DNA from: Escherichia phage vB_EcoS-UDF157lw
Sequence record: OQ243221
Length of the DNA stretch: 46,604 nucleotides
Reading direction: 5' to 3' (one strand)
Part shown: piece after piece, positions 1 through 46,604 of the stretch
How the letters are laid out: each line of letters opens with the position of its first letter
Numbering within the stretch: the first letter of the stretch is position 1
Position numbers and translations under genes: made by a program
Notes under the pieces: generated by a model
Database searches by the model: none
Seen by the model: the letters and a program-made list of their open reading frames with translations, nothing else
Told to the model about the DNA's origin: nothing

Positions 1-44
1 TGGATCAAATAGTTGGTTGGTTTTATCGCTCGCGGAGAGACTTC

Positions 45-235
45 TTTATATACGCGTAGTCCGCTGTCTACCGATTGTCGACCGTATCCACATTTACAAT
101 TTATACGCCTTGATACAATCCATATACACTAAAATATCCTTATATATAAAGTACTTAGACTATTATTATTATTATATATAGTATTATGTATATATAGCGT
201 ATCATCTGTACGCTACTATATAGGTTGGTTTGCTT
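45..235. repeat. AT-rich non-coding block homologous to 27079-27270 (direct repeat, diverged)
   Basis: See partner; contains TATACGC-type repeats at 47-54, 101-108, 198-205 (inverted) and an ATTATTATTATTAT tract. Confidence 0.6.
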
Positions 236-435
236 AAATTTCTATTTTTATTCCTACACTGTAGGAATTGTACTACCTTGTAGGAAAATATAAGGGGATA
301 TAGCTAGAACCCCCTCATCTATATGTAGACGCACGTAGACGCCTGTACACACCCAGCAACGATGCGGCATGCAGGGCAAAAAGCGTATCAATTTTAAAAT
401 AAACAAAAAAATACATTTATAGACACGTAAATCTT

Positions 436-459
436 TGCTATAGTCATTTCATCGAAACG
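436..459 (+). promoter_or_regulatory. Extended -10 promoter-like element (TGcTATAGT, 436-444) followed by conserved leader CATCGAAACGA (449-459) upstream of first early gene
   Basis: Read directly: ttTGcTATAGTcatttCATCGAAACGAGG then RBS aacgagagga and ATG at 494. No recognisable -35. Confidence 0.45.
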
Positions 460-493
460 AGGCAACAAACAACAATCAACGAGAGGAATCATC

Positions 494-1036
494 ATGAGCA
501 AAACGACCTTAGGTGAAGTAATTCGATTCATGGCTAAAAAGGCACTCCAGTCAGAAGATAAGGAGTTTAAGGTTCCAGTTCGAGATATTTACCGACAAAT
601 TAGAGGTCATGATTACCCGGAAATGGAGACTGATGATAAAACCGGGGATATTATCAACCTTGGAGAGCGGAAGTTGAGTGAGTTAAAGAACTCATACATT
701 CATAATACATTGTCACGAATGAGAGAGTTGCGTGAGGCTAAGTATATCGCCCGTTATCAATTCATCTGGATTGATGCGGATGGTGAAGATACCACGCCCC
801 GCCAGTATGATGGCGATGGTGCTGATAAATACCTGCTAATCCATCTCACCGAGGGGGTTAAGGAGCCAAAAGCAAAACAAAGAGAGAAAGAAGAAAAGGA
901 GCGGGCTGTTATTGAGAAGTTCAAATCTCGCTTGCTTAAGTTATCACCTAACGTACTGGATTTTGAAGGTGATGAGCTGACTGGCGCAGTTAAGGCTATC
1001 CGCATGTATCAAGAGATGATCAAGGAGTTTAACTAA
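494..1036 (+). CDS. Hypothetical early protein (180 aa), charged/Lys-Glu-rich C-terminal half
   Basis: ORF with GAGAGGA RBS 7 nt upstream; first gene after the AT-rich leader; no motif recognised. Confidence 0.6.
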   Translation: MSKTTLGEVIRFMAKKALQSEDKEFKVPVRDIYRQIRGHDYPEMETDDKTGDIINLGERKLSELKNSYIHNTLSRMRELREAKYIARYQFIWIDADGEDTTPRQYDGDGADKYLLIHLTEGVKEPKAKQREKEEKERAVIEKFKSRLLKLSPNVLDFEGDELTGAVKAIRMYQEMIKEFN

Positions 1037-1596
1037 TGTTTGATTTCGACGAAGATAAGTTAACTGATGACCAGGTGATGGAAGTCGCCAGGCAAGATAA
1101 CCTGCCGCCACTTCGTGTGGCAATCAATACTAATGGATACCGCCAATCATTCAATTTCTGGCCCAGCGCCGAAGAGATGCTGTGCGTCAAGTTGAGCTAC
1201 AAATACGGCGTCGTAGTGAGCATGATTAGACGCCAGGGCTGGAATGGAGTGGTTGGCATTCGATCTCTATACGAGGCAATCCGAAAGGTCCAGCCATTCG
1301 TCTGGCGCGAAGGGATTATGCATGACCTGACAAATAACATCATCCCAGAACTACAGGAGGCGGGAATTGTTTGCCTCATTGGCGATAAGATTTATGTTCA
1401 TCCGGCCCTGGTTGAGATGGATAAGGACGACGTGCAAAACTGGTGCAGTCAGTGCCGATCCGACGCGCCACGCTCAAACTACGTGCCACCGCAAACAACA
1501 ATCCATGGCTATGATGCCGATGAGGTGGAGAAGGCCATACAGTTCTACCGGAAAGCGAAAGCTCTCCTGAATGGTGAATATAGCACAAATTGCTAA
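1036..1596 (+). CDS. Truncated paralogue of the replication P-loop ATPase (N- and C-terminal domains only, 186 aa)
   Basis: Start overlaps previous stop (TAATG). N-terminus MFDFDEDKLTDDQVMEVARQDNLPPLRVAINTNGYRQS matches N-terminus of the 42577-44160 minus-strand protein; C-terminal GVVGIRSLYEAIRKVQPF...CLIGDKIYVHP matches its C-terminus; the ATPase core is absent. Confidence 0.7.
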   Translation: MFDFDEDKLTDDQVMEVARQDNLPPLRVAINTNGYRQSFNFWPSAEEMLCVKLSYKYGVVVSMIRRQGWNGVVGIRSLYEAIRKVQPFVWREGIMHDLTNNIIPELQEAGIVCLIGDKIYVHPALVEMDKDDVQNWCSQCRSDAPRSNYVPPQTTIHGYDADEVEKAIQFYRKAKALLNGEYSTNC

Positions 1597-1623
1597 ACAA
1601 TAAATTGGGTAGTCAGCTATGAT
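1581..1623 (+). promoter_or_regulatory. Composite promoter-like element: TAGCACaaaTTGCTAAA, 22 nt, TATGAT
   Basis: Palindrome TAGCA-N5-TGCTA overlapping the stop of the upstream gene; -10-like hexamer 22 nt downstream; leader ...AAACGAGAGGA before ATG 1655. Confidence 0.5.
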
Positions 1624-1654
1624 TACCCTATCAACCAAACGAGAGGAATAAAAG

Positions 1655-1888
1655 ATGATCTTAATTAACCTATCTGAAAGGCAAGCCAAAGAGATTAAAG
1701 CAGTACTGATGCATTGCATTAACCGAAAGCTATTTAGCTCGTCAGAATCGCTTACAGAGGTTGTAAATCAGATTCGAAATCAGGAGTTTGAAGATATACT
1801 GCCGTGGGAAGAGGACTTGGCCTGGCTTGAGTACGAGCAGGTTTGCACGGCACTATCAGGCTGCCAACTGGCTAGCCAATACAAGTGA
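1655..1888 (+). CDS. Hypothetical protein (77 aa)
   Basis: ORF with RBS aacgagagga; preceded by composite promoter element. Confidence 0.5.
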   Translation: MILINLSERQAKEIKAVLMHCINRKLFSSSESLTEVVNQIRNQEFEDILPWEEDLAWLEYEQVCTALSGCQLASQYK

Positions 1889-2006
1889 CAATCTACGAAC
1901 ACACGTTCAGCAGCAGGGGTATCGATATGCTCTTGCATTACGTAGACGAGAGATACGCCATGTTAATGCAGAAGACGCATGGCGGCACTATAAAGAGGGT
2001 TGAGAT

Positions 2007-2123
2007 ATGTACTACTATATAATTCCTGTTGAAGATTTGATTCGTGATTACAGTCACGGCTACATTGCTGTATGCGACGCTGATACAATGACTGCATATG
2101 TTGACTTTGATTTTGAGGATTGA
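2007..2123 (+). CDS. Small hypothetical protein (38 aa)
   Basis: Hand-translated ORF MYYYIIPVEDLIRDYSHGYIAVCDADTMTAYVDFDFED; RBS agaggg-ttgagat-ATG nearly identical to the RBS context of the next gene. Confidence 0.3.
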   Translation: MYYYIIPVEDLIRDYSHGYIAVCDADTMTAYVDFDFED

Positions 2124-2126
2124 GAT

Positions 2127-2426
2127 ATGAGTAAGTACGAAAAAGAGATTATTGGCCTGGACGGCACCAAGACTACGGTTGATGTATATCGCGTCATCGC
2201 AGCATTTGGCGTAACGGACCCGGCACTACAGCATGCCATCAAAAAGGTACTGTGCAGCGGCATTCGAACACGACATAAGGATTACCCTACCGACATCAAT
2301 GAGGCCATTGTATCGCTTCAGAAGGCCATAGAATTCCATGATCAAAGGGGCGCACATGTCCAGGAACTTATAGACAAGTATCGCAACGGACCTAAACATT
2401 ATCTTGATAGCTGGAGCAACAAATAG
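2127..2426 (+). CDS. Hypothetical protein (99 aa)
   Basis: ORF with RBS gagga 8 nt upstream; the stop codon is the TAG of the downstream TAGCAC motif. Confidence 0.55.
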   Translation: MSKYEKEIIGLDGTKTTVDVYRVIAAFGVTDPALQHAIKKVLCSGIRTRHKDYPTDINEAIVSLQKAIEFHDQRGAHVQELIDKYRNGPKHYLDSWSNK

Positions 2427-2466
2427 CACAAATTGCTAAACATCCATCGCAAGGATGCGTTACCAT
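2424..2466 (+). promoter_or_regulatory. Composite promoter-like element: TAGCACaaaTTGCTAAA, 22 nt, TACCAT (weak -10)
   Basis: Same architecture; spacer holds inverted repeat CATCC...GGATG; leader TATCGAAATGAGACGAGG. Confidence 0.4.
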
Positions 2467-2498
2467 TACTTTATCGAAATGAGACGAGGAAAGATTAA

Positions 2499-2627
2499 AT
2501 GTGTGGATATGATGAGTTGCCAAGTGAATGGTGTAAAAAGATGATGGATGAGGCTAAAGATGGGGATGAAGTAATGGCGTACTTTGAGTTGATGAACATG
2601 TGGCATGAGCGCGAGGAGAAGAAATGA
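2499..2627 (+). CDS. Small hypothetical protein (42 aa)
   Basis: ORF MCGYDELPSEWCKKMMDEAKDGDEVMAYFELMNMWHEREEKK with RBS cgagga; stop overlaps next start (ATGA). Confidence 0.3.
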   Translation: MCGYDELPSEWCKKMMDEAKDGDEVMAYFELMNMWHEREEKK

Positions 2628-2917
2628 AGATTTACGTATTCACTGGCAACTTATTGGCAGCCAACGATTCTGAAGGTGGTGACGGCAAGCGAGCAATTCA
2701 CATGGGGAGTAAGAAACAAACAATGAGGCGCATATCTATTGATGAAGCAATTAAAATTGGTAGCTTCGTTTGCTTGTGGGTATGTGATGGTGAGCTTCAA
2801 GCGGAACAGGTTAGGAATGGTTACGTATATACTGGATATGATGAATATGACGATGAGAGAGAATTGTTTCAGCCTGCATTTTATCTCGACGCTGAATTTT
2901 ACATCGCTGGAGAATAA
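2624..2917 (+). CDS. Hypothetical protein (97 aa)
   Basis: ORF in track; translationally coupled to the upstream small ORF. Confidence 0.5.
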   Translation: MKIYVFTGNLLAANDSEGGDGKRAIHMGSKKQTMRRISIDEAIKIGSFVCLWVCDGELQAEQVRNGYVYTGYDEYDDERELFQPAFYLDAEFYIAGE

Positions 2918-2920
2918 CCC

Positions 2921-3055
2921 ATGATATGGATTCACACGTACTACACTGGCAAGTTCAATAGCGTAATGCACAAACGAATGTATGACAGCTATGAATCAGC
3001 AAAGGCACAGCAGGCAGTCCTAGGTGGCGATATTCAATCTTACAAGAAGGCTTAA
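2921..3055 (+). CDS. Small hypothetical protein (44 aa)
   Basis: Hand-translated ORF MIWIHTYYTGKFNSVMHKRMYDSYESAKAQQAVLGGDIQSYKKA; ends 2 nt before the next ATG. Confidence 0.3.
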   Translation: MIWIHTYYTGKFNSVMHKRMYDSYESAKAQQAVLGGDIQSYKKA

Positions 3056-3057
3056 TC

Positions 3058-3297
3058 ATGTTCGGACTTACTCAACCACAATTTAATGCAGTTCGCGCCC
3101 AAGCTAAGAAACTTAACGAGGCAGTGGATAAGCTGACAAGCAAGCAGAAGCAGGATAATGACATCATGAAGGCGATTATCTGTGAGTTTCATAGCCCAGT
3201 CAGTACAATCATCGAGAAGATGAAGTTTGTTTGGGTTGCAGGCTATCTTGCTGGTCGCGTAGGTAAGCGTGAAGATGGGGAGCAGATTTATGACTAA
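3058..3297 (+). CDS. Hypothetical protein (79 aa)
   Basis: ORF in track; tightly packed with flanking genes. Confidence 0.5.
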   Translation: MFGLTQPQFNAVRAQAKKLNEAVDKLTSKQKQDNDIMKAIICEFHSPVSTIIEKMKFVWVAGYLAGRVGKREDGEQIYD

Positions 3298-3484
3298 ATC
3301 ACTAGGGAAAGTCAGATGCATTGTGTCTTACAATGATAAGAAGTTCAAAACTGGTAAATCTTACAGCATTTTGTCATCACCCGCATATGGTTGGGTTAAA
3401 TGTGAGTCAGAAGATGGGTGTATAGAGATGGTTAAAGATGGCAATGACATTGAGTTTGGTTACTTTGAGGTATTTTATGACTGA
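3290..3484 (+). CDS. Hypothetical protein (64 aa; start moved to internal ATG)
   Basis: ATG at 3290 overlaps the upstream stop (ATGACTAA); the track start at 3269 would overlap 29 nt. Confidence 0.45.
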   Translation: MTKSLGKVRCIVSYNDKKFKTGKSYSILSSPAYGWVKCESEDGCIEMVKDGNDIEFGYFEVFYD

Positions 3485-3541
3485 GCTATCAATCTGGTTC
3501 CTGGCTGGCATGTTGACGTGGATTTATTTCGTCGTCATGGC

Positions 3542-3570
3542 TTGACGAAAATGTTAAAAGTGGTTAGTAT
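3542..3570 (+). promoter_or_regulatory. Candidate sigma70-type promoter (TTGACG, 17 nt, TAGTAT) upstream of the tRNA region
   Basis: Hexamers and 17-nt spacing read directly; lies in a 286-bp non-coding gap. Confidence 0.3.
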
Positions 3571-3770
3571 TAACCACGTAGACGGCAATGACCGTAACGC
3601 TCATCGCGGAGATGCAAGCCGATAGCCGGGCTGGATAAAGATACGAGGCAAATAAAACCGCAGTTAGACATTGAGTGCTTAGCATAGCGCACGCCTTAAT
3701 GCAGTAAGTCGGACTTGACCTTCCGAGGATTGTGAAACCTCCCCGCATTCGGTAAGCGGGACTCATTCTA

Positions 3771-3846
3771 GTTCTGCTGGCGTAACAGGATAACGCAGAG
3801 ACCTCCTAAGTCTCAGTTACTGGTTCGAGTCCAGTGCGGAACACCA
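3771..3846 (+). tRNA. tRNA-Arg (anticodon CCU, reads AGG)
   Basis: Hand-folded cloverleaf: acceptor GTTCTGC/GCGGAAC (one G-U), D-arm GCGT/ACGC with GG in loop, anticodon stem GAGAC/GTCTC with loop CTCCTAA (U33, CCT, A37), T-arm ACTGG-TTCGAGT-CCAGT, discriminator A, encoded CCA. Confidence 0.85.
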
Positions 3847-3862
3847 AGCATGGAGCATCCTA

Positions 3863-4048
3863 GTGAATAACTACGAAGTCCGTTTAACTTCCCGCCTAAT
3901 GGGTCGGCAATGCAAATCTTGCCAGCAATCCTACGAAGGTAGGTTCATTGCTAAAAGCCCTGAAGAAGCAGTTGCAGCCGCAAAGGCAGCATTTAATATT
4001 GACCTGACAGTTCACAAGGTCAGCGTTGATAAAGTATCCCTCGTTTGA
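3863..4048 (+). CDS. Hypothetical protein (61 aa, GTG start)
   Basis: ORF in track; GGAG 7 nt upstream of GTG; followed by a strong terminator. Confidence 0.35.
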   Translation: MNNYEVRLTSRLMGRQCKSCQQSYEGRFIAKSPEEAVAAAKAAFNIDLTVHKVSVDKVSLV

Positions 4049-4076
4049 GATTGGTCATCTCGCAATGCAGTACTTT

Positions 4077-4100
4077 GCCCTCCTTGTGAGGGCTTTTTTT
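4077..4100 (+). terminator. Rho-independent terminator
   Basis: GCCCTC-cttgt-GAGGGC hairpin followed by TTTTTTT. Confidence 0.7.
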
Positions 4101-4147
4101 CGTCCATAGTCATGGTACAATGACTTTTAAAACAGGAGGAATATCAA

Positions 4148-4663
4148 ATGTCAGAAGAGAAAAAGATTCACCAGAAGATTGGCAACTTCAAGGAGCTATA
4201 CAATAAGAAGTATGGCGACATTGCCAATCTAAAGATTAACCACAGGTACACTCCTGAGCAGGTATTCGACATGGCCGTAAGGTATTTCAGCTGGGCTGAA
4301 GAGCAAGCGATTAAGGCCATTGAAACGGCGAGCTTTCAGGGTGTTGTAACGGAAAACCTTGTTCATAAGCCACGAATATTTACGATAACTGGATTCCAAC
4401 TTTTCTGCGGCGTTGGTCATAATGCCATCAGTAAATGGCGCTCTTCGCCTGGATTTGATGAGGTGATGGAGTTTGTGGATTCGGTAATCTTTGAGCAGAA
4501 GTATCAGCTTGGCGTTAACAACATCATCAACCCTGGACTGATTGGCAAAGACCTTGGCATCGATAAGCCGCAAGAGGTTAACATCAACAACGCTTCTAAT
4601 GCGGCAGTGAACGATGAAGAAGCGATCAAGGCTGCTCTCGAATCAGTAATTGATAAGCTATAG
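4148..4663 (+). CDS. Putative terminase small subunit (171 aa)
   Basis: Position immediately upstream of the terminase large subunit; strong RBS aggagga; own promoter-like region after terminator. Assignment is positional. Confidence 0.5.
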   Translation: MSEEKKIHQKIGNFKELYNKKYGDIANLKINHRYTPEQVFDMAVRYFSWAEEQAIKAIETASFQGVVTENLVHKPRIFTITGFQLFCGVGHNAISKWRSSPGFDEVMEFVDSVIFEQKYQLGVNNIINPGLIGKDLGIDKPQEVNINNASNAAVNDEEAIKAALESVIDKL

Positions 4664-4703
4664 CACTAATTGTCAAAACTCATGGATGAGTTATTGATAT
4701 CAT
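4661..4703 (+). promoter_or_regulatory. Composite promoter-like element: TAGCACtaaTTGTCAAA, 22 nt, TATCAT
   Basis: Motif overlaps terS stop; spacer contains inverted repeat CTCAT..ATGAG; precedes HNH gene. Confidence 0.45.
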
Positions 4704-4728
4704 CATTTAATCAATGTTAGGAGGGTTT

Positions 4729-5217
4729 ATGAATTGGCATGATGAATTTGATTATGATGATGGGCTGCTTTACTGGAAGTGCAGCTTAAAAAATGGCTCA
4801 AGAAAGAAAGGCCACGTTGCTGGTAATATTGACGCAAGCGAAGGTTATGTGAACATAAATTTAAAGACTGGAAAGGTTAAAGCTCACCGTGTTATATGGG
4901 AGATGTTTAACGGTAAAATACCTGACGGAATGGAAATTGACCACATCAACCATGACAGAAGCGACAACAGAATTGATAACTTGAGAATGGTTACTAGGTC
5001 AGAGAACCAAAAGAATAAGAGTAGGTTCAAGAACAACACTTCAGGAATATCAGGTGTAACATGGTGTAGTCGCCATTGCAAATGGAGGGCCAGAATCATG
5101 ATTAACGGAAAGTCAAAGAATCTAGGTAGATTTGACACAATAGAAGCTGCGGCAAAGGCTCGCTCAGACGCTGTAGACGCTCTCGGTTTTCACAAGAATC
5201 ACGGAGATAGAAATTAA
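4729..5217 (+). CDS. HNH homing-type endonuclease with AP2-like DNA-binding domain (162 aa)
   Basis: Motifs EIDHINHDRSDNRIDNLRMVTRSENQ (HNH) and GVTW...KWRARI...LGRF (AP2-like). Start moved to ATG 4729, which follows RBS taggaggg. Confidence 0.8.
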   Translation: MNWHDEFDYDDGLLYWKCSLKNGSRKKGHVAGNIDASEGYVNINLKTGKVKAHRVIWEMFNGKIPDGMEIDHINHDRSDNRIDNLRMVTRSENQKNKSRFKNNTSGISGVTWCSRHCKWRARIMINGKSKNLGRFDTIEAAAKARSDAVDALGFHKNHGDRN

Positions 5218-6779
5218 TGATTATATGGGATGAATTAACCAATCAGGAGAGGCTGGCCATTAAGGCAATTTCAGAGCACAGCTTCGAAGGGTTCTTGCGC
5301 TGCTGGTTCTCAATCACTCAGGGGCAGAAGTTCATTATGAACTGGCATGCGAAATACCTTTGCCGGATTGTTGATGAGATTATTGAGGGCAAAAGGAAGA
5401 ACACGATAATCAACGTTGCTCCTGGCGCCTCTAAAACGGAGCTGTTCAGCATCCACTTTCCTGTATATAGCATGATAAAGCTGGGCAAGGTAAGGAATCT
5501 AAACCTTAGCTTTGCCGACACGCTGGTTAAGAGGAACTCAAAGAGAGTCAGGGATTTGATTAGTTCAAGTGAGTTTCAGAGTTTATGGCCTTGCAAGTTC
5601 GGAACATCAAGGGATGATGAGATACAGGTACTTGATGATTCCGGTAGGGTAAGGTTTGAGTCAATATCCAAGGCTATGGGGTCACAGATTACTGGTAGTC
5701 GTGGTGGTTATATTACCGACTCATATAGCGGGTGTATTATGTTGGATGATTGCGAGAAACCCGCAGATATGTTTAGTAAGGTTAAGCGCGAGTCCGTACA
5801 TACAACTCTAACAAACACAGTTCGCTCTCGTAGGGCTAGCTCAGTAAAAGGTAAGGAAACTCCTGTAATATCTATTCAGCAGCGATTACATGTTAATGAT
5901 GCAACGTGGTTGATGAAAGAGGGCGGCATGGGCATGGAATTTGACGTGATTAAGATTCCAGCTTTAGTTACGGAGGAATACGCCAACGAGCTTCCTGATT
6001 GGATTCGTGATCAGTTTTGTAAGGATGTTCTCTCATCTGAATACATAGAGCGAGATGGTGTTAAATACTATAGCTACTTCCCGCAAAAGGAGTCAGTTCA
6101 TGACATAATGAAGCTATGGGATCAAGATAGCTACACCTTCATGAGTCAGTATCTTCAAGAGCCAGTAGCCTTAGGCGGAAACCTGATTAACGTAGATTGG
6201 TTTGTTCGTCTTGACGAGAACAATAGGCCGCCAGTCAAGTATGACTACCGTTTCATTACGGCTGATACTGCCATGACTACTAAGAGTTATAGTGACTACT
6301 CAGTATTCCAGCTATGGGGGCGCAAAGATAACAGGCTTTATCTTCTGGATATGGTAAGGGGTAAATGGGAAGCACCTGAACTTGAGCAAACTCTTCTGGA
6401 CTTTGAGAGTAAGCATAGAGCAGCTAGTAAGACAGATGGTATATTGCGCAAGGTTATTATCGAGAAGAAAGCGTCTGGAATAGGACTTATCCAGTCGGCG
6501 GGTCGGGTAATGCGAACTCCTATCGAGCCTTTCGTTCCAGATACAGATAAGTTAACCAGGGTGATGAGCGCACTGCCACAGATTAAAGCTGGTAACGTAG
6601 TTCTGCCTGACTCTGCGCCATGGCTTACCTCGCTATTAACCGAGTTCTCGGCGTTCACTGCTGACGATTCTCATCCCCATGATGACATTGTGGATACGAC
6701 AACAATGGCCATCAACTGTGAATTGAACTTGAGTGACGATCCGAGAGCCCGCTTAATGAGGCTAGCTGGAGTTAAGTAA
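5217..6779 (+). CDS. Terminase large subunit (520 aa)
   Basis: Size, position before portal, deviant Walker A (APGASKTE) and acidic nuclease-like C-terminal half; start overlaps HNH stop (TAATG). Confidence 0.8.
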   Translation: MIIWDELTNQERLAIKAISEHSFEGFLRCWFSITQGQKFIMNWHAKYLCRIVDEIIEGKRKNTIINVAPGASKTELFSIHFPVYSMIKLGKVRNLNLSFADTLVKRNSKRVRDLISSSEFQSLWPCKFGTSRDDEIQVLDDSGRVRFESISKAMGSQITGSRGGYITDSYSGCIMLDDCEKPADMFSKVKRESVHTTLTNTVRSRRASSVKGKETPVISIQQRLHVNDATWLMKEGGMGMEFDVIKIPALVTEEYANELPDWIRDQFCKDVLSSEYIERDGVKYYSYFPQKESVHDIMKLWDQDSYTFMSQYLQEPVALGGNLINVDWFVRLDENNRPPVKYDYRFITADTAMTTKSYSDYSVFQLWGRKDNRLYLLDMVRGKWEAPELEQTLLDFESKHRAASKTDGILRKVIIEKKASGIGLIQSAGRVMRTPIEPFVPDTDKLTRVMSALPQIKAGNVVLPDSAPWLTSLLTEFSAFTADDSHPHDDIVDTTTMAINCELNLSDDPRARLMRLAGVK

Positions 6780-6791
6780 TCATGATAAACT

Positions 6792-6817
6792 GCCCCTTAC
6801 TCAGGGGCTTTTTTATT
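6792..6817 (+). terminator. Rho-independent terminator between terL and portal
   Basis: GCCCCT-tactc-AGGGGC hairpin followed by TTTTTTATT. Confidence 0.65.
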
Positions 6818-6828
6818 GGAGAAATTAC

Positions 6829-8103
6829 ATGGTAAAAGCAGACAGCTACGCAAACATCTTTCTTAGCGGGAGTGATGGTAGTGAGGTTTACGGAAAGTTT
6901 GGCAGCCTTGGCCTAACAGCGCCAGCGCAGCTTGAGCAACTTTACGTCAGCAGCGCTCTGGTTCGTCGAATTATTGATATCGTTCCAGAGGTCGCACTTG
7001 GCGCAGGCTTTAGTATTGAAGGTATCGACGACGAAGGTGCTTTCTGGTCGCGATGGGATGATTTAGGCCTTTCAGATAACGTAATCGACGCACTAGCCTG
7101 GGCGAGACTATACGGTGGCGCTGCTGTAGTGGCAATTGTGAAGGATGGAAGGGCGCTAACCAGCCCGGTTCGTGAAGGTGCGGAGCTTGAAACGGTTCGT
7201 GTGTACGACCGGCAGCAAATTAAGGTCCAGACTCGCGAGGAGAATCCACGTAACGCGCGTTTTGGTAAGCCATTAACTTACCGCATCACACCAAACGGGT
7301 CGGCAACGTTCTACGATGTGCACTATACACGCTGTCACATCATTGATGGCGAGCGAGTACCTAACAACCTGCGTCGTAATAACGATGGCTGGGGCGCAAG
7401 CGTACTAACTGGTGACTTAATTGACGCGATTGACGACTATCAGAACTGTGAGCGACTGGCTACTCAGTTACTTCGTCGTAAACAGCAGGCGGTGTGGAAA
7501 GCAAAAGGCCTTGCTGACTTATGTGATGATTCAGATGGATTTGGAGCAGCTCGTTTACGTCTGGCTCAGGTGGATAATAACAGTGGCGTTGGTCAGGCTA
7601 TCGGGATTGACGCGGATAGTGAAGAGTACAACGTTCTCAACTCAGATATTGGCGGTATTGATACATTTCTGAGTCAGAAGTTCGATCGAATCGTTGCTCT
7701 GAGCGGTATTCATGAGATTATCCTTAAGGGTAAGAATGTTGGTGGTGTGTCAGCAAGCCAGAACACTGCTCTAGAGACTTTCTACGGTTATGTTGACCGT
7801 AAGCGCAAGGCTGAATTATTGCCTCTGCTTGAGTTCCTGCTGCCGTTCATCGTAACCGAGCAAGAGTGGTCAGTAGAATTTAACCCTCTATCGCAGGTTA
7901 GTGACAAGGATAAATCTGAGATTCTTGAGAAGAATGTTAACTCAGTTGCTGCATTGATTGCAGCTGGAATCATTGACGCAGACGAAGCAAGAGATACGTT
8001 GCGCGCAATTTCAACTGAGGTTAAGATTGGTGAAGGCTCAATTCAAACGGAGGTTGTAATTAATGAATCAGAAGACCCGCTGGATGTATCCGCAAATAAT
8101 TGA
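6829..8103 (+). CDS. Portal protein (424 aa)
   Basis: Size and position directly downstream of terL and upstream of the minor head protein; no catalytic motif expected. Confidence 0.7.
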   Translation: MVKADSYANIFLSGSDGSEVYGKFGSLGLTAPAQLEQLYVSSALVRRIIDIVPEVALGAGFSIEGIDDEGAFWSRWDDLGLSDNVIDALAWARLYGGAAVVAIVKDGRALTSPVREGAELETVRVYDRQQIKVQTREENPRNARFGKPLTYRITPNGSATFYDVHYTRCHIIDGERVPNNLRRNNDGWGASVLTGDLIDAIDDYQNCERLATQLLRRKQQAVWKAKGLADLCDDSDGFGAARLRLAQVDNNSGVGQAIGIDADSEEYNVLNSDIGGIDTFLSQKFDRIVALSGIHEIILKGKNVGGVSASQNTALETFYGYVDRKRKAELLPLLEFLLPFIVTEQEWSVEFNPLSQVSDKDKSEILEKNVNSVAALIAAGIIDADEARDTLRAISTEVKIGEGSIQTEVVINESEDPLDVSANN

Positions 8104-8827
8104 GAGCCAGATTAATCGCAGCCTTTTGGTTGCGGTATCTGAACTTATTGAGCAAATGAAGTTATCTGCAAAGAGGCTAAAAATTGACACAGCGCAGGAG
8201 ATTGAAGAGGAAGATTCAGACCTTTCAGATGTAATCTCAGCGCTGCTATCTGGTTTTGTTTCCACTCTGCCTGCGCTGGCACTAGCAATATATCGTTATA
8301 ACTCGGCGCAATTCCTTAAGGTGGCCAACAACTCCGGAGGTAAGAATAATCCTGTAGTTCTTGCGCTAGGATTGTATGGTATTAACGCGGATGAACCATG
8401 GTGGCTCGACACCAGGAACTCCTGGATTGTTGGCACGCAGTTAAGTGCATCAAAGCTGCTAAACAACATCAAGGATGATTTCATAAACAACGCCATTACT
8501 GCGCAGGCTGGTAACACTGTTGACCTTGATGATAGATACCGAATCTACAGAAAGAGAACAGCAAATATCGCTGCTGGAATTACAGGGTCTCTAAACTCAA
8601 ACCTTATGCGGAGAAGGCTTGAAGATGCCGGTGTATCTCAGTATGTTTGGCGTGGTAGACTTGACGACAAAGAGCGACCATCTCACGTTTTGCGTGAGGG
8701 GGTTAGCTTTAAATCAGATGGTTCGGACGCTGGAAAACTTGACGGCCTTGCGATATTCCCCGGTCAGCAATACGGGTGTCGTTGCTGGGCTGTTCCTAAA
8801 TGGGAGAATTTAATTAATGAAGAGTAA
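8063..8827 (+). CDS. Minor head protein, Mu F / SPP1 gp7-like (254 aa)
   Basis: C-terminal region with GCRCW motif typical of Mu F-like head morphogenesis proteins; GGAGG RBS; overlaps portal 3-prime end. Confidence 0.7.
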   Translation: MNQKTRWMYPQIIESQINRSLLVAVSELIEQMKLSAKRLKIDTAQEIEEEDSDLSDVISALLSGFVSTLPALALAIYRYNSAQFLKVANNSGGKNNPVVLALGLYGINADEPWWLDTRNSWIVGTQLSASKLLNNIKDDFINNAITAQAGNTVDLDDRYRIYRKRTANIAAGITGSLNSNLMRRRLEDAGVSQYVWRGRLDDKERPSHVLREGVSFKSDGSDAGKLDGLAIFPGQQYGCRCWAVPKWENLINEE

Positions 8828-9938
8828 AATGCGTTATGATAGCGCCAAGGTAAAAGCCCGTTTCGATGAGAACGGTTTTCTCGTGGACACCCCAGTGGTT
8901 GCTCGCGTAGGTGTACAAACCTACTATATGCCAGATGGTTCAGAGCGCCGAGAGTTCCGTCCGGCTTCAGAGGTTTTTAAAGCCGATTCGCTGCAAAGTT
9001 ATCAGGGTAAGCCGCTAACTCTTGGCCACGTGGTTGTCAACTCTGAAAATGCTAAAGAGGTGGTTGTTGGTTCTGTGTCTGGCTCAGCTATGCGTCAGGA
9101 CTCCGCAGTGATTGTTCCTCTTACCGTTTACGACAAGGAAGCAATTGAGAAGGCCAAGTCTGGCGTTGCTGGTGAGCTCTCTGTTGGCTACAACACTGTT
9201 GACATTGAGTCTCCTGGTTGGGGTAGTAATGAAACGGGTGAGTACAAGCTTGATGGAGAGTACGCAAGCCAGGATGAGATTCCTGCTGATTGGGTACGCT
9301 TTGATGCGCTACAGACGAATATCGTTGTTAATCATATCGCACTCGTATATAAAGGTCGCGCAGGTATTGCTAAACTCAATCTGGACGCGGAACAGGAAAA
9401 CCCGTATACTGATACCGTTCAATCAAATAAAGAGGATAAATTGATGATTAAGATTAAACTCGATGGCGAACAGGAGTTCGAAATCGCCCCGGAAGTTGCT
9501 AAGCATATCGAAGCTGTTAAGGCTGATGCAGAGCAGGCTAAAGCTAAAGCTGACACTCTGGAAGCTGAGCGCGATGCGCTTAAAGCTAAAGTTGATGCAA
9601 TGCCAGCAGAGATCGAGAAAGCAGTTGCTAAAGCGAAAGCAGACGCAGACGCGCTCGCAACTCTGGTTGCTGTTGCTGCTGAAGCTGGTGTTAAAGCTGA
9701 TGGTCTGGATGCTAAAGGTATTAAAGTAGCTTACGTTAAAGAAGTTTCCGGCCTGGATGTTTCTGAGAAATCTGACGCGTATATTGACGCAGCGTTCGAC
9801 ATTGCTAAAGAATCTGATAAAATGGCTGAAGTTCGTAAGGCTACCGTAGCCTCCGATAAATCTGACAGCAAAGAAGAGTTGACGCTTATTGATCCGCGCG
9901 CTCGAATTGCTAAATCTAAATCCAAGAAGGAGAAATAA
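8817..9938 (+). CDS. Putative prohead protease / scaffolding protein (373 aa)
   Basis: N-terminal globular domain followed by a long Ala/Lys/Glu-rich predicted coiled coil (AEQAKAKADTLEAERDALKAKVDA...), typical of scaffolds; position before capsid genes. Confidence 0.6.
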   Translation: MKSKMRYDSAKVKARFDENGFLVDTPVVARVGVQTYYMPDGSERREFRPASEVFKADSLQSYQGKPLTLGHVVVNSENAKEVVVGSVSGSAMRQDSAVIVPLTVYDKEAIEKAKSGVAGELSVGYNTVDIESPGWGSNETGEYKLDGEYASQDEIPADWVRFDALQTNIVVNHIALVYKGRAGIAKLNLDAEQENPYTDTVQSNKEDKLMIKIKLDGEQEFEIAPEVAKHIEAVKADAEQAKAKADTLEAERDALKAKVDAMPAEIEKAVAKAKADADALATLVAVAAEAGVKADGLDAKGIKVAYVKEVSGLDVSEKSDAYIDAAFDIAKESDKMAEVRKATVASDKSDSKEELTLIDPRARIAKSKSKKEK

Positions 9939-9940
9939 TA

Positions 9941-10435
9941 ATGGCATTTCGTCAAGCAGCATTAGCGGGTATGGTATCTGATACCTCTCTTTACAATATC
10001 GATGGCGCGTGCGTTCTAGGCGGCACCGCTCAGGTGCAGGTTGGTCAGGCAGTTGGTGTTAGCGAAGTTGAAGTTACTGGAACTAGTTCATCTGGTGCAG
10101 GTCATAAAACTGTAGTTGGTTCTGGCATTACGACCGCTAACGTTTATGGCGTTGCTGTTCGCTCGCATTATGAAGCTGTTGATGGCTTCTATCGACCGCA
10201 AGAGGCAATTAACGTAATGACGGCTGGTAGAATCTGGATGAAAACCACACTGTCAGCAGCACCTGCATTCGGAACTGCAATCACTCTTGATGCGACTGGA
10301 ATTGTTGTTTCTAGCGGCGCTGTTGAGCCAGCTGGTTGGACTTTCGCAGGTGGCTTCATTGCTGGCACTGCGGTGCAGGGTCAGTCAGCACCTTATGATG
10401 GTGCACTGATTGAAGTTCAGGTTAAGCAGAAATAA
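9941..10435 (+). CDS. Putative capsid-associated (decoration-like) protein (164 aa)
   Basis: Gly/Ala/Val/Thr-rich beta-type composition; position between scaffold and capsid; followed by terminator. Function is positional inference. Confidence 0.4.
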   Translation: MAFRQAALAGMVSDTSLYNIDGACVLGGTAQVQVGQAVGVSEVEVTGTSSSGAGHKTVVGSGITTANVYGVAVRSHYEAVDGFYRPQEAINVMTAGRIWMKTTLSAAPAFGTAITLDATGIVVSSGAVEPAGWTFAGGFIAGTAVQGQSAPYDGALIEVQVKQK

Positions 10436-10452
10436 TTGACCGTGTAAATATA

Positions 10453-10475
10453 ACCCGCTTCGGCGGGTTTTTTAT
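10453..10475 (+). terminator. Rho-independent terminator
   Basis: ACCCGC-ttcg-GCGGGT hairpin followed by TTTTTTATT. Confidence 0.7.
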
Positions 10476-10529
10476 TGCCAAAATTCTGTTACAATCATTA
10501 AGACTATTAACCGATATGGAGTAAATGAA

Positions 10530-12074
10530 ATGGCTTTAGAGTTTATGGAAGTTGTAGCTAAGACTTATGGCGACCTGGAGAGGCTAGTAAAGGCAAAAAT
10601 GCTAGAAGGATGGATGCCATTTGATAGCTTAATTGACAATAGATTTACTATCGCAATTGTTATGGTTAAGGGTAGTGATGCGCAGCTTACCGACTTTAGG
10701 ATTCTCGGTGATAGCACTAGAGTTAAATTAATAAGCAAGGCTAACAAATTAATTGCTGATGACCCTGAGTGGGAGGTTTTCGGTCACCCTCAAATATTTG
10801 GCGCTGACGATTACATAGTTTCATTATCAAAAGGCTTTAAGGGAACTACTGGTAGGGATGGCATGGCTGGCCCGCAAGGACCGCAAGGACCGCGCGGCGA
10901 AGTTGGCCCAGAAGGTCCGCAGGGTCCAAGGGGTGACGATGGCGCTGATGGGGAAAAGGGTGAGCGTGGAGCAGTAGGCCCGCAAGGACCAATTGGCCCA
11001 CAGGGTATTCAGGGTCCACAGGGAGTTCAAGGGCCAGCTGGATTAAAGGGCGATAAAGGTGATAAGGGTGATGTTGGCCCACAGGGACCACAAGGATTAA
11101 AAGGTGATACTGGAGAGAAAGGCGACCCTGGAGAAGTTGGCCCTGCTGGTTTAACATTCCGTGGTCAGTGGGTTCCTGGCACTGGTTATACAAAAGACGA
11201 TACCGTAGTTTATAACGGATCAACTTACTTTGCGGTTAATGATATTGCAGCTGATGAGGAGCCAGGTGTATCACCTTTGTGGGTGGTTCTTGCCGCTCAA
11301 GGCACGAAAGGTGACAAGGGTGATAAAGGCGACCCTGGAGATATCGGACCTCAAGGGGAGAAGGGTGATACTGGACCTCAAGGTCCGAGAGGTATTCAGG
11401 GTCCGCAAGGTATTCAGGGGTTAACAGGTGAGCAAGGTCCGCAAGGTGAGCAGGGGCCGCAAGGGATTGTTGGGCCGACTGGACCGCAAGGGCCAAAAGG
11501 TGACACCGGACCTCAAGGTATTCAAGGGCCGCAAGGCATCAGGGGACTTACTGGGCCGATAGGACCACAGGGACCGCAGGGAGAGAAGGGCGAAAAGGGA
11601 GATAAAGGGGAAAAAGGCGAAACTGGTGCAACCGGACCACAGGGTCCAGCGGGTCAAAATAATACAAATAATCCAGTTTATACAACTCAACTTACCGTAT
11701 CTACAAGCTACTCAGCTATAGCCATACCAAATAACCCTGGTGTATCTTTTACAATCAGGAGGGTTGGTAATAACATTGAGTACTCTTTTACAGGCAACTC
11801 AATTCCAGGAAGGTATTTTGATGTTGAGGTTGTAAACTTTCCATCAGCTGACGTAGTTAAAAGATACCAGTCAAATCAGACAATTTCAGGTACAAATAGG
11901 TATGTTGTAGGTGATCCTGCTGGTTATACTGGCGGTGGATACAAAAGGATTCAATTCTCAGCTAGAGATTGGGGGGATAAAAACATTATAATGATTGATG
12001 TTTTTCACCTTCAGCGCCCAACTGATACTAGTTTTAGCATCGCAATTAGGATTGAGACATTCAAGCTGCCATAA
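10530..12074 (+). CDS. Collagen-like repeat protein with embedded carbohydrate-binding-like motif (514 aa); putative fibre/decoration
   Basis: Two blocks of uninterrupted Gly-X-Y triplets (about residues 110-205 and 265-385) separated by [26 protein letters not shown]...PLWVV, which resembles CBM5/12 chitin-binding-type motifs; distinct N- and C-terminal globular domains. Confidence 0.85.
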
Positions 12075-12089
12075 GATTAAAGGTCGCCA

Positions 12090-12117
12090 TTGCGCGGTCT
12101 TAAAACTCGTGTATAAT
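12090..12117 (+). promoter_or_regulatory. Candidate sigma70 promoter upstream of major capsid gene (TTGCGC, 16 nt, TATAAT)
   Basis: Perfect TATAAT at 12112-12117 with TG immediately upstream; TTGCGC at 12090-12095. Confidence 0.45.
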
Positions 12118-12153
12118 GTCAACGTACACTGTTAACCAAAAGGATAAATAGGA

Positions 12154-13098
12154 ATGACTATTAAGCTAGATGCTTTCGAGCAGAACAAAATCACCGAACA
12201 CCTGCGTAACATGGGTGTTGAAAAAGCTGATGCAGCTGGCATTTGGACCATCAAACAGCTGACTCAGACGCTTAACCGTAACTACGATCGCGAATATTCT
12301 GAAACATCTGTAGTTAACCTGTTCCCGGTCACTAACGAAATTGGCGCTTACGCTAAATACTTCGAATACGGCGAAATGGATGGTGTTGGCTTAGCTCAGA
12401 TTGTAGCTGATTATTCAGATGATTTGCCGCTGGTTGATGCACTGATGCAAGAGAAGCAAGGTAAGGTGTTCCGTTTTGGTAATGCATTCCTGGTTTCCAT
12501 CGATGAGATTGCGGCTGGCGCAGCTACTGGTCAATCACTGTCTTCTCGCAAGCAGGCTCTTGCATTCGAAGCTCATGACAACCTGCTTGATAAGCTGGTT
12601 TGGAAAGGCTCCGCACCTCACGGCATTAAGTCTGTATTCGATTACGACAACGTAAACCAGGTAGTTCCAAGCGGCGCATGGACTACAGCACAGACTGCTT
12701 ACGCTGACGTTAATAGCCTGCTGGATATTATCGAAACAGCAACCCAAGGCATCCATCGAGCTAACAGGCTGCTTCTTCCGGCATCCGCTCGTCGAGTAAT
12801 GCAAACTCTGGTCCCGAATACTGGTATTAGCTACTTTGAGTTCTTTGCCCGTAACAACAATGGCGTACAGGTGGAGTTCCTGCAACTCCTTGACAACTAC
12901 GATGGCGCAAACGGCAAGGCTGCAATTGCTTATGAGTACGACCCATTGAACATGAGCATTGAGATTCCAGAAGCTACTCACGTCCTTCCAGCTCAACCGA
13001 AGGATTTGCACTTCAAGTTTCCTGTAACCTCCAAGTCTACTGGCCTGATTATCTACCGACCTCTGACCGTTGCAGTAATGAAAGGTATCACCTTCTAA
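12154..13098 (+). CDS. Major capsid protein (314 aa)
   Basis: Size, position after scaffold, dedicated promoter and strong downstream terminator (high-expression signature). Confidence 0.7.
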   Translation: MTIKLDAFEQNKITEHLRNMGVEKADAAGIWTIKQLTQTLNRNYDREYSETSVVNLFPVTNEIGAYAKYFEYGEMDGVGLAQIVADYSDDLPLVDALMQEKQGKVFRFGNAFLVSIDEIAAGAATGQSLSSRKQALAFEAHDNLLDKLVWKGSAPHGIKSVFDYDNVNQVVPSGAWTTAQTAYADVNSLLDIIETATQGIHRANRLLLPASARRVMQTLVPNTGISYFEFFARNNNGVQVEFLQLLDNYDGANGKAAIAYEYDPLNMSIEIPEATHVLPAQPKDLHFKFPVTSKSTGLIIYRPLTVAVMKGITF

Positions 13099-13104
13099 TA
13101 AATA

Positions 13105-13126
13105 GCCCTCTTCGGAGGGCTTTTTT
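13105..13126 (+). terminator. Rho-independent terminator after major capsid gene
   Basis: GCCCTC-ttcg-GAGGGC hairpin followed by TTTTTT. Confidence 0.75.
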
Positions 13127-13188
13127 ACGTCTGTACTAAATGAATCATAAAGTATATAATTCATTTATAGACTAAACAGGAGGAAAGA

Positions 13189-13437
13189 ATGATTAAGTTA
13201 GAACACGTTGGTGCTTGCCTTATTCGATTTGCTGGAAATGATTACCTGCCAGGACAAATCATTGAAGTAGAAGAGTTGAATGACGGTTTTAAGCGATTGA
13301 TTGCTGAGGGTCGACTTGAGGTAATGGAAGACCGCAAGGCAACCAAGAAAGTAATTGAAGAAATTGAAAGCAAGAAGGTTAAAAAGAAAGAACCAAAGAC
13401 TGTAGACGAAGCTGAAAACGGCGGCGAGTACAAGTAA
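13189..13437 (+). CDS. Hypothetical protein (82 aa), Lys-rich C-terminus; isolated transcription unit
   Basis: RBS aggagga; flanked by terminators on both sides; upstream inverted repeat AAATGAAT...ATTCATTT spanning a TATAAT. Confidence 0.5.
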   Translation: MIKLEHVGACLIRFAGNDYLPGQIIEVEELNDGFKRLIAEGRLEVMEDRKATKKVIEEIESKKVKKKEPKTVDEAENGGEYK

Positions 13438-13444
13438 CCAACAC

Positions 13445-13468
13445 GGACGCTTTAGAGCGTCCTTTTTT
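13445..13468 (+). terminator. Rho-independent terminator
   Basis: GGACGCT-ttag-AGCGTCC hairpin followed by TTTTTT. Confidence 0.7.
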
Positions 13469-13483
13469 GTATGGAGATATAAA

Positions 13484-13885
13484 ATGAATGAAGAAGTAAT
13501 CGCATATATAAGGCAGCTGTACCCCCCACTTAACAACCAGCCGGATGATGTTCTTAACGCATGGATTGAGGTGGCGAAGCTTTTTATCTGCTTAGGCAAG
13601 TTTGGTGACAAGCAGGTTCAGGCACTGGCATTCTACACTCTTCACTTGCTTAGCCAGGATATTGCACTCAAGACTGAGAATGATTCAAGCCAGACATCAT
13701 CTGAGCGGGTTAAGTCCTACTCACTTTCAGGCGAGTACACGATTAGCTACGATACAAGCACTGCCGCAGCTAGCTCATCAAACCTTGAGGAATCCTCATG
13801 GGGTAAGCTTTACATTGATTTGATGCGTCGCAAGGTTGGCCGCTGGGGCTTGATTACCTCTGGTGGGTCGAGGTGCTGCCGATGA
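13484..13885 (+). CDS. Putative head-tail connector / head completion protein (133 aa)
   Basis: Position between capsid and tail genes; overlaps next gene. Positional inference. Confidence 0.45.
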   Translation: MNEEVIAYIRQLYPPLNNQPDDVLNAWIEVAKLFICLGKFGDKQVQALAFYTLHLLSQDIALKTENDSSQTSSERVKSYSLSGEYTISYDTSTAAASSSNLEESSWGKLYIDLMRRKVGRWGLITSGGSRCCR

Positions 13886-14250
13886 ATCATGCACTTTTGC
13901 AGCAGCAAATTAAGGCTGGTATTAATCTCCTGTCAGATGGTGATGGAGTTTTCGAAGCTACGACACAGCCAGCCATCTCTATCGTTAATGGCTATGAAGT
14001 GCGCACACCAGGCACTTCCTACACTGTGCGGGGTGTTATTCGTGAATTCAAAGCAAGAGACATTGACGGTGACATCATCAAGTTCGGTGACCGTCGCGGA
14101 ATTTTTACTGCTGATTCAGTTGTATCGGAAGGCGACCGCATCTACATTGACCAGGAAGCCTACACAGTCATTGACCCTAGACCAGTGAAGCCGACCGGAA
14201 CGGTAATCGCCTACAGGCCAGTACTGCGGAGGGCTGCAACATATGGCTAA
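13873..14250 (+). CDS. Putative head-tail joining protein (125 aa)
   Basis: Overlapping ORFs in a connector gene cluster; positional. Confidence 0.45.
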   Translation: MLPMNHALLQQQIKAGINLLSDGDGVFEATTQPAISIVNGYEVRTPGTSYTVRGVIREFKARDIDGDIIKFGDRRGIFTADSVVSEGDRIYIDQEAYTVIDPRPVKPTGTVIAYRPVLRRAATYG

Positions 14251-14671
14251 TGATAACCTGCTATTCAAGCTAAAGATTAATGATTGGGCCGATTCAGTAA
14301 TGGAGGCGATTCCTGAGATTATTGATGATGCCCTTGATAACGCAGCTAGGGATATCGTTAAGTTGTCTCCTGTTGATACTGGAAGGTTTAGAGGTAACTG
14401 GCAAGCTACAGGAAACAGGCCATCACTGATTGGTTTGAACAACTATGACAAGGATGGGGCTGATACAATTAAGTCACTAAGAAGGCAAATCCACGCTCTA
14501 GCTAGAGATAAGGCTACGCATACAATCTATATCACCAATGCGCTAACGTATGCGGTACCATTGGAGTTCGGTTATTCTGGTCAGGCACCAAACGGGGTAC
14601 TTGGTATCGTCACTAAGAGGCTTGGTTTTTACTTTAATGACGCTATAAGGAAAAAGTCCAATGCACTATGA
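14243..14671 (+). CDS. Putative tail completion / neck protein (142 aa)
   Basis: Positional; overlapping starts and stops typical of neck genes. Confidence 0.45.
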   Translation: MANDNLLFKLKINDWADSVMEAIPEIIDDALDNAARDIVKLSPVDTGRFRGNWQATGNRPSLIGLNNYDKDGADTIKSLRRQIHALARDKATHTIYITNALTYAVPLEFGYSGQAPNGVLGIVTKRLGFYFNDAIRKKSNAL

Positions 14672-15059
14672 AATGATGGTTTCAGCAAGAAAGCTGGTTA
14701 GCGATGCGGCAGTTGATATTGCCGGCGGAGTTCCAGTGGCTTATGAGAACTGCGGATTCACCCCACCCAAAAACGGAAGTTTATGGTTGAAGTTTGATTA
14801 CACGGAGGTTGATAGTGTGACATGGGGATTGCAGCGAACATGCAGGTATTACGTAGGCATGGTTCAGGTCTCTATATTCTTTTCACCAGGTGAGGGGACT
14901 GATAGACCTCGCCAATTGGCTGGGCGATTGTCAGAAGCTTTCGCCGATGGTACAATGCTTGACAGCGGATACATTTATGAAGGCGGATCCGTATTTCCTC
15001 CAGTGAAATCGCAATCCGGCTGGTTCATTCCTGTCCGATTCTACGTACGTATGGATTAA
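14661..15059 (+). CDS. Putative tail terminator protein (132 aa)
   Basis: Positional, immediately upstream of major tail protein. Confidence 0.4.
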   Translation: MHYEMMVSARKLVSDAAVDIAGGVPVAYENCGFTPPKNGSLWLKFDYTEVDSVTWGLQRTCRYYVGMVQVSIFFSPGEGTDRPRQLAGRLSEAFADGTMLDSGYIYEGGSVFPPVKSQSGWFIPVRFYVRMD

Positions 15060-15073
15060 TTAAGGAGATTTAC

Positions 15074-15724
15074 ATGGCCCATCTCAGCAATGGCACACAA
15101 ATTTTTTTGCAAGGCTCTAAATCTGAATCGGTAGCCGTAACGGCTATCACTAACGCAGCTCAGCCAGTTATGACGGTAGCTGACGCTTCAATTTTCGCAG
15201 CTGGTGACTTCATTGTTGTTGAGTCATCTTCATGGTCTAAACTTTCAGAGAAACAGTTGCGAGTAGTTACATCAACGGCTACAACAATTACCGTTGAAGG
15301 CATTGACACTACTGACCCGCTTCAGTTCCCAGCTGGCGGAACGGCATCGATCTACAAGGTTCTTACCTGGTATGAAATGCCTTGTGTTCAAGACGTTTCA
15401 ACTGATGGCGGAGAGCAGCAGTTCGTTACTTATCAGTGCCTGGCTGATGACCGTGAGCAGCAGATTCCAACCTATAAGTCAGCGGTAAACACGACCTATA
15501 CGTTTGCTCACGAGTTCACCAACCCGATCTACCCGGTACTCCGTAACTACGACGAGTCTGGAGCGCTGATTGCGATTCGTGCATACGTTCCTAAAGCTGG
15601 CGAAGTTCGACTTTGGACTGGCACTATCGCGTTTAACGAAACTCCAAACGTTTCCGTTAACGAGATCGAAACTGTATCCGTAGCAATTACGGTGCGTGGA
15701 CGCTATAGCTTCCTGGCTGCATAA
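15074..15724 (+). CDS. Major tail protein (216 aa)
   Basis: Position upstream of chaperones and tape measure; followed by strong terminator. Confidence 0.55.
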   Translation: MAHLSNGTQIFLQGSKSESVAVTAITNAAQPVMTVADASIFAAGDFIVVESSSWSKLSEKQLRVVTSTATTITVEGIDTTDPLQFPAGGTASIYKVLTWYEMPCVQDVSTDGGEQQFVTYQCLADDREQQIPTYKSAVNTTYTFAHEFTNPIYPVLRNYDESGALIAIRAYVPKAGEVRLWTGTIAFNETPNVSVNEIETVSVAITVRGRYSFLAA

Positions 15725-15730
15725 CAATCA

Positions 15731-15754
15731 AGCCCCTTCACAGGGGCTTTTTTT
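15731..15754 (+). terminator. Rho-independent terminator after major tail gene
   Basis: AGCCCCT-tcac-AGGGGCT hairpin followed by TTTTTTT; TTATAAT -10-like element directly after. Confidence 0.7.
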
Positions 15755-15797
15755 ATGTTATAATTTCAACTCAAACAAACATGAGAGGATTATTTAA

Positions 15798-16112
15798 ATG
15801 GCGAAATTCAAATTAAAATTAGGCGCGCTCCCTGATTTCAAGCTTCCGGTTAAGTTCCAGATGATCAACGGCGAGGAAGCTGAGGTTATCTTCAATGCCA
15901 AGCACCGTAAGGCTAAGGAGATTCAGGAAGTATTCCAGACCGAAGGCCTTAAGGATTTTGACTTTGTTAAAGAGATTTGCAGCGGCTGGAACCTTGAAGA
16001 AGAATTTAACGACGAGAACATCGAAGAGCTGGTATCTCTGTTCCCATCATCCGTTCTGGCACTGACTAATGCTTACATGCAAGCTCTGGCGGGCCAGCGC
16101 GCAAAGGTCTAA
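15798..16112 (+). CDS. Tail assembly chaperone (G-like, 104 aa)
   Basis: Acidic small protein between major tail and tape-measure genes. Confidence 0.5.
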   Translation: MAKFKLKLGALPDFKLPVKFQMINGEEAEVIFNAKHRKAKEIQEVFQTEGLKDFDFVKEICSGWNLEEEFNDENIEELVSLFPSSVLALTNAYMQALAGQRAKV

Positions 16113-16174
16113 AGCGCGCTGTATACCTACAATACCAAAGAGAGCCAACGGACTCCGAACTTGAAGCTATTGGA

Positions 16175-16429
16175 ATGCGGCGTTCCGATTACGAAGATGA
16201 GGATCCAGAGGAGTTACACTTCGATGATGACATGATGCTGGCATGGACTATTTATCAGGCGACCTCAACTCAATGGCGTGTAGGTATGAACGGCGCTACC
16301 GGAATAGATTATTCAGTACTCCCTTTCCTCTTTGATGTGTATAATGTCAAGGACAAAGAGATGACTTTAAATGACTTGCGAATACTAGAGTGCAAAGCAC
16401 TTGAGATGATGCAAGTAAGGCAAAAATAA
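16175..16429 (+). CDS. Tail assembly chaperone second ORF (T-like), possibly expressed by -1 frameshift
   Basis: This frame is open from 16070, overlapping the last 43 nt of the G-like ORF in the -1 frame; no canonical slippery heptamer seen. Confidence 0.35.
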   Translation: MRRSDYEDEDPEELHFDDDMMLAWTIYQATSTQWRVGMNGATGIDYSVLPFLFDVYNVKDKEMTLNDLRILECKALEMMQVRQK

Positions 16430-16452
16430 CCTCCCTTTGTGGAGGTTTTTTT
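16430..16452 (+). terminator. Hairpin plus T-run immediately upstream of tape measure gene (attenuator-like)
   Basis: CCTCC-ctttgt-GGAGG followed by TTTTTTT; the downstream GGAGG serves as the tape-measure RBS. Confidence 0.5.
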
Positions 16453-16463
16453 ATGGAGGTTAC

Positions 16464-19400
16464 ATGGCAGAATTTGCAGGTATCACACTTGGCGTTGACG
16501 TTCGCCAGGTTGACCAGGGCACAAAGTCCCTGCAAGAATTTAAACGTGCCAATGAACAGGCGGCAGCTGGAGTTAGCGAGTTCGTTAATGCTGAGCTGGT
16601 TGCGAAGAATCAGGCTCGCGACACTGCAAGGTATCTTTCTGAGCAGAGAAGTGCTTTTCAGTCGCTTCAGTCTGCAATTGATCCAACAGCTTCAAAATTG
16701 CGAAAACTTCAAGATGCAGCAAGTTCTCTTGATAAGGCCTTCTCCGCAGGGGTTGTTCCAGAGGCTGAGTTTTACAGGCTTGGTGAAGCATTAGAAACGC
16801 AAACAAATAGGTTAATAAGGTCTAGGTCAGCATTAACTGAGGAGGGTAGGGCGGCTATAGAAGCTGCAAAAAATAAAGAGTCCGCTGAGAGGCAAGCGCA
16901 ATCATTTATTAGGTCGCTTCAAGCGCAGGCTGATGCAGCGACATTAAGTAGGGATGAGTTCTTAAAGTTAAGGGCGGCACGGCTTGGAGTTAGCGATCAG
17001 GCAGCACCAATAATAGATAGAATAACACAGGCATCAAGTAACAATACTAACGCTATAGCAAATCAAAGTAGGGCGTTTCAGGCGGCTGGGATATCGGCAG
17101 GTCAGTACAATCAGGCCTTAAGGTTCCTTCCTGTACAGATCAATGATATCACTAGCTCGATTGCTAACGGTATGCCTTTATTTATGGTGCTTACCCAGCA
17201 AATACCGCAGATTACAGATTCATTTGGTGGATTTTCAAATACATTATCAGCTGCGCAAGGTGCAGTTATAGATTATGTATCATCAATAGGAGAGCTGAGA
17301 AGTTCATTTGCTGATGTTAGGACTCTTGGTGATGAGGCTATCTTAAGGTTTGGTCGTGCTGCAACTATATTTGGTGGCGCGATAATTGCTTCATTAGCTG
17401 TTCTTGGTAAAGCCGCTTACGACTCATTTATTGAGGTTAGGCAACTTAATAACGCAATAATTGAAACTGGAAGGTCGTCGACTTTATCAGTTGCCGCTAT
17501 CAAGGATTACGCTGATCAGCTAAATGAAACATCAAGGGCAACAAAAGGTTCTATTGGTGACATTTACCAGTCGCTAGTATCAAACGGAAGGCTTACTGTT
17601 AGTCAGATTAACTTAATCGCTAAGTCTGTTGCTAACCTTTCAGCTGTTAGTTCAAGGTCTGCGGAATCAATAATATCTGACTTTGATAAGATAGCAAAAG
17701 ATCCAGTTAAGGGGCTGATAGAGTTAGATAAGCAATTTAACTTTCTTAGCGAAGGGCAGTTGACCCTAGTTAACAACCTAAAAGAAACGGAAGGGCAAAC
17801 AGCAGCAGTAACAGCAGCTTTAGAAATATTTGCAGCTAGAAATGAGTCAGTTACAAAGCAGATTGAAGGCTCGCTTACACCTCTTGAATTGGCTTGGGGC
17901 GATTTCCGTAAGTTCGTTTCAGACACATGGGATGCTATAGGTGACAGGACTATAGGAGCTCTAAACCTATTTACTGACGTTATAGCTGCGACTATTGAGC
18001 AAATAAGACTGATAATTGGCACTGGCGACAAGCTAATAAATGATTTCGTAATACGCGGAATAGAGGCTTTACAAAAGATACCAGGAGCATCTGGCGTTGG
18101 TAATGGAATAGCCGAACAACTAAGGAAGGATAATGACGCAATAGAAAAGGAAAACATAAGGCTAGCTAAATCTATCGCTGATAGGGATGCAAGGGTTCGC
18201 AGGGGCGAGACTGGTTACTTGAGTGTTGGAGAGGGTTCAGAAAGTCAAACTGGAACTTCTGATAGAGATTCAGAATCAAGAAGAAAGGCTTTGGCCGATG
18301 AGATTAAAGCAATTGAGGAGAGAAGTAAAAAGACAAAATCTGGAGCAAAAGAAGAGAGGGATTTGACTATAAGTTATGAGTCTGGCGTTCTAGCTCTTCA
18401 GGCTCAGCTTAAGGTTCTTCAGGAGCACCGCCAGATTAGTGATGTTATCAGTAACGAACGCAAGCAGCTTTTTGCGGAGGAAGCTAAGTTTGCAATCCTT
18501 AATGAAAGGCTTGCAGACGGAACCATCACAAAGCAACAGCGATCATTACTGTTGCAGCAGGATAAAATCTTAGGACTTGCTCGCGAGAAGGCTGAGATTG
18601 GCGACCAGATTGTGCTGCAAGAAAGGGCCAATAAACTTCTTGATGACAACATCAAGAAGAATCGGCAGATTAACGCTGAAGCGGCATCAATTAGTGTTGG
18701 AGCAGGATTATCTCAGCGCGAAGCGGAAAGGCGGCGTGAGTTGGCGGCGCTAGAAGCCCAGCAAATTTCTAAAGGTGGCTCCGTAGATGACACTGACTTC
18801 CAGGCTTTACTTCAGGCTCGTCAGAATTTCTACAATCAGGAAGATGCATTACGTGGTAACTGGCTGGCTGGCGTTAAATCTGCGTTTGCTGAGACGGCTG
18901 ATGAATTGGCAAACTTTAATCAGATTGGTTCCGAGCTAGCCATGAGTGCCTTTAACGGATTGACTGACCAGATAACAAACCTGGTAACTACTGGAGAAGC
19001 TAGCTTCCGTGAGTTTACCGCATCGATTCTGAAGCAGATTGCACGCATTGCAACGCAGCTACTTTTAATTAAGGCGATTGAATCAACCATCTCCAGTTTT
19101 GGCGGTAGTGGTGGTGCAATTGGCTCTATTGGTAGCGCATTTGGTTTCGCTTCTGGCGGTTATACTGGAAACGGTGGTAAGTACGAGCCAGCTGGCACGG
19201 TGCATAAAGGTGAATTCGTCTTTACGAAGGAGGCAACCTCAAGGATTGGCGTTGATAACCTTTATAAGTTAATGCGCGGATACGCAAATGGTGGAGTGGT
19301 TGGTGCTGGTCCTGGCTATGCGACTGGCGGGCTTGTTGGTGGAAGTAACGTTAATGTTGGTGGAGTGAATGTTACCGTTCAGACAGGTCTTGGCGGTGGT

Positions 19401-19517
19401 GGCGGTAATGACGCTAAACAGTTAGAATCTGGTATCAGGGTTATCATCGCGGAAGAGATTACTCAGTCCTTCCAGCAGGGCGGAACGGCTTACCAGTTCT
19501 TGCGAGGTTATAGTTAA
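16464..19517 (+). CDS. Tail tape measure protein (1017 aa from ATG 16464)
   Basis: Length, alpha-helical Ala/Gln/Glu-rich composition, Gly-rich C-terminal region; position after chaperones. The track start 16437 is TTG; ATG 16464 follows GGAGG. Confidence 0.85.
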   Translation: MAEFAGITLGVDVRQVDQGTKSLQEFKRANEQAAAGVSEFVNAELVAKNQARDTARYLSEQRSAFQSLQSAIDPTASKLRKLQDAASSLDKAFSAGVVPEAEFYRLGEALETQTNRLIRSRSALTEEGRAAIEAAKNKESAERQAQSFIRSLQAQADAATLSRDEFLKLRAARLGVSDQAAPIIDRITQASSNNTNAIANQSRAFQAAGISAGQYNQALRFLPVQINDITSSIANGMPLFMVLTQQIPQITDSFGGFSNTLSAAQGAVIDYVSSIGELRSSFADVRTLGDEAILRFGRAATIFGGAIIASLAVLGKAAYDSFIEVRQLNNAIIETGRSSTLSVAAIKDYADQLNETSRATKGSIGDIYQSLVSNGRLTVSQINLIAKSVANLSAVSSRSAESIISDFDKIAKDPVKGLIELDKQFNFLSEGQLTLVNNLKETEGQTAAVTAALEIFAARNESVTKQIEGSLTPLELAWGDFRKFVSDTWDAIGDRTIGALNLFTDVIAATIEQIRLIIGTGDKLINDFVIRGIEALQKIPGASGVGNGIAEQLRKDNDAIEKENIRLAKSIADRDARVRRGETGYLSVGEGSESQTGTSDRDSESRRKALADEIKAIEERSKKTKSGAKEERDLTISYESGVLALQAQLKVLQEHRQISDVISNERKQLFAEEAKFAILNERLADGTITKQQRSLLLQQDKILGLAREKAEIGDQIVLQERANKLLDDNIKKNRQINAEAASISVGAGLSQREAERRRELAALEAQQISKGGSVDDTDFQALLQARQNFYNQEDALRGNWLAGVKSAFAETADELANFNQIGSELAMSAFNGLTDQITNLVTTGEASFREFTASILKQIARIATQLLLIKAIESTISSFGGSGGAIGSIGSAFGFASGGYTGNGGKYEPAGTVHKGEFVFTKEATSRIGVDNLYKLMRGYANGGVVGAGPGYATGGLVGGSNVNVGGVNVTVQTGLGGGGGNDAKQLESGIRVIIAEEITQSFQQGGTAYQFLRGYS

Positions 19518-19548
19518 TAAATGGGGCTTCGGCCCCTAAGGATTTTAA

Positions 19549-19899
19549 ATGGCATTAGATACTTTTACATGGTGTACCCAAATTCAAGGTGGATCAGCAA
19601 ACTTTACTAACGCGAATAACGTTAGGGTTGTCAGCTTTGGTAATGGCTACGAGCAAAGAGGTACTGGAGGATACAGGGCCAACAAGCGAACGTACAACAT
19701 GACATACACCAACAATGACTGGAGAGATGTTCTTGAATTCTGCTTCGCGCACATCATTACACCTTTCGCATGGACCACACCGCAGGGTGAGCTTAAGCTG
19801 TTTGTTGTAGCTCAAGATAGCATTAGCGTCACGCCAAATACCAAGGAAGTTCAGACCGTATCAATGCAATTTACTGAGGTTTTCACATCTATGCAGTAA
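19549..19899 (+). CDS. Minor tail protein (lambda M-like, 116 aa)
   Basis: First gene after tape measure in a lambda-like M-L-K-I-J order. Confidence 0.55.
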   Translation: MALDTFTWCTQIQGGSANFTNANNVRVVSFGNGYEQRGTGGYRANKRTYNMTYTNNDWRDVLEFCFAHIITPFAWTTPQGELKLFVVAQDSISVTPNTKEVQTVSMQFTEVFTSMQ

Positions 19900-19900
19900 A

Positions 19901-19943
19901 TAGCACTAATTGCTAAACAGAAATACCAAGGAAGGTTTACAAT
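19901..19943 (+). promoter_or_regulatory. Composite promoter-like element: TAGCACtaaTTGCTAAA, 22 nt, TACAAT
   Basis: Motif begins at the stop codon of the M-like gene; precedes the inserted 71-aa ORF. Confidence 0.5.
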
Positions 19944-19971
19944 TAAAAAACTTAAACAAGAGGTGATTGAT

Positions 19972-20187
19972 ATGAAAATTAATTTGCTTTGCACAAATGC
20001 TGAAGTTGGTGTCTTTGATTTAAATGTTGGTCAAACTTATGTGGCATACTTCAATGATGATTATGGTCATTATGAACTTTCTGATGAAGGTTTTTCTTAT
20101 GAGTTAAGCGAGGTTAGAGGTGCTCCTTTGACTTTCTACTGTAAATCTTTTAGTGGTGGATTGGTGACATTCATTAAAGTAAACTAA
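19972..20187 (+). CDS. Hypothetical protein (71 aa) in a moron-like insertion
   Basis: Own promoter element upstream and own terminator downstream, inserted between M-like and L-like tail genes; RBS agaggtg. Confidence 0.5.
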   Translation: MKINLLCTNAEVGVFDLNVGQTYVAYFNDDYGHYELSDEGFSYELSEVRGAPLTFYCKSFSGGLVTFIKVN

Positions 20188-20207
20188 GACCCTACGGGGT
20201 CTTTTTA
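20188..20207 (+). terminator. Rho-independent terminator
   Basis: GACCC-tac-GGGGTC hairpin followed by TTTTTATT. Confidence 0.65.
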
Positions 20208-20220
20208 TTGGAGAAATATT

Positions 20221-20985
20221 ATGGCTACGCCATTGAGCACTAAGTTTGAGAATCAATTACAAAGCTTGTTCCCTGGTGAGGTTGTCACGTTGATTGAGGT
20301 TGACGGAGGAAAGTTTGGTGCACCAGTTTACCGATTTCATGGGGAGAATATCAGCTATACCCCAGAAGAAATCATGATGGCACAATCAACAGGCCAGCCA
20401 CTACCAGCAAAGACAATTACCTTCCGTGGGCAAGAGTACGGAGCAAGGCCTTTCGGTATTCAGGGGATCAATATGACCTCTGATGGCAAGGCAAATAAGG
20501 TGACTCTAGTCGTATCCAACGTAGACCAGAATATATCTGCGCTTATCCGCACTTACAATGGACTTGTTCAGGCCAAAGTTACTATCTGGATCACCCTCCG
20601 CGAGAATATTAACGAAGATGGCACCATTGCTGATGGGGATTACCGCAAGCTGGTTTACTTCATTGAGCGACCTAAGCAGGTTGATTACAATACAGCCTCA
20701 TTTGAAATAACTAGCCCAATGGATATGGATGGTATTTACATTCCAGCGCGACTTGTTCAGTCTGTTTGTTATTGGGCACAGCGAGGGCTTTACCGATCAG
20801 GCAATGGATGTAACTACATGGGTACTCGATATTTCGATAAGGACAACGCGCCTGTGACTGACCCATCGCAAGACTTCTGTGCCGGAACGGTTCGTGCGTG
20901 CAAGCTAAGGTTCGGAGAAAATAATCAGTTAGACTTTGGTGGTTGCGCTGCTGCAAGCCTGCAAGCTAAAGCCAACCAAAACTAA
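20221..20985 (+). CDS. Minor tail protein (lambda L-like, 254 aa)
   Basis: Position plus C-terminal conserved cysteines (CYWAQ...GNGCNYMG...CAGTVRACK...GGCAA), consistent with the Fe-S-binding region of L-like proteins. Confidence 0.65.
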   Translation: MATPLSTKFENQLQSLFPGEVVTLIEVDGGKFGAPVYRFHGENISYTPEEIMMAQSTGQPLPAKTITFRGQEYGARPFGIQGINMTSDGKANKVTLVVSNVDQNISALIRTYNGLVQAKVTIWITLRENINEDGTIADGDYRKLVYFIERPKQVDYNTASFEITSPMDMDGIYIPARLVQSVCYWAQRGLYRSGNGCNYMGTRYFDKDNAPVTDPSQDFCAGTVRACKLRFGENNQLDFGGCAAASLQAKANQN

Positions 20986-20994
20986 GGAGAGGTA

Positions 20995-21741
20995 ATGTTA
21001 ACGCCTAAAGTTAAGATCGAAATATTTCGCCACGCCAACGAGGTTTACCCGCAAGAATCTTGCGGGGTTGTAACTCAGAAGGGGATGGCGCAGAAGTATC
21101 ACAGGATTACCAACGTATCCAAAACACCAGAGCAATCATTCATTCTCGACCCAATGGAATTCATGGAGATTTCGGACAATGAAAGCGTTGTTTATGTTGT
21201 ACATTCACATACTGGTGATGGCGCTACTACTAGGCCAAGCGCAGCTGATATTTGCAGCTGCAATGAGTGCGAGCTGCCTTATGTTATTGTTTCTATACCT
21301 GAAGGGGACTTGCGGATTATTCAGCCAGAAAAGATGCCGCTTGCTGGTCGCCCATGGGGTCTTGGCAGCTTCGACTGCTGGGGTTTGGTTATGGAATTTC
21401 ACAAGCTACACGGTGTTAAGCTTAACGATTATCGCGTAGATTATCAGTGGTGGACCAATGAATACCCTGACAATATCTACGATGATAATTGGGAGTTAGA
21501 AGGGTTCGAATTAGTCAGAAGCAATGATATTCCAATTGGCTCAATGGTTATGATGCAGATTCAGAGCGAGAAGACCAACCACGCCGCCATATACATTGGT
21601 GAAAATAAAATCCTACACCATTTATATGGTAAGATGAGTAAGGTTGATTTGTACGGCGATTACTATCGTGAGCGGACTGTACGAATCGTAAGGCATAAAG
21701 ATTTACCGGAGGATGCTGGTTATGACCCAGAACGTGATTGA
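20995..21741 (+). CDS. Tail assembly protein (lambda K-like; MPN/JAMM plus NlpC/P60 domains, 248 aa)
   Basis: JAMM-like motif VVHSHTGDGATTRPSAAD and Cys/His hydrolase signature (GSFDCWGLV ... H); lambda-like position. Confidence 0.8.
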   Translation: MLTPKVKIEIFRHANEVYPQESCGVVTQKGMAQKYHRITNVSKTPEQSFILDPMEFMEISDNESVVYVVHSHTGDGATTRPSAADICSCNECELPYVIVSIPEGDLRIIQPEKMPLAGRPWGLGSFDCWGLVMEFHKLHGVKLNDYRVDYQWWTNEYPDNIYDDNWELEGFELVRSNDIPIGSMVMMQIQSEKTNHAAIYIGENKILHHLYGKMSKVDLYGDYYRERTVRIVRHKDLPEDAGYDPERD

Positions 21742-22288
21742 TGTTAAGCTGGGATTAGGCTTAGGCAGGAAGTTTGGAAAGCTACATAAACTGTGCGTTA
21801 AGACAGTTCCAGAGGCAATGCGAGCTCTCTCTGTAAACATCCCTGAATTTAAGGAATTCATGCGTAGCCATGTGGGCCAGAACACAAGGTTTGCTGTATT
21901 CGTTGACGGTAAGAATGTTAACGAGCACAAGATTAATGACCTTAAGACTGTACGTGAAATTAGGATTATGCCAATCCCGCAAGGTCGAAAATCTGGCGGC
22001 TTATTCCAGACCATCCTTGGAGGTGTACTTTTGGTGGCATCATACTTCTTTCCTGTTCTTTTGCCAGTGGCTGTAGGCCTTCTTGCTGGTGGTGTAGCTC
22101 AGTTATTGGCACCACAAGCGACAGGATTGAATGACCAGGCATCACAAACAAGCAACCGAGCATCATACGCATTCGGCTCAGCAGTAAACACCATTGCTGC
22201 TGGCAACCCCGTTTGCTTACCTTATGGATATCGAACTGTTGGTGGTGCTGTGTTTAGTGCAGGCTCGTATGCAGAAGACATTAGTTAA
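21722..22288 (+). CDS. Tail assembly protein (lambda I-like, 188 aa)
   Basis: Position between K-like and J-like; hydrophobic Gly/Ala/Leu-rich C-terminal segment; start moved to ATG 21722 after GGAGG. Confidence 0.6.
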   Translation: MTQNVIDVKLGLGLGRKFGKLHKLCVKTVPEAMRALSVNIPEFKEFMRSHVGQNTRFAVFVDGKNVNEHKINDLKTVREIRIMPIPQGRKSGGLFQTILGGVLLVASYFFPVLLPVAVGLLAGGVAQLLAPQATGLNDQASQTSNRASYAFGSAVNTIAAGNPVCLPYGYRTVGGAVFSAGSYAEDIS

Positions 22289-22295
22289 AATCACA

Positions 22296-22318
22296 ACCCG
22301 CCTAGTGCGGGTTTTTTA
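22296..22318 (+). terminator. Hairpin plus T-run upstream of J-like gene
   Basis: ACCCGC-ctagt-GCGGGT followed by TTTTTTATT. Confidence 0.6.
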
Positions 22319-22368
22319 TTTAGTGTAGAATGGCACAAATGGTTAAACAAACAACGAGGTTATATGAT

Positions 22369-25300
22369 ATGGCCGATTTGCCAAAGATTTATGGAAGCAA
22401 GGGTGGTAGCAAGAAGCCGCACACGCCTGTAGAGCAAGAAGATAACCTGATTTCACTAAACAAGATTAAGGTGCTACTGGCTGTAGCTGATGGAGAGGTT
22501 GATTCTAGTTTCTCGCTCAAGGATGTTTACCTTGCTGACGTTCCGGTGCAAAACCAGGATAACTCATTCAACTATGAAGGTGTGACAGCTGAGTTTCGCG
22601 CCGGCACTCAATCCCAAGATTACATCGCAGGACTAGATGGCGCGGCATCAGAGATTCAGGTTAGTCGTGAAATTAACAACGACACACCTTACATCATCGC
22701 AGTTAACAACAGTCAGCTATCAGCAATCCGCGTTAAACTGTTCTGGCCTCGGCTCGTTAAGCAAGAAGAGAATGGAGATTTAAATGGAACAACATGTGAA
22801 TATGCAATCGATTTATCAGTTAATGGCGCAGCGTACACGGAATATACCAGAGGCGTGGCTAACGGTAAAACTACAACAGGTTACGACCGCAGCATCAGGG
22901 TTAACCTACCAGCCGAGTTTAGCAGCGCTCTTGTTCGTATTAGGAAGTTAACGCCAGACTCAACAAGTAGCACTCTGGTTAACGGAATGCAGATTACAAC
23001 CTATCAGGAAGTAATCGACGCTAAGTTCCGCTACCCTCTTACGGCACTTGTTTATGTGGAGTTCAGTTCTGACCTGTTCCCTAATGGCATCCCAACGATA
23101 GCCATTAAGAAAAAGTGGAAGCTTATCCGTGTGCCGACAAACTACAATCCAGAGACAAGAACTTATAGCGGAGCATGGGATGGAACCTTTAAAATGGCAT
23201 GGTCTGACAACCCGGCCTGGGTTTTATATGACCTGGTGGTTAGCCAGCGTTACGGTTTAGATCAGCGAGAACTTGGTGTTGAGATTGATAAATGGGGTCT
23301 GTATGAAGCAGCGCAATTCTGCGACCAGATGGTTCCTGATGGTAAGGGTGGAATGGAGCCGCGATATACTTGTAACGTTGTCATTCAGCAGAAAGTGGAA
23401 GCGTATCAGCTTATTCGTGACATCTGTTCTATCTTCCGCGGTTTAACCTTCTATGATGGTGAGCAAATCGGGATTGTTGTAGACAGGCCGCGCCAGCCAA
23501 GCTATGTGTTCACTAATGATAACGTTGTTGATGGATTGTTTAACAGGACATTCTCTAGCGACAAGAGCCTTTACACGACAGCCAACGTTCAGTTTGATGA
23601 CGAGCAGAACAACTACCAGCAGGACGTCGAGCCAGTATTCGACTTAGAAGCAACACGCCGATTTGGTTACAACCCTGTAGACTTGACTGCAATTGGCTGC
23701 GTAAGGCGAAGCGAGGCTAACCGCCGTGGTCGCTGGTTGCTGAAAACAAACCTTCGCAGTGAAACGGTAACGTTCACAACTGGCCTCGAAGGCATGATTC
23801 CTATGATTGGTGATGTAATTGCTGTTAATGACCAGGCATGGTCAAGCAACTACACATTAAACCTTTCTGGTCGAATTGTTGAAGCTACAGGTTTGCAGGT
23901 CTTCGTACCATTCGCTATTGATGCTGACCCTGGTGACAGGATTTTAATCAACAAGCCAGATGGGAGCCCAGAGTACAGGACTATCGCTTCAGTATCTGCC
24001 GATAAGTTGACGCTTGAACTGAATACAGCATTCAGCTTCACACCTCAGCCGGATACGGTATTTGCAATCGACAAGCAGAATCTGGCGTTGCAGCAATACG
24101 TTGTGACAGGAATTCAAAAAGCAAACACGGACGGCGAGGATTCATTCCAGTACAGCATCACTGCGGTGCAGTATGACCCGAACAAGTATGACGAGATTGA
24201 CTATGGTGTGAATATTGACGACAGGCCAACAAGTATCGTTGACCCTGACAGGATTTTACCACCTGAAAATATCACCGTTACTAGTTACAGCAAGGTAGTT
24301 CAGGGTTTAAGCGTTGAGACGATGGTTATTGGTTACGACAAGGTGCAGTATGCGAAAACATACAACGTACAATGGCGTAAGAACAATGGTAACTGGATTA
24401 ACGTACCAGAGACGGCTAACACCGAGGTTGATATTGAAGGAATTTACGCTGGCATCTACGACGTAAGGGTTCGTGCCGTAACTGACCAGAAATCAGTATC
24501 TGCCTGGTCTGATATAACGACAGTTAGCCTGACCGGCAAGATTGGGGAACCTTCGGCGCCGCCTGTAATTACCGCATCTGATGATGAGGTTTTCGGGATT
24601 AGGGTTAAGTGGGGTTTTCCTACTGATTCAGCTGACACTGCGTACACTGAGCTTCATCAGGTTCCTGATAATGGTGACGGTACATACAATCCAGAGAGCG
24701 CATCGCTGCTTACACTGGTTCCGTATCCTCAGTACGAATACTGGCACACCACTTTACCAGCAGGTAACGTGAGGTGGTACAGAGCGAGGATTATTGACAG
24801 GATAGGTAACGTATCGCCATGGACTGATTTTGTAAGGGGCATGGCATCTGACGACGTAAGTGCAATAATTGGTGATATCAAGGTTGATATCGAAAACTCT
24901 GATGGTTACAAGTACCTACTTCAGAACGCCATTGATGCAAACACGGATATCCAGAATCAGGCTGAGGCAATTATAGAGAACGCCCTGGCAAACGATACTG
25001 ACGTTCGCGTTATGAAGCGCGAGAATGGCGCAAGGAAGGCTGAATATCGTCAGGCTGTAAGTTTGATTGCTGATGAAACTCAGGCCCGTGTGGACGCTCT
25101 CACGCAGCTTAAAGCGCAGATTGATGATGAGATTGTTGGTCAGATTACGACAATTGAAACCGCGCTTGCTACGGAGACCGAAGCCAGGGCTACAGCTGAT
25201 ACTCAATTAAGCGCAAGGCTTGGTGATAACGAGGCGGCTTTGAATCAGAAGCTTGACTCTTATGCCACTGTCGAAGGGGTTGGTGTTCAGTACGGCGTCA

Positions 25301-25755
25301 AGCTAGGCCTTAAGTACAATGGGGTTGAGTATGGCGCTGGTATGAGCATGGAGTTAACAGGTAGCGGCGGTAATGTTCGCAGTCAGTTCATTTTCGATGC
25401 TAACAGGTTCGCAATCAGCAACGGCATTAGCTCTGGTTCAGGTCAGTGGTCGCTGCCTTTCGTTGTGGAGAATAACCAGGTGTTCATTCAGAGCGCGGTG
25501 ATTCAGGATGGTTCAATTACTAACGCGAAGATTGGTAACAGGATTCAATCAAACAACTATGTTGCTGGTAGTGCTGGTTGGGCAATTGATAAATCTGGTT
25601 TTGCTGAGTTAAGTAACGCTACCGTTCGCGGTAGTTTGTACGCTAACAATGGTAACTTCGCGTTTAACGGAACCAACAATACTGTCGTAATAAACAATAA
25701 CGGCATAACTGTTAATTTACCAAATGGAGGTAGGGTAGTGGTTGGAGTATGGTAA
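22369..25755 (+). CDS. Central tail fibre / host specificity protein (lambda J-like, about 1128 aa)
   Basis: Length and position; N-terminus ...KGGSKKPHTPVEQEDNL resembles J-type N-termini; start moved to ATG 22369 with GAGG RBS. Confidence 0.85.
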   Translation: MADLPKIYGSKGGSKKPHTPVEQEDNLISLNKIKVLLAVADGEVDSSFSLKDVYLADVPVQNQDNSFNYEGVTAEFRAGTQSQDYIAGLDGAASEIQVSREINNDTPYIIAVNNSQLSAIRVKLFWPRLVKQEENGDLNGTTCEYAIDLSVNGAAYTEYTRGVANGKTTTGYDRSIRVNLPAEFSSALVRIRKLTPDSTSSTLVNGMQITTYQEVIDAKFRYPLTALVYVEFSSDLFPNGIPTIAIKKKWKLIRVPTNYNPETRTYSGAWDGTFKMAWSDNPAWVLYDLVVSQRYGLDQRELGVEIDKWGLYEAAQFCDQMVPDGKGGMEPRYTCNVVIQQKVEAYQLIRDICSIFRGLTFYDGEQIGIVVDRPRQPSYVFTNDNVVDGLFNRTFSSDKSLYTTANVQFDDEQNNYQQDVEPVFDLEATRRFGYNPVDLTAIGCVRRSEANRRGRWLLKTNLRSETVTFTTGLEGMIPMIGDVIAVNDQAWSSNYTLNLSGRIVEATGLQVFVPFAIDADPGDRILINKPDGSPEYRTIASVSADKLTLELNTAFSFTPQPDTVFAIDKQNLALQQYVVTGIQKANTDGEDSFQYSITAVQYDPNKYDEIDYGVNIDDRPTSIVDPDRILPPENITVTSYSKVVQGLSVETMVIGYDKVQYAKTYNVQWRKNNGNWINVPETANTEVDIEGIYAGIYDVRVRAVTDQKSVSAWSDITTVSLTGKIGEPSAPPVITASDDEVFGIRVKWGFPTDSADTAYTELHQVPDNGDGTYNPESASLLTLVPYPQYEYWHTTLPAGNVRWYRARIIDRIGNVSPWTDFVRGMASDDVSAIIGDIKVDIENSDGYKYLLQNAIDANTDIQNQAEAIIENALANDTDVRVMKRENGARKAEYRQAVSLIADETQARVDALTQLKAQIDDEIVGQITTIETALATETEARATADTQLSARLGDNEAALNQKLDSYATVEGVGVQYGVKLGLKYNGVEYGAGMSMELTGSGGNVRSQFIFDANRFAISNGISSGSGQWSLPFVVENNQVFIQSAVIQDGSITNAKIGNRIQSNNYVAGSAGWAIDKSGFAELSNATVRGSLYANNGNFAFNGTNNTVVINNNGITVNLPNGGRVVVGVW

Positions 25756-25762
25756 ATGATTA

Positions 25763-25787
25763 AGCCCCTTTCGGGGCTTTTTCTTTT
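25763..25787. terminator. Bidirectional terminator between J and the convergent leftward pair
   Basis: AGCCCC-tttc-GGGGCT hairpin followed by TTTTTCTTTT on the plus strand. Confidence 0.65.
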
Positions 25788-26748
25788 AGTAGAAGTTGGG
25801 AATAAATGGAAGTGCCATTGATATGTTTGTATCAAATGGGAATTGCGCGCCAGTTTGAGTTGAATAGTTACCTATAACAGTTCCTGGGACGGCTCTAACT
25901 GAACCTCCAGACATGCAAACACCCTTGTATCGTAAGTTATTATATCCACCAGTGACTCTAGTTGTCGCTCCGCATCTAAGTATTGGGAAGAACCCACCAT
26001 TCACCGACTGGTAACCATTATTAATCTGCATAAATCCACTTAGAACAAATGGCCTCCTGATGCTAGAGAAAACTATCTGCCCAGCGCTGTTTGATATCGT
26101 TAAACCCGGACCAGCTACTGGAGGTGTATTATTGAAAATAACTAACTGAACGTAAGTACTTGCAGCAACATCATCAATCCCATTGTATGTTATATCCCTA
26201 CACCATATCGTACTACCATCACTTTCAAGGGATACGTTTGGGTTATCCCATTTACCAAAAGGAATGCCGCCAACTGGCAATGATGCAGAGCCATTAACCT
26301 GGATGCCACCAACCCAAGCAGCAGTCATTAATCTGGAATTGCTTGATATCGCTGTAAAGTCAGTCGAGTTCTCAACAAGGACACCGGGGCTTGATTGTGA
26401 TGATGCTGGTAAAATCTCAAAGCACTGACCGCCAAACTGCAATATGCGACCATTAGCGCCGTTAAAGTTACTTAATGTAATCCTTCCAACCCCATCATTA
26501 ACCTTCGAGAACCCATTCATGTAATAAACTTCTGGTATAACATCATATGCATCAACATAAACAGCCTGAGTTGGCAGGCAGAATGCTGTTGAGCCAGGAG
26601 TCATAGTCAGACCGAAATCCCATGATGATGCTGGTGAGCTTAACCCGCTAGTGTTTATTGAACCAGTCACGGCTGGAACTCTCAAGCCAGCTGTGATTTC
26701 CATTGCTGGCCTTCCGTCATTCAAATCTATCAAGATACCTTGAGGCAT
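25786..26748 (-). CDS. Hypothetical beta-rich protein (320 aa), co-transcribed with Cor-like lipoprotein
   Basis: ATG overlaps the upstream stop (TAATG) with AAGGAG RBS; Gly/Ser/Asn/Thr-rich, no signal peptide. Confidence 0.55.
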   Translation of the reverse strand: MPQGILIDLNDGRPAMEITAGLRVPAVTGSINTSGLSSPASSWDFGLTMTPGSTAFCLPTQAVYVDAYDVIPEVYYMNGFSKVNDGVGRITLSNFNGANGRILQFGGQCFEILPASSQSSPGVLVENSTDFTAISSNSRLMTAAWVGGIQVNGSASLPVGGIPFGKWDNPNVSLESDGSTIWCRDITYNGIDDVAASTYVQLVIFNNTPPVAGPGLTISNSAGQIVFSSIRRPFVLSGFMQINNGYQSVNGGFFPILRCGATTRVTGGYNNLRYKGVCMSGGSVRAVPGTVIGNYSTQTGAQFPFDTNISMALPFIPNFY

Positions 26749-26993
26749 TATTTCCACTCCTTTGAGCCGTGATCTGCAACTGAGCCGCCGTAGCCTCCAC
26801 CAACCTTTGACTCAATGCCAGCATAACGAATATCAACCTCTCCAGCTGCAACAATAACACCACCCTTCCATTTAGCTACGCATACACCAGAGGCCTGAGT
26901 TGCACACCATCCGTCAGGTCGCGGGCCAGAAGAACAACCTACTGTCATGATTACTGCTGCTGCGATGATTGCTGATTTGATGAAGTTAGTCAT
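26748..26993 (-). CDS. Small lipoprotein, Cor-like superinfection-exclusion candidate (81 aa)
   Basis: N-terminal signal peptide with lipobox-like TVGC ([22 protein letters not shown]); location downstream of tail fibre genes as for cor in T1/phi80-type phages. Confidence 0.5.
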
Positions 26994-27017
26994 TTTGTAT
27001 TCCTTAGTAAGTATGTT

Positions 27018-27077
27018 TCGTTTCGATGGAGTAACTATAGCAAAGGCTTCTGCTGGAGTCTTTAGCAAATCGTGCTA
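27018..27077 (-). promoter_or_regulatory. Composite promoter-like element on minus strand: TAGCACgatTTGCTAAA, 23 nt, TGcTATAGT, leader CATCGAAACGA
   Basis: Reverse complement of 27018-27077 read directly; drives the lipoprotein operon. Confidence 0.5.
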
Positions 27078-27078
27078 T

Positions 27079-27270
27079 TTGATATACGCGTAACCGATGT
27101 AACTCGATGTATACAATCTCATACGCGGAAAATTGTATACGCTTTTTACGCGAAGATACGCATTAGTTACACTATAGAATCCTTATATAATAAGGGTTTA
27201 GAGTAATTATTATTATTACTATATTTGTTTGTATATAGTGTAACTACTCTCTATGGTTATGTTGGTGTGT
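27079..27270. repeat. AT-rich non-coding block homologous to 45-235, with GATACGC-type iterons and a (TTA)n tract
   Basis: Shared blocks such as atatacgcgta, atccttatata, ttattattattat, gtatatag, ggtt..gtttg with window positions 45-235, same orientation. Confidence 0.6.
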
Positions 27271-27435
27271 TTTTCTAAAAGACTATGTTTGACTTCCTGT
27301 TAAGGAGGAGATGCATATAGATATAGATAGGGTGCAATTGTGGTGGATACATTGGTTACAAGAGTTACAGCCAGTGCTGGTGCGGTTTAGAAGGTAGCGA
27401 ACCGTATTTATGTGCTTTTTACACCGATATACAGA

Positions 27436-27478
27436 TAGCACGAATAATCAAAACTGATTCTTCCTGATTGGTTATAGT
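27436..27478 (+). promoter_or_regulatory. Degenerate composite promoter-like element: TAGCACgaaTAATCAAAA, 22 nt, TATAGT, upstream of Rha-like gene
   Basis: Half-motif conserved (TAGCAC); TATAGT at 27473-27478. Confidence 0.4.
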
Positions 27479-27488
27479 GCACTCACCG

Positions 27489-27512
27489 GCAGCAGTGGTG
27501 CTGCTTTTGATG
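27489..27512 (+). promoter_or_regulatory. Leader hairpin plus U-run (attenuator-like) upstream of Rha-like gene
   Basis: GCAGCA-gtgg-TGCTGC followed by TTTTGATG, between the putative promoter and the start codon. Confidence 0.35.
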
Positions 27513-27578
27513 CAAAAAAATGCACCACAAAATCCGGGAGTGAAAATAATTCAACCCCAAAAACGAGAGATGATAGGT

Positions 27579-28289
27579 ATGAATCTGATTAATATTGATG
27601 AAAACGTAACCATGAGCAGCCTTGAGATTGCTGAATTGACCGGGAAGCGTCACGATAACGTAGTAAGGGATATTAGAGAAATGCTGAATGATAATGAGAT
27701 ATGCTCAGGATTTAGCCAATCTCACTCCTCAAATTTGAGGAGTGAAATTCAAAATGAATCTCGCGGCTCAAATGTGGACCGCCAGATTAAACACCCATTT
27801 GAATCTGAGTACAAAAACTCAAGAGGCCAAACTCAGCCATGCTTCAACTTACCATATCGTGAAACCATGATTTTGATGGTTGGTTACAACAGAAAGGTAG
27901 CCGCAAAGATTGTTGACCGCTGGCTACACCTTGAGCGGGAAAACAAGCTCCTTAAAGAGCACATGAAGAAGATGGTTTCACTTGATGAGGTTAAGGTTTA
28001 CAAAGTTGAGGCGGCATCAGCAAAGGCTGCACAGCACAGAGCTGAGGATAACTATTACGCAATTGAGAAGTTCATGTTTAAGAACATGGATAAGTGCGAA
28101 AATCCTGCAGAACTTGATGAGCAATACTTCGATGTTAAATTCGAGTCAAATCGTTACCATGACTCTCAAGAGTTGGTTTACAAGTACCAGGCTCAGCTTG
28201 AGGTTGCTTGCGAGAAGTTAAAGGCTAAAGATGATCTGATTGCCAATCTGGTGCATAAAGGCGAACCGCTTAAGCTTGGTAAAAAGTAA
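27579..28289 (+). CDS. Rha-family phage regulatory protein (237 aa from ATG 27579)
   Basis: N-terminal motif SSLEIAELTGKRHDNVVRDIREML typical of Rha/antirepressor-type proteins; coiled-coil C-terminus. Track start 27468 spans the leader hairpin and is rejected. Confidence 0.65.
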   Translation: MNLINIDENVTMSSLEIAELTGKRHDNVVRDIREMLNDNEICSGFSQSHSSNLRSEIQNESRGSNVDRQIKHPFESEYKNSRGQTQPCFNLPYRETMILMVGYNRKVAAKIVDRWLHLERENKLLKEHMKKMVSLDEVKVYKVEAASAKAAQHRAEDNYYAIEKFMFKNMDKCENPAELDEQYFDVKFESNRYHDSQELVYKYQAQLEVACEKLKAKDDLIANLVHKGEPLKLGKK

Positions 28290-28322
28290 TCAGTAAACAA
28301 AAACGCTTCCAGTACAGGAAAC

Positions 28323-28364
28323 AAAAATGTTGACTGTACGGTCAATAAAAATGTTGACCGTTAA
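28323..28364 (+). promoter_or_regulatory. Tandem AAAAATGTTGAC repeats with near-palindrome TTGACTGTACGGTCAA (operator-like)
   Basis: Read directly in the 150-bp intergenic region upstream of the 28442 gene. Confidence 0.35.
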
Positions 28365-28441
28365 CTAATAGGCAAAACCAATTGGATAAACTTAGCTACG
28401 GATGTCATAGTTAAACCACATAAACAGAGAGAGATAGAAAA

Positions 28442-28636
28442 ATGGCATACTTCATTATTCAAGAGCGAAATAACCCTATTTTCGGAACATGTTACTACTG
28501 TGTAGATGGCTCAGGTTACACAAGCAATAAATCAGAGGCAGCAAGATTTGAGACAAAGCAGGAAGCTATTGAATACGCCCACGTGACAGATGAGGAGCTT
28601 GGTTCAGTAATGAAGATTATTAAGGTGAAGGAATAA
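28442..28636 (+). CDS. Hypothetical protein (64 aa)
   Basis: ORF with RBS agagagag; upstream of the exonuclease. Confidence 0.5.
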   Translation: MAYFIIQERNNPIFGTCYYCVDGSGYTSNKSEAARFETKQEAIEYAHVTDEELGSVMKIIKVKE

Positions 28637-28639
28637 ATC

Positions 28640-29608
28640 ATGAGCTTCAAGGTTTACACTAGCGACGAGTTAACCAACGAAGCCTACCACAAGGAGTCAG
28701 ACCATGTGTCTGGCTCTGGTCTGGCTCACATCTTCTCAACTTGCCCCGCTGCTTATAAGTTTGCAGAGCATGATGATAGCAATAAGGCGTTAAAGTTCGG
28801 TACATTAGCCCACACGGTTATTCTTGAAAACTATGTATTCGATGCGACTTACTATCGCCAGCCAGCGCAAGAAGAGTTTGAGGATCTGATTACTAGCAAG
28901 ACTGCTTTGGCAACTCGATTGAAGTCGATGGGTATTGCTGGAACATCTGGTAAGGATTATCCAGAATTAATGGAGATTCTGGCGCTGAGCGGTGAATCAC
29001 TTAACGTATGGTGGGATATTCAGCGCTCTAGCGAGGTTAAAGCGAACGGTCGCGAGATTGTATCAGCTAAAGACTTTGACACAGTACATGCGATGCGAGA
29101 GGTGCTGTGCGGCATTCCTGCATACAATGCGATAGTGAACAGTAAAACCGCTCAGCGAGAGTTATCAATCTTCGGTGAGATTAACGAGTGCGGCGTTAAG
29201 GTTCGTCTTGACCATGTCGATGTCGTTGATGATGTAGTTTATATCCGTGACTACAAGACGACTAGCGACGCATCTCCATCTGGATTTGGGAGATTGGCCT
29301 TCAAGCATGGTTACTTGCTAAAAATGGCGCTTCAGCATGATTTGTTTGTTCGCGCCTTTAATGAGAAGCGTCGAGTTGTTGTTCAGCTTCTTTGCCAGGA
29401 AAAGAAAAGCCCATTCCTTCCAATGTGCTACACGATAACAAAAGAGCACTTAAAGGTTGGTAGATTGCAATACATGAGCGCCCTATCCACATACAAGCAA
29501 TGCAAGAAACTTGATATTTGGCCTGGTTACGGATTTGGCGAAACAGAGATGGAACTGCAAGTTCCTGAGTATGAGATGAAGAAGTACGAAGATAGCACGA
29601 ATAGCTAA
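28640..29608 (+). CDS. Recombination exonuclease, PD-(D/E)XK family (RecE/YqaJ/lambda-Exo-like, 322 aa)
   Basis: Motif LDHVDVVDDVVYIRDYKTT (D..D..K-type nuclease core); adjacent to an Erf-family annealase. Confidence 0.65.
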   Translation: MSFKVYTSDELTNEAYHKESDHVSGSGLAHIFSTCPAAYKFAEHDDSNKALKFGTLAHTVILENYVFDATYYRQPAQEEFEDLITSKTALATRLKSMGIAGTSGKDYPELMEILALSGESLNVWWDIQRSSEVKANGREIVSAKDFDTVHAMREVLCGIPAYNAIVNSKTAQRELSIFGEINECGVKVRLDHVDVVDDVVYIRDYKTTSDASPSGFGRLAFKHGYLLKMALQHDLFVRAFNEKRRVVVQLLCQEKKSPFLPMCYTITKEHLKVGRLQYMSALSTYKQCKKLDIWPGYGFGETEMELQVPEYEMKKYEDSTNS

Positions 29609-29635
29609 AACGGTATTAAATCGATGGGGTATAGT
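29593..29635 (+). promoter_or_regulatory. Composite promoter-like element variant: TAGCACgaaTAGCTAAA, 20-22 nt, TATAGT, leader CATCGACAACAAAGAGAG
   Basis: Overlaps the exonuclease stop; hairpin CGATGGGGTA-TAG-TTACCTCATCG spans the -10. Confidence 0.45.
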
Positions 29636-29664
29636 TACCTCATCGACAACAAAGAGAGATAGAA

Positions 29665-30312
29665 ATGAAGACTTCAGAGAGTAACAAAACAGTTTTACAG
29701 GCACTATTTAAAGCTCGCACAGGATTTGCGAAGGCAGCAAGAGACAAGCAGAACAGTCACCTAAAGAATAGATACGCAACACTTGATTCCATGCTGGAGG
29801 CTGTAATCCCAGCACTTGATGATAACGACTTAATGATTATGCAGAGCATGTTAGAAACATCAACTGCTGACAATCTTAACGTAGAGACGACTCTCTATCA
29901 CGTTTCTGGCGAGTGGGTTAGCTTCTTCATGATTATGCCAATCGTTAAGAAAGACCCGCAAGGAGTAGGATCTGCATTTACATACGCTCGGCGTTACTCA
30001 CTAGCGGCGGCTTTGGGAATTAGTCAGTCTGACGATGATGCGCAGATGGCAGTTAAGAGCGTCAAGGACTGGAAGCGCGATATTGAGAAGGCAGAAACTC
30101 GAGAAGAGCTTATCGAAATCTACAAATCATGCAAATCACAAGCTGACACGGCAACGTGGGGTATAGTAGAGAAAGCGATAATAGATAAACAAGCAGAGAT
30201 CAAAATGGCTTCCGCAAGTGGCTTCAACCCAGCTAAGCCAAAGGAAGTTGCTAAAAAAGTTGCAAACGCAACTAATGAAGTAGTAGAATCACAATCAATC
30301 GAGCAGTTCTAA
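29665..30312 (+). CDS. erf: Erf-family single-strand annealing protein (215 aa)
   Basis: Conserved Erf-like stretch LYHVSGEW...FTYARRYSLAAALGISQSDDD; paired with the exonuclease. Confidence 0.8.
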   Translation: MKTSESNKTVLQALFKARTGFAKAARDKQNSHLKNRYATLDSMLEAVIPALDDNDLMIMQSMLETSTADNLNVETTLYHVSGEWVSFFMIMPIVKKDPQGVGSAFTYARRYSLAAALGISQSDDDAQMAVKSVKDWKRDIEKAETREELIEIYKSCKSQADTATWGIVEKAIIDKQAEIKMASASGFNPAKPKEVAKKVANATNEVVESQSIEQF

Positions 30313-30359
30313 ACTAAACGGGGCTTCGGCCCCAAAATCAAACGAGAAGAGAATATAAA

Positions 30360-30782
30360 ATGCATACTTTAACAGGCGTAATTCGTAAGGCTCCTTTCAC
30401 TAAAGATGGTCAGAACGCCAAGGGTAACTGGAAGATGTACGCTATCGAAATGAGCGAATCTTATAAAACACGAGATGGAGAGCGTAAGTATAGTAATTAT
30501 CGAGCTACCTTCTTTGCTAGCGAGGCGCAAATTAGCTGGTATGACGAAGCATTTCAGGAAGGAAAAGTTATCTCTGTGAGCGGCGATTCATTAGCGGTTA
30601 ATGAGCGCGAACATAATGGCAAGACATATATTACGCTTGAGTTGCAGAATCCTCGATTGATGTTTAGTCAGCGAGGAGGTGAATCAGAACAGCAGCAGCA
30701 GCGACAACAAGCTCAACAGCAACAGAGACAGCAGCCGCAGCAACAAAGCCGATTTAGTGATGAAGATGATATTCCGTTTTAA
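30360..30782 (+). CDS. ssb: Single-stranded DNA-binding protein (140 aa)
   Basis: OB-fold-like N-terminal region, Gln-rich linker, acidic tail ending DEDDIPF. Confidence 0.85.
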   Translation: MHTLTGVIRKAPFTKDGQNAKGNWKMYAIEMSESYKTRDGERKYSNYRATFFASEAQISWYDEAFQEGKVISVSGDSLAVNEREHNGKTYITLELQNPRLMFSQRGGESEQQQQRQQAQQQQRQQPQQQSRFSDEDDIPF

Positions 30783-30788
30783 CTCAAA

Positions 30789-30816
30789 AGAAAAAGCCCC
30801 TTTCGGGGCTTTTTTA
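30789..30816. terminator. Bidirectional rho-independent terminator
   Basis: AGCCCC-tttc-GGGGCT flanked by an A-run upstream and a T-run downstream. Confidence 0.7.
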
Positions 30817-31842
30817 TTGTGACGTTACATCACCATTCAAACTCAAAAATACTGATTGTTTTGTCAAATCAACACCACCTTTAAGCGAATAGTATCTTGA
30901 AGCGCAATAATCAGACTCATCTGAATAGCTGCCAACGTAAACACCAAAGCCATATCCAGAGCAAGCTACATCACCAGCGCCTTGACCTGAATACATGGTT
31001 ACATAGTTACCGGCTGTTGTTAGTATAGGTCTGACATCAATATCTATATACTGAGAATCAAATGACCTTCTAACTCTAAATCCAGTATTCAGGTTTAAGA
31101 TGCTCCACCAAACCTTACCAGATACATCAAAACCAAGAGCAATATTGTAAGTACCACCGTTGACCATTCTTGATGAGACTGGCAACACACCTGATAAAAC
31201 TCTTGTTTCACCTGATGCTGATATTAACAATGAGACACTGTGTTCTCCTGATGCCATCACGTTATACTGCAAGTAAAGAGCATTACTACTAACTCCAAAA
31301 CCAGTCCCTATAGCCATAAGGTTAAAGTCTTCAGCAACAGTTATGGTCGGCGATATATTGCATGTAGCGGTGAAACCTAGTGACGGGTCAAATCCAGTGC
31401 ATATAATCTTATCTTTATTTGCCTGTGAAAGCCTTAGCCAATATTGCTGCCCAACTGATGATGCCGCTGCGGCGAATACTGGTGTATTAGAGACCCCATC
31501 AAAAGCTGAAGTGTCGTTTGCTGGCTTAATTCTTGTCTTCCTTTTGTCTATCAGTCCGTTTATCTTCAGGTTTCCTGAATACTCAGCAACATAGTTAGTG
31601 TCCCCTGAGAAATTTGGGCCAAAGTAACCAGATTCAACAACCCCATCGATCACAACATCAGATCTTGAGTCAAGGAATCTGAAGTTGCCAGCGGAAGTTG
31701 GCCTTCCATCGCCATTGTTAGATACATAGTTAAGCCCAACAAAACCATAGATTCTTACAGAGCTATTTGAAAACGAAACGTTATAATCTCTGTAGTTTGA
31801 GTTTATGCTGTTCCTGTTACTATTTAATCCATTAAATACCAC
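30814..31842 (-). CDS. Tailspike/tail fibre C-terminal portion (342 aa ORF; probably the continuation of 31854-33530)
   Basis: No ATG or RBS (GTG in track); reading frame is open 26 codons further upstream and overlaps the end of the 558-aa ORF in another frame; Ser/Gly/Asn-rich beta composition. Confidence 0.5.
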   Translation of the reverse strand: MVFNGLNSNRNSINSNYRDYNVSFSNSSVRIYGFVGLNYVSNNGDGRPTSAGNFRFLDSRSDVVIDGVVESGYFGPNFSGDTNYVAEYSGNLKINGLIDKRKTRIKPANDTSAFDGVSNTPVFAAAASSVGQQYWLRLSQANKDKIICTGFDPSLGFTATCNISPTITVAEDFNLMAIGTGFGVSSNALYLQYNVMASGEHSVSLLISASGETRVLSGVLPVSSRMVNGGTYNIALGFDVSGKVWWSILNLNTGFRVRRSFDSQYIDIDVRPILTTAGNYVTMYSGQGAGDVACSGYGFGVYVGSYSDESDYCASRYYSLKGGVDLTKQSVFLSLNGDVTSQ

Positions 31843-31853
31843 ATTTCTGGAGT

Positions 31854-33530
31854 TTACAATTCTAACACCGTCACCACCGCAATCCTGCGCCCTATAGCTG
31901 ACATGGTGATGTTTTGGCAGTTATCAATCAGGATGCCATAAGCATCATCAAGCTCATTATAAGCCGACCAACCCGACCAAATAAACTTACCGCCAACAAT
32001 CCTACAGTTTCCGGCATTCCTAAGTATTAGACAATTTCTTCCACAGGTGTTTACCTGTATGTTATTCCATGTGAAGTCTGTTGTTTCGTTAATCAATCCG
32101 TCTTTTTTTATGTGCTGAATAAGAACATCATCAAGAACAGGAGAGTAGTTACCAGCAGCAACGAAAATTCCGTAAACATCAAACCCAGCAATGTGAGTGT
32201 TTCTTATCGTTAAGTCCCTTCTAGGGTCAGCACCAGCGTTGAATGGGTAATTGGTTGATAACCCAGTCGGCGTAGGGATGTAAATCCCAGCAGTACCATC
32301 AGTAAACGCCGTGTCTTGCTGGGCTCCAGTGCCGTAAAGAGCAATGCCTTCAATATGAATGAGCGAGCAAGAATCAGATACCTCAATTAAAGAGCCAATT
32401 GATGAACTAAGCTGAGTTATTCTTGATTTGTGCTTGCCAAAACCAATTATAGAGCAAGATTTATTTCTCATTACCAGGTTTGATGCCATGTAGTCGCTAT
32501 CAAGCTTTAATGCCAGCCCAGAGTCTAGGATTTGCTGTATCTGTGTCGTTGAGTCTGATGTCGATGACTTAATAGCTCCAAGTTCGCAAGGCGACAGCTC
32601 CCCGCTACAGATTCTTTCCCAGTAATAACCGGTACTTGATTCAAAAACCAATCCTGAAGATAATCCATATGATAACGATGACTCCGGCTTACAAACAAAG
32701 AACCCACCACCATAACCAAGACCACCAATGTAAGAATCACAATAGACAACCTCTAAGTCATAAATTCTGGCAGAGTTTGTCATTGCTGATACTGATTCAA
32801 ACCTTCTTGTGTAATCCTGTTGAATCCAAAAACCAACTCCAATACCACCTGTAGACTGTGGTGATGAGTTTTGTGGTATGGATTTTGGAACGCTACCAGA
32901 CCAGTAATAAACCGAAACATGATTGTCATTAAAGTAAATTGCAGGCTGAGTTCTTGAGTTTATTTCTCCACCATTTGAGAAATCAACTACAAGAGCAGAT
33001 GACACAGAAGCCGCAGCAGAGCTTGCTATTGTAGCTGAAGAGGAAGCTGAGTTAGCGCTACTTTCAGCTAACTGCCTATCAGAAGATACCTGATCTTTGT
33101 CAGAAGAAACTTGAGCAGCATCAACAGCAACTTGCTGAGATTGCATGTTGACATTATTTACGCTTTGCTGGAAAGAATCAGAATCAAATTGATTAAAAGC
33201 ATCAACTGCCGCTGCAACCTCTGTTTCACGGGACTGATAATAACGAAGTGTCTCAGCAACGTCCTGAGCAAGACCTTGGACAGTAATTCCGTCATGAGCA
33301 AGGATTGAGTACTGAGTCCCAGCTGGCGCAGTAAAACCTTTATCATTGAATACACGAATCTCTGTATCGCTTAAAATCTCAGCGATAGTAACAATGCTTG
33401 TCGGGGTGGTGTTAAAAATCATTGTTGCGCCAACTCGGATTAGCGTTAGTGGTTGCCTCCACGTGGTGCCAACACCAGTTACAGTTCCGTCAGCTGCAAG
33501 CGATGCAGTTCCAGCGTCATAAATTGCCAT
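31854..33530 (-). CDS. Tailspike / side tail fibre N-terminal portion with beta-helix-like repeats (558 aa)
   Basis: GGAGA RBS; N-terminus MAIYDAGTASLAADGTVTGVGTTW; Ser-rich linker; repetitive N/G/I-rich segments consistent with a parallel beta-helix. Confidence 0.6.
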   Translation of the reverse strand: MAIYDAGTASLAADGTVTGVGTTWRQPLTLIRVGATMIFNTTPTSIVTIAEILSDTEIRVFNDKGFTAPAGTQYSILAHDGITVQGLAQDVAETLRYYQSRETEVAAAVDAFNQFDSDSFQQSVNNVNMQSQQVAVDAAQVSSDKDQVSSDRQLAESSANSASSSATIASSAAASVSSALVVDFSNGGEINSRTQPAIYFNDNHVSVYYWSGSVPKSIPQNSSPQSTGGIGVGFWIQQDYTRRFESVSAMTNSARIYDLEVVYCDSYIGGLGYGGGFFVCKPESSLSYGLSSGLVFESSTGYYWERICSGELSPCELGAIKSSTSDSTTQIQQILDSGLALKLDSDYMASNLVMRNKSCSIIGFGKHKSRITQLSSSIGSLIEVSDSCSLIHIEGIALYGTGAQQDTAFTDGTAGIYIPTPTGLSTNYPFNAGADPRRDLTIRNTHIAGFDVYGIFVAAGNYSPVLDDVLIQHIKKDGLINETTDFTWNNIQVNTCGRNCLILRNAGNCRIVGGKFIWSGWSAYNELDDAYGILIDNCQNITMSAIGRRIAVVTVLEL

Positions 33531-33582
33531 GTTATTTCTCCTATTTGATAGATGAAACCTATTGTATCAGATTAAATGCAAT

Positions 33583-33602
33583 AAAAAACCCTCCGAAGAG
33601 GG
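33583..33602 (-). terminator. Rho-independent terminator (minus strand) after primase
   Basis: On the minus strand: CCCTC-ttcg-GAGGG followed by TTTTTT. Confidence 0.6.
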
Positions 33603-33608
33603 TGATTG

Positions 33609-34532
33609 CTATGAATGCTTATCTATCAGATCTTGCGGGTTATATAACCTTCTTTCAAGCCCCATCTTGAAATTGCCACCTTTAGGTATTACGACTTTTA
33701 GACCTCTATCATCAGCAACATAAAGCGACTCCTTTTCATCAGCTAAGCAAGCTATCCTGCACTCTTTATTCCTGAGTTCATAAGCAACCATTTCTAAGTT
33801 GTGGTGAGTTAGGCAGTCGTAAGTTGTCCTTTTTGTGCATGCCGATACATGTAGTGCGTTAATCCAGCCAACAGTGAGGTAGATAGCGCCATCACTACAT
33901 TTACTTACCGGAACAACCGAGCCGCGAGTGTAGTCTTTTGCGAGATATGACTCATTACCCTCTTCATCTATAAACTTTACGTTACAAGGCTCATCTGATA
34001 AACCATCCTCGTAAACCATAAAGCATTGCTCGGCTATAATTTCTTCTCCAGACCCCTTTATTCCTATTTTGTATTCCCGTTCAGTAATAATTGCTTCAAA
34101 TCTCGTAAGCTGTGTCATTTCTACAGACTTGGTGCGAGATATTACCTTCTCGATTGATTCAATGGATGCCTGAGCGCCAAAGTTATATCTCTGAACTCGG
34201 CTCGCTGCTTTGTTTGCCTTCACTATGATTTCGACGGGAGTCAAATTAAGCCAGTCGCCAAGTAAATTTATAGCTTCCGCAAATCTAAGGCCGGAACATT
34301 TCATAACCCATCCTATTCCTGAGTCACTGCCGCACTTAGAGCAAACTGCGGCCCCATTACCTTTTTCGCTTCCTATTTCGTCTGTAAACCTGAATCTGTC
34401 AGTACCAAAGCAATAAGGGCACGGCCCGTGCTTCTTGCTAAGGTGTCTATCATTCCAACCAAGCTCCTTTGCATAAAATGATTTCCACAATCCAGCCATT
34501 TTAGGTATTACTTCATTCTTGTCGTAATTCAT
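33609..34532 (-). CDS. Putative DNA primase (zinc-ribbon type, 307 aa)
   Basis: CPYCFG...CSKCG zinc-binding motif near the N-terminus; acidic motif YVADDRG; located in the replication module. Confidence 0.5.
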   Translation of the reverse strand: MNYDKNEVIPKMAGLWKSFYAKELGWNDRHLSKKHGPCPYCFGTDRFRFTDEIGSEKGNGAAVCSKCGSDSGIGWVMKCSGLRFAEAINLLGDWLNLTPVEIIVKANKAASRVQRYNFGAQASIESIEKVISRTKSVEMTQLTRFEAIITEREYKIGIKGSGEEIIAEQCFMVYEDGLSDEPCNVKFIDEEGNESYLAKDYTRGSVVPVSKCSDGAIYLTVGWINALHVSACTKRTTYDCLTHHNLEMVAYELRNKECRIACLADEKESLYVADDRGLKVVIPKGGNFKMGLERRLYNPQDLIDKHS

Positions 34533-34545
34533 TTTTATTTAATCC

Positions 34546-34578
34546 AATAAAAAGGTTGTACCGATTATGGCACAACCT
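34546..34578 (-). terminator. Rho-independent terminator (minus strand) between HTH gene and primase
   Basis: 8-bp stem AAGGTTGT/ACAACCTT followed by a U-run on the minus strand. Confidence 0.55.
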
Positions 34579-34584
34579 TAATTT

Positions 34585-35058
34585 TTACTCTTTAGCTTTT
34601 CGTGCTTCTTCTCTTTCTTTCTTAACCTTTCGCCATGATTTACGCTGCGGCTTGGTTGCTAACTCAGCTTCTGTAACAACTCGAAGCATCTGACGCTTCT
34701 TGCATCGCAGTGTTAGAGGCTTGCCGTTACCGTCGAACTGTAAATCAGGTCGGCAGAATGTAGCCCTGAACCCCTCTCCAGTTCGCTTATATCGATTATG
34801 CGCAAGCTGTGCGCCGCGAGCTGAAATCATTCCCCGCTTACACCATTCTTCTACAGCCTGGCGCGTAACCTTTAGCTGCTTAGCTAGATTGGCCTTGCTG
34901 CCGTAGAAGTCCAATACAATCTCAAGGCGCGCCCTTAATCCCGCTCTCACTTCATCCTTTAGTACATAGTAACCTGATGGACGCTTACGCGGCTTCTTGT
35001 CTTCTGTGCGAATTGTTCCGTTGTTACCATTAAGAGTACGCTTGTCAATTGAATCCAT
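34585..35058 (-). CDS. Helix-turn-helix DNA-binding protein (Cro/YdaS-like, 157 aa)
   Basis: Motif GSKANLAKQLKVTRQAVEEWCKRGMIS; basic Lys/Arg-rich C-terminus; divergent from the helicase operon. Confidence 0.55.
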   Translation of the reverse strand: MDSIDKRTLNGNNGTIRTEDKKPRKRPSGYYVLKDEVRAGLRARLEIVLDFYGSKANLAKQLKVTRQAVEEWCKRGMISARGAQLAHNRYKRTGEGFRATFCRPDLQFDGNGKPLTLRCKKRQMLRVVTEAELATKPQRKSWRKVKKEREEARKAKE

Positions 35059-35072
35059 TTTCTCACCTCAAT

Positions 35073-35113
35073 AGCACTTTTTGTTAAACATTGGTTTAGA
35101 TGGATGTTATTAT
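35073..35113 (+). promoter_or_regulatory. Composite promoter-like element: TAGCACtttttGTTAAA, 21 nt, TATTAT
   Basis: Lies in the divergent intergenic region; the -10 sits inside the track ORF start, which argues for the downstream ATG 35151. Confidence 0.45.
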
Positions 35114-35150
35114 ATCGCCAATCGAACGAACATTAAAGGCATTTGATATT

Positions 35151-37094
35151 ATGGAAAACCGATTGAAAACAATACAAAAACAGATTGAAGAATTGGGCGA
35201 AGATAAGATTAAAGAGATTCAAACTAAATTCACCTCTTCTAACGGTATGGTTCCGTATAGCTATCAGTGTGTTATGTACAATGAGATTGCAAAGCGCATT
35301 AGTCGCTATGAGCATCCATTTATCGCAATGGCTTCAGTTTCTGCTGGTAAGACTCTGGTTTTTGGTATGGTTGCTAAGCGTTGCTCTGAGCTTGGCTTGC
35401 CTATGCTTGTTCTTGCTCGTCAGGCAGAGCTGGTTAGCCAGAATGCTTCTGAGATTTCTGATTACGGGGTTCCTAACTCCATTTATTGCTCTGGGCTTGG
35501 AATAAAATCATCTTATTTCCCTGTGGTGGTTGGCTCTGAGGGCACAGTAGTTGGCGGGCTTAAGAAGTCACTTGGCGATTTCTGTCCTGCGGTAGTTGCT
35601 ATTGATGAGTGTCACCATATTGATGACCAGGACATAGCGGAGGCAATTGATAACAATGAGACTGCGCAACAGGCATTAGATAAGGGGCGTAGCCAGTATA
35701 CGGTCATCATCCTGACTTTAATGGAGCGCTGCCGTGCTAAGTATGGCAAGAATCTCCGTATCTTTGGACTGACTGGTTCTCCTTTCCGTGGAACTACGCC
35801 AATAGTTGTTGAAAACAAAAAGGAGTTGGGATTTTGGCGTGAGACGGTCACAAATATCGATACAAACTACCTGGTCGAGTTCGGTTCCGTGGTTCCGACA
35901 AACTTTGGTGCTACTGATGGCGTTGGTTACGACCTGTCAGAGTTTGATGCATCATCTGAAGATGGTGTTCAGGATTACACTAAAGCCCAGCTTGAAGCCA
36001 TGGATAAAAAGATTCAGGCATCTGGAACAATGACAGCGGAGATAATGAAGAAAGTATGGCTTGCCGCGAAAAACAGGAATGGAGTTCTGGTAACATGCGC
36101 AGGTGAGCGCCATTGCCACGAAGCCGCAAGTTACCTTCCTGAAGGTGAAAAGTTCTGCATTATAACTGGAAAGACTGGCGAGAAGCAGCGCAAGGAGTTG
36201 CTTGATAAGTGCTTTAGCGGGGAGATTAAATATTGCTTTCAGGTTCAGGCGCTAACCACTGGCGTAAATGTGCCTACATGGGATACAAGCGTTATTCTGC
36301 GTAAGATTGGTAGCCTTACACTCCTGGTTCAGCTACTTGGTCGAGGAATGCGTAAGCTTAAGAAGCTCCATGAAGATAAAGGAATGGTCAAGAATGACCA
36401 TTTGGTACTGGACTTCGCAGGAACGATGGACTCTATGGCATCATTGTACTTCAATCCAATTCTTGAGCAGGCTCAATATCAGCTACGAAAGAGTAATGGC
36501 AAGGAGACTAAGCAGTGTCCAGTATGCGGAACAGAGAACAGCTTCTTTGCTCGACGTTGCATGCATATTGATGAGAATAATAATCGCTGCGAATATTTCT
36601 GGGTTAGTCGCACATGTGAAGACCAGAAAGACCCACGAACCGGAAAGGTTATCGTTAAAGGCTGCGGAGTTCAGAATGACGTTGCAGCTAAGATTTGTAG
36701 GGGTTGCGATTGCACTTTGCTTGATCCAAATCTCAACTTAAGCGGCAAACATTACCGCAAGAACGACTGGTTTGATGTTGTTGACTTTAAGGTTGGGCTA
36801 ACAAAGAACCAATCAGGAATCATCTACAACTACATCCTTGATGATGGCATGGGTGGGACATTCAAAGCTCATGAGGTTTTCTTTGTAGAGTCTGACCATC
36901 GAGTATGTAAAACGCTCTGGTTGAACAATGGAATTAAAGGTCACGTAGTCGACATGAACGCTAAGCGATATATGGCTGCATATCGCAATGCTCGCAAGAT
37001 TATGGAGTATGCGCAGTACATCCATGCCCCTAAGAGGGTAACTCACCGCAAGACCGCTAAAGGTGGCGATAATATTGCTAATAAGGAGTTCTAA
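35151..37094 (+). CDS. SF2 DEAH-type DNA helicase with C-terminal Cys-rich zinc-ribbon region (647 aa)
   Basis: Walker A SAGKT, motif II DECHH, further helicase motifs; C-terminal CPVCG...CRGCDC cluster. Confidence 0.85.
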   Translation: MENRLKTIQKQIEELGEDKIKEIQTKFTSSNGMVPYSYQCVMYNEIAKRISRYEHPFIAMASVSAGKTLVFGMVAKRCSELGLPMLVLARQAELVSQNASEISDYGVPNSIYCSGLGIKSSYFPVVVGSEGTVVGGLKKSLGDFCPAVVAIDECHHIDDQDIAEAIDNNETAQQALDKGRSQYTVIILTLMERCRAKYGKNLRIFGLTGSPFRGTTPIVVENKKELGFWRETVTNIDTNYLVEFGSVVPTNFGATDGVGYDLSEFDASSEDGVQDYTKAQLEAMDKKIQASGTMTAEIMKKVWLAAKNRNGVLVTCAGERHCHEAASYLPEGEKFCIITGKTGEKQRKELLDKCFSGEIKYCFQVQALTTGVNVPTWDTSVILRKIGSLTLLVQLLGRGMRKLKKLHEDKGMVKNDHLVLDFAGTMDSMASLYFNPILEQAQYQLRKSNGKETKQCPVCGTENSFFARRCMHIDENNNRCEYFWVSRTCEDQKDPRTGKVIVKGCGVQNDVAAKICRGCDCTLLDPNLNLSGKHYRKNDWFDVVDFKVGLTKNQSGIIYNYILDDGMGGTFKAHEVFFVESDHRVCKTLWLNNGIKGHVVDMNAKRYMAAYRNARKIMEYAQYIHAPKRVTHRKTAKGGDNIANKEF

Positions 37095-37483
37095 TGGTTA
37101 AGGTTTTTCACGACAAAACAAGCACGGACAAGGCTAAAGAGGTTGTTCACCAAATAAATTCAATAGCTTGGGTTCGCCACAACCATCCAGAGATATTTGC
37201 TTTTCACGTGAAGAATGAAGGTCTCAAGTCTATCGGCACAGCAATGAAGGACAAGCAGGAGGGAGTAATTAAGGGTGTATCAGATATTCTACTGATTGGA
37301 CCAAATGGCTTTGCCGCAATAGAGCTTAAGCGAGCAATAAAATCAGATAGCAAGGTTTCAAAGGAGCAAAAGGAGTTCCTGGAAAAGGTATCAGAAACAG
37401 GAGGTTACGCGGCAATCTGTTATGGGTTTGAAATGTTTAAGTTGGCAATTACAGATTATCTATCAAATAGCACGAATTGCTAA
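37094..37483 (+). CDS. VRR-NUC-type nuclease (129 aa)
   Basis: Motif GVSDILLIGPNGFAAIELKRA (PD-(D/E)XK-like D...E.K); start overlaps the helicase stop (TAATG). Confidence 0.6.
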   Translation: MVKVFHDKTSTDKAKEVVHQINSIAWVRHNHPEIFAFHVKNEGLKSIGTAMKDKQEGVIKGVSDILLIGPNGFAAIELKRAIKSDSKVSKEQKEFLEKVSETGGYAAICYGFEMFKLAITDYLSNSTNC

Positions 37484-37510
37484 AGAGATTTCGCAAGGAT
37501 GCGATATAGT
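37468..37510 (+). promoter_or_regulatory. Composite promoter-like element: TAGCACgaaTTGCTAAA, 22 nt, TATAGT, leader CATCGAAACGAAGAGAG
   Basis: Canonical copy; spacer holds CGCAAGGATGCG. Confidence 0.55.
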
Positions 37511-37541
37511 TACTTCATCGAAACGAAGAGAGAGAAACAAA

Positions 37542-37736
37542 ATGACTACTATCTACACTGAAAAGCTGTACAAGTCACGCAAAACTGGTTATGAATATGA
37601 ATTAGCAATCACCCCTGAGGGTTATATTCTTGATGATGGAGACGGTTACTCATTCGAAGTTAGCCCAACATACAAAGATAATTTAGAGACTGTTAAAAAC
37701 GCATTCGGCGAAAAATTTGATGAGGTGTCAGAATAA
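37542..37736 (+). CDS. Hypothetical protein (64 aa)
   Basis: ATG after the conserved leader and RBS; the track ORF start lies upstream of the promoter element. Confidence 0.45.
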   Translation: MTTIYTEKLYKSRKTGYEYELAITPEGYILDDGDGYSFEVSPTYKDNLETVKNAFGEKFDEVSE

Positions 37737-37954
37737 TGAAATTAACCTTTGATAAGCAATGGGAACTATTTCAGGCAATGGTGGCGCAGGAGTTGAGTAA
37801 AGCTGGATATAAAAATGATGTTTGGGATTTAGCTTGGTGTCTTGATTATAGTTTCGAAGAGGATTATCTGAACACTGACATCGAAACATGGCGCGACAGA
37901 ATGATTGCTGATATCGAAGAAATGAAGAAAGATTGCCCGGAGGATTTTTCATGA
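37736..37954 (+). CDS. Hypothetical acidic protein (72 aa)
   Basis: Start overlaps upstream stop (TAATG). Confidence 0.45.
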   Translation: MKLTFDKQWELFQAMVAQELSKAGYKNDVWDLAWCLDYSFEEDYLNTDIETWRDRMIADIEEMKKDCPEDFS

Positions 37955-38151
37955 TTACTGCGACTTGCGTAATGACGAACGGCTCATTCACCCTGCTCAA
38001 TGAGTATGAATTCAAACTTGACCCGATTAATGACCAGGTTGAAATAGTTAGCGATGACGGATTTGCATGGAAGTTACATAATGAATTTGATGGGTACTAC
38101 GGGTGTAATGATGCGAAAGGTAAGCATGTAAGTTTTCTTGTTTATGAGTAA
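37951..38151 (+). CDS. Hypothetical protein (66 aa)
   Basis: ATG 37951 preceded by GGAGGA and overlapping the upstream stop (ATGA). Confidence 0.45.
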   Translation: MITATCVMTNGSFTLLNEYEFKLDPINDQVEIVSDDGFAWKLHNEFDGYYGCNDAKGKHVSFLVYE

Positions 38152-38153
38152 AT

Positions 38154-38195
38154 AGCACTTTTTGTTAAAACTAAAATACAAGGATGGATTATATT
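38154..38195 (+). promoter_or_regulatory. Composite promoter-like element: TAGCACtttttGTTAAA, 21 nt, TATATT
   Basis: Follows the stop of the previous gene. Confidence 0.45.
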
Positions 38196-38225
38196 AATTA
38201 CATTAGCAAATGAGAGGGTTAAGAG

Positions 38226-38351
38226 ATGAAAATTGTAGACAAAGAGATGTTCGAGATTGCGCAGTCTTTCGCAAATGACGCAGTTAAGACTGGATCTAAA
38301 TATTGCTGGATGTGCGCTCTAGAATCTTTAAAAATGGCTTACGGCCTATGA
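38226..38351 (+). CDS. Small hypothetical protein (41 aa)
   Basis: Hand-translated MKIVDKEMFEIAQSFANDAVKTGSKYCWMCALESLKMAYGL; stop overlaps next ATG (ATGA). Confidence 0.3.
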   Translation: MKIVDKEMFEIAQSFANDAVKTGSKYCWMCALESLKMAYGL

Positions 38352-38587
38352 TAGTTGAAACCGGACGCGCCGCTGTATGGGCGCATTGTGGAGATGCGGG
38401 ATTGCAGGATGACATCAAGATGATAGGTAAATACTTTGATATTGATGACATATCTGTAGTTTTCAATGGGAAGTTTAGTTATATGAACCAGCGGCCACGC
38501 AAGTATGTAAGAGTTCCAGCAACGCCTAGCCTCGCAATGTATCGTGAGGAAGGTAAGAAGATATTTAAGAAAGGTGCGAAGAAATGA
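38348..38587 (+). CDS. Hypothetical protein (79 aa)
   Basis: Translationally coupled chain of small ORFs. Confidence 0.4.
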   Translation: MIVETGRAAVWAHCGDAGLQDDIKMIGKYFDIDDISVVFNGKFSYMNQRPRKYVRVPATPSLAMYREEGKKIFKKGAKK

Positions 38588-38841
38588 ATTTACCTGGTCT
38601 GGATTTTGATGAGAGTAAGTATCAGGTTGTGTTTTTTGGTGAGAAGCCTTATCGGAAGATTCCTTTCTCTGAGTGGATTCCTCCGGACTACCTCGATGTA
38701 CTGGTGCAAATTGAGATTGGTAAAGCTGAGTTGATGTACTATTCGCCAGGTTGCAATATGATGATGCCTAGTGAGTATTCACCAGCAATTTCTGCTTTAG
38801 AAACTGAGTTTCTTGATTACTGGCTAAAAGAAGTAAAATAG
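38584..38841 (+). CDS. Hypothetical protein (85 aa)
   Basis: ATGA overlap with the previous gene. Confidence 0.45.
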   Translation: MNLPGLDFDESKYQVVFFGEKPYRKIPFSEWIPPDYLDVLVQIEIGKAELMYYSPGCNMMMPSEYSPAISALETEFLDYWLKEVK

Positions 38842-38881
38842 CACTTTTTGTTAAAACACATCGCCATGGATGGCGTATAGT
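38839..38881 (+). promoter_or_regulatory. Composite promoter-like element: TAGCACtttttGTTAAA, 22 nt, TATAGT, leader CATCGAAACGAGAG
   Basis: Spacer holds hairpin CGCCAT-gg-ATGGCG. Confidence 0.5.
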
Positions 38882-38908
38882 GTGTTCATCGAAACGAGAG
38901 ACGATTCA

Positions 38909-38977
38909 GATGAAAACATTACTACCGTTGATGGCTATGCCATTAACCTTTATAATCATGTACTTCATAATCTGCTA
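38909..38977 (+). CDS. Putative 22-aa hydrophobic peptide (MKTLLPLMAMPLTFIIMYFIIC)
   Basis: Immediately follows the conserved leader and RBS GAGAGACGA; entirely hydrophobic; too short for the ORF track. Confidence 0.25.
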
Positions 38978-38992
38978 ACAGGAAATTAAATA

Positions 38993-40126
38993 ATGGCTAT
39001 AGCTAAAATCACCAACGAAGAGTTAAAGCAAGAACTGGCTAACGGTATGACTAACAAGGCAATCGCAGAGAAGTACGGTATGAATATTCGTAACGTAGAG
39101 CTGCGTCGCAGCAAGTTGGCTAAGGCTGGGGATGGTCACGGTCGCGATGTGAGTAACCTAATTCCTCAGGGCTACATGGTTAAAGGTGTATCTAGCCTTG
39201 TTGATAATGATGGCAATGTGAAGTTGCAATGGGTTAAGTCCTCTATTGATGCAGAGAAGCTTGAGGAGATGATGAATCAAGCGCGAGAGGCATTCTCTAG
39301 CGAGCTACCAAAAGAAAAAGCAGTTAAATCTGAAGGTCTGAATTTTGATGAAGATACTTTAGCTATGTATCCAGTATTTGACCTTCACATTGGCGCAATG
39401 GCCCACAAGCATGAGTGCGGAGAAAACTACGACACAGCAACGGCAGAGAAAGTAATGAACGATTATTTTGACTACGCCGTACAGAAATCTCCAAATTCAA
39501 AGAATGCTGTACTAGTGCTAGGAGGTGATCTGCTTCATTATGATTCTTTGGAAGCCAAAACTCCAGCCAGTGGTCACATCCTGGACAGTGACAGTCGCTA
39601 CGCCAAGATTGTTTATGTTTGCATTCGAGCGGTTCGCCGCGCAATTCGAAACATGCTTAGCAAACATGAAAACGTAGAGGTTAAAGTTATATCTGGTAAT
39701 CATGATGAAAGTGGTATGGTTTGGTTGCGGGCTGCGCTTGCTGCATTTTATGAGGAAGAGCCACGCGTTAGTATTGATGTTAGTCCCGCGGCAATGATGG
39801 TAACTAAGTTTGGTTCTACAATGCTTGGTTTCACTCACGGGCATCAAATGCGTAAAGCTGATACTCGCCTTTCGGTTATGGCTACTGACTGGCGACGTGA
39901 CTTTGGTTTAAGTGATTATGTATACACCCACTCAGGCCACTGGCATTCACAGAAGATTACAGAGACAAATCTTGGTATTGATGAGGTTCATGGTCAGCTT
40001 GGTTCACCAGATGCATATAGTGCGAATGGTGGATGGCGCTCACAAAGGCAGGCCGCGGTAATCATCTATCATAAAGAGTTTGGTGAGGTTGGTCGCTTTA
40101 TCTGCCGTCCAGAAATGTTCAAATAA
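38993..40126 (+). CDS. Calcineurin-like metallophosphoesterase with N-terminal HTH-like domain (377 aa)
   Basis: Phosphoesterase motifs D-L-H (FDLHIG), GGDLLH, GNHDE, GH.H (HSGHWH); N-terminal about 110 aa with HTH-like TNKAIAEKYGMNIRNVELRRSKL. Confidence 0.8.
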   Translation: MAIAKITNEELKQELANGMTNKAIAEKYGMNIRNVELRRSKLAKAGDGHGRDVSNLIPQGYMVKGVSSLVDNDGNVKLQWVKSSIDAEKLEEMMNQAREAFSSELPKEKAVKSEGLNFDEDTLAMYPVFDLHIGAMAHKHECGENYDTATAEKVMNDYFDYAVQKSPNSKNAVLVLGGDLLHYDSLEAKTPASGHILDSDSRYAKIVYVCIRAVRRAIRNMLSKHENVEVKVISGNHDESGMVWLRAALAAFYEEEPRVSIDVSPAAMMVTKFGSTMLGFTHGHQMRKADTRLSVMATDWRRDFGLSDYVYTHSGHWHSQKITETNLGIDEVHGQLGSPDAYSANGGWRSQRQAAVIIYHKEFGEVGRFICRPEMFK

Positions 40127-40145
40127 TATCACTTTTTGTTAAAGC
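40127..40145 (+). promoter_or_regulatory. Motif variant TATCACtttttGTTAAA without clear -10
   Basis: Upstream half degenerate (TATCAC); no TATAGT-like hexamer at the expected spacing. Confidence 0.25.
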
Positions 40146-40191
40146 CCTTCGAGGCTTTTGAGATGCGTCAGCTACAGATATAGGAATCAAA

Positions 40192-40389
40192 ATGATTACA
40201 GAGATGATTTTAGTTGCAAGCCTTTCATCTCCATTGGTATCTCAACAGTATTGTGAACTTGGAAAAGAGATTTACCATGAAGGAGTGGAATTAAGAACGG
40301 TTGTTGATTGGCTTAATCACAGCACGATGAATATTGATGATAAAAAGATTGTCCTTGAGTGCTATATAGTGGAGTCAAATAAAGTCTAA
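40192..40389 (+). CDS. Hypothetical protein (65 aa)
   Basis: ORF in track; the stop is followed by TAGCAC motif. Confidence 0.45.
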   Translation: MITEMILVASLSSPLVSQQYCELGKEIYHEGVELRTVVDWLNHSTMNIDDKKIVLECYIVESNKV

Positions 40390-40432
40390 ATAGCACGAAT
40401 TGCTAAAACGAAAATCAAAAGATGGGGTATAG
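40390..40432 (+). promoter_or_regulatory. Composite promoter-like element: TAGCACgaaTTGCTAAA, 22 nt, TATAGT, leader ...AAACGAGAGGA
   Basis: Hairpin GATGGGGTA-TAG-TTACCCCATC spans the -10. Confidence 0.55.
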
Positions 40433-40465
40433 TTACCCCATCTAAACAAACGAGAGGATACAAAG

Positions 40466-40651
40466 ATGGCTAAATTCACACAATCAGATGCACAAATCGA
40501 AGTTAAAGATGTTGGTTTTGGTAAGACCTTTAAGATTGCGCAGGCATACGGCTCTAGCGAAGAAGATGTAAAAGTTGACACTATCAATCTTACTGCTAAG
40601 AATGCTCGTGAAATTGCCTACGCAATCCTAGATGCACTTGGAGAGCGATAA
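40466..40651 (+). CDS. Hypothetical protein (61 aa)
   Basis: RBS gagagga; canonical promoter element upstream. Confidence 0.45.
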   Translation: MAKFTQSDAQIEVKDVGFGKTFKIAQAYGSSEEDVKVDTINLTAKNAREIAYAILDALGER

Positions 40652-40839
40652 TGCTTCAAACAATTAAAGCCGACATGGTTAAGGTGGGTGATGAAGTTTT
40701 GTTCTTAAACTGCCCACCGCAGGTAGTTAAGGCTACAAGCCTTGAGTATTACCCTGGCTGTATTTTCGTAATGATTAAGACCATTGGTGGTAACTGCTTC
40801 CCAATTAATGTAAACACACTTATTTGCGTAAACCGTTAA
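40651..40839 (+). CDS. Hypothetical protein (62 aa)
   Basis: Start overlaps previous stop (TAATG). Confidence 0.45.
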   Translation: MLQTIKADMVKVGDEVLFLNCPPQVVKATSLEYYPGCIFVMIKTIGGNCFPINVNTLICVNR

Positions 40840-40851
40840 GAGATTATCAAA

Positions 40852-41025
40852 ATGACTAAATTATTCTGCGTTAGCAACAAATCAAAATCACTGCCTTTCA
40901 CTGTAAACAACCCTTACAGTGGTGAGTACCAGGGGGATGGTAATTATAAGATTTATGGCGATGACATGACTTGGATCTTCGCTCCCATTGATGGAGAGCT
41001 GGTGGAATTCATTATAGCAGACTAA
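40852..41025 (+). CDS. Hypothetical protein (57 aa)
   Basis: Hand-translated ORF MTKLFCVSNKSKSLPFTVNNPYSGEYQGDGNYKIYGDDMTWIFAPIDGELVEFIIAD; followed by terminator. Confidence 0.4.
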   Translation: MTKLFCVSNKSKSLPFTVNNPYSGEYQGDGNYKIYGDDMTWIFAPIDGELVEFIIAD

Positions 41026-41051
41026 CTTATAAGAAACATCAACTTGCAAAC

Positions 41052-41080
41052 AGGCGGCCTTTATGGCTGCCTTTTTTCTT
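41052..41080 (+). terminator. Rho-independent terminator upstream of lysis cassette
   Basis: GGCGGCC-ttta-GGCTGCC hairpin (one G-U) followed by TTTTTTCTTTT. Confidence 0.65.
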
Positions 41081-41139
41081 TTATGTCAAAGTTTAATATC
41101 TGGTATTATTTAATCAAATCAACTTAAAGAGGCCGCAAC

Positions 41140-41355
41140 ATGAAGCATTTCTATGACGCAGCCGCCTTGTCCGGTAGCGGAGTAGCTATGGGTGGCGGTT
41201 TATCTGACAACACAATCATCGGCATTATTGGCTTAGTTATCGCCGTATGCTTTGGTATTTTTGGCGCATGGCTGCGCTGGCGTGACAGTAAGGCGCTCCA
41301 TAAAGCACTTGAAGATGGGGATATTCGAGAGGCAATGAGAATCAGGAGTAAATAA
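41140..41355 (+). CDS. Holin (71 aa; pinholin-like)
   Basis: Small protein with Gly-rich segment and hydrophobic TMD IIGIIGLVIAVCFGIFGAWL, charged C-terminus; directly upstream of a SAR endolysin. Confidence 0.65.
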   Translation: MKHFYDAAALSGSGVAMGGGLSDNTIIGIIGLVIAVCFGIFGAWLRWRDSKALHKALEDGDIREAMRIRSK

Positions 41356-41837
41356 TGAGCATTAAAAATAAGGTAATTGGTTCTGCTGTGGCTGGTGCCA
41401 TGGCTCTGGCGGTTCCGTTCCTTAATGAGCATGAAGGCGTTGAGTACAAGCCTTACAAGGATGTTGCTGGGGTATGGACTATTTGCGCAGGAATCACTGG
41501 TCCTGACGTTATTCTGGGCAAGGTTTACACACAGCGAGAGTGTGATGCACTACTTATGAAGCACTTGTCAATTCATCGTGCCGCTGTTGATAAAGCGTTA
41601 AAGGTTGATGTTCCAGTTAGCACCAGGGCTGCCTTGTATAGTTTCTCATTCAACGTGGGAACTAATGCGATGCGCAAATCAACGGCAATGAGGAAGATTA
41701 ATTCCGGAGATATCTATGGCGGTTGCAATGCCTTAAGGCTATTTAACAAGATTACAATTAATGGTAAAAAGGTTGTATCTAAGGGTTTGGATAATAGACG
41801 TGACGCGGAGGTGAAGATATGCGTTTCGGAGTTGTAG
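41355..41837 (+). CDS. SAR endolysin (lysozyme, P21 R-like, 160 aa)
   Basis: N-terminal Gly/Ala-rich signal-anchor (VIGSAVAGAMALAVPF) followed by EGVEYKPYKDVAGVWTICAGITG...YSFSFNVG lysozyme core closely resembling phage P21 R. Confidence 0.9.
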   Translation: MSIKNKVIGSAVAGAMALAVPFLNEHEGVEYKPYKDVAGVWTICAGITGPDVILGKVYTQRECDALLMKHLSIHRAAVDKALKVDVPVSTRAALYSFSFNVGTNAMRKSTAMRKINSGDIYGGCNALRLFNKITINGKKVVSKGLDNRRDAEVKICVSEL

Positions 41838-42223
41838 TTCTGGCAATTATCTTGCTGACAGGGTGCTCTGCTATGTCAGCCATTTCTGATTTCTTACCAG
41901 TAAAGGATGGCGTAGAGGCAACCGCGCAGGTTGGTGAGTCCAACCAGAAAACAGGAGTTGGATTGTCAAATCAAACAGACAAATCTAGCTCAACAGAAAG
42001 CGACATGCGCAACTCAACTAACAGAGACGTAGATTCATCAAGCCAGAAAAAGACAGCCGCTACAGGACTATCAGCCAACACAATAACAGCTGAAAAGATT
42101 GAAATTCATAGCACTGAAAATTCTGGCTTTGACTCTTTAGTCTGGGGTATTCTGGCTGGATTAGTTTCAGGTTTGCTAACTTACTTCGCTTTAAGATTCG
42201 CAGGAAACAAAAAAGGAGCCTAA
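41819..42223 (+). CDS. Unimolecular spanin (u-spanin, T1 gp11-like, 134 aa)
   Basis: N-terminal lipoprotein signal with lipobox LTGC and C-terminal TMD LVWGILAGLVSGLLTYFAL, the defining u-spanin topology. Confidence 0.75.
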   Translation: MRFGVVVLAIILLTGCSAMSAISDFLPVKDGVEATAQVGESNQKTGVGLSNQTDKSSSTESDMRNSTNRDVDSSSQKKTAATGLSANTITAEKIEIHSTENSGFDSLVWGILAGLVSGLLTYFALRFAGNKKGA

Positions 42224-42238
42224 TGGCTCCTTTATTTT
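42208..42238. terminator. Bidirectional terminator between convergent rightward and leftward operons
   Basis: GGAGCC-taat-GGCTCC flanked by AAAAAA upstream and TTTATTTT downstream. Confidence 0.65.
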
Positions 42239-42572
42239 ACGCGAACAGTTGGTCGTCTGTCATTTCTTTTATGGTCATCATCTCATTGGTGTACTTATCA
42301 CTCTCACCTCCGAGGCACCTAAAGCTAAAACCGAATGGTCGCTTCGTGCTTCCTTTGCTCCAGTAACTGCCATTAACTCCATCGATGTAACCTTCAGTCA
42401 TGCATCTTGCCAGAAACTCCTTTGACGCAGATGATGCAAAGTAACGCGCATTAACTCCAGCTGCCTTAGCCATTCTTTCACATTCTTTGTGGCGGTAAAT
42501 GAATACCGCCAGGTGCTGCCTGTTAAACTTTTCGTAGCTCTCGCAGAACTTGAACACATCAAGGATGAACAT
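42237..42572 (-). CDS. Hypothetical protein (111 aa)
   Basis: ORF in track, last gene of the leftward operon. Confidence 0.5.
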   Translation of the reverse strand: MFILDVFKFCESYEKFNRQHLAVFIYRHKECERMAKAAGVNARYFASSASKEFLARCMTEGYIDGVNGSYWSKGSTKRPFGFSFRCLGGESDKYTNEMMTIKEMTDDQLFA

Positions 42573-42576
42573 TTAA

Positions 42577-44160
42577 TTACCCCAGCAGCCGTGGATTGAT
42601 ATATACCTTGTCACCAATCAGGCAGGTATAGTTTTTATCATCAAGCATCGGGAGTAAGTGGTCTTTAATTTTAGCCATAACACCAGCCTGTGACTCGAAA
42701 GGTCGAACCTTACGCGCAGCTTCATAAAGTGAACGCAAACCCACAACTCCTTTACTGTTCTTGCCTTGCTTGATAAGGATATCAATTAACTTGTTCATCT
42801 CAGCGTTATCGCCAGCATGACCAGCTGCGTTAGCAGAAGATAAGTAAGTCTTGCTAAGTTCTTCAAACATCAATAAAGCCTCCTGCATCGTTTCCAGTCC
42901 AATCTCCCTGGACTTCTGCGGACTACCGCCATTTGGATTAAACCAGTTACGTATGGTGTGAAGAACGGCAGCAAGGCGAATAACCTGTTTATCCATTTTA
43001 CCTAGTGCGCCACGGAGCATTGTGTGTGAATACTTGCCGCCATCCGCAAGGTGTGGCTCCATTTCCTGTCGAGCACGGTTAAGGTGCTTCATTGCTGAGT
43101 TACTAATAGTCAACTTCACATCTTGCTCACTCATAATTTCATGAACAAGACGGAAGTAATCAGCCTTCAACGCTCCGTCAATCGGCTCATATGTTGACTC
43201 GCCATTATCATCGACGAAAACACGCTCACCAAGGAATGACTTTTCACGCACAAGCAAGAAACGTTCGGATACACCAATACCGCGAGCACCAGCATTCATG
43301 ATTGCGACTATTGTTTCATCCTGCGCAATTACAGAAATACACCCCATAGCAATAAAGCTCATGTTGTTCTCTGCGTTCGCACGCGCGATAGATACGTTAC
43401 CAGCATCCCAGGCCTTAAGTACCAGTTCGCTGTTTGTTTTCTTTGTTCCATCACCATAGGTCATGCCCAGCAGTGAGTTGACGCTCGTCGCCTCATCCGA
43501 GATGACAGCGAAGCTACCCTGACGATGGTTAATGCGTGCCAGACCTTCAGGAGTAGTATCAGATACAGGGAATACGATGTCGCAAAGTTTCTCGAGCTTA
43601 TCTTCCAGCTCCTCCTTCTCCTCAAACAAACCAGCCATCTCAGAAGGCGACTTCTCCTGCTTCATTTCTTTAGCCAGAGCCGACAGCTTGGCCATAATCT
43701 TTTTACGGTCACGCTTACGCAGATCGTTTAGTCGCTCAGTCTCTGCAATCATTGGAGCAAGAGACAGCGAGTTAATGGCAGATTTACCAGTTGATGGAGG
43801 CTGGCTGGTCACTACATACAGTGATGTTGGTTGTTGAGTTCCGTGATACTCAACCGTAAAGCGACCTAACATAGCTGCCGAGATGCAACCAAGGAAGTGC
43901 ATATAAGCAGATGATTCAGGAAACTGAACAGAACGAGCAATGTTGCTTGATAGTTTGCCAACTACATCATAGTCGTTACCAAGCGAGATAACAGGATACT
44001 TGTCGCCAGTAGAATCAATCTCAACCGGAGCTTTCCAGAATGATGCGCTCTGGCGATAACCGTTCGCATTAATAGCAACACGTAAAGGAGGTAATCCATC
44101 CTGAGCGGCAACAGCCATTACTTGTTCAACAGTCAATTTGTCATCATTAAAATCAAACAT
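42577..44160 (-). CDS. Putative replication-associated P-loop NTPase (helicase/primase-associated, 527 aa)
   Basis: Deviant Walker A PPSTGKS and Walker B-like FAVISDEATS; RBS GAGAGAG before ATG 44160; N- and C-termini are paralogous to the 1036-1596 protein. Confidence 0.6.
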   Translation of the reverse strand: MFDFNDDKLTVEQVMAVAAQDGLPPLRVAINANGYRQSASFWKAPVEIDSTGDKYPVISLGNDYDVVGKLSSNIARSVQFPESSAYMHFLGCISAAMLGRFTVEYHGTQQPTSLYVVTSQPPSTGKSAINSLSLAPMIAETERLNDLRKRDRKKIMAKLSALAKEMKQEKSPSEMAGLFEEKEELEDKLEKLCDIVFPVSDTTPEGLARINHRQGSFAVISDEATSVNSLLGMTYGDGTKKTNSELVLKAWDAGNVSIARANAENNMSFIAMGCISVIAQDETIVAIMNAGARGIGVSERFLLVREKSFLGERVFVDDNGESTYEPIDGALKADYFRLVHEIMSEQDVKLTISNSAMKHLNRARQEMEPHLADGGKYSHTMLRGALGKMDKQVIRLAAVLHTIRNWFNPNGGSPQKSREIGLETMQEALLMFEELSKTYLSSANAAGHAGDNAEMNKLIDILIKQGKNSKGVVGLRSLYEAARKVRPFESQAGVMAKIKDHLLPMLDDKNYTCLIGDKVYINPRLLG

Positions 44161-44203
44161 TATTATCATCTCTCTCTAAATGCCCCCGAAGGGGCTTGAC
44201 TAT

Positions 44204-44383
44204 TTACTTGATACGAACTTCAATCATCTGGCCTTTATGAGGAAGATACAGCTTTGCGCGACCTCTAATCATTACGGTGATGATATTCTCCTTAAGGTCA
44301 ACGTGAAGTACTTTGCGGAACAGTGGCCCCATTTTTACCATCATGCCAGGTTTGATGTTTTCGATAGTAGTCATGATATCCAT
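44204..44383 (-). CDS. Hypothetical protein (59 aa)
   Basis: Hand-translated MDIMTTIENIKPGMMVKMGPLFRKVLHVDLKENIITVMIRGRAKLYLPHKGQMIEVRIK; preceded by promoter element and CATCGAAACGA leader. Confidence 0.4.
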   Translation of the reverse strand: MDIMTTIENIKPGMMVKMGPLFRKVLHVDLKENIITVMIRGRAKLYLPHKGQMIEVRIK

Positions 44384-44421
44384 TTTTTAGCCCTTTTAAT
44401 GTATTTCGTTTCGATGAAGAG

Positions 44422-44465
44422 AATATATCAATTTTTGTTGTTAAGTCCTTTAGCAAAAAGTGCTA
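44422..44465 (-). promoter_or_regulatory. Composite promoter-like element (minus): TAGCACtttttGCTAAA, 23 nt, TGaTATATT, leader CATCGAAACGA
   Basis: Reverse complement read directly. Confidence 0.5.
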
Positions 44466-44582
44466 TTAAAGACCAACCAGACATTTGCCAACTACAACAG
44501 CGATTGCGCCCATGAAGCCAAAGAAACCAAACTTAATTACTTGTTCCATTACCGCATCAACTGCTTTAGAGATGTTTTTCAT
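44466..44582 (-). CDS. Small hydrophobic protein (38 aa, MKNISKAVDAVMEQVIKFGFFGFMGAIAVVVGKCLVGL)
   Basis: Strong RBS AAGGTGA; C-terminal TM-like segment; the track N-terminal extension translates through a terminator hairpin and is rejected. Confidence 0.35.
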   Translation of the reverse strand: MKNISKAVDAVMEQVIKFGFFGFMGAIAVVVGKCLVGL

Positions 44583-44612
44583 TTTGTTCACCTTAGTTTT
44601 TGTCTTCTTGAT

Positions 44613-44663
44613 GGAAACAAATATACCCGCCGAAGCGGGTACTGTCATTAGCAAAAAGTGCTA
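44613..44663 (-). promoter_or_regulatory. Overlapping terminator and promoter-like element (minus): TAGCACtttttGCTAA, hairpin ACCCGC-ttcg-GCGGGT, TATATT
   Basis: The hairpin and U-rich tract sit inside the spacer between the palindrome and the -10-like hexamer. Confidence 0.45.
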
Positions 44664-44870
44664 TTTTTTTAAGTGCCCTGGCGCATAGCATTTTCCATCC
44701 TTCTTATGCAAAACCCACCCAGCATATTTAAGTTGCCTTGCACAATCAGAAAAGTTCTCGCCCGCAGCGTCCGTATAGTGTGGCATAAAATAAGAACCAT
44801 CATCATTTGACTCAGTTGAGCACTTCTTACAGTCGCAATAAACAGCGATGGAATAACCTGAAACAATCAT
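44661..44870 (-). CDS. Hypothetical Cys-rich small protein (69 aa)
   Basis: CDCKKC ... C ... C pattern suggests a zinc-binding protein. Confidence 0.45.
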   Translation of the reverse strand: MIVSGYSIAVYCDCKKCSTESNDDGSYFMPHYTDAAGENFSDCARQLKYAGWVLHKKDGKCYAPGHLKK

Positions 44871-45220
44871 TTGTAAGCCGCCTCAAACTTATACATCCCA
44901 TAACCCACATCAAAGCCAACTTCTTCATCACGCGTCAACTGCCAGCCCTCGCCGTCTTCATCATAAATATACCCAGCGTTACGACCAAGTGATGCAGTCA
45001 TTGATACCTGGTAACGCTTACCCTTACTGAAACTCTTCTTGAGTGGTGACTTGTGGTTCACGAAAGTGCAAAGCAAAGTCTTGGTCTTGACGTAACGACC
45101 CCGGCCAGTGAGATTTTGCCATTTACCATGAATCTTGATTTGCTCAATACCATCTTTAACGCGAGCTTTAAACAGATTGTTATCTGAGCTGATCCAGTTT
45201 TTAGTGATAGTGGTAGCCAT
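44867..45220 (-). CDS. Hypothetical protein (117 aa)
   Basis: ORF in track; overlapping stop/start with the downstream gene. Confidence 0.5.
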   Translation of the reverse strand: MATTITKNWISSDNNLFKARVKDGIEQIKIHGKWQNLTGRGRYVKTKTLLCTFVNHKSPLKKSFSKGKRYQVSMTASLGRNAGYIYDEDGEGWQLTRDEEVGFDVGYGMYKFEAAYK

Positions 45221-45245
45221 TACTATTTTCCTTTTTGGTTTGTTA

Positions 45246-45548
45246 TTAGTTAGCGTTATGACGTTCGATATAGTCGCGGATTGTTTCGCCTACGCTTTTA
45301 GCGGCACCAAAAGTGCCCTTTGCGTGGCGTGAATCGCGGTACGTCTGGAAGAATTTACGAGCGATGTTTGCGAACATTGAACCAGTCACGCGAGCATCAC
45401 CGAAATTTGTTTCGATAGCGTTGCTAATGCCATCCTTGAACTCATTTTCAGTCATGAACATCTCTGCCATGCCAGCAGTCTCGAAAAGGTTAGCTAATTC
45501 ATTCATGTTGTTATGGTCTTCGGCTGTAAACAGGTTCATGTTAATCAT
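45246..45548 (-). CDS. Hypothetical acidic protein (100 aa)
   Basis: ORF in track; preceded on the minus strand by promoter element and CATCGAAACGAAAC leader. Confidence 0.5.
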   Translation of the reverse strand: MINMNLFTAEDHNNMNELANLFETAGMAEMFMTENEFKDGISNAIETNFGDARVTGSMFANIARKFFQTYRDSRHAKGTFGAAKSVGETIRDYIERHNAN

Positions 45549-45581
45549 CTTCGTGATTCCTTAGTTTCGTTTCGATGAGAT

Positions 45582-45625
45582 GAATATACAATAAAAGCCC
45601 CGAAGGGCTTTAGCAATTCGTGCTA
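45582..45625 (-). promoter_or_regulatory. Composite promoter-like element (minus): TAGCACgaaTTGCTAAA, hairpin AGCCC-ttc-GGGGCT, TGTATATT
   Basis: Reverse complement read directly; the TAG of the motif is the stop codon of the upstream 50-aa ORF. Confidence 0.5.
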
Positions 45626-45775
45626 TTTCTTTGCTGCTTTTGCAATTGCCTTCTGGACGATGTTGAAGCTCTCAATCAAATCTTCTTTGAAGTAGTCACC
45701 AACAGGCCAACCCTTACCGCTGTACTTTGCTATAGTTTCTAGATCGTAATAGTTCAAATCAGATGGTTTAAGCAT
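45623..45775 (-). CDS. Small hypothetical protein (50 aa)
   Basis: Hand-translated MLKPSDLNYYDLETIAKYSGKGWPVGDYFKEDLIESFNIVQKAIAKAAKK; start abuts the upstream stop (TAAATG). Confidence 0.35.
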   Translation of the reverse strand: MLKPSDLNYYDLETIAKYSGKGWPVGDYFKEDLIESFNIVQKAIAKAAKK

Positions 45776-46015
45776 TTACCTCACCTCATCAAAAGTTGCG
45801 ACACCAGGGATAAACATTCCGACCTTCCAACCTGCGATAGCAATCCATCCAGAATCGTGCTTGTGCGGTCGCTCGGCGCCATTAATCACCCACTCGTTCG
45901 GGATTGTCTTGCCGTTAATGATTAGCAGCTCAGCTTCGTATACAGAGCCTTTTACAAATGGCGTCAAAACCTTTTTGTCTGTACTGTTAATAACGTTTGT
46001 GCAGCGAATTTTCAT
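45776..46015 (-). CDS. Hypothetical protein (79 aa)
   Basis: ORF in track. Confidence 0.5.
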   Translation of the reverse strand: MKIRCTNVINSTDKKVLTPFVKGSVYEAELLIINGKTIPNEWVINGAERPHKHDSGWIAIAGWKVGMFIPGVATFDEVR

Positions 46016-46025
46016 ATCTCAATCC

Positions 46026-46205
46026 TCAAATAAATGGTAAACATTCGACGCAGCCAAGTCCATCGCAGCACAGAAATTCATCTTCTGACTGGAATTGCTT
46101 AGCCAAATCAATGTCCAGCTTTCCGCGCAGCACAAGGTTGGTGTAAACTTCGTTAAGTCCAATCAGTGCGCATTCGTGGCGCAAATCGTCTTTATCAATC
46201 TTCAT
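46026..46205 (-). CDS. Small Cys-rich hypothetical protein (59 aa)
   Basis: Hand-translated; C-terminal CCDGLGCVEC; start overlaps the upstream stop. Confidence 0.4.
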   Translation of the reverse strand: MKIDKDDLRHECALIGLNEVYTNLVLRGKLDIDLAKQFQSEDEFLCCDGLGCVECLPFI

Positions 46206-46389
46206 ACCGCTCTACCTCGAAGTTGTATACCATTACGTTTCTATCATGCTTGTTCTTTATCACCATTGACTCAAGCTCTTCGTATACAGCCACTACATTG
46301 TAAACACCACCAGGCTCAAGGCCGTAGAATTCGTATTCTTCATCGTCAAAACCATCCGTTTTACTTAGTGCTGTTATTTTTACCTTCAT
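46195..46389 (-). CDS. Hypothetical acidic protein (64 aa), first gene of the leftward operon
   Basis: RBS GAGGAG; promoter element immediately upstream. Confidence 0.5.
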   Translation of the reverse strand: MKVKITALSKTDGFDDEEYEFYGLEPGGVYNVVAVYEELESMVIKNKHDRNVMVYNFEVERYED

Positions 46390-46417
46390 ATCTATCTCCT
46401 CGTTGTTGATGAGTTTA

Positions 46418-46460
46418 CTATAGCCTTGCCATCCCCATTTTTCTTTAGCAAAAAGTGCTA
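46418..46460 (-). promoter_or_regulatory. Composite promoter-like element (minus): TAGCACtttttGCTAAA, 21 nt, TATAGT, leader CATCAACAACGAGGAG
   Basis: Reverse complement read directly; drives the leftward small-gene operon. Confidence 0.5.
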
Positions 46461-46604
46461 TTCGTCAGATTTATGGATTGTTGCAGGCATTGCGATGATT
46501 AGCATGACTATTACACATAAAGCAATATTTCATCGAGTGCAACAGGTTTATTGATTGTTGCCAGTTTGGCAATGATGGATGGATGGATTGAATGAAAGGA
46601 GGTT

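What the first reader, a model, noticed from the sequence alone, without database searches (positions are those of the whole stretch)
45..235. Two diverged direct copies of an about 190-bp AT-rich iteron-bearing block, each heading a major rightward transcription unit
Positions 45-235 and 27079-27270 share ordered blocks (atatacgcgta, accgat, atccttatata, ttattattattat, gtatatag) in the same orientation. Both contain several (G)ATACGC-type short repeats and a (TTA)n tract. Each sits in a roughly 500-bp non-coding region upstream of a long rightward gene series (494 onward and 27579 onward). Iterons plus an AT-rich tract are the signature of a replication origin or a regulator-titrating site; two copies 27 kb apart is unusual.
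Basis: seen in the sequence. Interest (0 to 1): 0.6.

Follow-up and report, generated by a model that had tools for sequence, protein, structure and literature searches.

The report
Twin origin-like iteron/AT-rich modules in T1-like phage
Two related non-coding DNA blocks in this T1-like phage genome each join short evenly spaced repeats to the most easily melted DNA of the genome, the classic look of a replication origin, so they point to where the never-mapped origins of the T1 phage family may lie.

Summary
Blocks 45-255 and 27079-27298 are each other's only strong match in the genome: local score 61-65 against about 22 for shuffles and 17±3.6 for other windows. The window is a complete Rogunavirus genome (T1-like, Drexlerviridae). 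Each block lies in a long divergent intergenic region. Each has four TAC(G/A)C repeats spaced 9, 10 and 11 bp apart, then about 65 bp of AT-rich DNA, then an inverted repeat unit. The two AT-rich cores are the least and second-least stable duplex stretches of the genome, and the same holds in T1. Both copies also exist in Rtp and phiEB49. T1, LF82-12, HazelMika and three metagenomic relatives keep the same layout but use lineage-specific repeat units. The phage encodes a DUF3987, MCM-like helicase with a C-terminal winged helix, the initiator type that binds such repeats at SaPI origins. SPP1 is a precedent for twin origins (oriL and oriR). My best reading, at about 0.5, is origin-type sites. 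The main rival is a repeat-controlled early promoter hub. The papers held here report no mapped origin for T1-like phages. Nothing was tested experimentally.

The parts
48..58 (+). Block A left-edge box ATATACGCGTA, with the palindromic core ACGCGT
   Evidence: This 11-mer occurs only here and at 27082. ATAC.CGT is invariant in all six aligned copies from the window, phiEB49 and Rtp.
93..132 (+). Block A phased repeats: TTTACAAT, ATACGCC, ATACAAT, ATACACT, with TAC at 95, 104, 114 and 125
   Evidence: The 9, 10, 11 bp spacing is identical to block B. The four TAC columns are invariant in alignment A3. Only one unit keeps the full TACGC, so this copy is degenerate.
133..196 (.). Block A AT-rich core, including (TTA)4: the least stable duplex of the whole genome
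   Evidence: Nearest-neighbour stability scan: rank 1 at 40, 60 and 100 bp windows, z 5.0-5.3.
197..213 (.). Block A right flank: inverted repeat unit GCGTAT (197-202) and GTACGC (208-213)
   Evidence: An inverted unit on the right flank is seen in most copies read in other phages; Rtp copy A has only a degenerate one.
27082..27092 (+). Block B left-edge box ATATACGCGTA
   Evidence: conserved in phiEB49 B and Rtp B.
27121..27173 (+). Block B repeats: ATACGCG (27121), then the phased series ATACGC, TTACGC, ATACGC, TTACAC with TAC at 27138, 27147, 27157 and 27168
   Evidence: This is the only chain of three or more TAC[GA]C at 9-11 bp spacing on either strand of the genome; 0.003 chains are expected per shuffled genome. 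Coordinates.
27174..27237 (.). Block B AT-rich core, including (TTA)4 and the promoter-like TTTAGA-17-TATATT at 27197-27225: the second least stable duplex of the genome
   Evidence: Stability scan: rank 2 at all window sizes, z 4.2-4.4. Promoter-like site. The core sequence TATATAATAAGGGTTTAG..ATTATTATTA..TATATT is conserved in HazelMika and LF82-12.
27238..27244 (-). Block B right-flank inverted repeat unit GTGTAAC, the reverse complement of GTTACAC at 27166-27172
   Evidence: TGTAAC is conserved at this position in phiEB49 B and Rtp B.
42577..44169 (-). Candidate origin-binding replicative helicase: DUF3987, homologue of T1 gp9, 530 aa, MCM-like AAA+ core plus C-terminal winged helix (residues 454-524)
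   Evidence: Pfam DUF3987, E 2.5e-42. AlphaFold2 model with pLDDT 89 and a C-terminal H-E-H-H-E-E topology. Foldseek best hits are MCM2-7 and archaeal MCM, probability 1.0. Literature: PMC4889955.
33609..34532 (-). Primase with a primase-helicase type zinc ribbon, homologue of T1 gp24
   Evidence: Pfam Zn_Ribbon_Prim, E 3e-10. The T1 and Rtp annotations call the homologue a DNA primase, and the T1 annotation notes similarity to a prophage 'alpha replication protein'.
27058..27078 (-). Copy of the family-wide 21-nt repeat (ATAGCACnnnTTGnTAAA) directly abutting block B, upstream of the leftward lipoprotein gene. It is not part of the block.
   Evidence: the repeat family is described in PMC11447400.
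46441..46461 (-). Copy of the same 21-nt repeat at the left edge of region A, upstream of the leftward gene 46195-46389

Best explanation
The two blocks are paralogous copies of a non-coding module found across Drexlerviridae. Each has a left-edge ACGCGT box and four TAC(G/A)C repeat units spaced one helical turn apart. About 65 bp of the most easily unwound DNA in the genome follows, and then an inverted repeat unit. I read them as replication-origin-type sites. In the inferred mechanism, the phage's MCM-like DUF3987 helicase (42577-44169) recognises the phased repeats through its C-terminal winged helix. It assembles on both flanks of the AT tract, melts it and loads itself. The phage primase (33609-34532) then primes, and host DNA polymerase III extends. 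Copy A lies next to the pac-type repeats and at the head of the leftward operon that contains the helicase gene. It corresponds to the site that, in other lineages, lies directly upstream of the helicase gene, so it would be the primary origin. Copy B lies at the head of the Rha, exonuclease VIII, Erf and SSB operon. It would be a second origin, or an initiator-bound site that helps the switch to recombination-dependent concatemer synthesis, as proposed for SPP1 oriR. Shown here: the anatomy, its statistics, its conservation, and the helicase fold. Inferred: binding, melting, initiation, and the division of roles between the copies.
For: 1. The two copies are homologous well beyond chance.
2. 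The phased chain of TAC[GA]C is unique in the genome, against 0.003 expected per shuffled genome. The 9, 10, 11 bp spacing is identical in both copies. The four TAC columns are invariant in six copies from three phages.
3. The AT cores are ranks 1 and 2 for lowest duplex stability in this genome (z 5.0-5.3 and 4.2-4.4; the next is at most 3.6). They are also ranks 1 and 2 in T1 (z 5.8 and 5.5; next 3.75) and within the top 3 in phiEB49.
4. The same layout is found in Rtp, phiEB49, T1, LF82-12, HazelMika and three metagenomic relatives, but with lineage-specific repeat units. These are TACGC, GTGTAACAG, AACTACAG, TTGTTAT, ATGCCC and GGGGTAA/TTACCCC, often inverted across the AT core. In L016, TGGGGAA occurs only at the AT core.
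5. In L016, L018 and L019 the module lies directly upstream of a small gene followed by the DUF3987 helicase gene.
6. The DUF3987 protein models with high confidence as an MCM-like ATPase with a C-terminal winged helix, in agreement with PMC4889955. Its winged helix diverges faster (46% mean identity) than the ATPase core (65%).
7. SaPI origins have penta- or hexanucleotide iterons on both sides of a central AT-rich region, in opposite orientation. They are bound by the winged helix of a self-loading helicase (PMC9371898).
8. [quoted passage not shown]
9. T1 and LF82-12 have separate canonical sigma-70 promoters next to the downstream gene, so the AT block is not needed as that gene's promoter.
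10. Sigma-70-like sites in the two regions are no more frequent than in shuffles.
11. The held papers on T1-like phages report no origin.
Against: There are no experimental data on replication initiation or protein binding.

The AT core contains a conserved promoter-like TTTAGA-17/18-TATATT in five of six copies, so a purely transcriptional role fits much of the same anatomy.

Copy A in this genome has only one intact TACGC unit in its phased series.

In T1, LF82-12 and HazelMika the region-B repeat units differ from the region-A units. One initiator may therefore not bind both sites in those phages.

In this genome the helicase gene is 2.2 kb from copy A rather than adjacent to it.

The link between repeat type and winged-helix sequence is confounded by phylogeny.

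Foldseek TM-scores to MCM are low (0.33-0.37), although the probabilities are about 1.

GC skew follows transcription direction and gives no independent signal for an origin.
Confidence: 0.5

Rival explanations
1. The blocks are regulated early-promoter hubs, not origins. Host RNA polymerase fires rightward from the promoter-like TTTAGA-17-TATATT (B) or cTTAGA-17-TATAGT (A) inside the AT tract. The AT-rich DNA upstream acts as an UP element. The phased repeats at about -45 to -100, together with the inverted unit at about +6 to +12, are operators for a phage regulator such as the Cro-like HTH protein at 34585-35058 or Rha. A host winged-helix regulator that binds tandem 10-bp sites is another possibility. 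The regulator would switch early transcription on or off, possibly by looping the DNA.
For: The promoter-like site at 27197-27225 scores 9/12. Equivalent hexamers with a 17-18 bp spacer are present in window A, phiEB49 B, Rtp A, Rtp B and LF82-12 B (my reading). Both blocks have the same orientation relative to the rightward genes in every phage examined. Both regions are divergent transcription start regions. A terminator-like hairpin at 27484-27510 and a small ORF at 27311-27397 could define a short transcript starting in block B. The AHP42, EC3a and ETEP102 records annotate predicted promoters inside the equivalent blocks. In SPP1, AT-rich islands mark transcriptional control regions as well as origins.
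Against: Sigma-70-like sites are not enriched over shuffles: 3 against 2.7 expected, and 2 against 3.2 expected. The -35-like hexamer lacks the key G. The spacer is 15 bp in HazelMika and 24 bp in phiEB49 A, which would inactivate a promoter. Separate gene-proximal promoters exist 200-350 bp downstream. In T1 that promoter is a near-consensus TTGACT-16-TATAAT, and in the window a TG-extended TATAGT lies at 416-444. The exact (TTA)n spacer sequence is conserved across subfamilies, which is not expected of a promoter spacer. A promoter alone does not explain why lineage-specific repeat units flank the AT core on both sides in inverted orientation. Finally, a promoter inside an origin is common, so this rival is only partly exclusive of the best explanation.
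Confidence: 0.3
2. The blocks belong to the DNA packaging or recombination machinery. They would be pac-related terminase binding sites, or conserved module-boundary sequences that act as recombination hot spots.
For: The T1 record marks its terminal redundancy as starting at position 1, inside region A. The SU57 paper places the terminal repeat and pac of T1-like phages in this untranslated region. The JK06 GenBank record ends inside block B. The genes flanking block B differ between phages (Rha present or absent; lipoprotein or Cor) while the block is kept, as expected at a mosaic boundary. In Rtp the right halves of the two copies look more alike than the left halves.
Against: The physical end of T1 lies about 100-120 bp to the left of its repeat block. 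It falls inside a different conserved repeat family, GATTGTTGC...GCAATGAT (window 46476-46578), which is absent from region B. Two pac sites 27 kb apart would give two packaging series, which I am not aware has been reported for T1. Orthologous copies are more alike than paralogous ones (window B against phiEB49 B 0.94, against Rtp B 0.81; window A against window B 0.80; Rtp A against Rtp B 0.75). There is therefore no strong ongoing gene conversion between the copies.
Confidence: 0.07
3. The blocks are a non-functional relic of a duplication, or the resemblance arises by chance between AT-rich intergenic sequences.
For: Both blocks are AT-rich and low in complexity. Copy A has degenerate repeats.
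Against: The alignment is 11-16 standard deviations above dinucleotide shuffles, and block A is the only strong match in the genome. Both copies are retained at syntenic positions in phages of different subfamilies, and block B's core matches 144 phage records. Specific columns are invariant across the six aligned copies.
Confidence: 0.02

Closest known systems
Bacillus phage SPP1 oriL and oriR (origin-binding protein gp38)
   Same: SPP1 is also a virulent, pac-type siphovirus with two distant sites of similar organisation: direct repeats next to an AT-rich unwinding element. One site lies in a long non-coding region. AT-rich islands are the strongest compositional feature of that genome. The second site is proposed to trigger recombination-dependent replication using an exonuclease, an annealase and an SSB (PMC6316719). 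Here, block B heads exactly such an operon.
   Different: There is no sequence or protein homology. SPP1 uses gp38, the gp39 loader and a DnaB-type helicase, whereas this phage has a DUF3987 MCM-like helicase and a separate primase. SPP1 oriL lies inside gene 38, whereas both sites here are intergenic. Binding and firing are shown for SPP1 but not here.
SaPI (staphylococcal pathogenicity island) replication origins with self-loading Rep helicases
   Same: Both have penta- or hexanucleotide iterons, a central AT-rich region, iterons on both sides pointing in opposite directions, and an initiator that is a hexameric helicase with a C-terminal winged-helix domain (PMC9371898). This matches the TAC(G/A)C units, the roughly 65-bp AT core, the inverted unit on the right flank, and the modelled winged helix of the DUF3987 protein.
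   Different: The SaPI origin lies immediately downstream of rep. Here the helicase gene is 2.2 kb from copy A, and in other lineages the module is upstream of the gene. Here most units sit on the left flank and only one or two on the right. The hosts are Gram-positive satellites versus a virulent coliphage. No SaPI Rep chain appeared among the top Foldseek matches; MCM proteins did.
Satellite phage P4 ori plus crr (alpha protein); from my own knowledge, not checked here
   Same: Two cis-acting sites several kb apart carry the same short iteron, which is bound by the origin-recognition domain of a primase-helicase. The T1 annotation notes similarity of its primase to a prophage 'alpha replication protein' and to the phi-R73 DNA primase.
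   Different: P4 alpha is a single fused polypeptide whose helicase belongs to a different superfamily (my recollection; not checked here). The P4 iteron is TGTTCACC, not TACGC. No homology of the DNA sites was found or tested.
Phage lambda ori (O protein iterons plus an AT-rich region)
   Same: It has four direct repeats next to an AT-rich region that unwinds.
   Different: The lambda iterons are four tandem repeats lying within a lambda replication gene; from my own knowledge they are 19-bp inverted-repeat units inside gene O. The TLS authors looked for such repeats in a T1-like genome and found none. The units here are 5-7 bp and intergenic.
The 21-nt intergenic repeat of T1-like phages (aaATAGCACnnnTTGnTAAAA)
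   Same: It belongs to the same phage family and is also intergenic. Copies directly abut both regions (27058-27078 and 46441-46461).
   Different: It is a different sequence with 14 copies, always about 76 nt upstream of a start codon and oriented with transcription. The blocks are not members of this family.

Membership tests
Iteron-type replication origin (generic) | Several direct repeats of a short motif, spaced in phase with the DNA helix | tested here: met
   B has TAC at 27138, 27147, 27157 and 27168, the only such chain in the genome, against 0.003 expected. A has TAC at 95, 104, 114 and 125 but with degenerate 3' halves. Period-10 repeats are also present in Rtp, T1, phiEB49 and LF82-12.
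Iteron-type replication origin (generic) | An adjacent AT-rich DNA unwinding element | tested here: met
   The cores are ranks 1 and 2 for lowest nearest-neighbour stability in the window and in T1, and within the top 3 in phiEB49. Actual unwinding was not tested.
Iteron-type replication origin (generic) | Specific binding of a cognate initiator to the repeats | not testable with these tools
   This needs EMSA, footprinting or ChIP. Only a candidate is identified: the DUF3987 helicase with a winged helix.
Iteron-type replication origin (generic) | Replication initiates at the site, or the site supports replication in cis | not testable with these tools
   This needs marker-frequency sequencing or a plasmid origin assay. 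GC skew is uninformative because it follows transcription.
SaPI-type origin for a self-loading MCM-like helicase | Penta- or hexanucleotide iterons on both sides of a central AT-rich region, in opposite orientation | tested here: met
   The window has left-flank TAC(G/A)C units and right-flank inverted units GTGTAAC (B) and GCGTAT (A). The pattern is clearer in L016, L018, L019 and LF82-12. In the window only one or two units lie on the right flank, fewer than the at least two per side described for SaPIs.
SaPI-type origin for a self-loading MCM-like helicase | The initiator is a hexameric helicase with a C-terminal winged-helix domain | tested here: met
   The AlphaFold2 model has pLDDT 89, and residues 454-524 form an H-E-H-H-E-E unit. 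The best structural matches are MCM proteins. The literature agrees. The oligomeric state was not tested.
SaPI-type origin for a self-loading MCM-like helicase | The origin lies immediately downstream of the rep gene | tested here: not met
   The helicase gene 42577-44169 is 2.2 kb from region A. In L016, L018 and L019 the module lies immediately upstream of a small gene plus the helicase gene, not downstream.
SPP1-type twin origins | Two distant sites of similar organisation (direct repeats plus an AT-rich unwinding element) | tested here: met
   compare PMC6316719.
SPP1-type twin origins | Homologous replication machinery (gp38 organiser, gp39 loader, DnaB-type helicase) | tested here: not met
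   Pfam finds DUF3987, a primase zinc ribbon and a RadD-like SF2 helicase. None of the ten proteins scanned is a DnaB-type helicase.
Sigma-70 promoter | -35 and -10 hexamers with a 16-18 bp spacer, kept among relatives | tested here: inconclusive
   B scores 9/12 at 27197-27225 and A scores 8/12 by my count. Sites are not enriched over shuffles. The spacer is 17-18 bp in five copies but 15 bp in HazelMika and 24 bp in phiEB49 A. No transcription start data exist.
pac site (packaging initiation) | It coincides with the physical genome end and is present once per genome | tested here: not met
   The T1 end lies in separate GATTGTTGC/GCAATGAT repeats to the left of its block. Those repeats are absent from region B. 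The blocks occur twice per genome.
21-nt repeat of T1-like phages | Match to ATAGCACnnnTTGnTAAA about 76 nt upstream of a start codon | tested here: not met
   A pattern search finds 14 copies, none inside either block. Copies flank the blocks at 27058-27078 and 46441-46461.
Known structured RNA (Rfam) | Match to any Rfam covariance model at its gathering score | tested here: not met
   The only hit in the window is tRNA-Arg at 3771-3843.

The most novel reading that the evidence does not exclude
T1-like phages (Drexlerviridae) replicate from a pair of homologous origins. In each, the winged helix of an MCM-like DUF3987 helicase reads one-turn-spaced pentanucleotide repeats flanking the most meltable DNA of the genome. 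The copy next to pac fires. The copy at the head of the exonuclease, Erf and SSB operon acts as a second origin, or as an initiator-bound fork barrier that switches replication to the recombination-dependent concatemer mode. This would be an SPP1-like logic that evolved independently with archaeal/eukaryotic-type helicase machinery in a classic coliphage.
Probability: 0.25. Interest if true: 0.75.

Novelty: new member of a known kind. Interest (0 to 1): 0.62.

Why it matters
T1 is one of the original T phages, yet the held papers on T1-like phages report no mapped origin. The 2024 TLS re-annotation states that no origin-type repeats were found anywhere in that genome, and other papers offer only GC-skew guesses. 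This analysis gives two precise, testable candidate sites of about 170 bp each, a candidate initiator, and a family-wide pattern of lineage-specific repeats around a conserved AT core.

If confirmed, it would provide a bacterial-virus model for origin recognition and self-loading by an MCM-like helicase in E. coli. It would show how a phage without its own polymerase recruits the host replisome. It would also supply a defined origin for engineering T1-like phages, which are common therapy candidates and laboratory contaminants.

If the promoter rival is right instead, the blocks would be the main early control regions of the family, which are also undescribed.

Tried and rejected
- **GC and AT skew:** skew follows gene orientation and gives no origin signal.
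- **Rfam on the whole window:** nothing in the blocks.
- **Sigma-70 and terminator scans:** only weak promoter-like sites in the blocks, no more than in shuffles. They do not settle the promoter question.
- **pac hypothesis:** rejected for the blocks. The T1 end and the conserved GATTGTTGC/GCAATGAT repeats lie to the left of block A, and region B lacks them.
- **Concerted evolution between the copies:** an eyeball impression from the right halves of the Rtp copies was not borne out overall. Orthologues are more alike than paralogues.
- **DnaA box:** gTATCCACA at 84-92 matches 8 of 9 positions, but I saw no equivalent box at this position in Rtp, so I dropped it as an argument.
- **GATC clustering:** there is no GATC in either block.
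- **OmpR-like host regulator:** tandem 10-bp TTTAC/GTTACA half-sites resemble OmpR-type sites from memory. I kept this as a lead only and did not test it.
- **The search for related loci with the exonuclease VIII protein:** returned only six close relatives.
- **Files for scripting:** several fetched loci never appeared in the scripting folder, so some comparisons were made by reading sequence directly.
- **Papers not held:** the Rtp genome paper was not held and the T1 genome paper was not looked up, so I cannot exclude that either mentions these AT-rich regions.
- **PDB sequence search with the helicase:** no hits. Only the fold search was informative.
Full report
**What the window is.** The first 3 kb match Escherichia phages BECP10, JK06 and AHP42 at 97-98% identity, and Rogue1 at 87%. 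The window is therefore a complete, circularly permuted genome of a Rogunavirus, a T1-like siphovirus of the family Drexlerviridae. The gene order follows T1 and Rtp:
- small early genes, then terminase, head and tail genes, rightward from 494 to 25755;
- two leftward genes (25786-26993: DUF6453 and a lipoprotein);
- a rightward Rha, exonuclease VIII, Erf and SSB group (27579-30782);
- replication and lysis genes;
- a leftward group (46389 down to 42237) that includes a DUF3987 protein.

**Check of the observation.** The similarity is real.
- Local alignment of 1-493 with 27069-27578 scores 65, against 22.2±2.7 for 1000 dinucleotide shuffles (maximum 37). It aligns 125-255 with 27168-27298.
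- MAFFT also aligns the left parts, including TATATACGCGTA.
- Scanned against every 250-bp window of the genome on both strands, block B finds block A as its only strong match: 61, against a genome mean of 17.1±3.6 and a next independent best of 31.
- The 11-mers ATATACGCGTA and ATCCTTATATA occur only in the two blocks. ATACGC is enriched about 40-50-fold in each.
- Because the genome is permuted, non-coding region A is 46390-46604 plus 1-493.

**Setting.** Both blocks lie in the two long divergent intergenic regions of the genome.
- Region A lies between the leftward gene 46195-46389 and the rightward DUF7174 gene at 494.
- Region B lies between the leftward lipoprotein gene (start 26993) and the rightward Rha gene at 27579.
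- Each region is bounded on its left by a copy of the family-wide 21-nt repeat ATAGCACnnnTTGnTAAA (14 copies in the window). That repeat is already described for TLS, T1, Rtp and Rogue1, with unknown function (PMC11447400).
- Each region also has its own gene-proximal promoter-like element 200-350 bp to the right of the block.

**Anatomy.** Each block has four parts, from left to right.
- *Left-edge box.* ATATACGCGTA at 48 and 27082.
- *Phased repeats.* Four TAC(G/A)C-type units have TAC at 95, 104, 114, 125 (A) and 27138, 27147, 27157, 27168 (B), the same 9, 10, 11 bp spacing in both. B has a further ATACGCG at 27121.
- *AT-rich core.* About 65 bp at 133-196 and 27174-27237, containing (TTA)4.
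- *Inverted unit.* GCGTAT at 197 and GTGTAAC at 27238.

In B, the chain of three or more TAC[GA]C at 9-11 bp spacing is unique in the genome on either strand. Only 0.003 such chains are expected per shuffled genome. In A, three of the four units have lost the GC, so A is the more degenerate copy.

**Physical property.** In a nearest-neighbour duplex-stability scan of the whole genome, the two AT cores rank 1 and 2 as least stable at 40, 60 and 100 bp windows. Their z values are 5.0-5.3 and 4.2-4.4, and the next region reaches at most 3.6. The same holds in T1, where the AT cores of its two equivalent regions have z 5.8 and 5.5 against 3.75 for the next. In phiEB49 both cores are in the top three.

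**Conservation.**
- The core of block B (27083-27254) matches 144 phage records in 233 places, and many listed records show two places. Block A in recognisable form is limited to about five genomes.
- Direct reading shows both copies at syntenic positions in Rtp (Braunvirinae) and phiEB49 (Lindendrivevirus).
- In the six-copy alignment the left-edge box, the four TAC columns and C..TATATA..AA...TTTA...T.ATTATTATTATTA are invariant.
- Orthologues are more alike than paralogues. The duplication therefore predates the split of these subfamilies and is not being homogenised.
- T1 (Tunavirinae) keeps the layout in both regions. Region A has AAATTACGCC twice at period 10 next to a (TA)n-rich core. 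Region B has GTGTAACAG units on both sides of its core.
- LF82-12 has TACGCG twice at period 10 in region A. In region B it has AACTACAG twice at period 10 plus an inverted GTAGTT.
- HazelMika region B uses TTGTTAT/ATAACA.
- In three metagenomic relatives the DUF3987 proteins are 52%, 40-42% and 37% identical to the window's. There, the divergent region directly upstream of a small gene plus the DUF3987 gene again has a strongly AT-rich core. It is flanked on both sides, often in inverted orientation, by different units: ATGCCC/GGGCAT in L018 and GGGGTAA/TTACCCC in L016 and L019.

The constant feature is thus the layout and the AT core. The repeat unit turns over between lineages, as expected for sites that co-evolve with a sequence-specific binding protein.

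**A candidate binder.**
- The 530-aa product of 42577-44169 is a DUF3987 protein, the homologue of T1 gp9.
- A 39-sequence alignment gave a confident AlphaFold2 model (pLDDT 89, pTM 0.87). Its last 70 residues form a winged-helix unit, H-E-H-H-E-E.
- Foldseek against the PDB returns MCM2-7 and archaeal MCM chains as best matches (probability about 1, E down to 6e-6). TM-scores are low, 0.33-0.37.
- This agrees with Kazlauskas et al. 2016, who class DUF3987 as MCM-related SF6 replicative helicases with a C-terminal winged helix (PMC4889955). A DUF3987 protein has also been shown to be an active helicase (PMC11724360).
- The winged helix diverges faster than the ATPase core: 46% against 65% mean identity to the window protein. 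The segment ARKVKPFxGQAGV of the TACGC lineages reads KKVKPFSGIPQL in the GGGGTAA lineages. This is suggestive only, because any protein would co-vary with lineage.
- A separate primase (33609-34532), a RadD-like helicase and a Cro-like HTH protein are also encoded.

**Comparison with known systems.**
- SaPI origins consist of 6-12 penta- or hexanucleotide iterons split around a central AT-rich region and pointing in opposite directions. They are read by the C-terminal winged helix of a self-loading helicase (PMC9371898). This is the closest architectural match.
- SPP1, another virulent pac-type siphovirus, has two distant origins of similar organisation (direct repeats plus an AT-rich unwinding element), both bound by gp38. 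oriR is proposed to stall forks and trigger recombination-dependent replication (PMC6316719). Two copies are therefore not unprecedented. Block B sits at the head of the exonuclease VIII, Erf and SSB operon.
- P4 ori plus crr is a further two-site precedent, from my own knowledge.
- No homology to any of these DNA sites or to the SPP1 proteins was found. The resemblance is in how it would work, not in family membership.

**Rivals.**
- *Promoter hub.* The AT core carries TTTAGA-17-TATATT in B and equivalents in most copies. The inverted unit would lie just downstream of the start site, and a hairpin at 27484-27510 could end a short transcript. Against this as the sole function: such sites are no more frequent than in shuffles. 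The spacer is 15 bp in HazelMika and 24 bp in phiEB49 A. T1 and LF82-12 have separate canonical promoters next to the downstream gene. Repeats flank the core on both sides. A promoter embedded in an origin would fit both readings.
- *pac site.* I reject this for the blocks. The T1 record starts its terminal redundancy at position 1, about 100 bp to the left of its repeat block. That point falls within GATTGTTGC...GCAATGAT repeats, which the window also has at 46476-46578 and which region B lacks.
- *Chance or relic.* This is excluded by the statistics and the conservation.

**State of knowledge.** The held papers on T1-like phages either state that no origin or origin-type repeats could be found (TLS 2024, SU57 2020) or offer GC-skew guesses. 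The original T1 and Rtp genome papers were not available to me (the Rtp paper is not held; the T1 paper was not looked up), so prior mention of these AT-rich regions cannot be excluded.

**Verdict.** The blocks are a conserved, paralogous pair of modules combining phased repeats with an unwinding element. They are most likely origin-type sites for the phage's MCM-like helicase (confidence about 0.5). If true, this is a new member of a known kind (iteron plus unwinding-element origins; twin origins as in SPP1). It would make the long-open question of where T1-like phages start replication directly testable.

Noticed in passing
window 46476-46578 (also Rtp L002 46155-46219 plus 1-60; T1 L003 1-60; phiEB49 L004 about 470-590, minus strand): Conserved imperfect inverted repeats, GATTGTTGC followed after a few bases by (A/G)TTGC(G/A)ATGAT, occur two or three times to the left of block A in all four phages. 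The T1 record's terminal redundancy starts inside its copies, so they are a good candidate for the pac or terminase recognition site of T1-like phages.
   Followed up: partly
window: 14 sites, including 1580, 2423, 19900, 27078(-), 29592, 35071, 37467, 38152, 38838, 40390, 44466(-), 44664(-), 45626(-), 46461(-): This is the 21-nt repeat ATAGCACnnnTTGnTAAA. It is always oriented with transcription and is followed about 20-25 nt later by TATAGT and a CATCGAAACGA leader, often with a small hairpin in between. It is already described for TLS, T1, Rtp and Rogue1 with unknown function. The TTGCTA-to-TATAGT spacing of about 22 nt is too long for a standard sigma-70 promoter.
   Followed up: partly
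window 27311-27397 and 27484-27510: A small ORF of about 28 aa has a strong Shine-Dalgarno sequence (AAGGAGG) and lies between block B and the Rha gene. AHP42 annotates a 48-aa CDS at the equivalent position. A terminator-like hairpin with a T run follows just upstream of Rha. Together they could define a short transcript that starts in block B.
   Followed up: partly
window 251-267, 293-316, 327-343: Region A, to the right of block A, has three further features: a perfect palindrome TTCCTACAcTGTAGGAA, a GC-clamped hairpin AGGGG...CCCCCT, and a tandem direct repeat GTAGACGC twice, 10 bp apart. These may be further protein-binding sites. Their conservation was not examined.
   Followed up: no
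window 84-92: gTATCCACA matches 8 of 9 positions of the DnaA box consensus TTATCCACA, inside block A. phiEB49 A has TTAGCCACA at the equivalent place, and I saw no such box there in Rtp A.
   Followed up: partly
window 10878-11645, inside ORF 10530-12074: There are long runs of 9-nt-periodic GGN-NNN-NNN repeats encoding collagen-like Gly-X-Y tracts. They lie in a 514-aa ORF between the head-assembly genes and the presumed major capsid gene (12154-13098, assigned by synteny with Rtp and T1).
   Followed up: no
window about 28323-28365: A direct repeat AAAAATGTTGAC occurs twice, 24 bp apart, in the gap between the Rha gene and the next small gene. It could be two -35-like elements or an operator pair.
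   Followed up: no
JK06 GenBank record DQ121662 / NC_007291, end of record (equivalent to window 27092): The deposited linear JK06 sequence begins and ends inside block B, just after the ATATACGCGTA box. This may be an assembly or cloning break at a hard-to-clone AT-rich region rather than a physical end.
   Followed up: no
window 3771-3846: A tRNA-Arg gene (anticodon CCT) lies among the small early genes, as in related phages.
   Followed up: yes
phiEB49 L004 18577-18637: A third very AT-rich stretch (z about 5) lies between the anti-repressor gene and a small gene. I saw no phased repeats in it. The window has no equally unstable equivalent.
   Followed up: partly

What the first reader, a model, noticed from the sequence alone, without database searches (positions are those of the whole stretch)
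1036..1596. A second, core-less copy of the replication ATPase: N- and C-terminal domains fused without the NTPase module
The 186-aa protein shares a near-identical N-terminal stretch of about 45 aa (MFDF.DDKLT..QVM.VA.QD.LPPLRVAIN.NGYRQS) and a C-terminal stretch of about 60 aa (GVVG.RSLYEA.RKV.PF...CLIGDK.Y..P) with the 527-aa P-loop protein on the opposite strand at 42577-44160, but lacks the central ATPase region. The nucleotide sequences are diverged at synonymous positions, so this is an old paralogue that has been maintained, not a recent duplication artefact. Such a protein could compete for the same DNA or partner sites as the full-length enzyme and act as a regulator or inhibitor of replication initiation.
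Basis: seen in the sequence. Interest (0 to 1): 0.7.

Follow-up and report, generated by a model that had tools for sequence, protein, structure and literature searches.

The report
Helicase-derived protein lacking its motor
A T1-like E. coli phage carries a small early gene that keeps only the two end-pieces of its own MCM-like replication helicase; it is real, selected, fast-evolving and often lost, so it is probably an optional helicase mimic rather than a core replication part.

Summary
The window is a complete Rogunavirus (T1-like, Drexlerviridae) genome. ORF 1036-1596 (186 aa, PHROG 7327, function unknown) matches the 527-aa DUF3987 helicase (42577-44160, minus strand) in two blocks: residues 1-48 (69% identity, E 4e-20) and residues 60-126 against helicase 458-526 (45%, E 5e-19). 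It lacks the whole ATPase core, about 400 residues, including Walker A. Third-codon positions are saturated (29-30% identity).

The short gene arose within one helicase clade and added a 60-aa tail of its own. It is the second gene of the rightward, presumably early, operon and is translationally coupled to a DUF7174 gene. It is under purifying selection (dN/dS about 0.2). It also diverges much more than the helicase, swaps modules by recombination, and has been deleted or disrupted in several phages (Rogue1 and four metagenome-derived viral contigs).

The "replication regulator" role remains an inference. An accessory mimic of the helicase periphery is the best reading; which partner it binds is unknown.

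The parts
1036..1596 (+). Short helicase paralogue gene (186 aa plus stop); PHROG 7327; equivalent to AHP42 gp64 and JK06 JK_46
   Evidence: ORF. PHROG 7327 hit at E 1e-98 over the full length. 288 homologues of 164-191 aa. AF2 model pLDDT 83.6.
1036..1179 (+). N-module (aa 1-48): acidic three-helix unit shared with the helicase N-terminus; motif P..RVAI.ANGY....W
   Evidence: 69% identity to helicase 1-48. Helices 11-21, 25-33 and 36-41 occur at identical positions in both AF2 models. Invariant residues. Mean net charge about -3.
1198..1413 (+). Winged-helix module (aa 55-126), homologous to the helicase C-terminal winged helix
1414..1593 (+). Family-specific tail (aa 127-186): helix 130-143, disordered linker 143-153, conserved helix 161-178 (YDADEVEKAI.FYRKAK)
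   Evidence: No match to the helicase, to the gene downstream of the helicase, or to any other reading frame of the window. Y159, E163, V164 and A167 are invariant. Removed by nonsense codons in L007 and L011.
494..1036 (+). Upstream DUF7174 gene (180 aa), first gene of the rightward operon; its stop overlaps the short gene's start (TAATG)
   Evidence: PF23796 at E 2.4e-44. Overlap and AAGGAG Shine-Dalgarno at 1022-1027. Same arrangement in L026, L027 and L028.
416..444 (+). Promoter-like site upstream of the DUF7174/short-gene operon (consensus match only)
   Evidence: TTTATA-17-TATAGT with TG. The number of such sites does not exceed the shuffled expectation.
42577..44160 (-). Full-length DUF3987 (SF6, MCM-like) replicative helicase, 527 aa; equivalent to AHP42 gp54
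44017..44160 (-). Helicase N-module (aa 1-48)
42862..43920 (-). DUF3987 AAA+ ATPase core (aa 81-433; Walker A PPSTGKS at residues 121-127), absent from the short protein
42580..42804 (-). Helicase C-terminal winged helix (aa 453-527)
   Evidence: A C-terminal wHTH is described for DUF3987 helicases in PMC4889955.
1..493 (.). Right half of the roughly 700-bp non-coding region between the two divergent operons. AT-rich (14-16% GC at 136-186), with inverted repeat 251-264/273-286.
46390..46604 (.). Left half of the same non-coding region, contiguous on the circular or concatemeric map; (GATG)n at 46574-46590
33609..34532 (-). Stand-alone primase with a primase-helicase zinc ribbon; a candidate shared partner (inference only)
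   Evidence: PF08273 at E 3.2e-10. A DUF3987 helicase binds its primase in another system (PMC11724360).

Best explanation
Shown:
- The 186-aa protein is a domain-deleted paralogue of the phage's own MCM-like (DUF3987/SF6) replicative helicase.
- It arose within one helicase clade of the T1-like phages by duplication and loss of about 400 residues, the whole AAA+ core.
- It keeps the acidic three-helix N-module and the basic C-terminal winged helix, and it gained a 60-aa tail with a conserved helix.
- It sits second in the rightward operon at the genome end and is translationally coupled to a DUF7174 gene.
- It is under purifying selection but is dispensable and recombines module by module.

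Inferred:
- It cannot bind or hydrolyse ATP or form the helicase ring, so it can only do what the helicase's peripheral modules do.
- In MCM-type helicases the peripheral modules dock loading or partner proteins, or DNA, rather than unwind.
- I therefore propose that it acts as a free, non-catalytic mimic of the helicase periphery. It would occupy the same partner and so tune, most likely restrain or redirect, helicase recruitment early in infection.
- Candidate partners are the stand-alone zinc-ribbon primase, a host replisome factor, or DNA.
- The tail would supply a family-specific extra contact.
- It is an optional modulator, not a core replication component.
For: - Homology of both modules.
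- Identical secondary-structure elements in the two AF2 models: N helices 11-21, 25-33 and 36-41 in both. The winged helix is H55-67/E72-74/H75-82/H94-108/E112-115/E118-121 in the short protein and H451-468/E472-474/H475-482/H494-508/E512-515/E518-521 in the helicase.
- A DUF3987 helicase has measured 5'-3' helicase activity and binds its primase (PMC11724360). The primase here is a separate gene.
- The short protein has no Walker A and no DUF3987 hit.
- The direction is helicase to short gene. The short N-module is 59-62% identical to helicases of its own clade, 45% to the 72%-identity clade and 35% to the T1-type clade. The modules are present in all 903 helicase-bearing phage records, but the short gene in only about 102.
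- Selection: dN/dS is 0.17-0.29 at large distances, and there are 288 homologues at E <= 0.001.
- Conserved position and translational coupling.
- The modules occur in no other protein architecture among 1.84 billion representatives.
Against: - No binding or competition has been shown, and the tools could not model complexes.
- There is no cognate co-variation. Identity between a short protein and its own helicase equals identity to non-cognate helicases (N 0.59 vs 0.60; WH 0.48 vs 0.47).
- Helicases in these genomes are 90-100% identical while the short proteins are 41-100% identical.
- In the MINF/GMLY variants the shared blocks fall to 30-38% identity with the cognate helicase. This is hard to reconcile with strict sharing of one partner surface.
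- Repeated loss shows that any effect on replication is not essential.
- dN/dS is 0.5-0.8 among the closest relatives.
- No iterons or obvious binding sites were found in the adjacent non-coding region.
Confidence: 0.4

Rival explanations
1. Conflict protein. The helicase-like surface serves as a decoy for a bacterial defence that senses the phage helicase, or as a dominant-negative poison of the helicase of co-infecting T1-like phages (interference or superinfection exclusion). The tail would be the effector contact.
For: The gene has the hallmarks of conflict genes:
- It is accessory and clade-restricted.
- Its position suggests early expression.
- It is far more divergent than the neighbouring core helicase.
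- It is mosaic, with recombination breakpoints between modules.
- It is lost repeatedly.
- MINF-type N-modules are marginally closer to helicases of other clades (46-48%) than to the cognate clade (40-42%).
Against: - No hit in PADLOC.
- No literature links T1-like helicases to a defence trigger in the searches made.
- The helicases of carriers are nearly identical, so a poison would also hit the phage's own enzyme.
- The 46-48% versus 40-42% difference is within noise for 48 residues.
Confidence: 0.25
2. Positive adaptor or loader. The protein bridges the helicase (through homotypic N-N or WH-WH contacts) to DNA or to the DUF7174 protein, acting like a lambda O/P-style or Cdt1-style loading factor at the nearby AT-rich region.
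For: - It is adjacent to and translationally coupled with DUF7174, at the edge of a 700-bp AT-rich non-coding region flanked on the other side by the helicase operon.
- Its winged-helix fold is closest to ORC/Cdc6 winged-helix domains.
- The winged helix carries a net positive charge in most family members.
Against: - Rogue1 keeps DUF7174 and the helicase but has deleted this gene.
- T1 and about 90% of phages with this helicase lack it.
- No iterons were found.
- The winged helix of the window protein has a net charge of only about +2 (my count from the sequence; family range +1 to +8).
Confidence: 0.15
3. Neofunctionalised DNA-binding regulator. The winged helix now binds operator DNA, for example the inverted repeat at 251-286, and controls early transcription independently of the helicase.
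For: - The winged-helix fold is also shared with MarR, Fur and SarA regulators.
- An inverted repeat and a promoter-like site lie upstream of its operon.
- Divergence from the helicase winged helix, down to 30% identity, fits a new specificity.
Against: - The putative recognition helix (94-108, IMHDLTNNIIPELQE) is acidic or neutral.
- The whole protein has pI 5.1.
- The N-module stays helicase-like (69%) under purifying selection, which is unexplained by this model.
Confidence: 0.12
4. Decaying relic of a partial helicase duplication with no present function.
For: Deletion in Rogue1, nonsense codons in L007, L010 and L011, and frameshifts in L014. dN/dS is 0.5-0.8 among the nearest relatives.
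Against: - Synonymous sites are saturated against the helicase while 69% and 45% amino-acid identity is kept.
- dN/dS is about 0.2 over long distances.
- There are about ten 50%-identity clusters of full-length (164-185 aa) proteins and 20 invariant residues, including some in the novel tail.
- The AF2 model is confident.
Confidence: 0.08

Closest known systems
DUF3987 / SF6 MCM-like phage and mobile-element replicative helicases (e.g. AgaPH; Kazlauskas et al. 2016, PMC4889955; PMC11724360)
   Same: The short protein's two modules are homologous to the N-terminal module and C-terminal winged helix of the window's own DUF3987 helicase.
   Different: It lacks the defining AAA+ core, has no PF13148 hit and no Walker A or B. 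It carries an unrelated 60-aa tail. It is therefore derived from this family but is not a member of it.
HSV-1 OBPC (UL8.5), the C-terminal DNA-binding part of the UL9 origin-binding helicase, made as a separate product and reported to inhibit origin-dependent replication (from my own knowledge; not retrieved)
   Same: A virus makes a helicase-less version of its replication helicase that keeps a peripheral binding domain. This is the functional analogy behind the competitor model.
   Different: OBPC is an in-frame nested product of the same gene and keeps only the C-terminus, and UL9 is an SF2 helicase. Here the product comes from a separate, anciently diverged gene on the opposite strand that keeps both termini of an SF6 helicase and adds a new tail. 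No inhibition has been shown.
Winged-helix appendages of MCM2-7 and of ORC/Cdc6/Cdt1 (helicase-loading contacts; roles cited from my own knowledge)
   Different: There is no detectable sequence relationship. Eukaryotic and archaeal winged-helix domains are parts of AAA+ proteins or of Cdt1, whereas this is a free-standing phage protein. Its binding partners are unknown.
PHROG 7327 (function unknown)
   Same: Full-length match at E 1e-98. This is the family the gene belongs to.
   Different: The PHROG carries no annotation. Its relationship to the helicase is not recorded in the PHROG annotation and did not appear in the papers I searched.

Membership tests
DUF3987 / SF6 helicase (applied to the 527-aa protein) | Pfam PF13148 match above the gathering score | tested here: met
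   E 2.5e-42, 145.8 bits against a cut-off of 27, residues 81-433.
DUF3987 / SF6 helicase (applied to the 527-aa protein) | Walker A P-loop and MCM-like AAA+ fold | tested here: met
DUF3987 / SF6 helicase (applied to the 527-aa protein) | [quoted passage not shown] | tested here: met
   AF2 elements H451-468, E472-474, H475-482, H494-508, E512-515 and E518-521. The feature is described in PMC4889955.
DUF3987 / SF6 helicase (applied to the 527-aa protein) | ATP-dependent DNA unwinding | not testable with these tools
   Shown only for a distant family member, AgaPH (PMC11724360).
DUF3987 / SF6 helicase (applied to the 186-aa protein) | Presence of the DUF3987 ATPase domain | tested here: not met
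   No Pfam family at E <= 1. No G....GK[ST] motif. Alignment to the helicase skips about residues 49-457.
PHROG 7327 (applied to the 186-aa protein) | Full-length profile match | tested here: met
   E 1e-98, protein residues 1-181 on profile positions 1-179 of 179.
Winged-helix domain (ORC/Cdc6/MCM type) | H1-S1-H2-H3-S2-S3 topology with a beta-hairpin wing | tested here: met
Winged-helix domain (ORC/Cdc6/MCM type) | DNA or partner binding through the winged helix | not testable with these tools
   Only indirect evidence: mean net charge +5 across the family, about +2 in the window protein by my count, and an acidic helix 3.
Truncated replication-protein regulators (OBPC-like) | Shares the binding domain(s) of the full-length replication protein but lacks the catalytic core | tested here: met
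Truncated replication-protein regulators (OBPC-like) | Encoded as a nested or in-frame product of the same gene | tested here: not met
   It is a separate gene on the opposite strand, about 3.5 kb away on the circular map, with saturated synonymous divergence.
Truncated replication-protein regulators (OBPC-like) | Competes with, or inhibits, the full-length protein | not testable with these tools
   Needs biochemistry or genetics.
Known anti-phage defence or anti-defence proteins | Match to a PADLOC model | tested here: not met
   No families at E <= 1 for the short protein, the DUF7174 protein or the helicase.

The most novel reading that the evidence does not exclude
The short protein is a phage-encoded molecular mimic of the exposed appendages of an MCM-like helicase, used in conflict rather than housekeeping. 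It would act either as a decoy that absorbs a host immune sensor aimed at the helicase, or as a dominant-negative weapon against the helicases of competing T1-like phages. Its N-module, winged helix and tail would be exchanged by recombination as interchangeable specificity cassettes.
Probability: 0.2. Interest if true: 0.75.

Novelty: new variant of a known kind. Interest (0 to 1): 0.5.

Why it matters
How MCM-like (DUF3987/SF6) helicases of phages and mobile elements are recruited and controlled is essentially unknown. No origin or loader is defined for T1-like phages (PMC11447400).

This gene is a natural construct that isolates exactly the two peripheral modules of such a helicase. That makes their function directly testable by asking what the 186-aa protein binds and what its loss or over-expression does.

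Natural comparison material already exists: an in-frame deletion (Rogue1), tail-less nonsense alleles, and N-module or winged-helix swap variants.

If it proves to be a competitor or decoy, it would be, as far as I know, the first reported phage example of a stand-alone core-less helicase paralogue used as a mimic. If it does nothing measurable, it remains a clear case of gene birth by internal deletion of a duplicated core gene.

Tried and rejected
1. Cognate co-variation test. Identity between a short protein and the helicase of the same genome was compared with identity to other helicases for 15 pairs. There was no difference, so I dropped the idea of lineage-specific co-evolution.
2. Tail origin. 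tblastn extended the short-helicase alignment past the helicase stop codon. Inspecting that frame shows several stops. The tail has no similarity to the downstream 111-aa gene or to any reading frame of the window. I treat the extension as noise.
3. Iterons or an origin next to the gene. Only short chance-level repeats, one imperfect inverted repeat and AT-rich runs were found. The count of promoter-like sites does not exceed shuffled controls.
4. Other architectures carrying the modules. A profile search of 1.84 billion representatives gave only the short family, fragments and 515-530-aa helicases.
5. Database annotation. Pfam, PADLOC and PDB sequence searches gave nothing for the short protein. 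BFVD returned only family members and helicases. The afdb50 fold library was unavailable.
6. Literature. There are no papers mentioning DUF7174. Papers on Drexlerviridae defence and escape, on TLS and on daunorubicin do not mention this gene. OBPC could not be retrieved.
7. Whether MINF-type N-modules were re-sampled from helicases of other clades. The signal is weak (46-48% vs 40-42%) and I left the question open.
8. Contact between the N-module and the winged helix in the models could not be examined, because coordinates and PAE are not returned.

Full report
**What the window is.** The 46.6-kb window is a complete genome of a T1-like siphovirus of the genus Rogunavirus (Drexlerviridae). It is 96-98% identical over long stretches to phages BECP10, AHP42 and JK06. 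The window starts, like the T1 reference record, about 0.5 kb upstream of the first rightward gene. The gene at 1036-1596 and the helicase at 42577-44160 therefore look far apart in the linear window. On the circular or concatemeric map they are about 3.5 kb apart. They lie in two divergent operons that flank a roughly 700-bp non-coding, partly very AT-rich region (46390-46604 plus 1-493).

**Check of the observation.**
- Both ORFs are as described.
- BLASTP gives two collinear blocks. Short 1-48 matches helicase 1-48 at 69% identity, E 4e-20. Short 60-126 matches helicase 458-526 at 45% identity, E 5e-19.
- Profile searches agree in both directions. The 'DNA helicase' PHROG 2373 hits the short protein at 1.3e-20. 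The short family's PHROG 7327 hits the helicase at 2.9e-53.
- The helicase has a DUF3987 domain at residues 81-433 (E 2.5e-42) and the Walker A motif PPSTGKS. The short protein has no Pfam hit and no P-loop.
- Nucleotide identity in the shared blocks is 61% and 54%. Third-codon-position identity is only 29-30%. Synonymous sites are saturated, and amino-acid similarity has been held by selection.

**Structure.**
- With a 34-sequence alignment, AlphaFold2 models the short protein at pLDDT 83.6 and pTM 0.68, with residues 10-135 above 90.
- It predicts a small helical N-module (helices 11-21, 25-33, 36-41, 45-49). This is followed by a canonical winged helix (H55-67, strand 72-74, H75-82, H94-108, hairpin 112-115/118-121), then a helix, a disordered linker and a terminal helix at 161-178.
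- The helicase model (pLDDT 88.8, pTM 0.86) has N-module helices at exactly the same residues. Its C-terminal winged helix has the same element order (H451-468 ... E518-521).
- This matches the literature. DUF3987 proteins are SF6 helicases distantly related to MCM with a C-terminal wHTH (PMC4889955). One member is a demonstrated 5'-3' helicase that binds its primase (PMC11724360).

**Origin and distribution.**
- The short family is real and diverse. It has 288 homologues of about 164-191 aa, mostly on 45-52-kb contigs, forming about ten clusters at 50% identity.
- A profile search of 1.84 billion representative proteins finds the two modules only in this family and in the 515-530-aa helicases, and in no other architecture.
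- The helicase occurs in 903 deposited phage genomes at 80% coverage or more. The short gene occurs in about 102.
- T1 itself lacks the short gene.
- The short N-module is most similar (59-62%) to helicases of its own clade, those at least 84% identical to the window's. It is 45% identical to the 72% clade and 35% identical to the T1-type clade.
- The direction is therefore helicase to short gene. The event happened inside one sub-lineage of Drexlerviridae and was followed by loss of about residues 49-452.
- phiEB49-type members still align to helicase 436-526 at 61-73% identity and carry a different tail.

**Evolutionary behaviour.**
- Among 15 genomes where both genes could be paired, helicases are 90-100% identical to the window's. 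The short proteins are only 41-100% identical.
- There is no cognate-specific co-variation. Diagonal and off-diagonal identities are equal.
- The gene is mosaic. Against phage e4/1c, the N-module is nearly identical (pS 0.04) while the winged helix is saturated (pS 0.52). Against contig L026 the pattern is the reverse (N pS 0.58, WH pS 0.02). Recombination therefore shuffles N-module, winged helix and tail as cassettes.
- Over long distances dN/dS is 0.17-0.29, which indicates purifying selection. Among the nearest relatives it is 0.5-0.8.
- The gene has been inactivated repeatedly. Rogue1 retains only a 28-codon in-frame deletion remnant.
- L007 and L011 carry independent nonsense codons at about codon 140, just before the tail. 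L010 has a stop at codon 37. L014 is frameshifted.
- Overall the gene is selected but dispensable.

**Context.**
- The gene is always the second gene of the rightward operon. Its ATG overlaps the stop of a DUF7174 gene (TAATG), and a good Shine-Dalgarno sequence (AAGGAG) lies 8 nt upstream.
- T1's first gene is a weak DUF7174 relative, so DUF7174 is the conserved element and the short gene is an add-on.
- By analogy with the T1 record's 2.8-kb terminal repeat, the gene probably lies in the terminally redundant genome end. This is an inference.
- The phage has no DNA polymerase gene. It has a stand-alone primase with a primase-helicase zinc ribbon, an SNF2-type helicase, SSB, Erf and an exonuclease.
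- The adjacent non-coding region has no iterons. The TLS re-annotation paper likewise reports no recognisable origin in T1-like phages.

**How it most likely works.**
- Shown: the protein has the helicase's two appendages and nothing of its motor. The winged helix is net basic across the family (+5 on average, about +2 in this phage by my count). The N-module is acidic.
- Inferred: in MCM-type helicases such appendages mediate loading or partner contacts and regulation rather than unwinding (my own knowledge of MCM winged-helix domains). In the only studied DUF3987 helicase the N-terminal domain accompanies primase binding.
- The most economical model is a free, non-catalytic mimic of the helicase periphery. 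It would bind the same partner (primase, host replisome factor or DNA) and thereby modulate helicase recruitment. The conserved tail would add a family-specific contact.
- I give this model about 0.4. The sign of the effect, inhibitor or helper, is unknown.
- Its accessory, fast-evolving, mosaic and frequently lost character fits a conflict role almost as well: a decoy for a host sensor, or interference with rival phages. I give that 0.25.
- A positive loader role (0.15), an independent transcription-regulator role (0.12) and a functionless relic (0.08) are less likely, for the reasons listed with each rival.

**Comparison with what is known.**
- The protein belongs to PHROG 7327 (function unknown).
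- It is derived from the DUF3987/SF6 helicase family but is not a member, because it fails the defining ATPase-domain test.
- Functionally, the closest analogy I know is HSV-1 OBPC, a helicase-less C-terminal product of the UL9 origin-binding helicase that inhibits replication. This is from memory and could not be retrieved here.
- OBPC is a nested product of the same gene from an unrelated helicase superfamily. Here a separate, anciently diverged paralogue retains both termini and adds a tail.
- I found no paper describing this relationship in T1-like phages.

**Verdict.** This is a real and cleanly documented case of a core-less helicase paralogue: a new variant of a known kind of viral trick, with its mechanism unproven. 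Interest is moderate (0.5). It offers a ready-made handle on the unknown function of the peripheral modules of phage MCM-like helicases, and natural deletion, truncation and module-swap alleles are available for testing.

Noticed in passing
window 46390-46604 and 1-493: A roughly 700-bp non-coding region lies between the two divergent operons. GC falls to 14-16% at 136-186, with TATTA/TATATA runs. There is an imperfect inverted repeat at 251-264/273-286 (TTCCTACACTGTAG / CTACCTTGTAGGAA), (GATG)4 at 46574-46590, and a promoter-like site at 416-444. It may hold early promoters and operators, pac or an origin. No iterons were found.
   Followed up: partly
L007 8671-9192 and L011 10001-10528: Two different phage lineages carry independent nonsense codons at adjacent codons (about 140-141) of the short gene, just before the tail. 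The downstream frame is still conserved. BFVD also holds a 140-aa version (phage DTL) and a 139-aa entry (phiKP26). This may reflect recent truncation, or a tail-less form may be tolerated or favoured.
   Followed up: partly
L029 (Rogue1) 1103-1189: The annotated 28-aa 'hypothetical protein' gp04 is an in-frame deletion remnant of the short gene. The N-terminal 13 residues are joined to the last 15 residues of a phiEB49-type tail, apparently across a DEQ(I/V) microhomology.
   Followed up: yes
window 494-1036; L030 (T1) 539-1111: The DUF7174 gene is the conserved first gene of the rightward operon. T1 ST77 matches DUF7174 only weakly (E 2e-4). It also matches anti-CRISPR AcrF2 weakly (E 5e-3). 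Both are below the Pfam cut-offs, and the second is probably chance. Function unknown.
   Followed up: partly
short-gene homologues in L004 (e4/1c), L026, L027: The modules are exchanged independently between phages: MFDF- or MINF-type N-modules combine with GVVG- or GMLY-type winged helices. Recombination breakpoints fall at the module borders.
   Followed up: yes
window 3771-3846: tRNA-Arg (anticodon CCU) lies just upstream of the small terminase gene, as in AHP42 and Rogue1.
   Followed up: no
window 44160-44169: The helicase ORF has an in-frame ATG three codons upstream (MIIMFDF...). Homologue alignment favours the MFDF start at 44160.
   Followed up: partly
window 42237-42572 (-): A 111-aa gene (PHROG 2794, function unknown; labelled 'YdbL' in JK06) always follows the helicase, 4 nt after its stop. 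It is unrelated to the short protein's tail.
   Followed up: partly

Follow-up and report, generated by a model that had tools for sequence, protein, structure and literature searches.

A host-type MarA/SoxS/Rob box in the repeated promoter cassette of a T1-like coliphage: a candidate case of borrowed regulation

The 46,604-nucleotide sequence of Escherichia phage vB_EcoS-UDF157lw (OQ243221), analysed at its full length and hereafter called the window, is that of a complete T1-like coliphage of the Rogue1/Rtp/JK06 type. The pattern TAGCACNNNTTGYTAAA, with at most two mismatches allowed, occurs in it 17 times on both strands from 1581 to 46460 (1.14 matches expected; maximum of 4 in 100 shuffles), which bears out the two-strand repeat of about 17 copies that a preliminary description of this DNA had reported at the same positions. 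One further site, with its box at 34589-34608 on the minus strand, lies 5' of the primase gene (Table 1). The 17 listed sites are all real matches; as promoters, those at 22331 and 40127 drop out: they lack a usable -10 and probably are dead copies.

Table 1. The 18 sites of the repeat in the window. Boxes and -10 hexamers of minus-strand sites are given in the direction of reading; the offset runs from the G of GCAC to the -10; starts are predicted.
Feature	Position	Strand	Putative marbox	-10 hexamer	Start	Context
Cassette	1580-1654	+	1580-1599 (ATAGCACAAATTGCTAAACA)	TATGAT, 1618-1623	A, ~1630	Precedes 77-aa ORF 1655-1888; box TAA (1594) is the stop of ORF 1036-1596; bracket hairpin GGGTA/TACCC, -13.4 kcal/mol
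Cassette	2423-2498	+	2423-2442	TACCAT, 2461-2466	~2473	Precedes ORFs from 2499; box TAG is the stop of ORF 2127-2426
Cassette	4660-4728	+	4660-4679 (TTGTCAAA variant)	TATCAT, 4698-4703	~4710	Precedes HNH endonuclease gene 4729-5217, an insertion that separates the two terminase genes (small, large); the AHP24 annotation shows a sigma70-like promoter at the corresponding position
Cassette	19900-19971	+	19900-19919	TACAAT, 19938-19943	~19950	Box 15-mer is the ChIP-seq consensus; precedes inserted 71-aa ORF 19972-20187 among tail genes
Degenerate box	22330-22349	+	ATGGCACAAATGGTTAAACA	None usable (TATGGC)		Overlaps start codon of 1141-aa tail fibre gene; probably not a promoter
Cassette	26994-27078	-	27078-27059	TATAGT, 27039-27034 (offset 36)	~27027	Leader CATCGAAACGA; precedes putative lipoprotein gene 26993-26748 (label from the AHP24 annotation)
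Cassette	29592-29664	+	29592-29611	TATAGT, 29630-29635	~29642	Precedes Erf-like recombination gene 29665-30312 and ssb; box TAA is the exonuclease gene stop; bracket hairpin GATGGGGTA/TACCTCATC, -16.5 kcal/mol
Eighteenth site	34533-34608	-	34608-34589 (GAAGCACGAAAAGCTAAAGA), 14.8 bits	CATAAT (-10-like)		Primase gene 34532-33609 downstream; promoter function ambiguous because a terminator (hairpin, then T-run) holds the -10-like hexamer in its loop; T1 equivalent annotated as a terminator
Cassette, divergent region	35071-35150	+	35071-35090	TATTAT, 35108-35113 (offset 34), TGt directly before	~35120	Precedes helicase gene (start 35151 per Rogue1 annotation); no significant hairpin on folding of the cassette, as expected since no upstream gene reads in
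Cassette	37467-37541	+	37467-37486	TATAGT, 37505-37510	~37517	Leader CATCGAAACGA; precedes small ORFs from 37542; box TAA is the VRR-NUC gene stop
Cassette	38152-38225	+	38152-38171 (TTGTTAAA variant)	TATATT, 38190-38195	~38202	Precedes ORFs from 38226
Cassette	38838-38904	+	38838-38857	TATAGT, 38876-38881	~38888	Leader CATCGAAACGA; precedes small ORF, then phosphoesterase/exonuclease gene 38993-40126
Degenerate copy	40126-40191	+	TCAC replaces GCAC, 11.6 bits	None found		Terminator-like hairpin GCCCTTCGAGGC-TTTT follows; now probably merely a terminator
Cassette	40390-40465	+	40390-40409	TATAGT, 40428-40433	~40440	Precedes ORFs from 40466; best bracket hairpin of the window, AGATGGGGTA/TACCCCATCT, loop is the TAGT of the -10, -17.2 kcal/mol, z = -6.8
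Cassette	44384-44466	-	44466-44447	TATATT, 44427-44422 (offset 36)	~44415	Leader CATCGAAACGA; precedes ORF 44383-44204 and probably serves the DUF3987 helicase gene too
Cassette, weakened box	44583-44664	-	44664-44645, AAT replaces AAA, 10.3 bits	TATATT, 44625-44620		Hairpin CCCGC-TTCG-GCGGG abuts the -10; 38-aa ORF downstream
Cassette	45549-45626	-	45626-45607	TATATT, 45588-45583	~45576	Leader CATCGAAACGA; terminator-like hairpin GCCC-TTCG-GGGC-TTTT within spacer; precedes ORF 45548-45246
Cassette	46390-46461	-	46461-46442	TATAGT, 46422-46417 (offset 36)	~46410	Heads leftward early gene string (46389 downwards)

The element had been described as intergenic, which does not hold strictly: at 13 of the 18 sites, the stop codon of a co-directional ORF (40 codons or longer) lies inside the box or no more than 6 nt away, and this stop is mostly the TAG or TAA belonging to the box itself. 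It had also been said to mark small accessory genes and insertions and to spare the core structural genes. Inserted genes are indeed marked, and the core structural operon is free of the element except before the HNH endonuclease gene and the 71-aa ORF; the restriction to small accessory genes fails, as the genes of replication and recombination (Erf-like protein, helicase and possibly primase) are preceded by it as well. Early and accessory genes appear to be fronted by about 16 copies of a promoter with a near-perfect putative MarA/SoxS/Rob box.

The composite architecture of box, spacer, -10-like hexamer and leader is real. The hexamers (TATAGT, TATATT, TATCAT, TACAAT and similar) lie 22-23 nt past TTGCTA, too far for the latter to be a -35, as had been argued, and no -35 hexamer is conserved in the window cassettes, the best match to TTGACA averaging 2.7 of 6 positions. 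An A stands 7 nt past the -10 in 16 of 18 sites, and the leader CATCGAAACGA is found in six exact copies in the window, five of them at cassettes, with near variants at several other sites. The placement of the box at the position of a class II activator likewise stands. From the G of GCAC to the -10 there are 35 nt in 11 window sites, 36 in five and 34 in one; among 564 related sites, the offset is 35 in 283, and 34 and 36 in 33 each. The same peak is seen in 287 sites that the search pattern could not have selected (128, 19 and 14 sites at offsets 35, 34 and 36; about 0-2, and at most 8, at any other). In K-12, the corresponding distance is 35 at micF, the promoter whose structures have been solved bound by Rob, SoxS and RamA, 35 at nfo and 34 at fumC. 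The box always faces forward, as class II promoters require. At the level of sequence, its orientation and spacing agree exactly, base pair by base pair, with those of class II mar/sox/rob promoters.

The box itself had been read as a 15-bp palindrome bound by a dedicated dimeric factor, a proposal that the present comparison does not support. Judged by its sequence, it is an asymmetric 20-mer, which agrees with the E. coli marbox AYnGCACnnWnnRYYAAAY in essentially all positions. The flanking A-T and the C/T choice obey this consensus, and the central triplet keeps its W, the common triplets all ending in A or T. With a weight matrix built solely from 87 published Salmonella ChIP-seq sites (MarA/SoxS/Rob/RamA), 18 window sites reach at least 14 bits (0.83 expected; no more than 3 in any of 200 random sequences). 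Of the 17 originally listed sites, 15 fall between the 84th and 100th percentile of sites that are really bound. The matrix consensus GCACTAATTGCTAAA is identical to the window site at 19903; a SoxS-bound site on Salmonella pSLT has the same sequence as the window sites at 1583 and 2426, and a RamA/SoxS-bound one the same as T1 site 46155. Symmetry is confined to a 5+5 core, perfect in 54% of 456 related sites, whose single variable position is C or T, that is, the Y of the marbox. The most conserved flanks are unmirrored: C (0.96) faces T (0.97), with complementarity in 1% of sites, and the invariant 3' AAA has a 5' AAA opposite it.

A phage-encoded dimeric activator acting on TAGCA-N5-TGCTA at about -41.5, with the likeness to the marbox a coincidence or mimicry, would turn the element into the signal of a middle regulon. 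The candidates named were the 157-aa HTH protein (34585-35058), the Rha-like protein and the HTH-phosphoesterase. The dyad is there, and both it and the A immediately 5' of GCAC (1.8 bits) are conserved beyond what the marbox consensus demands. Moreover, the HTH protein is found only in T1-like genomes of about 43-52 kb, is conserved in 830 of them and hence co-occurs with the motif, and its gene adjoins one cassette (35071-35090). We nevertheless regard such an activator as unlikely: the best-conserved flanks are complementary in only 1-9% of sites, and the very C-to-T change that the marbox allows breaks the dyad in 27%. The proposed binders are of Cro/YdaS-like, Rha-family and metallophosphoesterase type, none of them a two-HTH protein of the AraC family. 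Since nearly all early promoters are of the cassette type, the source of the first activator would be problematic, and sequence, orientation and spacing equal those of the host system base for base. The extra conserved A and the dyad could reflect a second binder, for example the HTH protein, a core gene of the family, which may act as a repressor on the semi-palindromic core.

The distribution of the element also bears on this alternative. The cassette is present in about 850 records, almost entirely from phages of Enterobacteriaceae, and the box recurs with the same offset in the unrelated Slopekvirus and Phapecoctavirus and in a 61-kb contig, where the gaps nearby have ordinary -35 hexamers in place of the box. 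Slopekvirus and Phapecoctavirus are without the HTH regulator of the T1 family. These copies may be few and horizontally acquired, so that they attest persistence, not function. No AraC/XylS homologue is encoded in any of the six frames of the window. Given an upstream box near-perfect for MarA, SoxS and Rob, the stress and antibiotic-resistance activators of the host, these sequences suggest that the phage borrows a host regulator instead of encoding one.

The early region shows no excess of canonical sigma70 sites (29 found, 40.9 expected), and the authors of a study on phage TLS likewise found only three (PMC11447400). At the left end of the window, a promoter with its -10 at 439-444 has the same -10 and leader, while an A-tract and a -35-like TTTATA replace the box. 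Such a promoter would fit a factor-independent element in which the box is an UP-element-like or DNA-shape enhancer for the alpha subunit of RNA polymerase and a good -10 with G-14 suffices. The box has A-tracts on both sides (aaATA... and ...TAAAa), strong -10 hexamers and a conserved G-14 accompany it, and an UP element was among the options of the TLS authors (PMC11447400). This explanation appears quite improbable: the invariant positions contain G and C (GCAC, TGC), whereas UP elements have A/T runs, the -10 follows at a constant 35 ± 1, equal to micF, and the information profile of the box tracks the ChIP matrix (Spearman 0.88, a similarity inflated by the use of that matrix in choosing the large set of related sites).

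A newly recognized feature of the element is an RNA hairpin with covarying arms which encloses or abuts the -10. Over 409 promoter cores with 189 different 5' arms, its mean z is -2.6, and the sense strand is the more stable one in 291 cores versus 113 for the antisense (p = 2e-20). Where a co-directional ORF ends at the box, the hairpin is much stronger (-11.6 vs -6.9 kcal/mol, p = 4e-11); on this pattern, it is assigned to the upstream transcript. Some of these hairpins are true terminators, which might recommend a non-initiation signal: a stoperator, as raised by the TLS authors (PMC11447400), a terminator, an RNA processing site or a recombination hotspot for cassette shuffling. Cassettes do border the insertions (HNH endonuclease, 71-aa ORF) and turn up again in unrelated phages, as an aid to exchange would. 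However, box and -10 always point the same way at a fixed separation, with a conserved start purine and a start codon some 30 nt further on; the box lies outside the hairpin, and an upstream gene affects the strength of the hairpin but not the box or the -10. A signal of this kind is very improbable indeed, and recombination would be a by-product rather than an alternative.

The element has been seen before. The 21-nt direct repeats (aaATAGCACnnnTTGnTAAAA) published for phage TLS in 2024, and also noted for T1, Rtp and Rogue1, were left open as to function, with stoperator, enhancer site and UP element as options (PMC11447400). They agree with it in consensus, in three classes of central triplet, in co-orientation with genes and in lying about 76 nt before start codons; the link to the marbox, the fixed -10 spacing and the hairpin are added here. 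Class II MarA/SoxS/Rob (RamA) promoters such as micF, nfo and fumC share the asymmetric forward 20-bp marbox over the -35 position, the 35 nt from GCAC to the -10, the lack of a -35 and an ordinary sigma70 -10. In contrast to these, the phage boxes come close to the optimum (15-18.6 bits; micF, fumC and nfo reach 8-15), number 15-25 per virulent genome of about 47 kb, and are fused to an upstream stop codon, an RNA hairpin and a conserved short leader.

T4 middle promoters (MotA box, AsiA, sigma appropriation) also form a multi-copy regulon with a TGCT-containing activator box in place of the -35 and an ordinary -10. That box has its centre at -30, with 11-13 bp to the -10, and requires phage MotA and AsiA, whereas TTGCTAAA would lie at -40 to -33, 22 nt from the -10, with the upstream GCAC apparently essential. 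The CII-dependent promoters of lambda (TTGC-N6-TTGC straddling the -35) are similarly of the activator type, lack a -35 and contain TTGC. A phage tetramer recognizes their sites, which are direct repeats; the box described here has a single TTGC within an asymmetric GCAC...AAA. The stoperators of mycobacteriophage L5 are likewise many, short, asymmetric and oriented with transcription, but they belong to a temperate phage, whose repressor they bind, and they block elongation; the boxes described here belong to virulent phages and keep a set distance to a -10.

Taken together, the element is probably a compact class II promoter cassette of the mar/sox/rob kind that uses a host activator of the AraC/XylS family. 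The near-consensus marbox, at about -50 to -31, would take the place of the -35 hexamer and be bound by a monomeric activator touching sigma70 region 4 and the alpha C-terminal domain. Host RNA polymerase would thereby be recruited to a good TATAGT-like -10 with its G at -14, transcription would start at the conserved A, and a leader of about 25 nt (AUCGAAACGAGAGG...) would continue into the ribosome-binding site. The hairpin would be superimposed on the only free positions, the spacer and discriminator, holding the -10 in its loop or adjoining it as a terminator; on transcripts reading in from the upstream gene, it may act as a terminator or 3'-end stabilizer. Rob would be the likely default activator because it is constitutively abundant in the host, with MarA and SoxS, and RamA in Klebsiella, Salmonella and Enterobacter, contributing under stress. 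Without inducers, most Rob is sequestered and inactive, and unstressed cells contain little MarA or SoxS. T1-like phages are very fast growers in plain broth, which is at odds with such a scarcity of active Rob, MarA and SoxS; near-optimal boxes may, on our assumption, compensate for a low supply of activator. By this route, a host regulator would switch on the early, replication and accessory genes of the phage without any phage-made factor.

Terminase, portal and early-region DNA of Escherichia phage vB_EcoS-UDF157lw are 80-99.5% identical to those of Rogue1, AHP24/AHS24, JK06, Rtp and their relatives, so the window is essentially the complete genome of a T1-like virulent coliphage; the source taxa of the matches belong to the Drexlerviridae, Rogunavirinae. 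The preliminary description had listed 17 copies of a composite repeat in this genome, and both the copy number and the layout are borne out. With up to two mismatches, TAGCACNNNTTGYTAAA matches 17 times (1.14 expected, maximum 4 in 100 shuffles), and the extracted sites run from a box through 22-23 nt to a TATAGT-like hexamer and a leader, CATCGAAACGA(G)AG, which leads into the Shine-Dalgarno sequence and the ATG. A usable -10 is missing at two of the 17 listed sites, and an 18th box, absent from that list, precedes the primase gene. The placement had also been described as intergenic, which does not hold strictly, since the stop codon of the upstream ORF lies in the box or at most 6 nt away at 13 of the 18 sites. 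This stop is usually the box's own TAG or TAA. Of 379 related promoters, 314 (83%) have a co-directional ORF terminating at the box.

A literature search with the half-site returned as its top match a paper on MarA, SoxS and Rob. The marbox is a degenerate, asymmetric 20-bp sequence, AYnGCACnnWnnRYYAAAY, with GCAC as its A-box and YAAA as its B-box. In 456 related sites, the flanking A-T, the W closing the central triplet (TTT, GAA, TAA, AAA) and the C/T alternation all conform to it. A weight matrix independent of the phage was built from the 87 sites in Table 1 of a Salmonella MarA/SoxS/Rob/RamA ChIP-seq study; its consensus, GCACTAATTGCTAAA, is found letter for letter at one window site. 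With this matrix, 18 window sites reach 14 bits or more (0.83 expected). Of the 17 sites originally listed, 15 fall at the 84th-100th percentile of the sites with real binding. Three 15-mers from the phages recur unchanged among the sites bound in the Salmonella ChIP-seq data: two window sites equal a SoxS-bound site on plasmid pSLT, and one T1 site equals a site bound by RamA and SoxS.

The position of the box relative to the -10 follows the same pattern. Class II mar/sox/rob promoters carry a forward marbox over the -35 region, centred near -41, and cryo-EM structures of the K-12 micF promoter with Rob, SoxS and RamA are available. Counting from the G of GCAC to the first base of the -10, the offset is 35 in micF and nfo and 34 in fumC, to which the K-12 reference set is limited because no good box was found in the regions fetched for inaA and sodA. 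In the window the offset is 35 at 11 sites, 36 at five and 34 at one. The forward orientation, with GCAC distal and AAA proximal to the -10, is kept at all 16 window sites that have a -10 and at several hundred related sites. In T1, 17 of 24 boxes have a good -10 at offset 34-36, and composites of box and -10 number nine in a Klebsiella webervirus and eight in a Braunvirinae phage (0.00 expected in each). Among the matches listed, 1.2 Mb of related loci hold 564 distinct boxes, with a strong -10 at offset 35 in 283 of them and at 34 and 36 in 33 each. The peak recurs in the 287 boxes beyond the reach of the search pattern, of which 128 have the -10 at 35, 19 at 34 and 14 at 36, any other offset accounting for about 0-2 and at most 8. 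The logo of related sites also shows a G conserved at -14 and, 7 nt beyond the -10, a conserved A where the start is expected; the first ATG comes about 30-35 nt after the -10.

An ordinary sigma70 promoter with TTGCTA as its -35 had already been doubted, and the measurements agree: the spacer is 22-23 nt, and nothing better is found at 16-18 nt. The lack of a conserved -35 was likewise confirmed: the hexamer closest to TTGACA at a spacer of 16-18 nt agrees with it at 2.66 of 6 positions on average and never at more than 4; for published class II promoters the average is 1.9 and no value exceeds 3. The early region shows no enrichment of canonical sigma70-like sites (29 versus 40.9 ± 6.8 expected). 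A middle promoter of the T4 MotA kind would have a box with its centre at -30 and 11-13 bp between it and the -10. The phage box differs: 20 nt separate the end of TTGCTAAA from the -10, and the GCAC at 35 nt upstream does not vary. A lambda CII-type site is likewise rejected on geometry and repeat structure. UP elements are A/T-only tracts between -40 and -60 without invariant G or C, unlike the phage box, in which G, C, A, C and TG(C) show little or no variation (2.0 bits). Each sequence-level feature of a class II mar/sox/rob promoter is present in the phage element.

The preliminary description had proposed a dedicated dimeric factor acting on a 15-bp palindrome. Two-fold symmetry fails, however: only a 5+5 core is symmetric, and this is perfect in 54% of the 456 related sites, while the best-conserved flanks of the box are complementary in only 1-9% of them and are thus unmirrored. 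MarA-family proteins bind as monomers, placing one helix-turn-helix motif on GCAC and a second on YAAA. By Pfam and PHROGs, the binders suggested earlier are a Cro/YdaS-like HTH protein, a Rha-family protein and a metallophosphoesterase. The HTH protein (157 aa), the regulator of the T1 family, was found in 830 records of T1-like genomes, those listed all measuring 43-52 kb; the box at class II spacing occurs also in Slopekvirus and Phapecoctavirus.

A MarA-like protein encoded by the phage itself was considered and rejected. No AraC/XylS protein was found by Pfam and PHROGs scans among ten candidate regulators, and a six-frame search of the window for MarA, SoxS and Rob with approximate queries returned nothing (best tblastn E about 0.3; E above 4 for an HMM of three sequences run against all six-frame ORFs of at least 30 aa). 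As the queries were approximate, this negative is strong but imperfect. Most early genes stand behind such boxes, and a factor present before infection is therefore the simplest activator. Rob is constitutively abundant and largely inactive without inducers, and its site is also recognised by MarA, SoxS and RamA. It is well supported by sequence that host activators would drive the phage early genes; we infer that Rob would be the pre-existing one.

The hairpin around the -10 had not previously been described. Its inverted repeat has as its two arms the conserved GGATG ahead of the -10 and CATC in the leader, so that the CATC previously recorded as a conserved leader is the 3' arm paired with GGATG. 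In T1, a perfect repeat of 6-9 bp brackets the -10 at nearly every promoter, with a different sequence each time (e.g., GGGGTA/TACCCC, AAGGCCA/TGGCCTT, GAGGTG/CACCTC). Of 33 promoters, 15 have a perfect stem of 6 bp or more across the -10 (1.6 expected). Across 409 distinct cores (mean z -2.6), the -10 lies in the loop in 54%, a hairpin abuts the -10 in 28%, and a weak or no hairpin is found in 17%. In the abutting type the T-rich -10 then serves as the terminator tail, and a G+C-rich stem-loop with a U-run directly behind it is seen at three window sites. In the bracketing type the 3' arm is followed by AUCGAAAC, not by a U-run. Rfam gave no RNA family over the leader or the hairpin, its sole match in the window being a tRNA gene.

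The promoter's own transcript begins past the 3' arm, and the hairpin would therefore form only in RNA reading in from upstream. The cores hold 189 different 5' arms; the sense strand, favoured by G·U pairs, is more stable than the antisense strand in 291 cores versus 113 (p = 2e-20); and the mean energy is -11.6 kcal/mol for the 314 boxes at which a co-directional ORF ends, versus -6.9 for the 65 without one (p = 4e-11). A DNA cruciform or a protein-binding site is disfavoured by the variation of the arms, the sense bias and the dependence on the upstream gene, and a role of the RNA in read-through transcripts is favoured because of them. We infer that the hairpin acts as a terminator or 3'-end stabiliser of the upstream unit, set in the positions that the promoter leaves free.

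Coordinates of promoter-associated and other features in the window, in T1 (locus L004) and in other related phage loci (L numbers)
Feature	Sequence	Position	Strand	Remark
Bracketing or abutting hairpin	window	40420-40443, 29618-29647, 1609-1629, other cassettes
Bracketing or abutting hairpin	T1, L004	1453, 2272, 3538, 4347, 4867, 31446, 36447, 46155, 47630
G+C-rich stem-loop, then U-run	window	34605, 44661, 45623
Box TAG or TAA as upstream stop codon	window	1594, 2424, 4661, 29606, 37481, 38839, 44663, 45625, others		initial TAG or final TAA
Listed box, no usable -10	window	22331, 40127
18th box	window	34589-34608	minus	upstream of primase gene
Box equal to ChIP-seq consensus	window	19903
Boxes equal to pSLT site	window	1583, 2426
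HTH protein gene	window	34585-35058
Candidate left-end promoter region	window	400-493		-10 TATAGT 439-444; leader 450-462
Left-end gene	window	494-1036		DUF7174
Extended -10	window	4113-4121, 10487-10495, 15756-15764, 41101-41109
Extended -10	window	33561-33569	minus
AT-rich non-coding stretch	window	60-300		left end
AT-rich non-coding stretch	window	27079-27330		divergent gap before Rha-like gene
186-aa ORF	window	1036-1596
DUF3987 helicase gene	window	42577-44169	minus
tRNA gene	window	3771-3843		Rfam 57.6 bits; counterpart is tRNA-Arg annotated in AHP24
Antisense marboxes	T1, L004	15083, 18847	minus	16.3 bits
Box with aaATAGCACGAATTGCTAAAa	Phapecoctavirus Mt1B1_P17, L008	1200-1280		20 nt, then TAATAT
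Box at offset 35-36	Slopekvirus phiEap-3, L007	1200-1280		in several gaps
Box at offset 35-36	176-kb contig, L034, L035			in several gaps
Box at offset 36	61-kb contig, L026	8556		one box
Terminator between box and -10	176-kb contig, L034	940	minus
Terminator between box and -10	176-kb contig, L035	2927	minus
Terminator between box and -10	Slopekvirus phiEap-3, L007	270-352

The whole cassette was found at 76-84% identity in about 850 phage records, of which about 800 come from Enterobacteriaceae hosts; the remaining records are mostly short partial matches near the E-value limit. In phage families unrelated to T1, the box with its spacing unchanged appears singly or in several intergenic gaps. 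Phapecoctavirus Mt1B1_P17 has one such gap, and its adjacent gaps all hold TTGACA-N17 promoters. In Slopekvirus phiEap-3 and the 176-kb contig, gaps neighbouring those with a box use TTGCAT or TTGCGC as the -35. The hairpin bracketing the -10 and the CATCGAAACGAAAC-type leader are also seen in Slopekvirus at promoters without a marbox. At three sites in phiEap-3 and the 176-kb Slopekvirus-like contig, a full terminator stands between box and -10; this insertion brings the box to offset 46, exactly 11 bp, or one helical turn, beyond the class II position. In T1, two strong marboxes with weak to moderate -10-like hexamers lie antisense to structural genes, in intergenic gaps of the late region; they may be antisense promoters, and no equivalent was seen in the window.

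Several other features of the window were noted. The left-end gene shares the -10 and the leader (CATCGAAACGAGG) of the cassettes and has no marbox; a long A-tract and a -35-like TTTATA at 17 nt are found instead. Its promoter is a candidate for immediate-early, factor-independent use. In front of structural and lysis genes the design is different, with a terminator hairpin and, directly after it, an extended -10 (TGnTAyAAT or TGGTATTAT) with no -35. The enrichment of this motif is modest (10 versus 4.7 expected, reached by 2 of 100 shuffles); if real, it would mark late promoters independent of sigma region 4, so that an inhibitor of region 4 could switch expression from early to late. Similar ATACGCGTA-like words, ATTATTATTATTA runs and TATATAG words occur in two AT-rich non-coding stretches, which may have to do with an origin or with packaging. 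A shortened paralogue of the DUF3987 helicase is seen in the 186-aa ORF, which shares with the helicase about 40 N-terminal residues (MFDF.DDKLT..QVM.VA.QD.LPPLRVAIN.NGYRQS) and a C-terminal segment.

The repeat itself has been reported before. In the 2024 re-annotation of phage TLS (PMC11447400), a 21-nt direct repeat, aaATAGCACnnnTTGnTAAAA, was described in 21 copies, co-oriented with genes, about 76 nt upstream of start codons and with central triplet classes A, T and G, and "similar repeats" were mentioned in T1, Rtp and Rogue1. Its authors found only three credible sigma70 promoters and named a stoperator, an enhancer site and a UP element as possible functions of the repeat. The related sites collected here give the logo aaATAGCACnnnTTGyTAAAa, with triplets TTT, GAA, TAA and AAA and about 70-76 nt from box to ATG; the phage element and the published TLS repeat are one and the same. 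In the annotations of AHP24 and Rogue1, the sites are not marked as a family. Within the searchable papers, which did not include Roberts et al. 2004 (T1 genome, Virology) and Martin et al. 1999 (marbox rules), none was found that ties T1-like phages to MarA, SoxS, Rob or the marbox; the searchable literature likewise yielded no transcript-start map for the T1-like family. We regard the copies as new members of an established type of promoter, unexpected in where they lie and in how many there are.

More broadly, the early programme of the whole T1 family, together with individual genes of unrelated enteric phages, would be wired to the host MarA/SoxS/Rob/RamA stress regulon, the phage thereby reading the bile-salt, antibiotic and oxidative-stress state of its host, with the covarying RNA hairpin that holds the -10 in its loop put to dual use. 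Taken as a whole, we give this proposal an even chance of being right. A single stretch of DNA would then close one transcription unit at its 3' end and act as core promoter for the unit that follows. As short marbox promoters close to the optimum, the cassettes would potentially be strong and inducible and could be used as parts or reporters. The marbox reading also turns the question of how the T1 family starts transcription into a direct experiment. The family considered here comprises phages of Escherichia, Shigella, Salmonella, Klebsiella, Enterobacter, Citrobacter and Cronobacter; T1 is a classical T phage, and relatives such as the Klebsiella weberviruses are candidates for therapy. If the proposal is true, a virulent phage family leans on a host activator of stress and antibiotic resistance for its early genes, and a rob marA soxS triple mutant would be a poor or non-permissive host. 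Multidrug-resistant mutants with upregulated efflux (marR, ramR, soxR) would be better hosts. By raising MarA, RamA or SoxS, bile salts, salicylate, redox drugs or resistance mutations might boost phage gene expression, which would build a trade-off between drug resistance and phage sensitivity into the biology of these phages.

What the first reader, a model, noticed from the sequence alone, without database searches (positions are those of the whole stretch)
3485..3846. tRNA-Arg(CCU) preceded by a 286-bp structured non-coding region with a candidate sigma70 promoter
A well-formed 76-nt tRNA with anticodon CCU (rare AGG codon) carries an encoded CCA end. Upstream lies a candidate TTGACG-N17-TAGTAT promoter and about 200 nt of non-coding sequence rich in short palindromes (TGCTtAGCA, AGCCgGGCT, CCCGC...GCGGG); this may be a tRNA leader or an independent small RNA.
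Basis: seen in the sequence. Interest (0 to 1): 0.5.

Follow-up and report, generated by a model that had tools for sequence, protein, structure and literature searches.

The report
Phage tRNA-Arg behind a conserved leader RNA
A T1-like coliphage carries a real tRNA for the rare arginine codon AGG, which the phage itself uses heavily, and the DNA just upstream encodes a promoter plus a folded non-coding RNA that is conserved across T1-like phages and that I could not find described anywhere.

Summary
The window is a Rogunavirus (T1-like, Drexlerviridae) genome.

**tRNA.** The tRNA-Arg(CCU) at 3771-3846 is real and already annotated in relatives. AGG is the phage's commonest Arg codon (12.2 per 1000 codons).

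**Upstream 286 bp.** It is not all non-coding, and its single-sequence fold is no more stable than shuffles.
- 3477-3545 is a conserved 22-codon hydrophobic micro-ORF.
- The TTGACG-17-TAGTAT promoter (3542-3570) is conserved.
- About 3577-3770 is a leader RNA.

**The leader is a family-wide element.** It occurs at the same position in every Drexlerviridae lineage sampled, most of which have no tRNA there.
- Its 5' helices P1 and P2 are 98% paired, and 8 of 9 pairs show compensatory changes.
- Its last hairpin, with loop C(C/G)GUAA, is 100% paired.
- In one lineage the RNA ends in a terminator-like hairpin. In others the next gene's ribosome-binding site follows it. In four groups tRNA genes sit about 10 nt after it.

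**Novelty and function.** No Rfam family, GenBank annotation or paper that I found describes the leader. Its function is unknown. My leading guess is a promoter-proximal regulatory RNA acting on transcription elongation or termination. A processed stable small RNA is the main rival.

The parts
3477..3545 (+). Conserved 22-codon hydrophobic micro-ORF (MTELSIWFLAGMLTWIYFVVMA). Its ATG overlaps the stop of the upstream gene (ATGA). Its stop codon overlaps the -35 hexamer.
   Evidence: Alignment A1. Variable sites by codon position are 3/1/9, with 12 synonymous and 4 conservative changes. A homologous peptide, MSELTIWFIAGLITWAYFLIV, occurs in Braunvirinae. A GAGG ribosome-binding site lies at 3467-3470.
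3542..3570 (+). Sigma-70-type promoter: -35 TTGACG (3542-3547), 17-nt spacer, -10 TAGTAT (3565-3570). The inferred transcription start is about 3576-3578.
   Evidence: Consensus scan. In 10 Rogunavirinae genomes the -10 is invariant, the -35 is nearly so, and the spacer varies. An equivalent promoter precedes all 35 elements examined. The start site is inferred, not measured.
3577..3770 (+). Leader / non-coding RNA, the Rogunavirinae version of a Drexlerviridae-wide structured RNA.
   Evidence: The first 85 nt are 92-98% identical between genera. That is as conserved as the tRNA and more than terS. Homologous elements occur in other subfamilies. There is no Rfam match.
3577..3615 (+). 5' domain: CGUAGAC start motif, helix P1 (3582-3585 with 3592-3595), linker AACGC, helix P2 (3601-3605 with 3611-3615; the first pair is U-C in this phage).
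   Evidence: Covariance model R1 places it here, but at only 4.9 bits in the window and 13.9 bits in close relatives. Across the family P1 and P2 are 98.2% paired, and 8 of 9 pairs change on both sides.
3617..3655 (+). Rogunavirinae-specific, nearly invariant segment. It holds a possible hairpin AGCC(3617-3620)/GGCT(3629-3632) and the purine-rich AUACGAGGC (3641-3649), which sits near the 5' end in other subfamilies.
   Evidence: RNAalifold on 10 genomes. Almost no variation exists, so the pairing is untested. The motif's relocation is seen by comparison with T1- and Braun-type elements.
3656..3719 (+). Variable, indel-rich spacer of the leader.
   Evidence: It is 41-63% identical between genera and carries indels of 11 to 33 nt.
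3725..3741 (+). Penultimate hairpin GAGG-AUUGUGAAA-CCUC, with a conserved 9-nt loop.
   Evidence: It is 100% paired, and 3 of 4 pairs change on both sides in a structure-blind MAFFT alignment of 6 lineages.
3742..3760 (+). Terminal hairpin CCCGC-AUUCGGUAA-GCGGG. Its loop motif C(C/G)GUAA is the 3' hallmark of most of the family; it is absent in Webervirus.
   Evidence: 19 distinct sequences are 100% paired, 3 of 5 pairs have 3-4 pair types, and slid controls are 20-42% paired. G-U pairs in L027 and L049 fit only the + strand.
3761..3770 (+). Tail ACUCAUUCUA between the hairpin and the tRNA. The AUUC motif also follows the hairpin in phages without a tRNA. RNase P is presumed to cut at 3770/3771.
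   Evidence: Alignments. The spacing from hairpin to first tRNA is 9-11 nt in 10 of 11 tRNA-bearing loci checked (33 nt in L027). RNase P cleavage is inferred from general tRNA biology.
3771..3846 (+). tRNA-Arg, anticodon CCU, encoded CCA end.
   Evidence: ARAGORN. Rfam RF00005 at 57.6 bits. It is annotated in Rogue1, AHP24, BECP10, Sd1 and Sf12.
3863..4048 (+). ORF61, a member of phrog_2919 (invariant MGRxCxxC...TH). It is the one gene found downstream of the element in every lineage sampled.
   Evidence: Clustering of ORFs between the element and terS in 16 loci. phrog_2919 E 1.3e-28. 96 homologues, all unnamed.
4077..4100 (+). Intrinsic terminator (GCCCUC-CUUGU-GAGGGC followed by U7), the likely end of the promoter-leader-tRNA-ORF61 unit. 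It lies just before terS (4148).
   Evidence: Terminator scan.

Best explanation
**What it is.** Host RNA polymerase starts at a conserved sigma-70 promoter (3542-3570). It transcribes, in order:
- a leader RNA of about 195 nt (about 3577-3770);
- tRNA-Arg(CCU) (3771-3846);
- the small gene ORF61;
- then the terminator at 4077.

**The tRNA.** It is cargo. RNase P cleavage at its 5' end matures it and at the same stroke releases the leader. The tRNA supplies decoding of AGG, which is rare in E. coli but is this phage's most used arginine codon.

**The leader.** It is not merely a tRNA leader. It is the local version of a promoter-plus-structured-RNA element present across Drexlerviridae. The element has:
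- a single-stranded 5' motif, CGUAGAC plus a purine-rich AAGAGG/ACGAGG;
- helices P1 and P2;
- a variable middle;
- one or two 3' hairpins with conserved loops (AUUGUGAAA; C(C/G)GUAA).

**How it most likely works (about 40% for this step).** It acts as a promoter-proximal regulatory RNA. A conserved factor, or the transcribing polymerase itself, recognises its conserved loops and linear motifs. This controls read-through of terminators into the downstream ORF61 and packaging genes, in the manner of nut or put sites.

**Shown:** the tRNA, promoter conservation, the RNA helices, the distribution, and the codon demand.
**Inferred:** the start site, RNase P release, and the regulatory mechanism.
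For: **tRNA:**

**Codon demand:** AGG makes up 147 of 607 Arg codons, 12.2 per 1000 codons, in 41 long ORFs. It is concentrated in terL, the 1026-aa ORF 16437-19517 and the 1141-aa ORF 22330-25755. From my own knowledge, E. coli uses AGG at about 1-2 per 1000.

**Promoter:** conserved in 35 of 35 elements, with variable spacers.

**Element independent of the tRNA**
- CEB_EC3a, P818, Shfl1 and TLS carry it at the same position.
- Model R1 hits 46 loci, including groups not in its seed, at E 1e-9 to 1e-16.
- R1 also hits KP36, a Yersinia phage and phage A120.
- BLAST counts of records per type are 30, 141, 76, 64, 89 and 349.
- P818 and L072 bridge the Rogunavirinae 3' half to R1-positive 5' domains.

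**Structure**
- P1 and P2 are 98.2% paired, with 8 of 9 pairs covarying. Slid controls are 18-45% paired.
- The terminal hairpin is 100% paired with 3 of 5 pairs covarying.
- Both 3' hairpins are 100% paired with 5 of 9 pairs covarying in a structure-blind alignment.
- G-U pairs fix the strand.

**For the regulatory reading**
- The element tolerates tRNA genes inserted between it and the next ORF: 1 to 6 tRNAs, 9-11 nt after the hairpin in 10 of 11 loci.
- In the JohannLBurckhardt-type lineage it ends in a 7-9 bp G+C-rich stem followed by a 4-8 nt U-rich tract that abuts the next ribosome-binding site.
- Seven strong + strand terminators punctuate the downstream late genes.
- The TLS re-annotation found only three intergenic sigma-70 promoters but 21 terminators (PMC11447400).
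Against: - There is no expression data. The start site, RNase P release and stability of the leader are all inferred.
- Single-sequence folding energy is not better than shuffles.
- The window's own 5' domain scores only 4.9 bits with R1. Homology of that part rests on synteny, the shared TAACCACGTAGAC start and bridging sequences.
- Nothing resembles nut, put or any Rfam family, and no N- or Q-like partner was found.
- ORF61's predicted fold is a generic beta-beta-alpha-beta and gives no clear function.
- The tool's terminator scan did not call the terminator-like end in the JohannLBurckhardt-type lineage, because the hairpin loop exceeds the scan's 8-nt limit. That reading is mine.
- Late gene modules may each have their own promoter. 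There is, for example, an extended -10 just before terS, and promoter-like sites at 9796, 14928 and 15737. If so, antitermination is not required.
- The Webervirus version is only about 60 nt and lacks P2 and the C(C/G)GUAA hairpin.
Confidence: 0.6

Rival explanations
1. The leader is a trans-acting, stable small RNA such as a decoy, sponge or protein-sequestering RNA. Its 3' end would be made by RNase P where a tRNA follows, by a terminator in the JohannLBurckhardt-type lineage, or by RNase E at the conserved AUUC tail elsewhere. It would act away from its own transcript.
For: - In one lineage it is a discrete unit of 96-117 nt, from promoter to terminator-like hairpin.
- Loops are conserved while stems covary.
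- In Rogunavirinae the leader stays 92-98% identical although a tRNA separates it from the next ORF.
- The 5' motif (C)CGUAGAC and the loop motif CCGUAAG resemble each other, as two sites for one binder might.
Against: - No target or partner was identified.
- It has no similarity to E. coli sequences.
- Most lineages, this window included, have no terminator or U-tail.
- In T1-, TLS- and Webervirus-type phages the next gene's ribosome-binding site follows within 10-20 nt, as for a 5' UTR.
Confidence: 0.25
2. The element is simply the 5' UTR of the ORF61 (phrog_2919) operon. It would set mRNA stability or translation, possibly as an operator for autoregulation by ORF61 protein.
For: - phrog_2919 lies downstream of the element in all 16 lineages examined.
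- In Webervirus, P818, L057 and L070 it follows directly.
- An SD-like AAGAGG sits near the 5' end.
Against: - In this window and three other groups, tRNA genes lie between leader and ORF. tRNA processing would sever the two, yet the leader remains strongly conserved.
- In T1- and TLS-type phages another gene, phrog_6666, intervenes.
Confidence: 0.12
3. The conserved sequence works at the DNA level, as a packaging (pac) site or replication origin next to the terminase genes. Its hairpins would be incidental.
For: It lies about 400-700 bp upstream of terS in every lineage. It is very highly conserved.
Against: - Stems covary while loops stay fixed, and G-U pairs fit only the + strand. A conserved promoter points into the element.
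- terS is related to P22 gp3. The aligned region of phage epsilon34 carries an annotated pac site inside that gene.
- The TLS paper assigns pac by similarity to the P22 pac sequence.
- There is no GC-skew switch near 3.5 kb.
Confidence: 0.03
4. The upstream region is decayed coding sequence or decayed tRNA genes with no function of its own. Candidates are the 35-aa frame containing INHVDGNDRN (HNH-like), the 70-aa minus-strand ORF, or pseudo-tRNAs.
For: - ORFs of 35-70 aa exist on both strands, and some GenBank records annotate them.
- tRNA content at this site varies between phages.
Against: - The 35-aa frame has an in-frame stop in Sd1 and mostly non-synonymous changes. It has no Pfam match even at E of 1 or below.
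- Indels are not multiples of three.
- ARAGORN finds no further tRNA on the + strand even at a 60% threshold. Rfam's tRNA model finds only tRNA-Arg.
- The 5' 85 nt are as conserved as the tRNA.
Confidence: 0.02

Closest known systems
Phage-encoded tRNAs for rare codons (Rfam RF00005); tRNA-Arg as annotated in Rogue1, AHP24, AHS24, AKS96, Sd1 and Sf12
   Same: It has a canonical cloverleaf, anticodon CCU and an encoded CCA. It sits at the same position and is 95-100% identical to already annotated genes. PMC4070988 reports 'one arginyl-tRNA' in these phages. It matches a phage codon bias towards AGG.
   Different: Nothing about the tRNA itself is new. New here are the quantified AGG demand, and the finding that Braunvirinae carry a homologous tRNA with anticodon UCU at the same site.
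Lambda nut sites and HK022 put RNAs (promoter-proximal RNA elements that make RNA polymerase terminator-resistant); also the lambda PR'-tR' late leader ('6S' transcript) read through under Q. These comparisons rest on my own knowledge.
   Same: - It is the first thing transcribed from a strong promoter, on the same strand as and upstream of the packaging and morphogenesis genes.
- Those genes are interrupted by intrinsic terminators.
- It has a conserved linear motif plus hairpins with conserved loops and covarying stems.
- In one lineage the unit ends in a terminator-like hairpin just before the next gene.
   Different: It has no sequence or structure similarity to boxA/boxB or put. No N, Q or Nun homologue was identified. 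Antitermination is not demonstrated. The element is larger and more modular (60-250 nt), and tRNA genes are inserted behind it.
Stable small RNAs co-transcribed with phage T4 tRNAs (species 1 and 2, rnaC and rnaD), and regulatory by-products of tRNA processing such as E. coli 3'ETS-leuZ. These comparisons rest on my own knowledge.
   Same: A non-coding RNA shares a precursor with tRNA and would be released by the tRNA-processing nucleases.
   Different: Here the RNA predates the tRNA and exists without it in most lineages. There is no evidence yet that it accumulates. No similarity was tested, because these RNAs gave no Rfam match.
Candidate structured RNA motifs found by comparative genomics in phages (Rfam entries of the Weinberg/Breaker type)
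   Same: It is defined the same way: a conserved intergenic position, covarying helices, conserved loops and unknown function.
   Different: None of the 4227 Rfam 15 families matches any of nine representative elements (the window and eight related loci), even at permissive thresholds.

Membership tests
tRNA (Rfam RF00005) | Cloverleaf covariance-model score above the family's gathering threshold | tested here: met
   57.6 bits against a gathering score of 29, E 5.8e-10, full-length match at 3771-3843.
tRNA (Rfam RF00005) | An independent tRNA predictor calls the gene and its anticodon | tested here: met
   ARAGORN reports tRNA-Arg, anticodon cct at position 35, 3771-3846. It is the only tRNA in the window.
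tRNA (Rfam RF00005) | Aminoacylation and use in translation | not testable with these tools
   Only indirect support: AGG is 24% of the phage's Arg codons.
Sigma-70 promoter | -35 and -10 hexamers with 16-18 nt spacing | tested here: met
   TTGACG-17-TAGTAT matches 9 of 12 consensus positions. The match alone is not above chance (9 sites against 5.8 +/- 2.5).
Sigma-70 promoter | Hexamers conserved while the spacer drifts | tested here: met
   In 10 Rogunavirinae genomes the -10 is invariant, the -35 is nearly so, and the spacer varies. All 35 elements across subfamilies have one.
Sigma-70 promoter | A mapped transcription start | not testable with these tools
   No expression data were available, and no relevant paper was found.
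Drexlerviridae leader RNA (family defined here) | 5' domain CGUAGAC-AnAAGAGG-P1-CAACG-P2 recognised by model R1 | tested here: inconclusive
   The window scores 4.9 bits, E 0.059 in 501 nt, at the right place. Close relatives score 13.9 bits. The Rogunavirinae version lacks 9 nt of the 5' linear motif. Other subfamilies score 20-73 bits.
Drexlerviridae leader RNA (family defined here) | Terminal hairpin with loop A-N(1-3)-C(C/G)GUAA and covarying 5-bp stem | tested here: met
   3742-3760 is CCCGC-AUUCGGUAA-GCGGG. The family is 100% paired with 3 of 5 pairs covarying.
Drexlerviridae leader RNA (family defined here) | Synteny: after the early small genes, before phrog_2919 and terS, on the same strand, preceded by a sigma-70 promoter | tested here: met
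Intrinsic terminator at the end of the leader (as in the JohannLBurckhardt-type lineage) | G+C-rich stem followed by a U-tract | tested here: not met
   In the window the terminal hairpin is followed by ACUCAUUCUA and the tRNA, not by a U-run. The nearest terminator is at 4077.
Lambda nut / HK022 put antitermination RNAs | boxA/boxB or the put two-stem architecture, and genetic dependence of terminator read-through on the element | not testable with these tools
   No reference model for put or nut was compared. No Rfam family of any kind matched. The resemblance is positional and architectural only.
Known riboswitch, leader or sRNA families (Rfam 15) | A covariance-model match | tested here: not met
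   Nothing matched in 3200-4200 at E of 10 or below except the tRNA and chance-level hits elsewhere. Nothing matched in 8 related loci.
Pseudo-tRNA / decayed tRNA array | A residual cloverleaf detectable at relaxed thresholds | tested here: not met
   ARAGORN at 80% and 60% thresholds finds no + strand tRNA in 3540-3770. The Rfam tRNA model finds only tRNA-Arg.

The most novel reading that the evidence does not exclude
T1-like phages (Drexlerviridae) all carry an undescribed regulatory RNA that is the first product of one of their few host-type promoters. Acting alone or with the conserved small protein ORF61 (phrog_2919), it reprograms host RNA polymerase so that it reads through the many intrinsic terminators of the packaging and morphogenesis region. 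This would be an RNA-based processive antitermination system analogous to HK022 put but unrelated in sequence. The highly transcribed site has repeatedly captured tRNA genes.
Probability: 0.2. Interest if true: 0.8.

Novelty: new member of a known kind. Interest (0 to 1): 0.58.

Why it matters
**The tRNA is ordinary.** It is already annotated, and the phage's tenfold enrichment of AGG now gives a clear rationale for it.

**The leader is the new part.** It is a covariation-supported structured RNA with its own conserved promoter. It occurs in an estimated 750 sequenced T1-like phage genomes, summed over six types of the element. That number is an upper estimate, because duplicate GenBank/RefSeq records and cross-type hits were not removed. 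Hosts include Escherichia, Shigella, Klebsiella, Salmonella, Citrobacter and Yersinia. The RNA is absent from Rfam, from the GenBank annotations I inspected, and from the papers I could search.

**Why that could matter.** How T1-like phages organise transcription is an acknowledged open question. They have no polymerase or sigma factor of their own, few recognisable promoters and many terminators. A conserved promoter-proximal RNA at the head of the packaging region is a concrete, testable handle on that question. These phages are widely used in phage-therapy and defence-system studies.

**A practical point.** It also explains why tRNA genes in this family always sit at one spot. Annotation pipelines currently call spurious small ORFs across the element.

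Tried and rejected
1. **Rfam.** I scanned the whole window at gathering thresholds, 3200-4200 at E of 10 or below, and 8 related loci at E of 1 or below. Only tRNAs and chance-level hits appeared.
2. **Single-sequence folding** of 3485-3770 on both strands gave non-significant z-scores of -0.35 and -0.69. Thermodynamics alone gives no support.
3. **HNH-remnant idea** for the frame containing INHVDGNDRN. There is no Pfam match, Sd1 has a stop codon in that frame, and substitutions are mostly non-synonymous. Rejected.
4. **The hairpin GTGGTTAgtatTAACCAC around the -10.** Changes in BECP10, e4/1c, EB49 and Opt-79 break it without compensation. I read it as promoter conservation, not structure.
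5. **Pseudo-tRNA search** with ARAGORN at low thresholds found nothing.
6. **Host mimicry.** Three versions of the element gave no BLAST match in 5,426 complete E. coli genomes.
7. **Presence in bacterial genomes.** A degenerate pattern for the TLS-type 5' domain had 0 matches in one genome per GTDB species. It covers only one type of the element.
8. **IMG/VR exact-pattern and single-protein scans** returned only the already known isolates. The terS alignment scan was what worked.
9. **Origin idea.** There is no GC-skew switch near 3.5 kb.
11. **MAFFT alignments** of the 5' domain and terminal hairpin put gaps inside stems. I used a reduced seed plus covariance-model realignment and a fixed-register alignment instead. 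The covariance-model alignment leans towards the model's structure.
12. **Seven literature searches** found no description of the RNA.
13. **The terminator scan** did not call the terminator-like 3' ends of the L035 and L041 elements, because their loops exceed 8 nt. That reading rests on RNAfold structures and the U-tracts.
Full report
**What the window is.** The region 3200-4150 is 96-99% identical to Escherichia phages AKS96, C119, phiKP26, BECP10, AHP24, Rogue1 and JK06. These are Rogunavirus, family Drexlerviridae, the T1-like phages. The interval 3485-3770 is 100% identical to AHP24, AHP42 and AHS24.

**The tRNA.**
- ARAGORN finds one tRNA in the whole window: tRNA-Arg with anticodon CCT at 3771-3846.
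- Rfam's tRNA model scores it 57.6 bits, against a gathering score of 29.
- The CCA end is encoded.
- The gene is annotated in Rogue1, AHP24, BECP10, Sd1 and Sf12. The paper on AHP24 and its relatives reports one arginyl-tRNA (PMC4070988). This part is real and already known.
In 41 long ORFs (12,054 codons), AGG is the most frequent arginine codon: 147 occurrences, 12.2 per 1000 codons, 24% of Arg codons.
- AGG is concentrated in the large late-region genes: 14 in terL, 32 in the 1026-aa ORF at 16437-19517 and 22 in the 1141-aa ORF at 22330-25755.
- From my own knowledge, AGG is among the rarest E. coli codons, at about 1-2 per 1000. A codon-supply role is therefore well motivated.

**Anatomy of the upstream 286 bp.** Aligning ten phages from five genera of Rogunavirinae splits the interval into parts that behave differently.

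1. **3477-3545 is a micro-ORF.**
   - It has 22 codons and encodes MTELSIWFLAGMLTWIYFVVMA.
   - Its ATG overlaps the stop of the upstream gene (ATGA), and a GAGG lies 6 nt upstream of the ATG.
   - Variable sites fall 3/1/9 on codon positions 1/2/3. Distinct codon changes are 12 synonymous against 4 conservative.
   - Braunvirinae carry a homologous peptide, MSELTIWFIAGLITWAYFLIV.
   - The first 61 nt of the 'non-coding region' are therefore coding.
2. **3542-3570 is the promoter,** TTGACG-17-TAGTAT.
   - The simple scan finds such sites at chance frequency.
   - Here, however, the -10 is invariant and the -35 nearly so, while the spacer varies.
   - The inverted repeat around the -10 (GTGGTTA/TAACCAC) is broken without compensation in four phages. 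The conservation there is promoter conservation, not structure.
3. **3571-3655 is nearly invariant.** It is 92-98% identical between genera. That matches the tRNA (82-97%) and exceeds terS (86-90%).
4. **3656-3719 is variable** and full of indels.
5. **3725-3760 holds two adjacent hairpins with 9-nt loops.** Their stems change by compensatory substitutions: GAGG/CCUC becomes GAGC/GCUC, and CCCGC/GCGGG becomes GCCGG/CCGGC.
6. **The tRNA follows 10 nt later.**

Single-sequence folding of the whole interval is no more stable than shuffled sequence.

**The leader is a family-wide element, not a tRNA appendage.** I looked upstream of terS in more distant Drexlerviridae. The same arrangement appears in each:
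- CEB_EC3a (Braunvirinae): promoter, then TAACCACGTAGAC..., ending in CCCGG-AGCCGUAA-CCGGG, then tRNA-Arg(UCU).
- P818 (Nouzillyvirus): the same two 3' hairpins, no tRNA.
- TLS (Tempevirinae): no tRNA.
- Shfl1 (Tunavirus, T1-like): no tRNA.

A terS-profile scan of IMG/VR gave 55 loci. A covariance model of the 5' domain was built from 14 T1-, TLS- and Nouzilly-type sequences. That domain runs CGUAGAC, AnAAGAGG, helix P1, CAACG, helix P2.
- The model hit 46 loci, including groups absent from its seed, at E 1e-9 to 1e-16. Braunvirinae scored about 1e-6.
- It also hit Klebsiella phage KP36 (Webervirus), which has a minimal version of about 60 nt. It also hit Yersinia phage YP10S2 and phage A120.
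- Rogunavirinae score weakly: 13.9 bits for relatives, and 4.9 bits for the window itself, in the correct place. They lack nine nucleotides of the 5' linear motif. The purine-rich AUACGAGGC instead appears after three hairpins, at 3641-3649.
- Their homology is carried by four things: synteny, the identical TAACCACGTAGAC start shared with Braunvirinae, the same P2 stem (GCAUC/GAUGC) as the T1-like L034, and bridging sequences. P818 and L072 have a strong R1 5' domain (57-58 bits) and a 3' half almost identical to that of EB49 and Sf12.

BLAST with one representative of each type finds 30, 141, 76, 64, 89 and 349 phage records. That sums to about 750. Duplicate GenBank/RefSeq records and cross-type hits were not removed. 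By comparison, 977 records have a related terS, a total that also includes P22-like phages.

**Evidence that it is a structured RNA on the + strand.**
- On the model-fitted alignment of 32 distinct 5' domains, P1 and P2 are 98.2% paired. Eight of nine pairs change on both sides. Registers slid by 1-3 columns are only 18-45% paired. The alignment leans towards the model's structure, which is a caveat.
- For the terminal hairpin I used a fixed-register alignment of 19 distinct sequences. All pairs form, three of five positions show 3-4 pair types, and slid registers give 20-42%.
- In a structure-blind MAFFT alignment of six lineages, both 3' hairpins are 100% paired, with five of nine pairs changed on both sides.
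- G-U pairs in P2 and in the terminal stem would be A-C mismatches on the other strand. The promoter also points this way.
- Loops are conserved while stems drift: GCGAUA in P2, AUUGUGAAA, and C(C/G)GUAA.
- The 5' motif (C)CGUAGAC and the terminal-loop motif CCGUAAG resemble each other as direct repeats. I cannot explain this.

**What follows the RNA differs by lineage.**
- In T1-, TLS- and P818-type phages, the ribosome-binding site of the next gene follows within 10-20 nt.
- In the JohannLBurckhardt-type group (L035, L038, L040-43, L067; 141 records), the last hairpin is a 7-9 bp G+C-rich stem with a large loop holding CCGUAAGAC. A 4-8 nt U-rich tract follows, and then the next ribosome-binding site comes immediately. 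This makes a discrete RNA of 96-117 nt with a terminator-like end. The scan tool does not call it, because it limits loops to 8 nt.
- In Rogunavirinae, Braunvirinae, L072 and L053, one to six tRNA genes follow. The first starts 9-11 nt after the hairpin in 10 of 11 loci and is tRNA-Arg (CCU or UCU, homologous to each other) except in Sd1, where tRNA-Trp precedes it.
- The tRNAs are therefore cargo parked behind a strong promoter. RNase P cleavage would both mature the tRNA and free the leader. That step is an inference.

**Neighbourhood.**
- One gene lies downstream of the element in all 16 lineages compared: ORF61 (3863-4048), a member of phrog_2919, with invariant MGRxCxxC...TH.
- It is followed in many phages by a DUF7299 membrane protein. 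A terminator (4077-4100 here) and then terS follow.
- One GenBank record names a homologue 'putative RNA polymerase inhibitor'.
- None of this is decisive.

**How it most likely works.** The shown parts are the tRNA, the conserved promoter, the conserved helices, the distribution and the codon demand. For the leader's own role I commit, at about 40%, to a promoter-proximal regulatory RNA that controls elongation or termination of its own transcription unit, in the manner of nut or put sites. My reasons:
- It is always the first thing transcribed from one of the few host-type promoters. The TLS re-annotation found only three intergenic sigma-70 promoters against 21 terminators (PMC11447400).
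- It always heads the strand that carries the packaging and morphogenesis genes. In this window those genes are punctuated by seven strong terminators between 4.0 and 16.5 kb.
- In one lineage it ends in a terminator that abuts the next gene.
- Its function survives insertion of tRNA genes between it and the next ORF. That argues against control at the ribosome-binding site.

**Rivals.**
- The main rival is a processed or terminated stable small RNA acting in trans (about 25%).
- A plain 5' UTR or operator for ORF61 is next (about 12%).
- DNA-level roles are unlikely. terS is related to P22 gp3, and the homologous region of phage epsilon34 carries an annotated pac site. There is no GC-skew switch nearby. 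The stems covary.
- Decayed coding sequence or decayed tRNA is also unlikely.

**Comparison with what is known, and novelty.**
- The tRNA is already known.
- The leader matches no Rfam 15 family.
- It is unannotated in the records I inspected, or overlaid with spurious small ORFs.
- It has no E. coli counterpart.
- It does not appear in any paper I could find.
- I classify it as a new member of a known kind: a comparative-genomics RNA motif or phage leader RNA. It may turn out to be mechanistically interesting.

**Limits.**
- There is no expression data.
- The window's 5' domain is only weakly recognised by the model.
- The Rogunavirinae-specific middle section is too invariant to test.
- The functional assignment is inference from position and architecture.

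Noticed in passing
window 1580, 2423, 4660, 19900, 29592, 35071, 37467, 38152, 38838, 40390 (+); 27060, 44448, 45608, 46443 (-), and others: There are 18 copies of the 21-nt direct repeat ATAGCACnnnTTGnTAAAA, against 2.3 expected by chance. They point mostly in the direction of transcription. The TLS paper describes the same repeat with unknown function (possible phage-specific promoter or operator).
   Followed up: partly
window 3477-3545: A conserved 22-codon hydrophobic micro-ORF (MTELSIWFLAGMLTWIYFVVMA) is translationally coupled to the upstream gene. It is unannotated in every GenBank relative I inspected. A homologue occurs in Braunvirinae.
   Followed up: yes
window 3863-4048: ORF61 (phrog_2919) lies downstream of the leader RNA in all lineages sampled. 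Its invariant MGRxCxxC...TH motif weakly resembles the GMxCxxC metal-binding motif of HMA domains. Its predicted fold is beta-beta-alpha-beta. One GenBank homologue is labelled 'putative RNA polymerase inhibitor'.
   Followed up: partly
window 4714-5217: An HNH-type homing endonuclease ORF, apparently with an AP2-like C-terminal part (my reading of the sequence; no domain search was run), is inserted between terS (4148-4663) and terL (5217-6779). One of the ATAGCAC repeats lies just upstream, at 4660.
   Followed up: no
window 4077-4140: A strong intrinsic terminator (4077-4100) is followed at once by an extended -10-like TGGTACAAT and the terS ribosome-binding site. terS may therefore have its own promoter.
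   Followed up: no
window 4077, 6792, 10452, 13104, 13445, 15730, 16428 (+): Seven strong + strand intrinsic terminators interrupt the packaging and morphogenesis genes. Several are bidirectional. Terminator-like sites are enriched: 26 against 15.2 +/- 4.3 in shuffles.
   Followed up: partly
L003 993-1066; L002 1042-1118; L005 1053-1145; L053 1329-1976; L024 2060-2158: The tRNA cargo behind the leader varies.
- Sd1 has an extra tRNA-Trp.
- EB49 has tRNA-Val(AAC).
- Opt-79 has an odd 93-nt tRNA-like call.
- An IMG/VR phage (L053) has six tRNAs: Arg, Ser, Ser, Asn, Trp and Met.
- CEB_EC3a has a 99-nt stretch matching the tRNA model at 41 bits that ARAGORN does not call.
   Followed up: partly
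window 3577-3583 and 3750-3757; same positions in related loci: The 5'-terminal motif (C)CGUAGAC and the terminal-loop motif C(C/G)GUAAG resemble each other as direct repeats. They are not complementary. They could be two sites for one binding factor. This is unexplained.
   Followed up: partly
L010 (phiJLA23) about 580-590: The GenBank record of phiJLA23 contains NN and an 11-nt gap inside the variable part of the leader. This is probably an assembly or sequencing problem, not biology.
   Followed up: no
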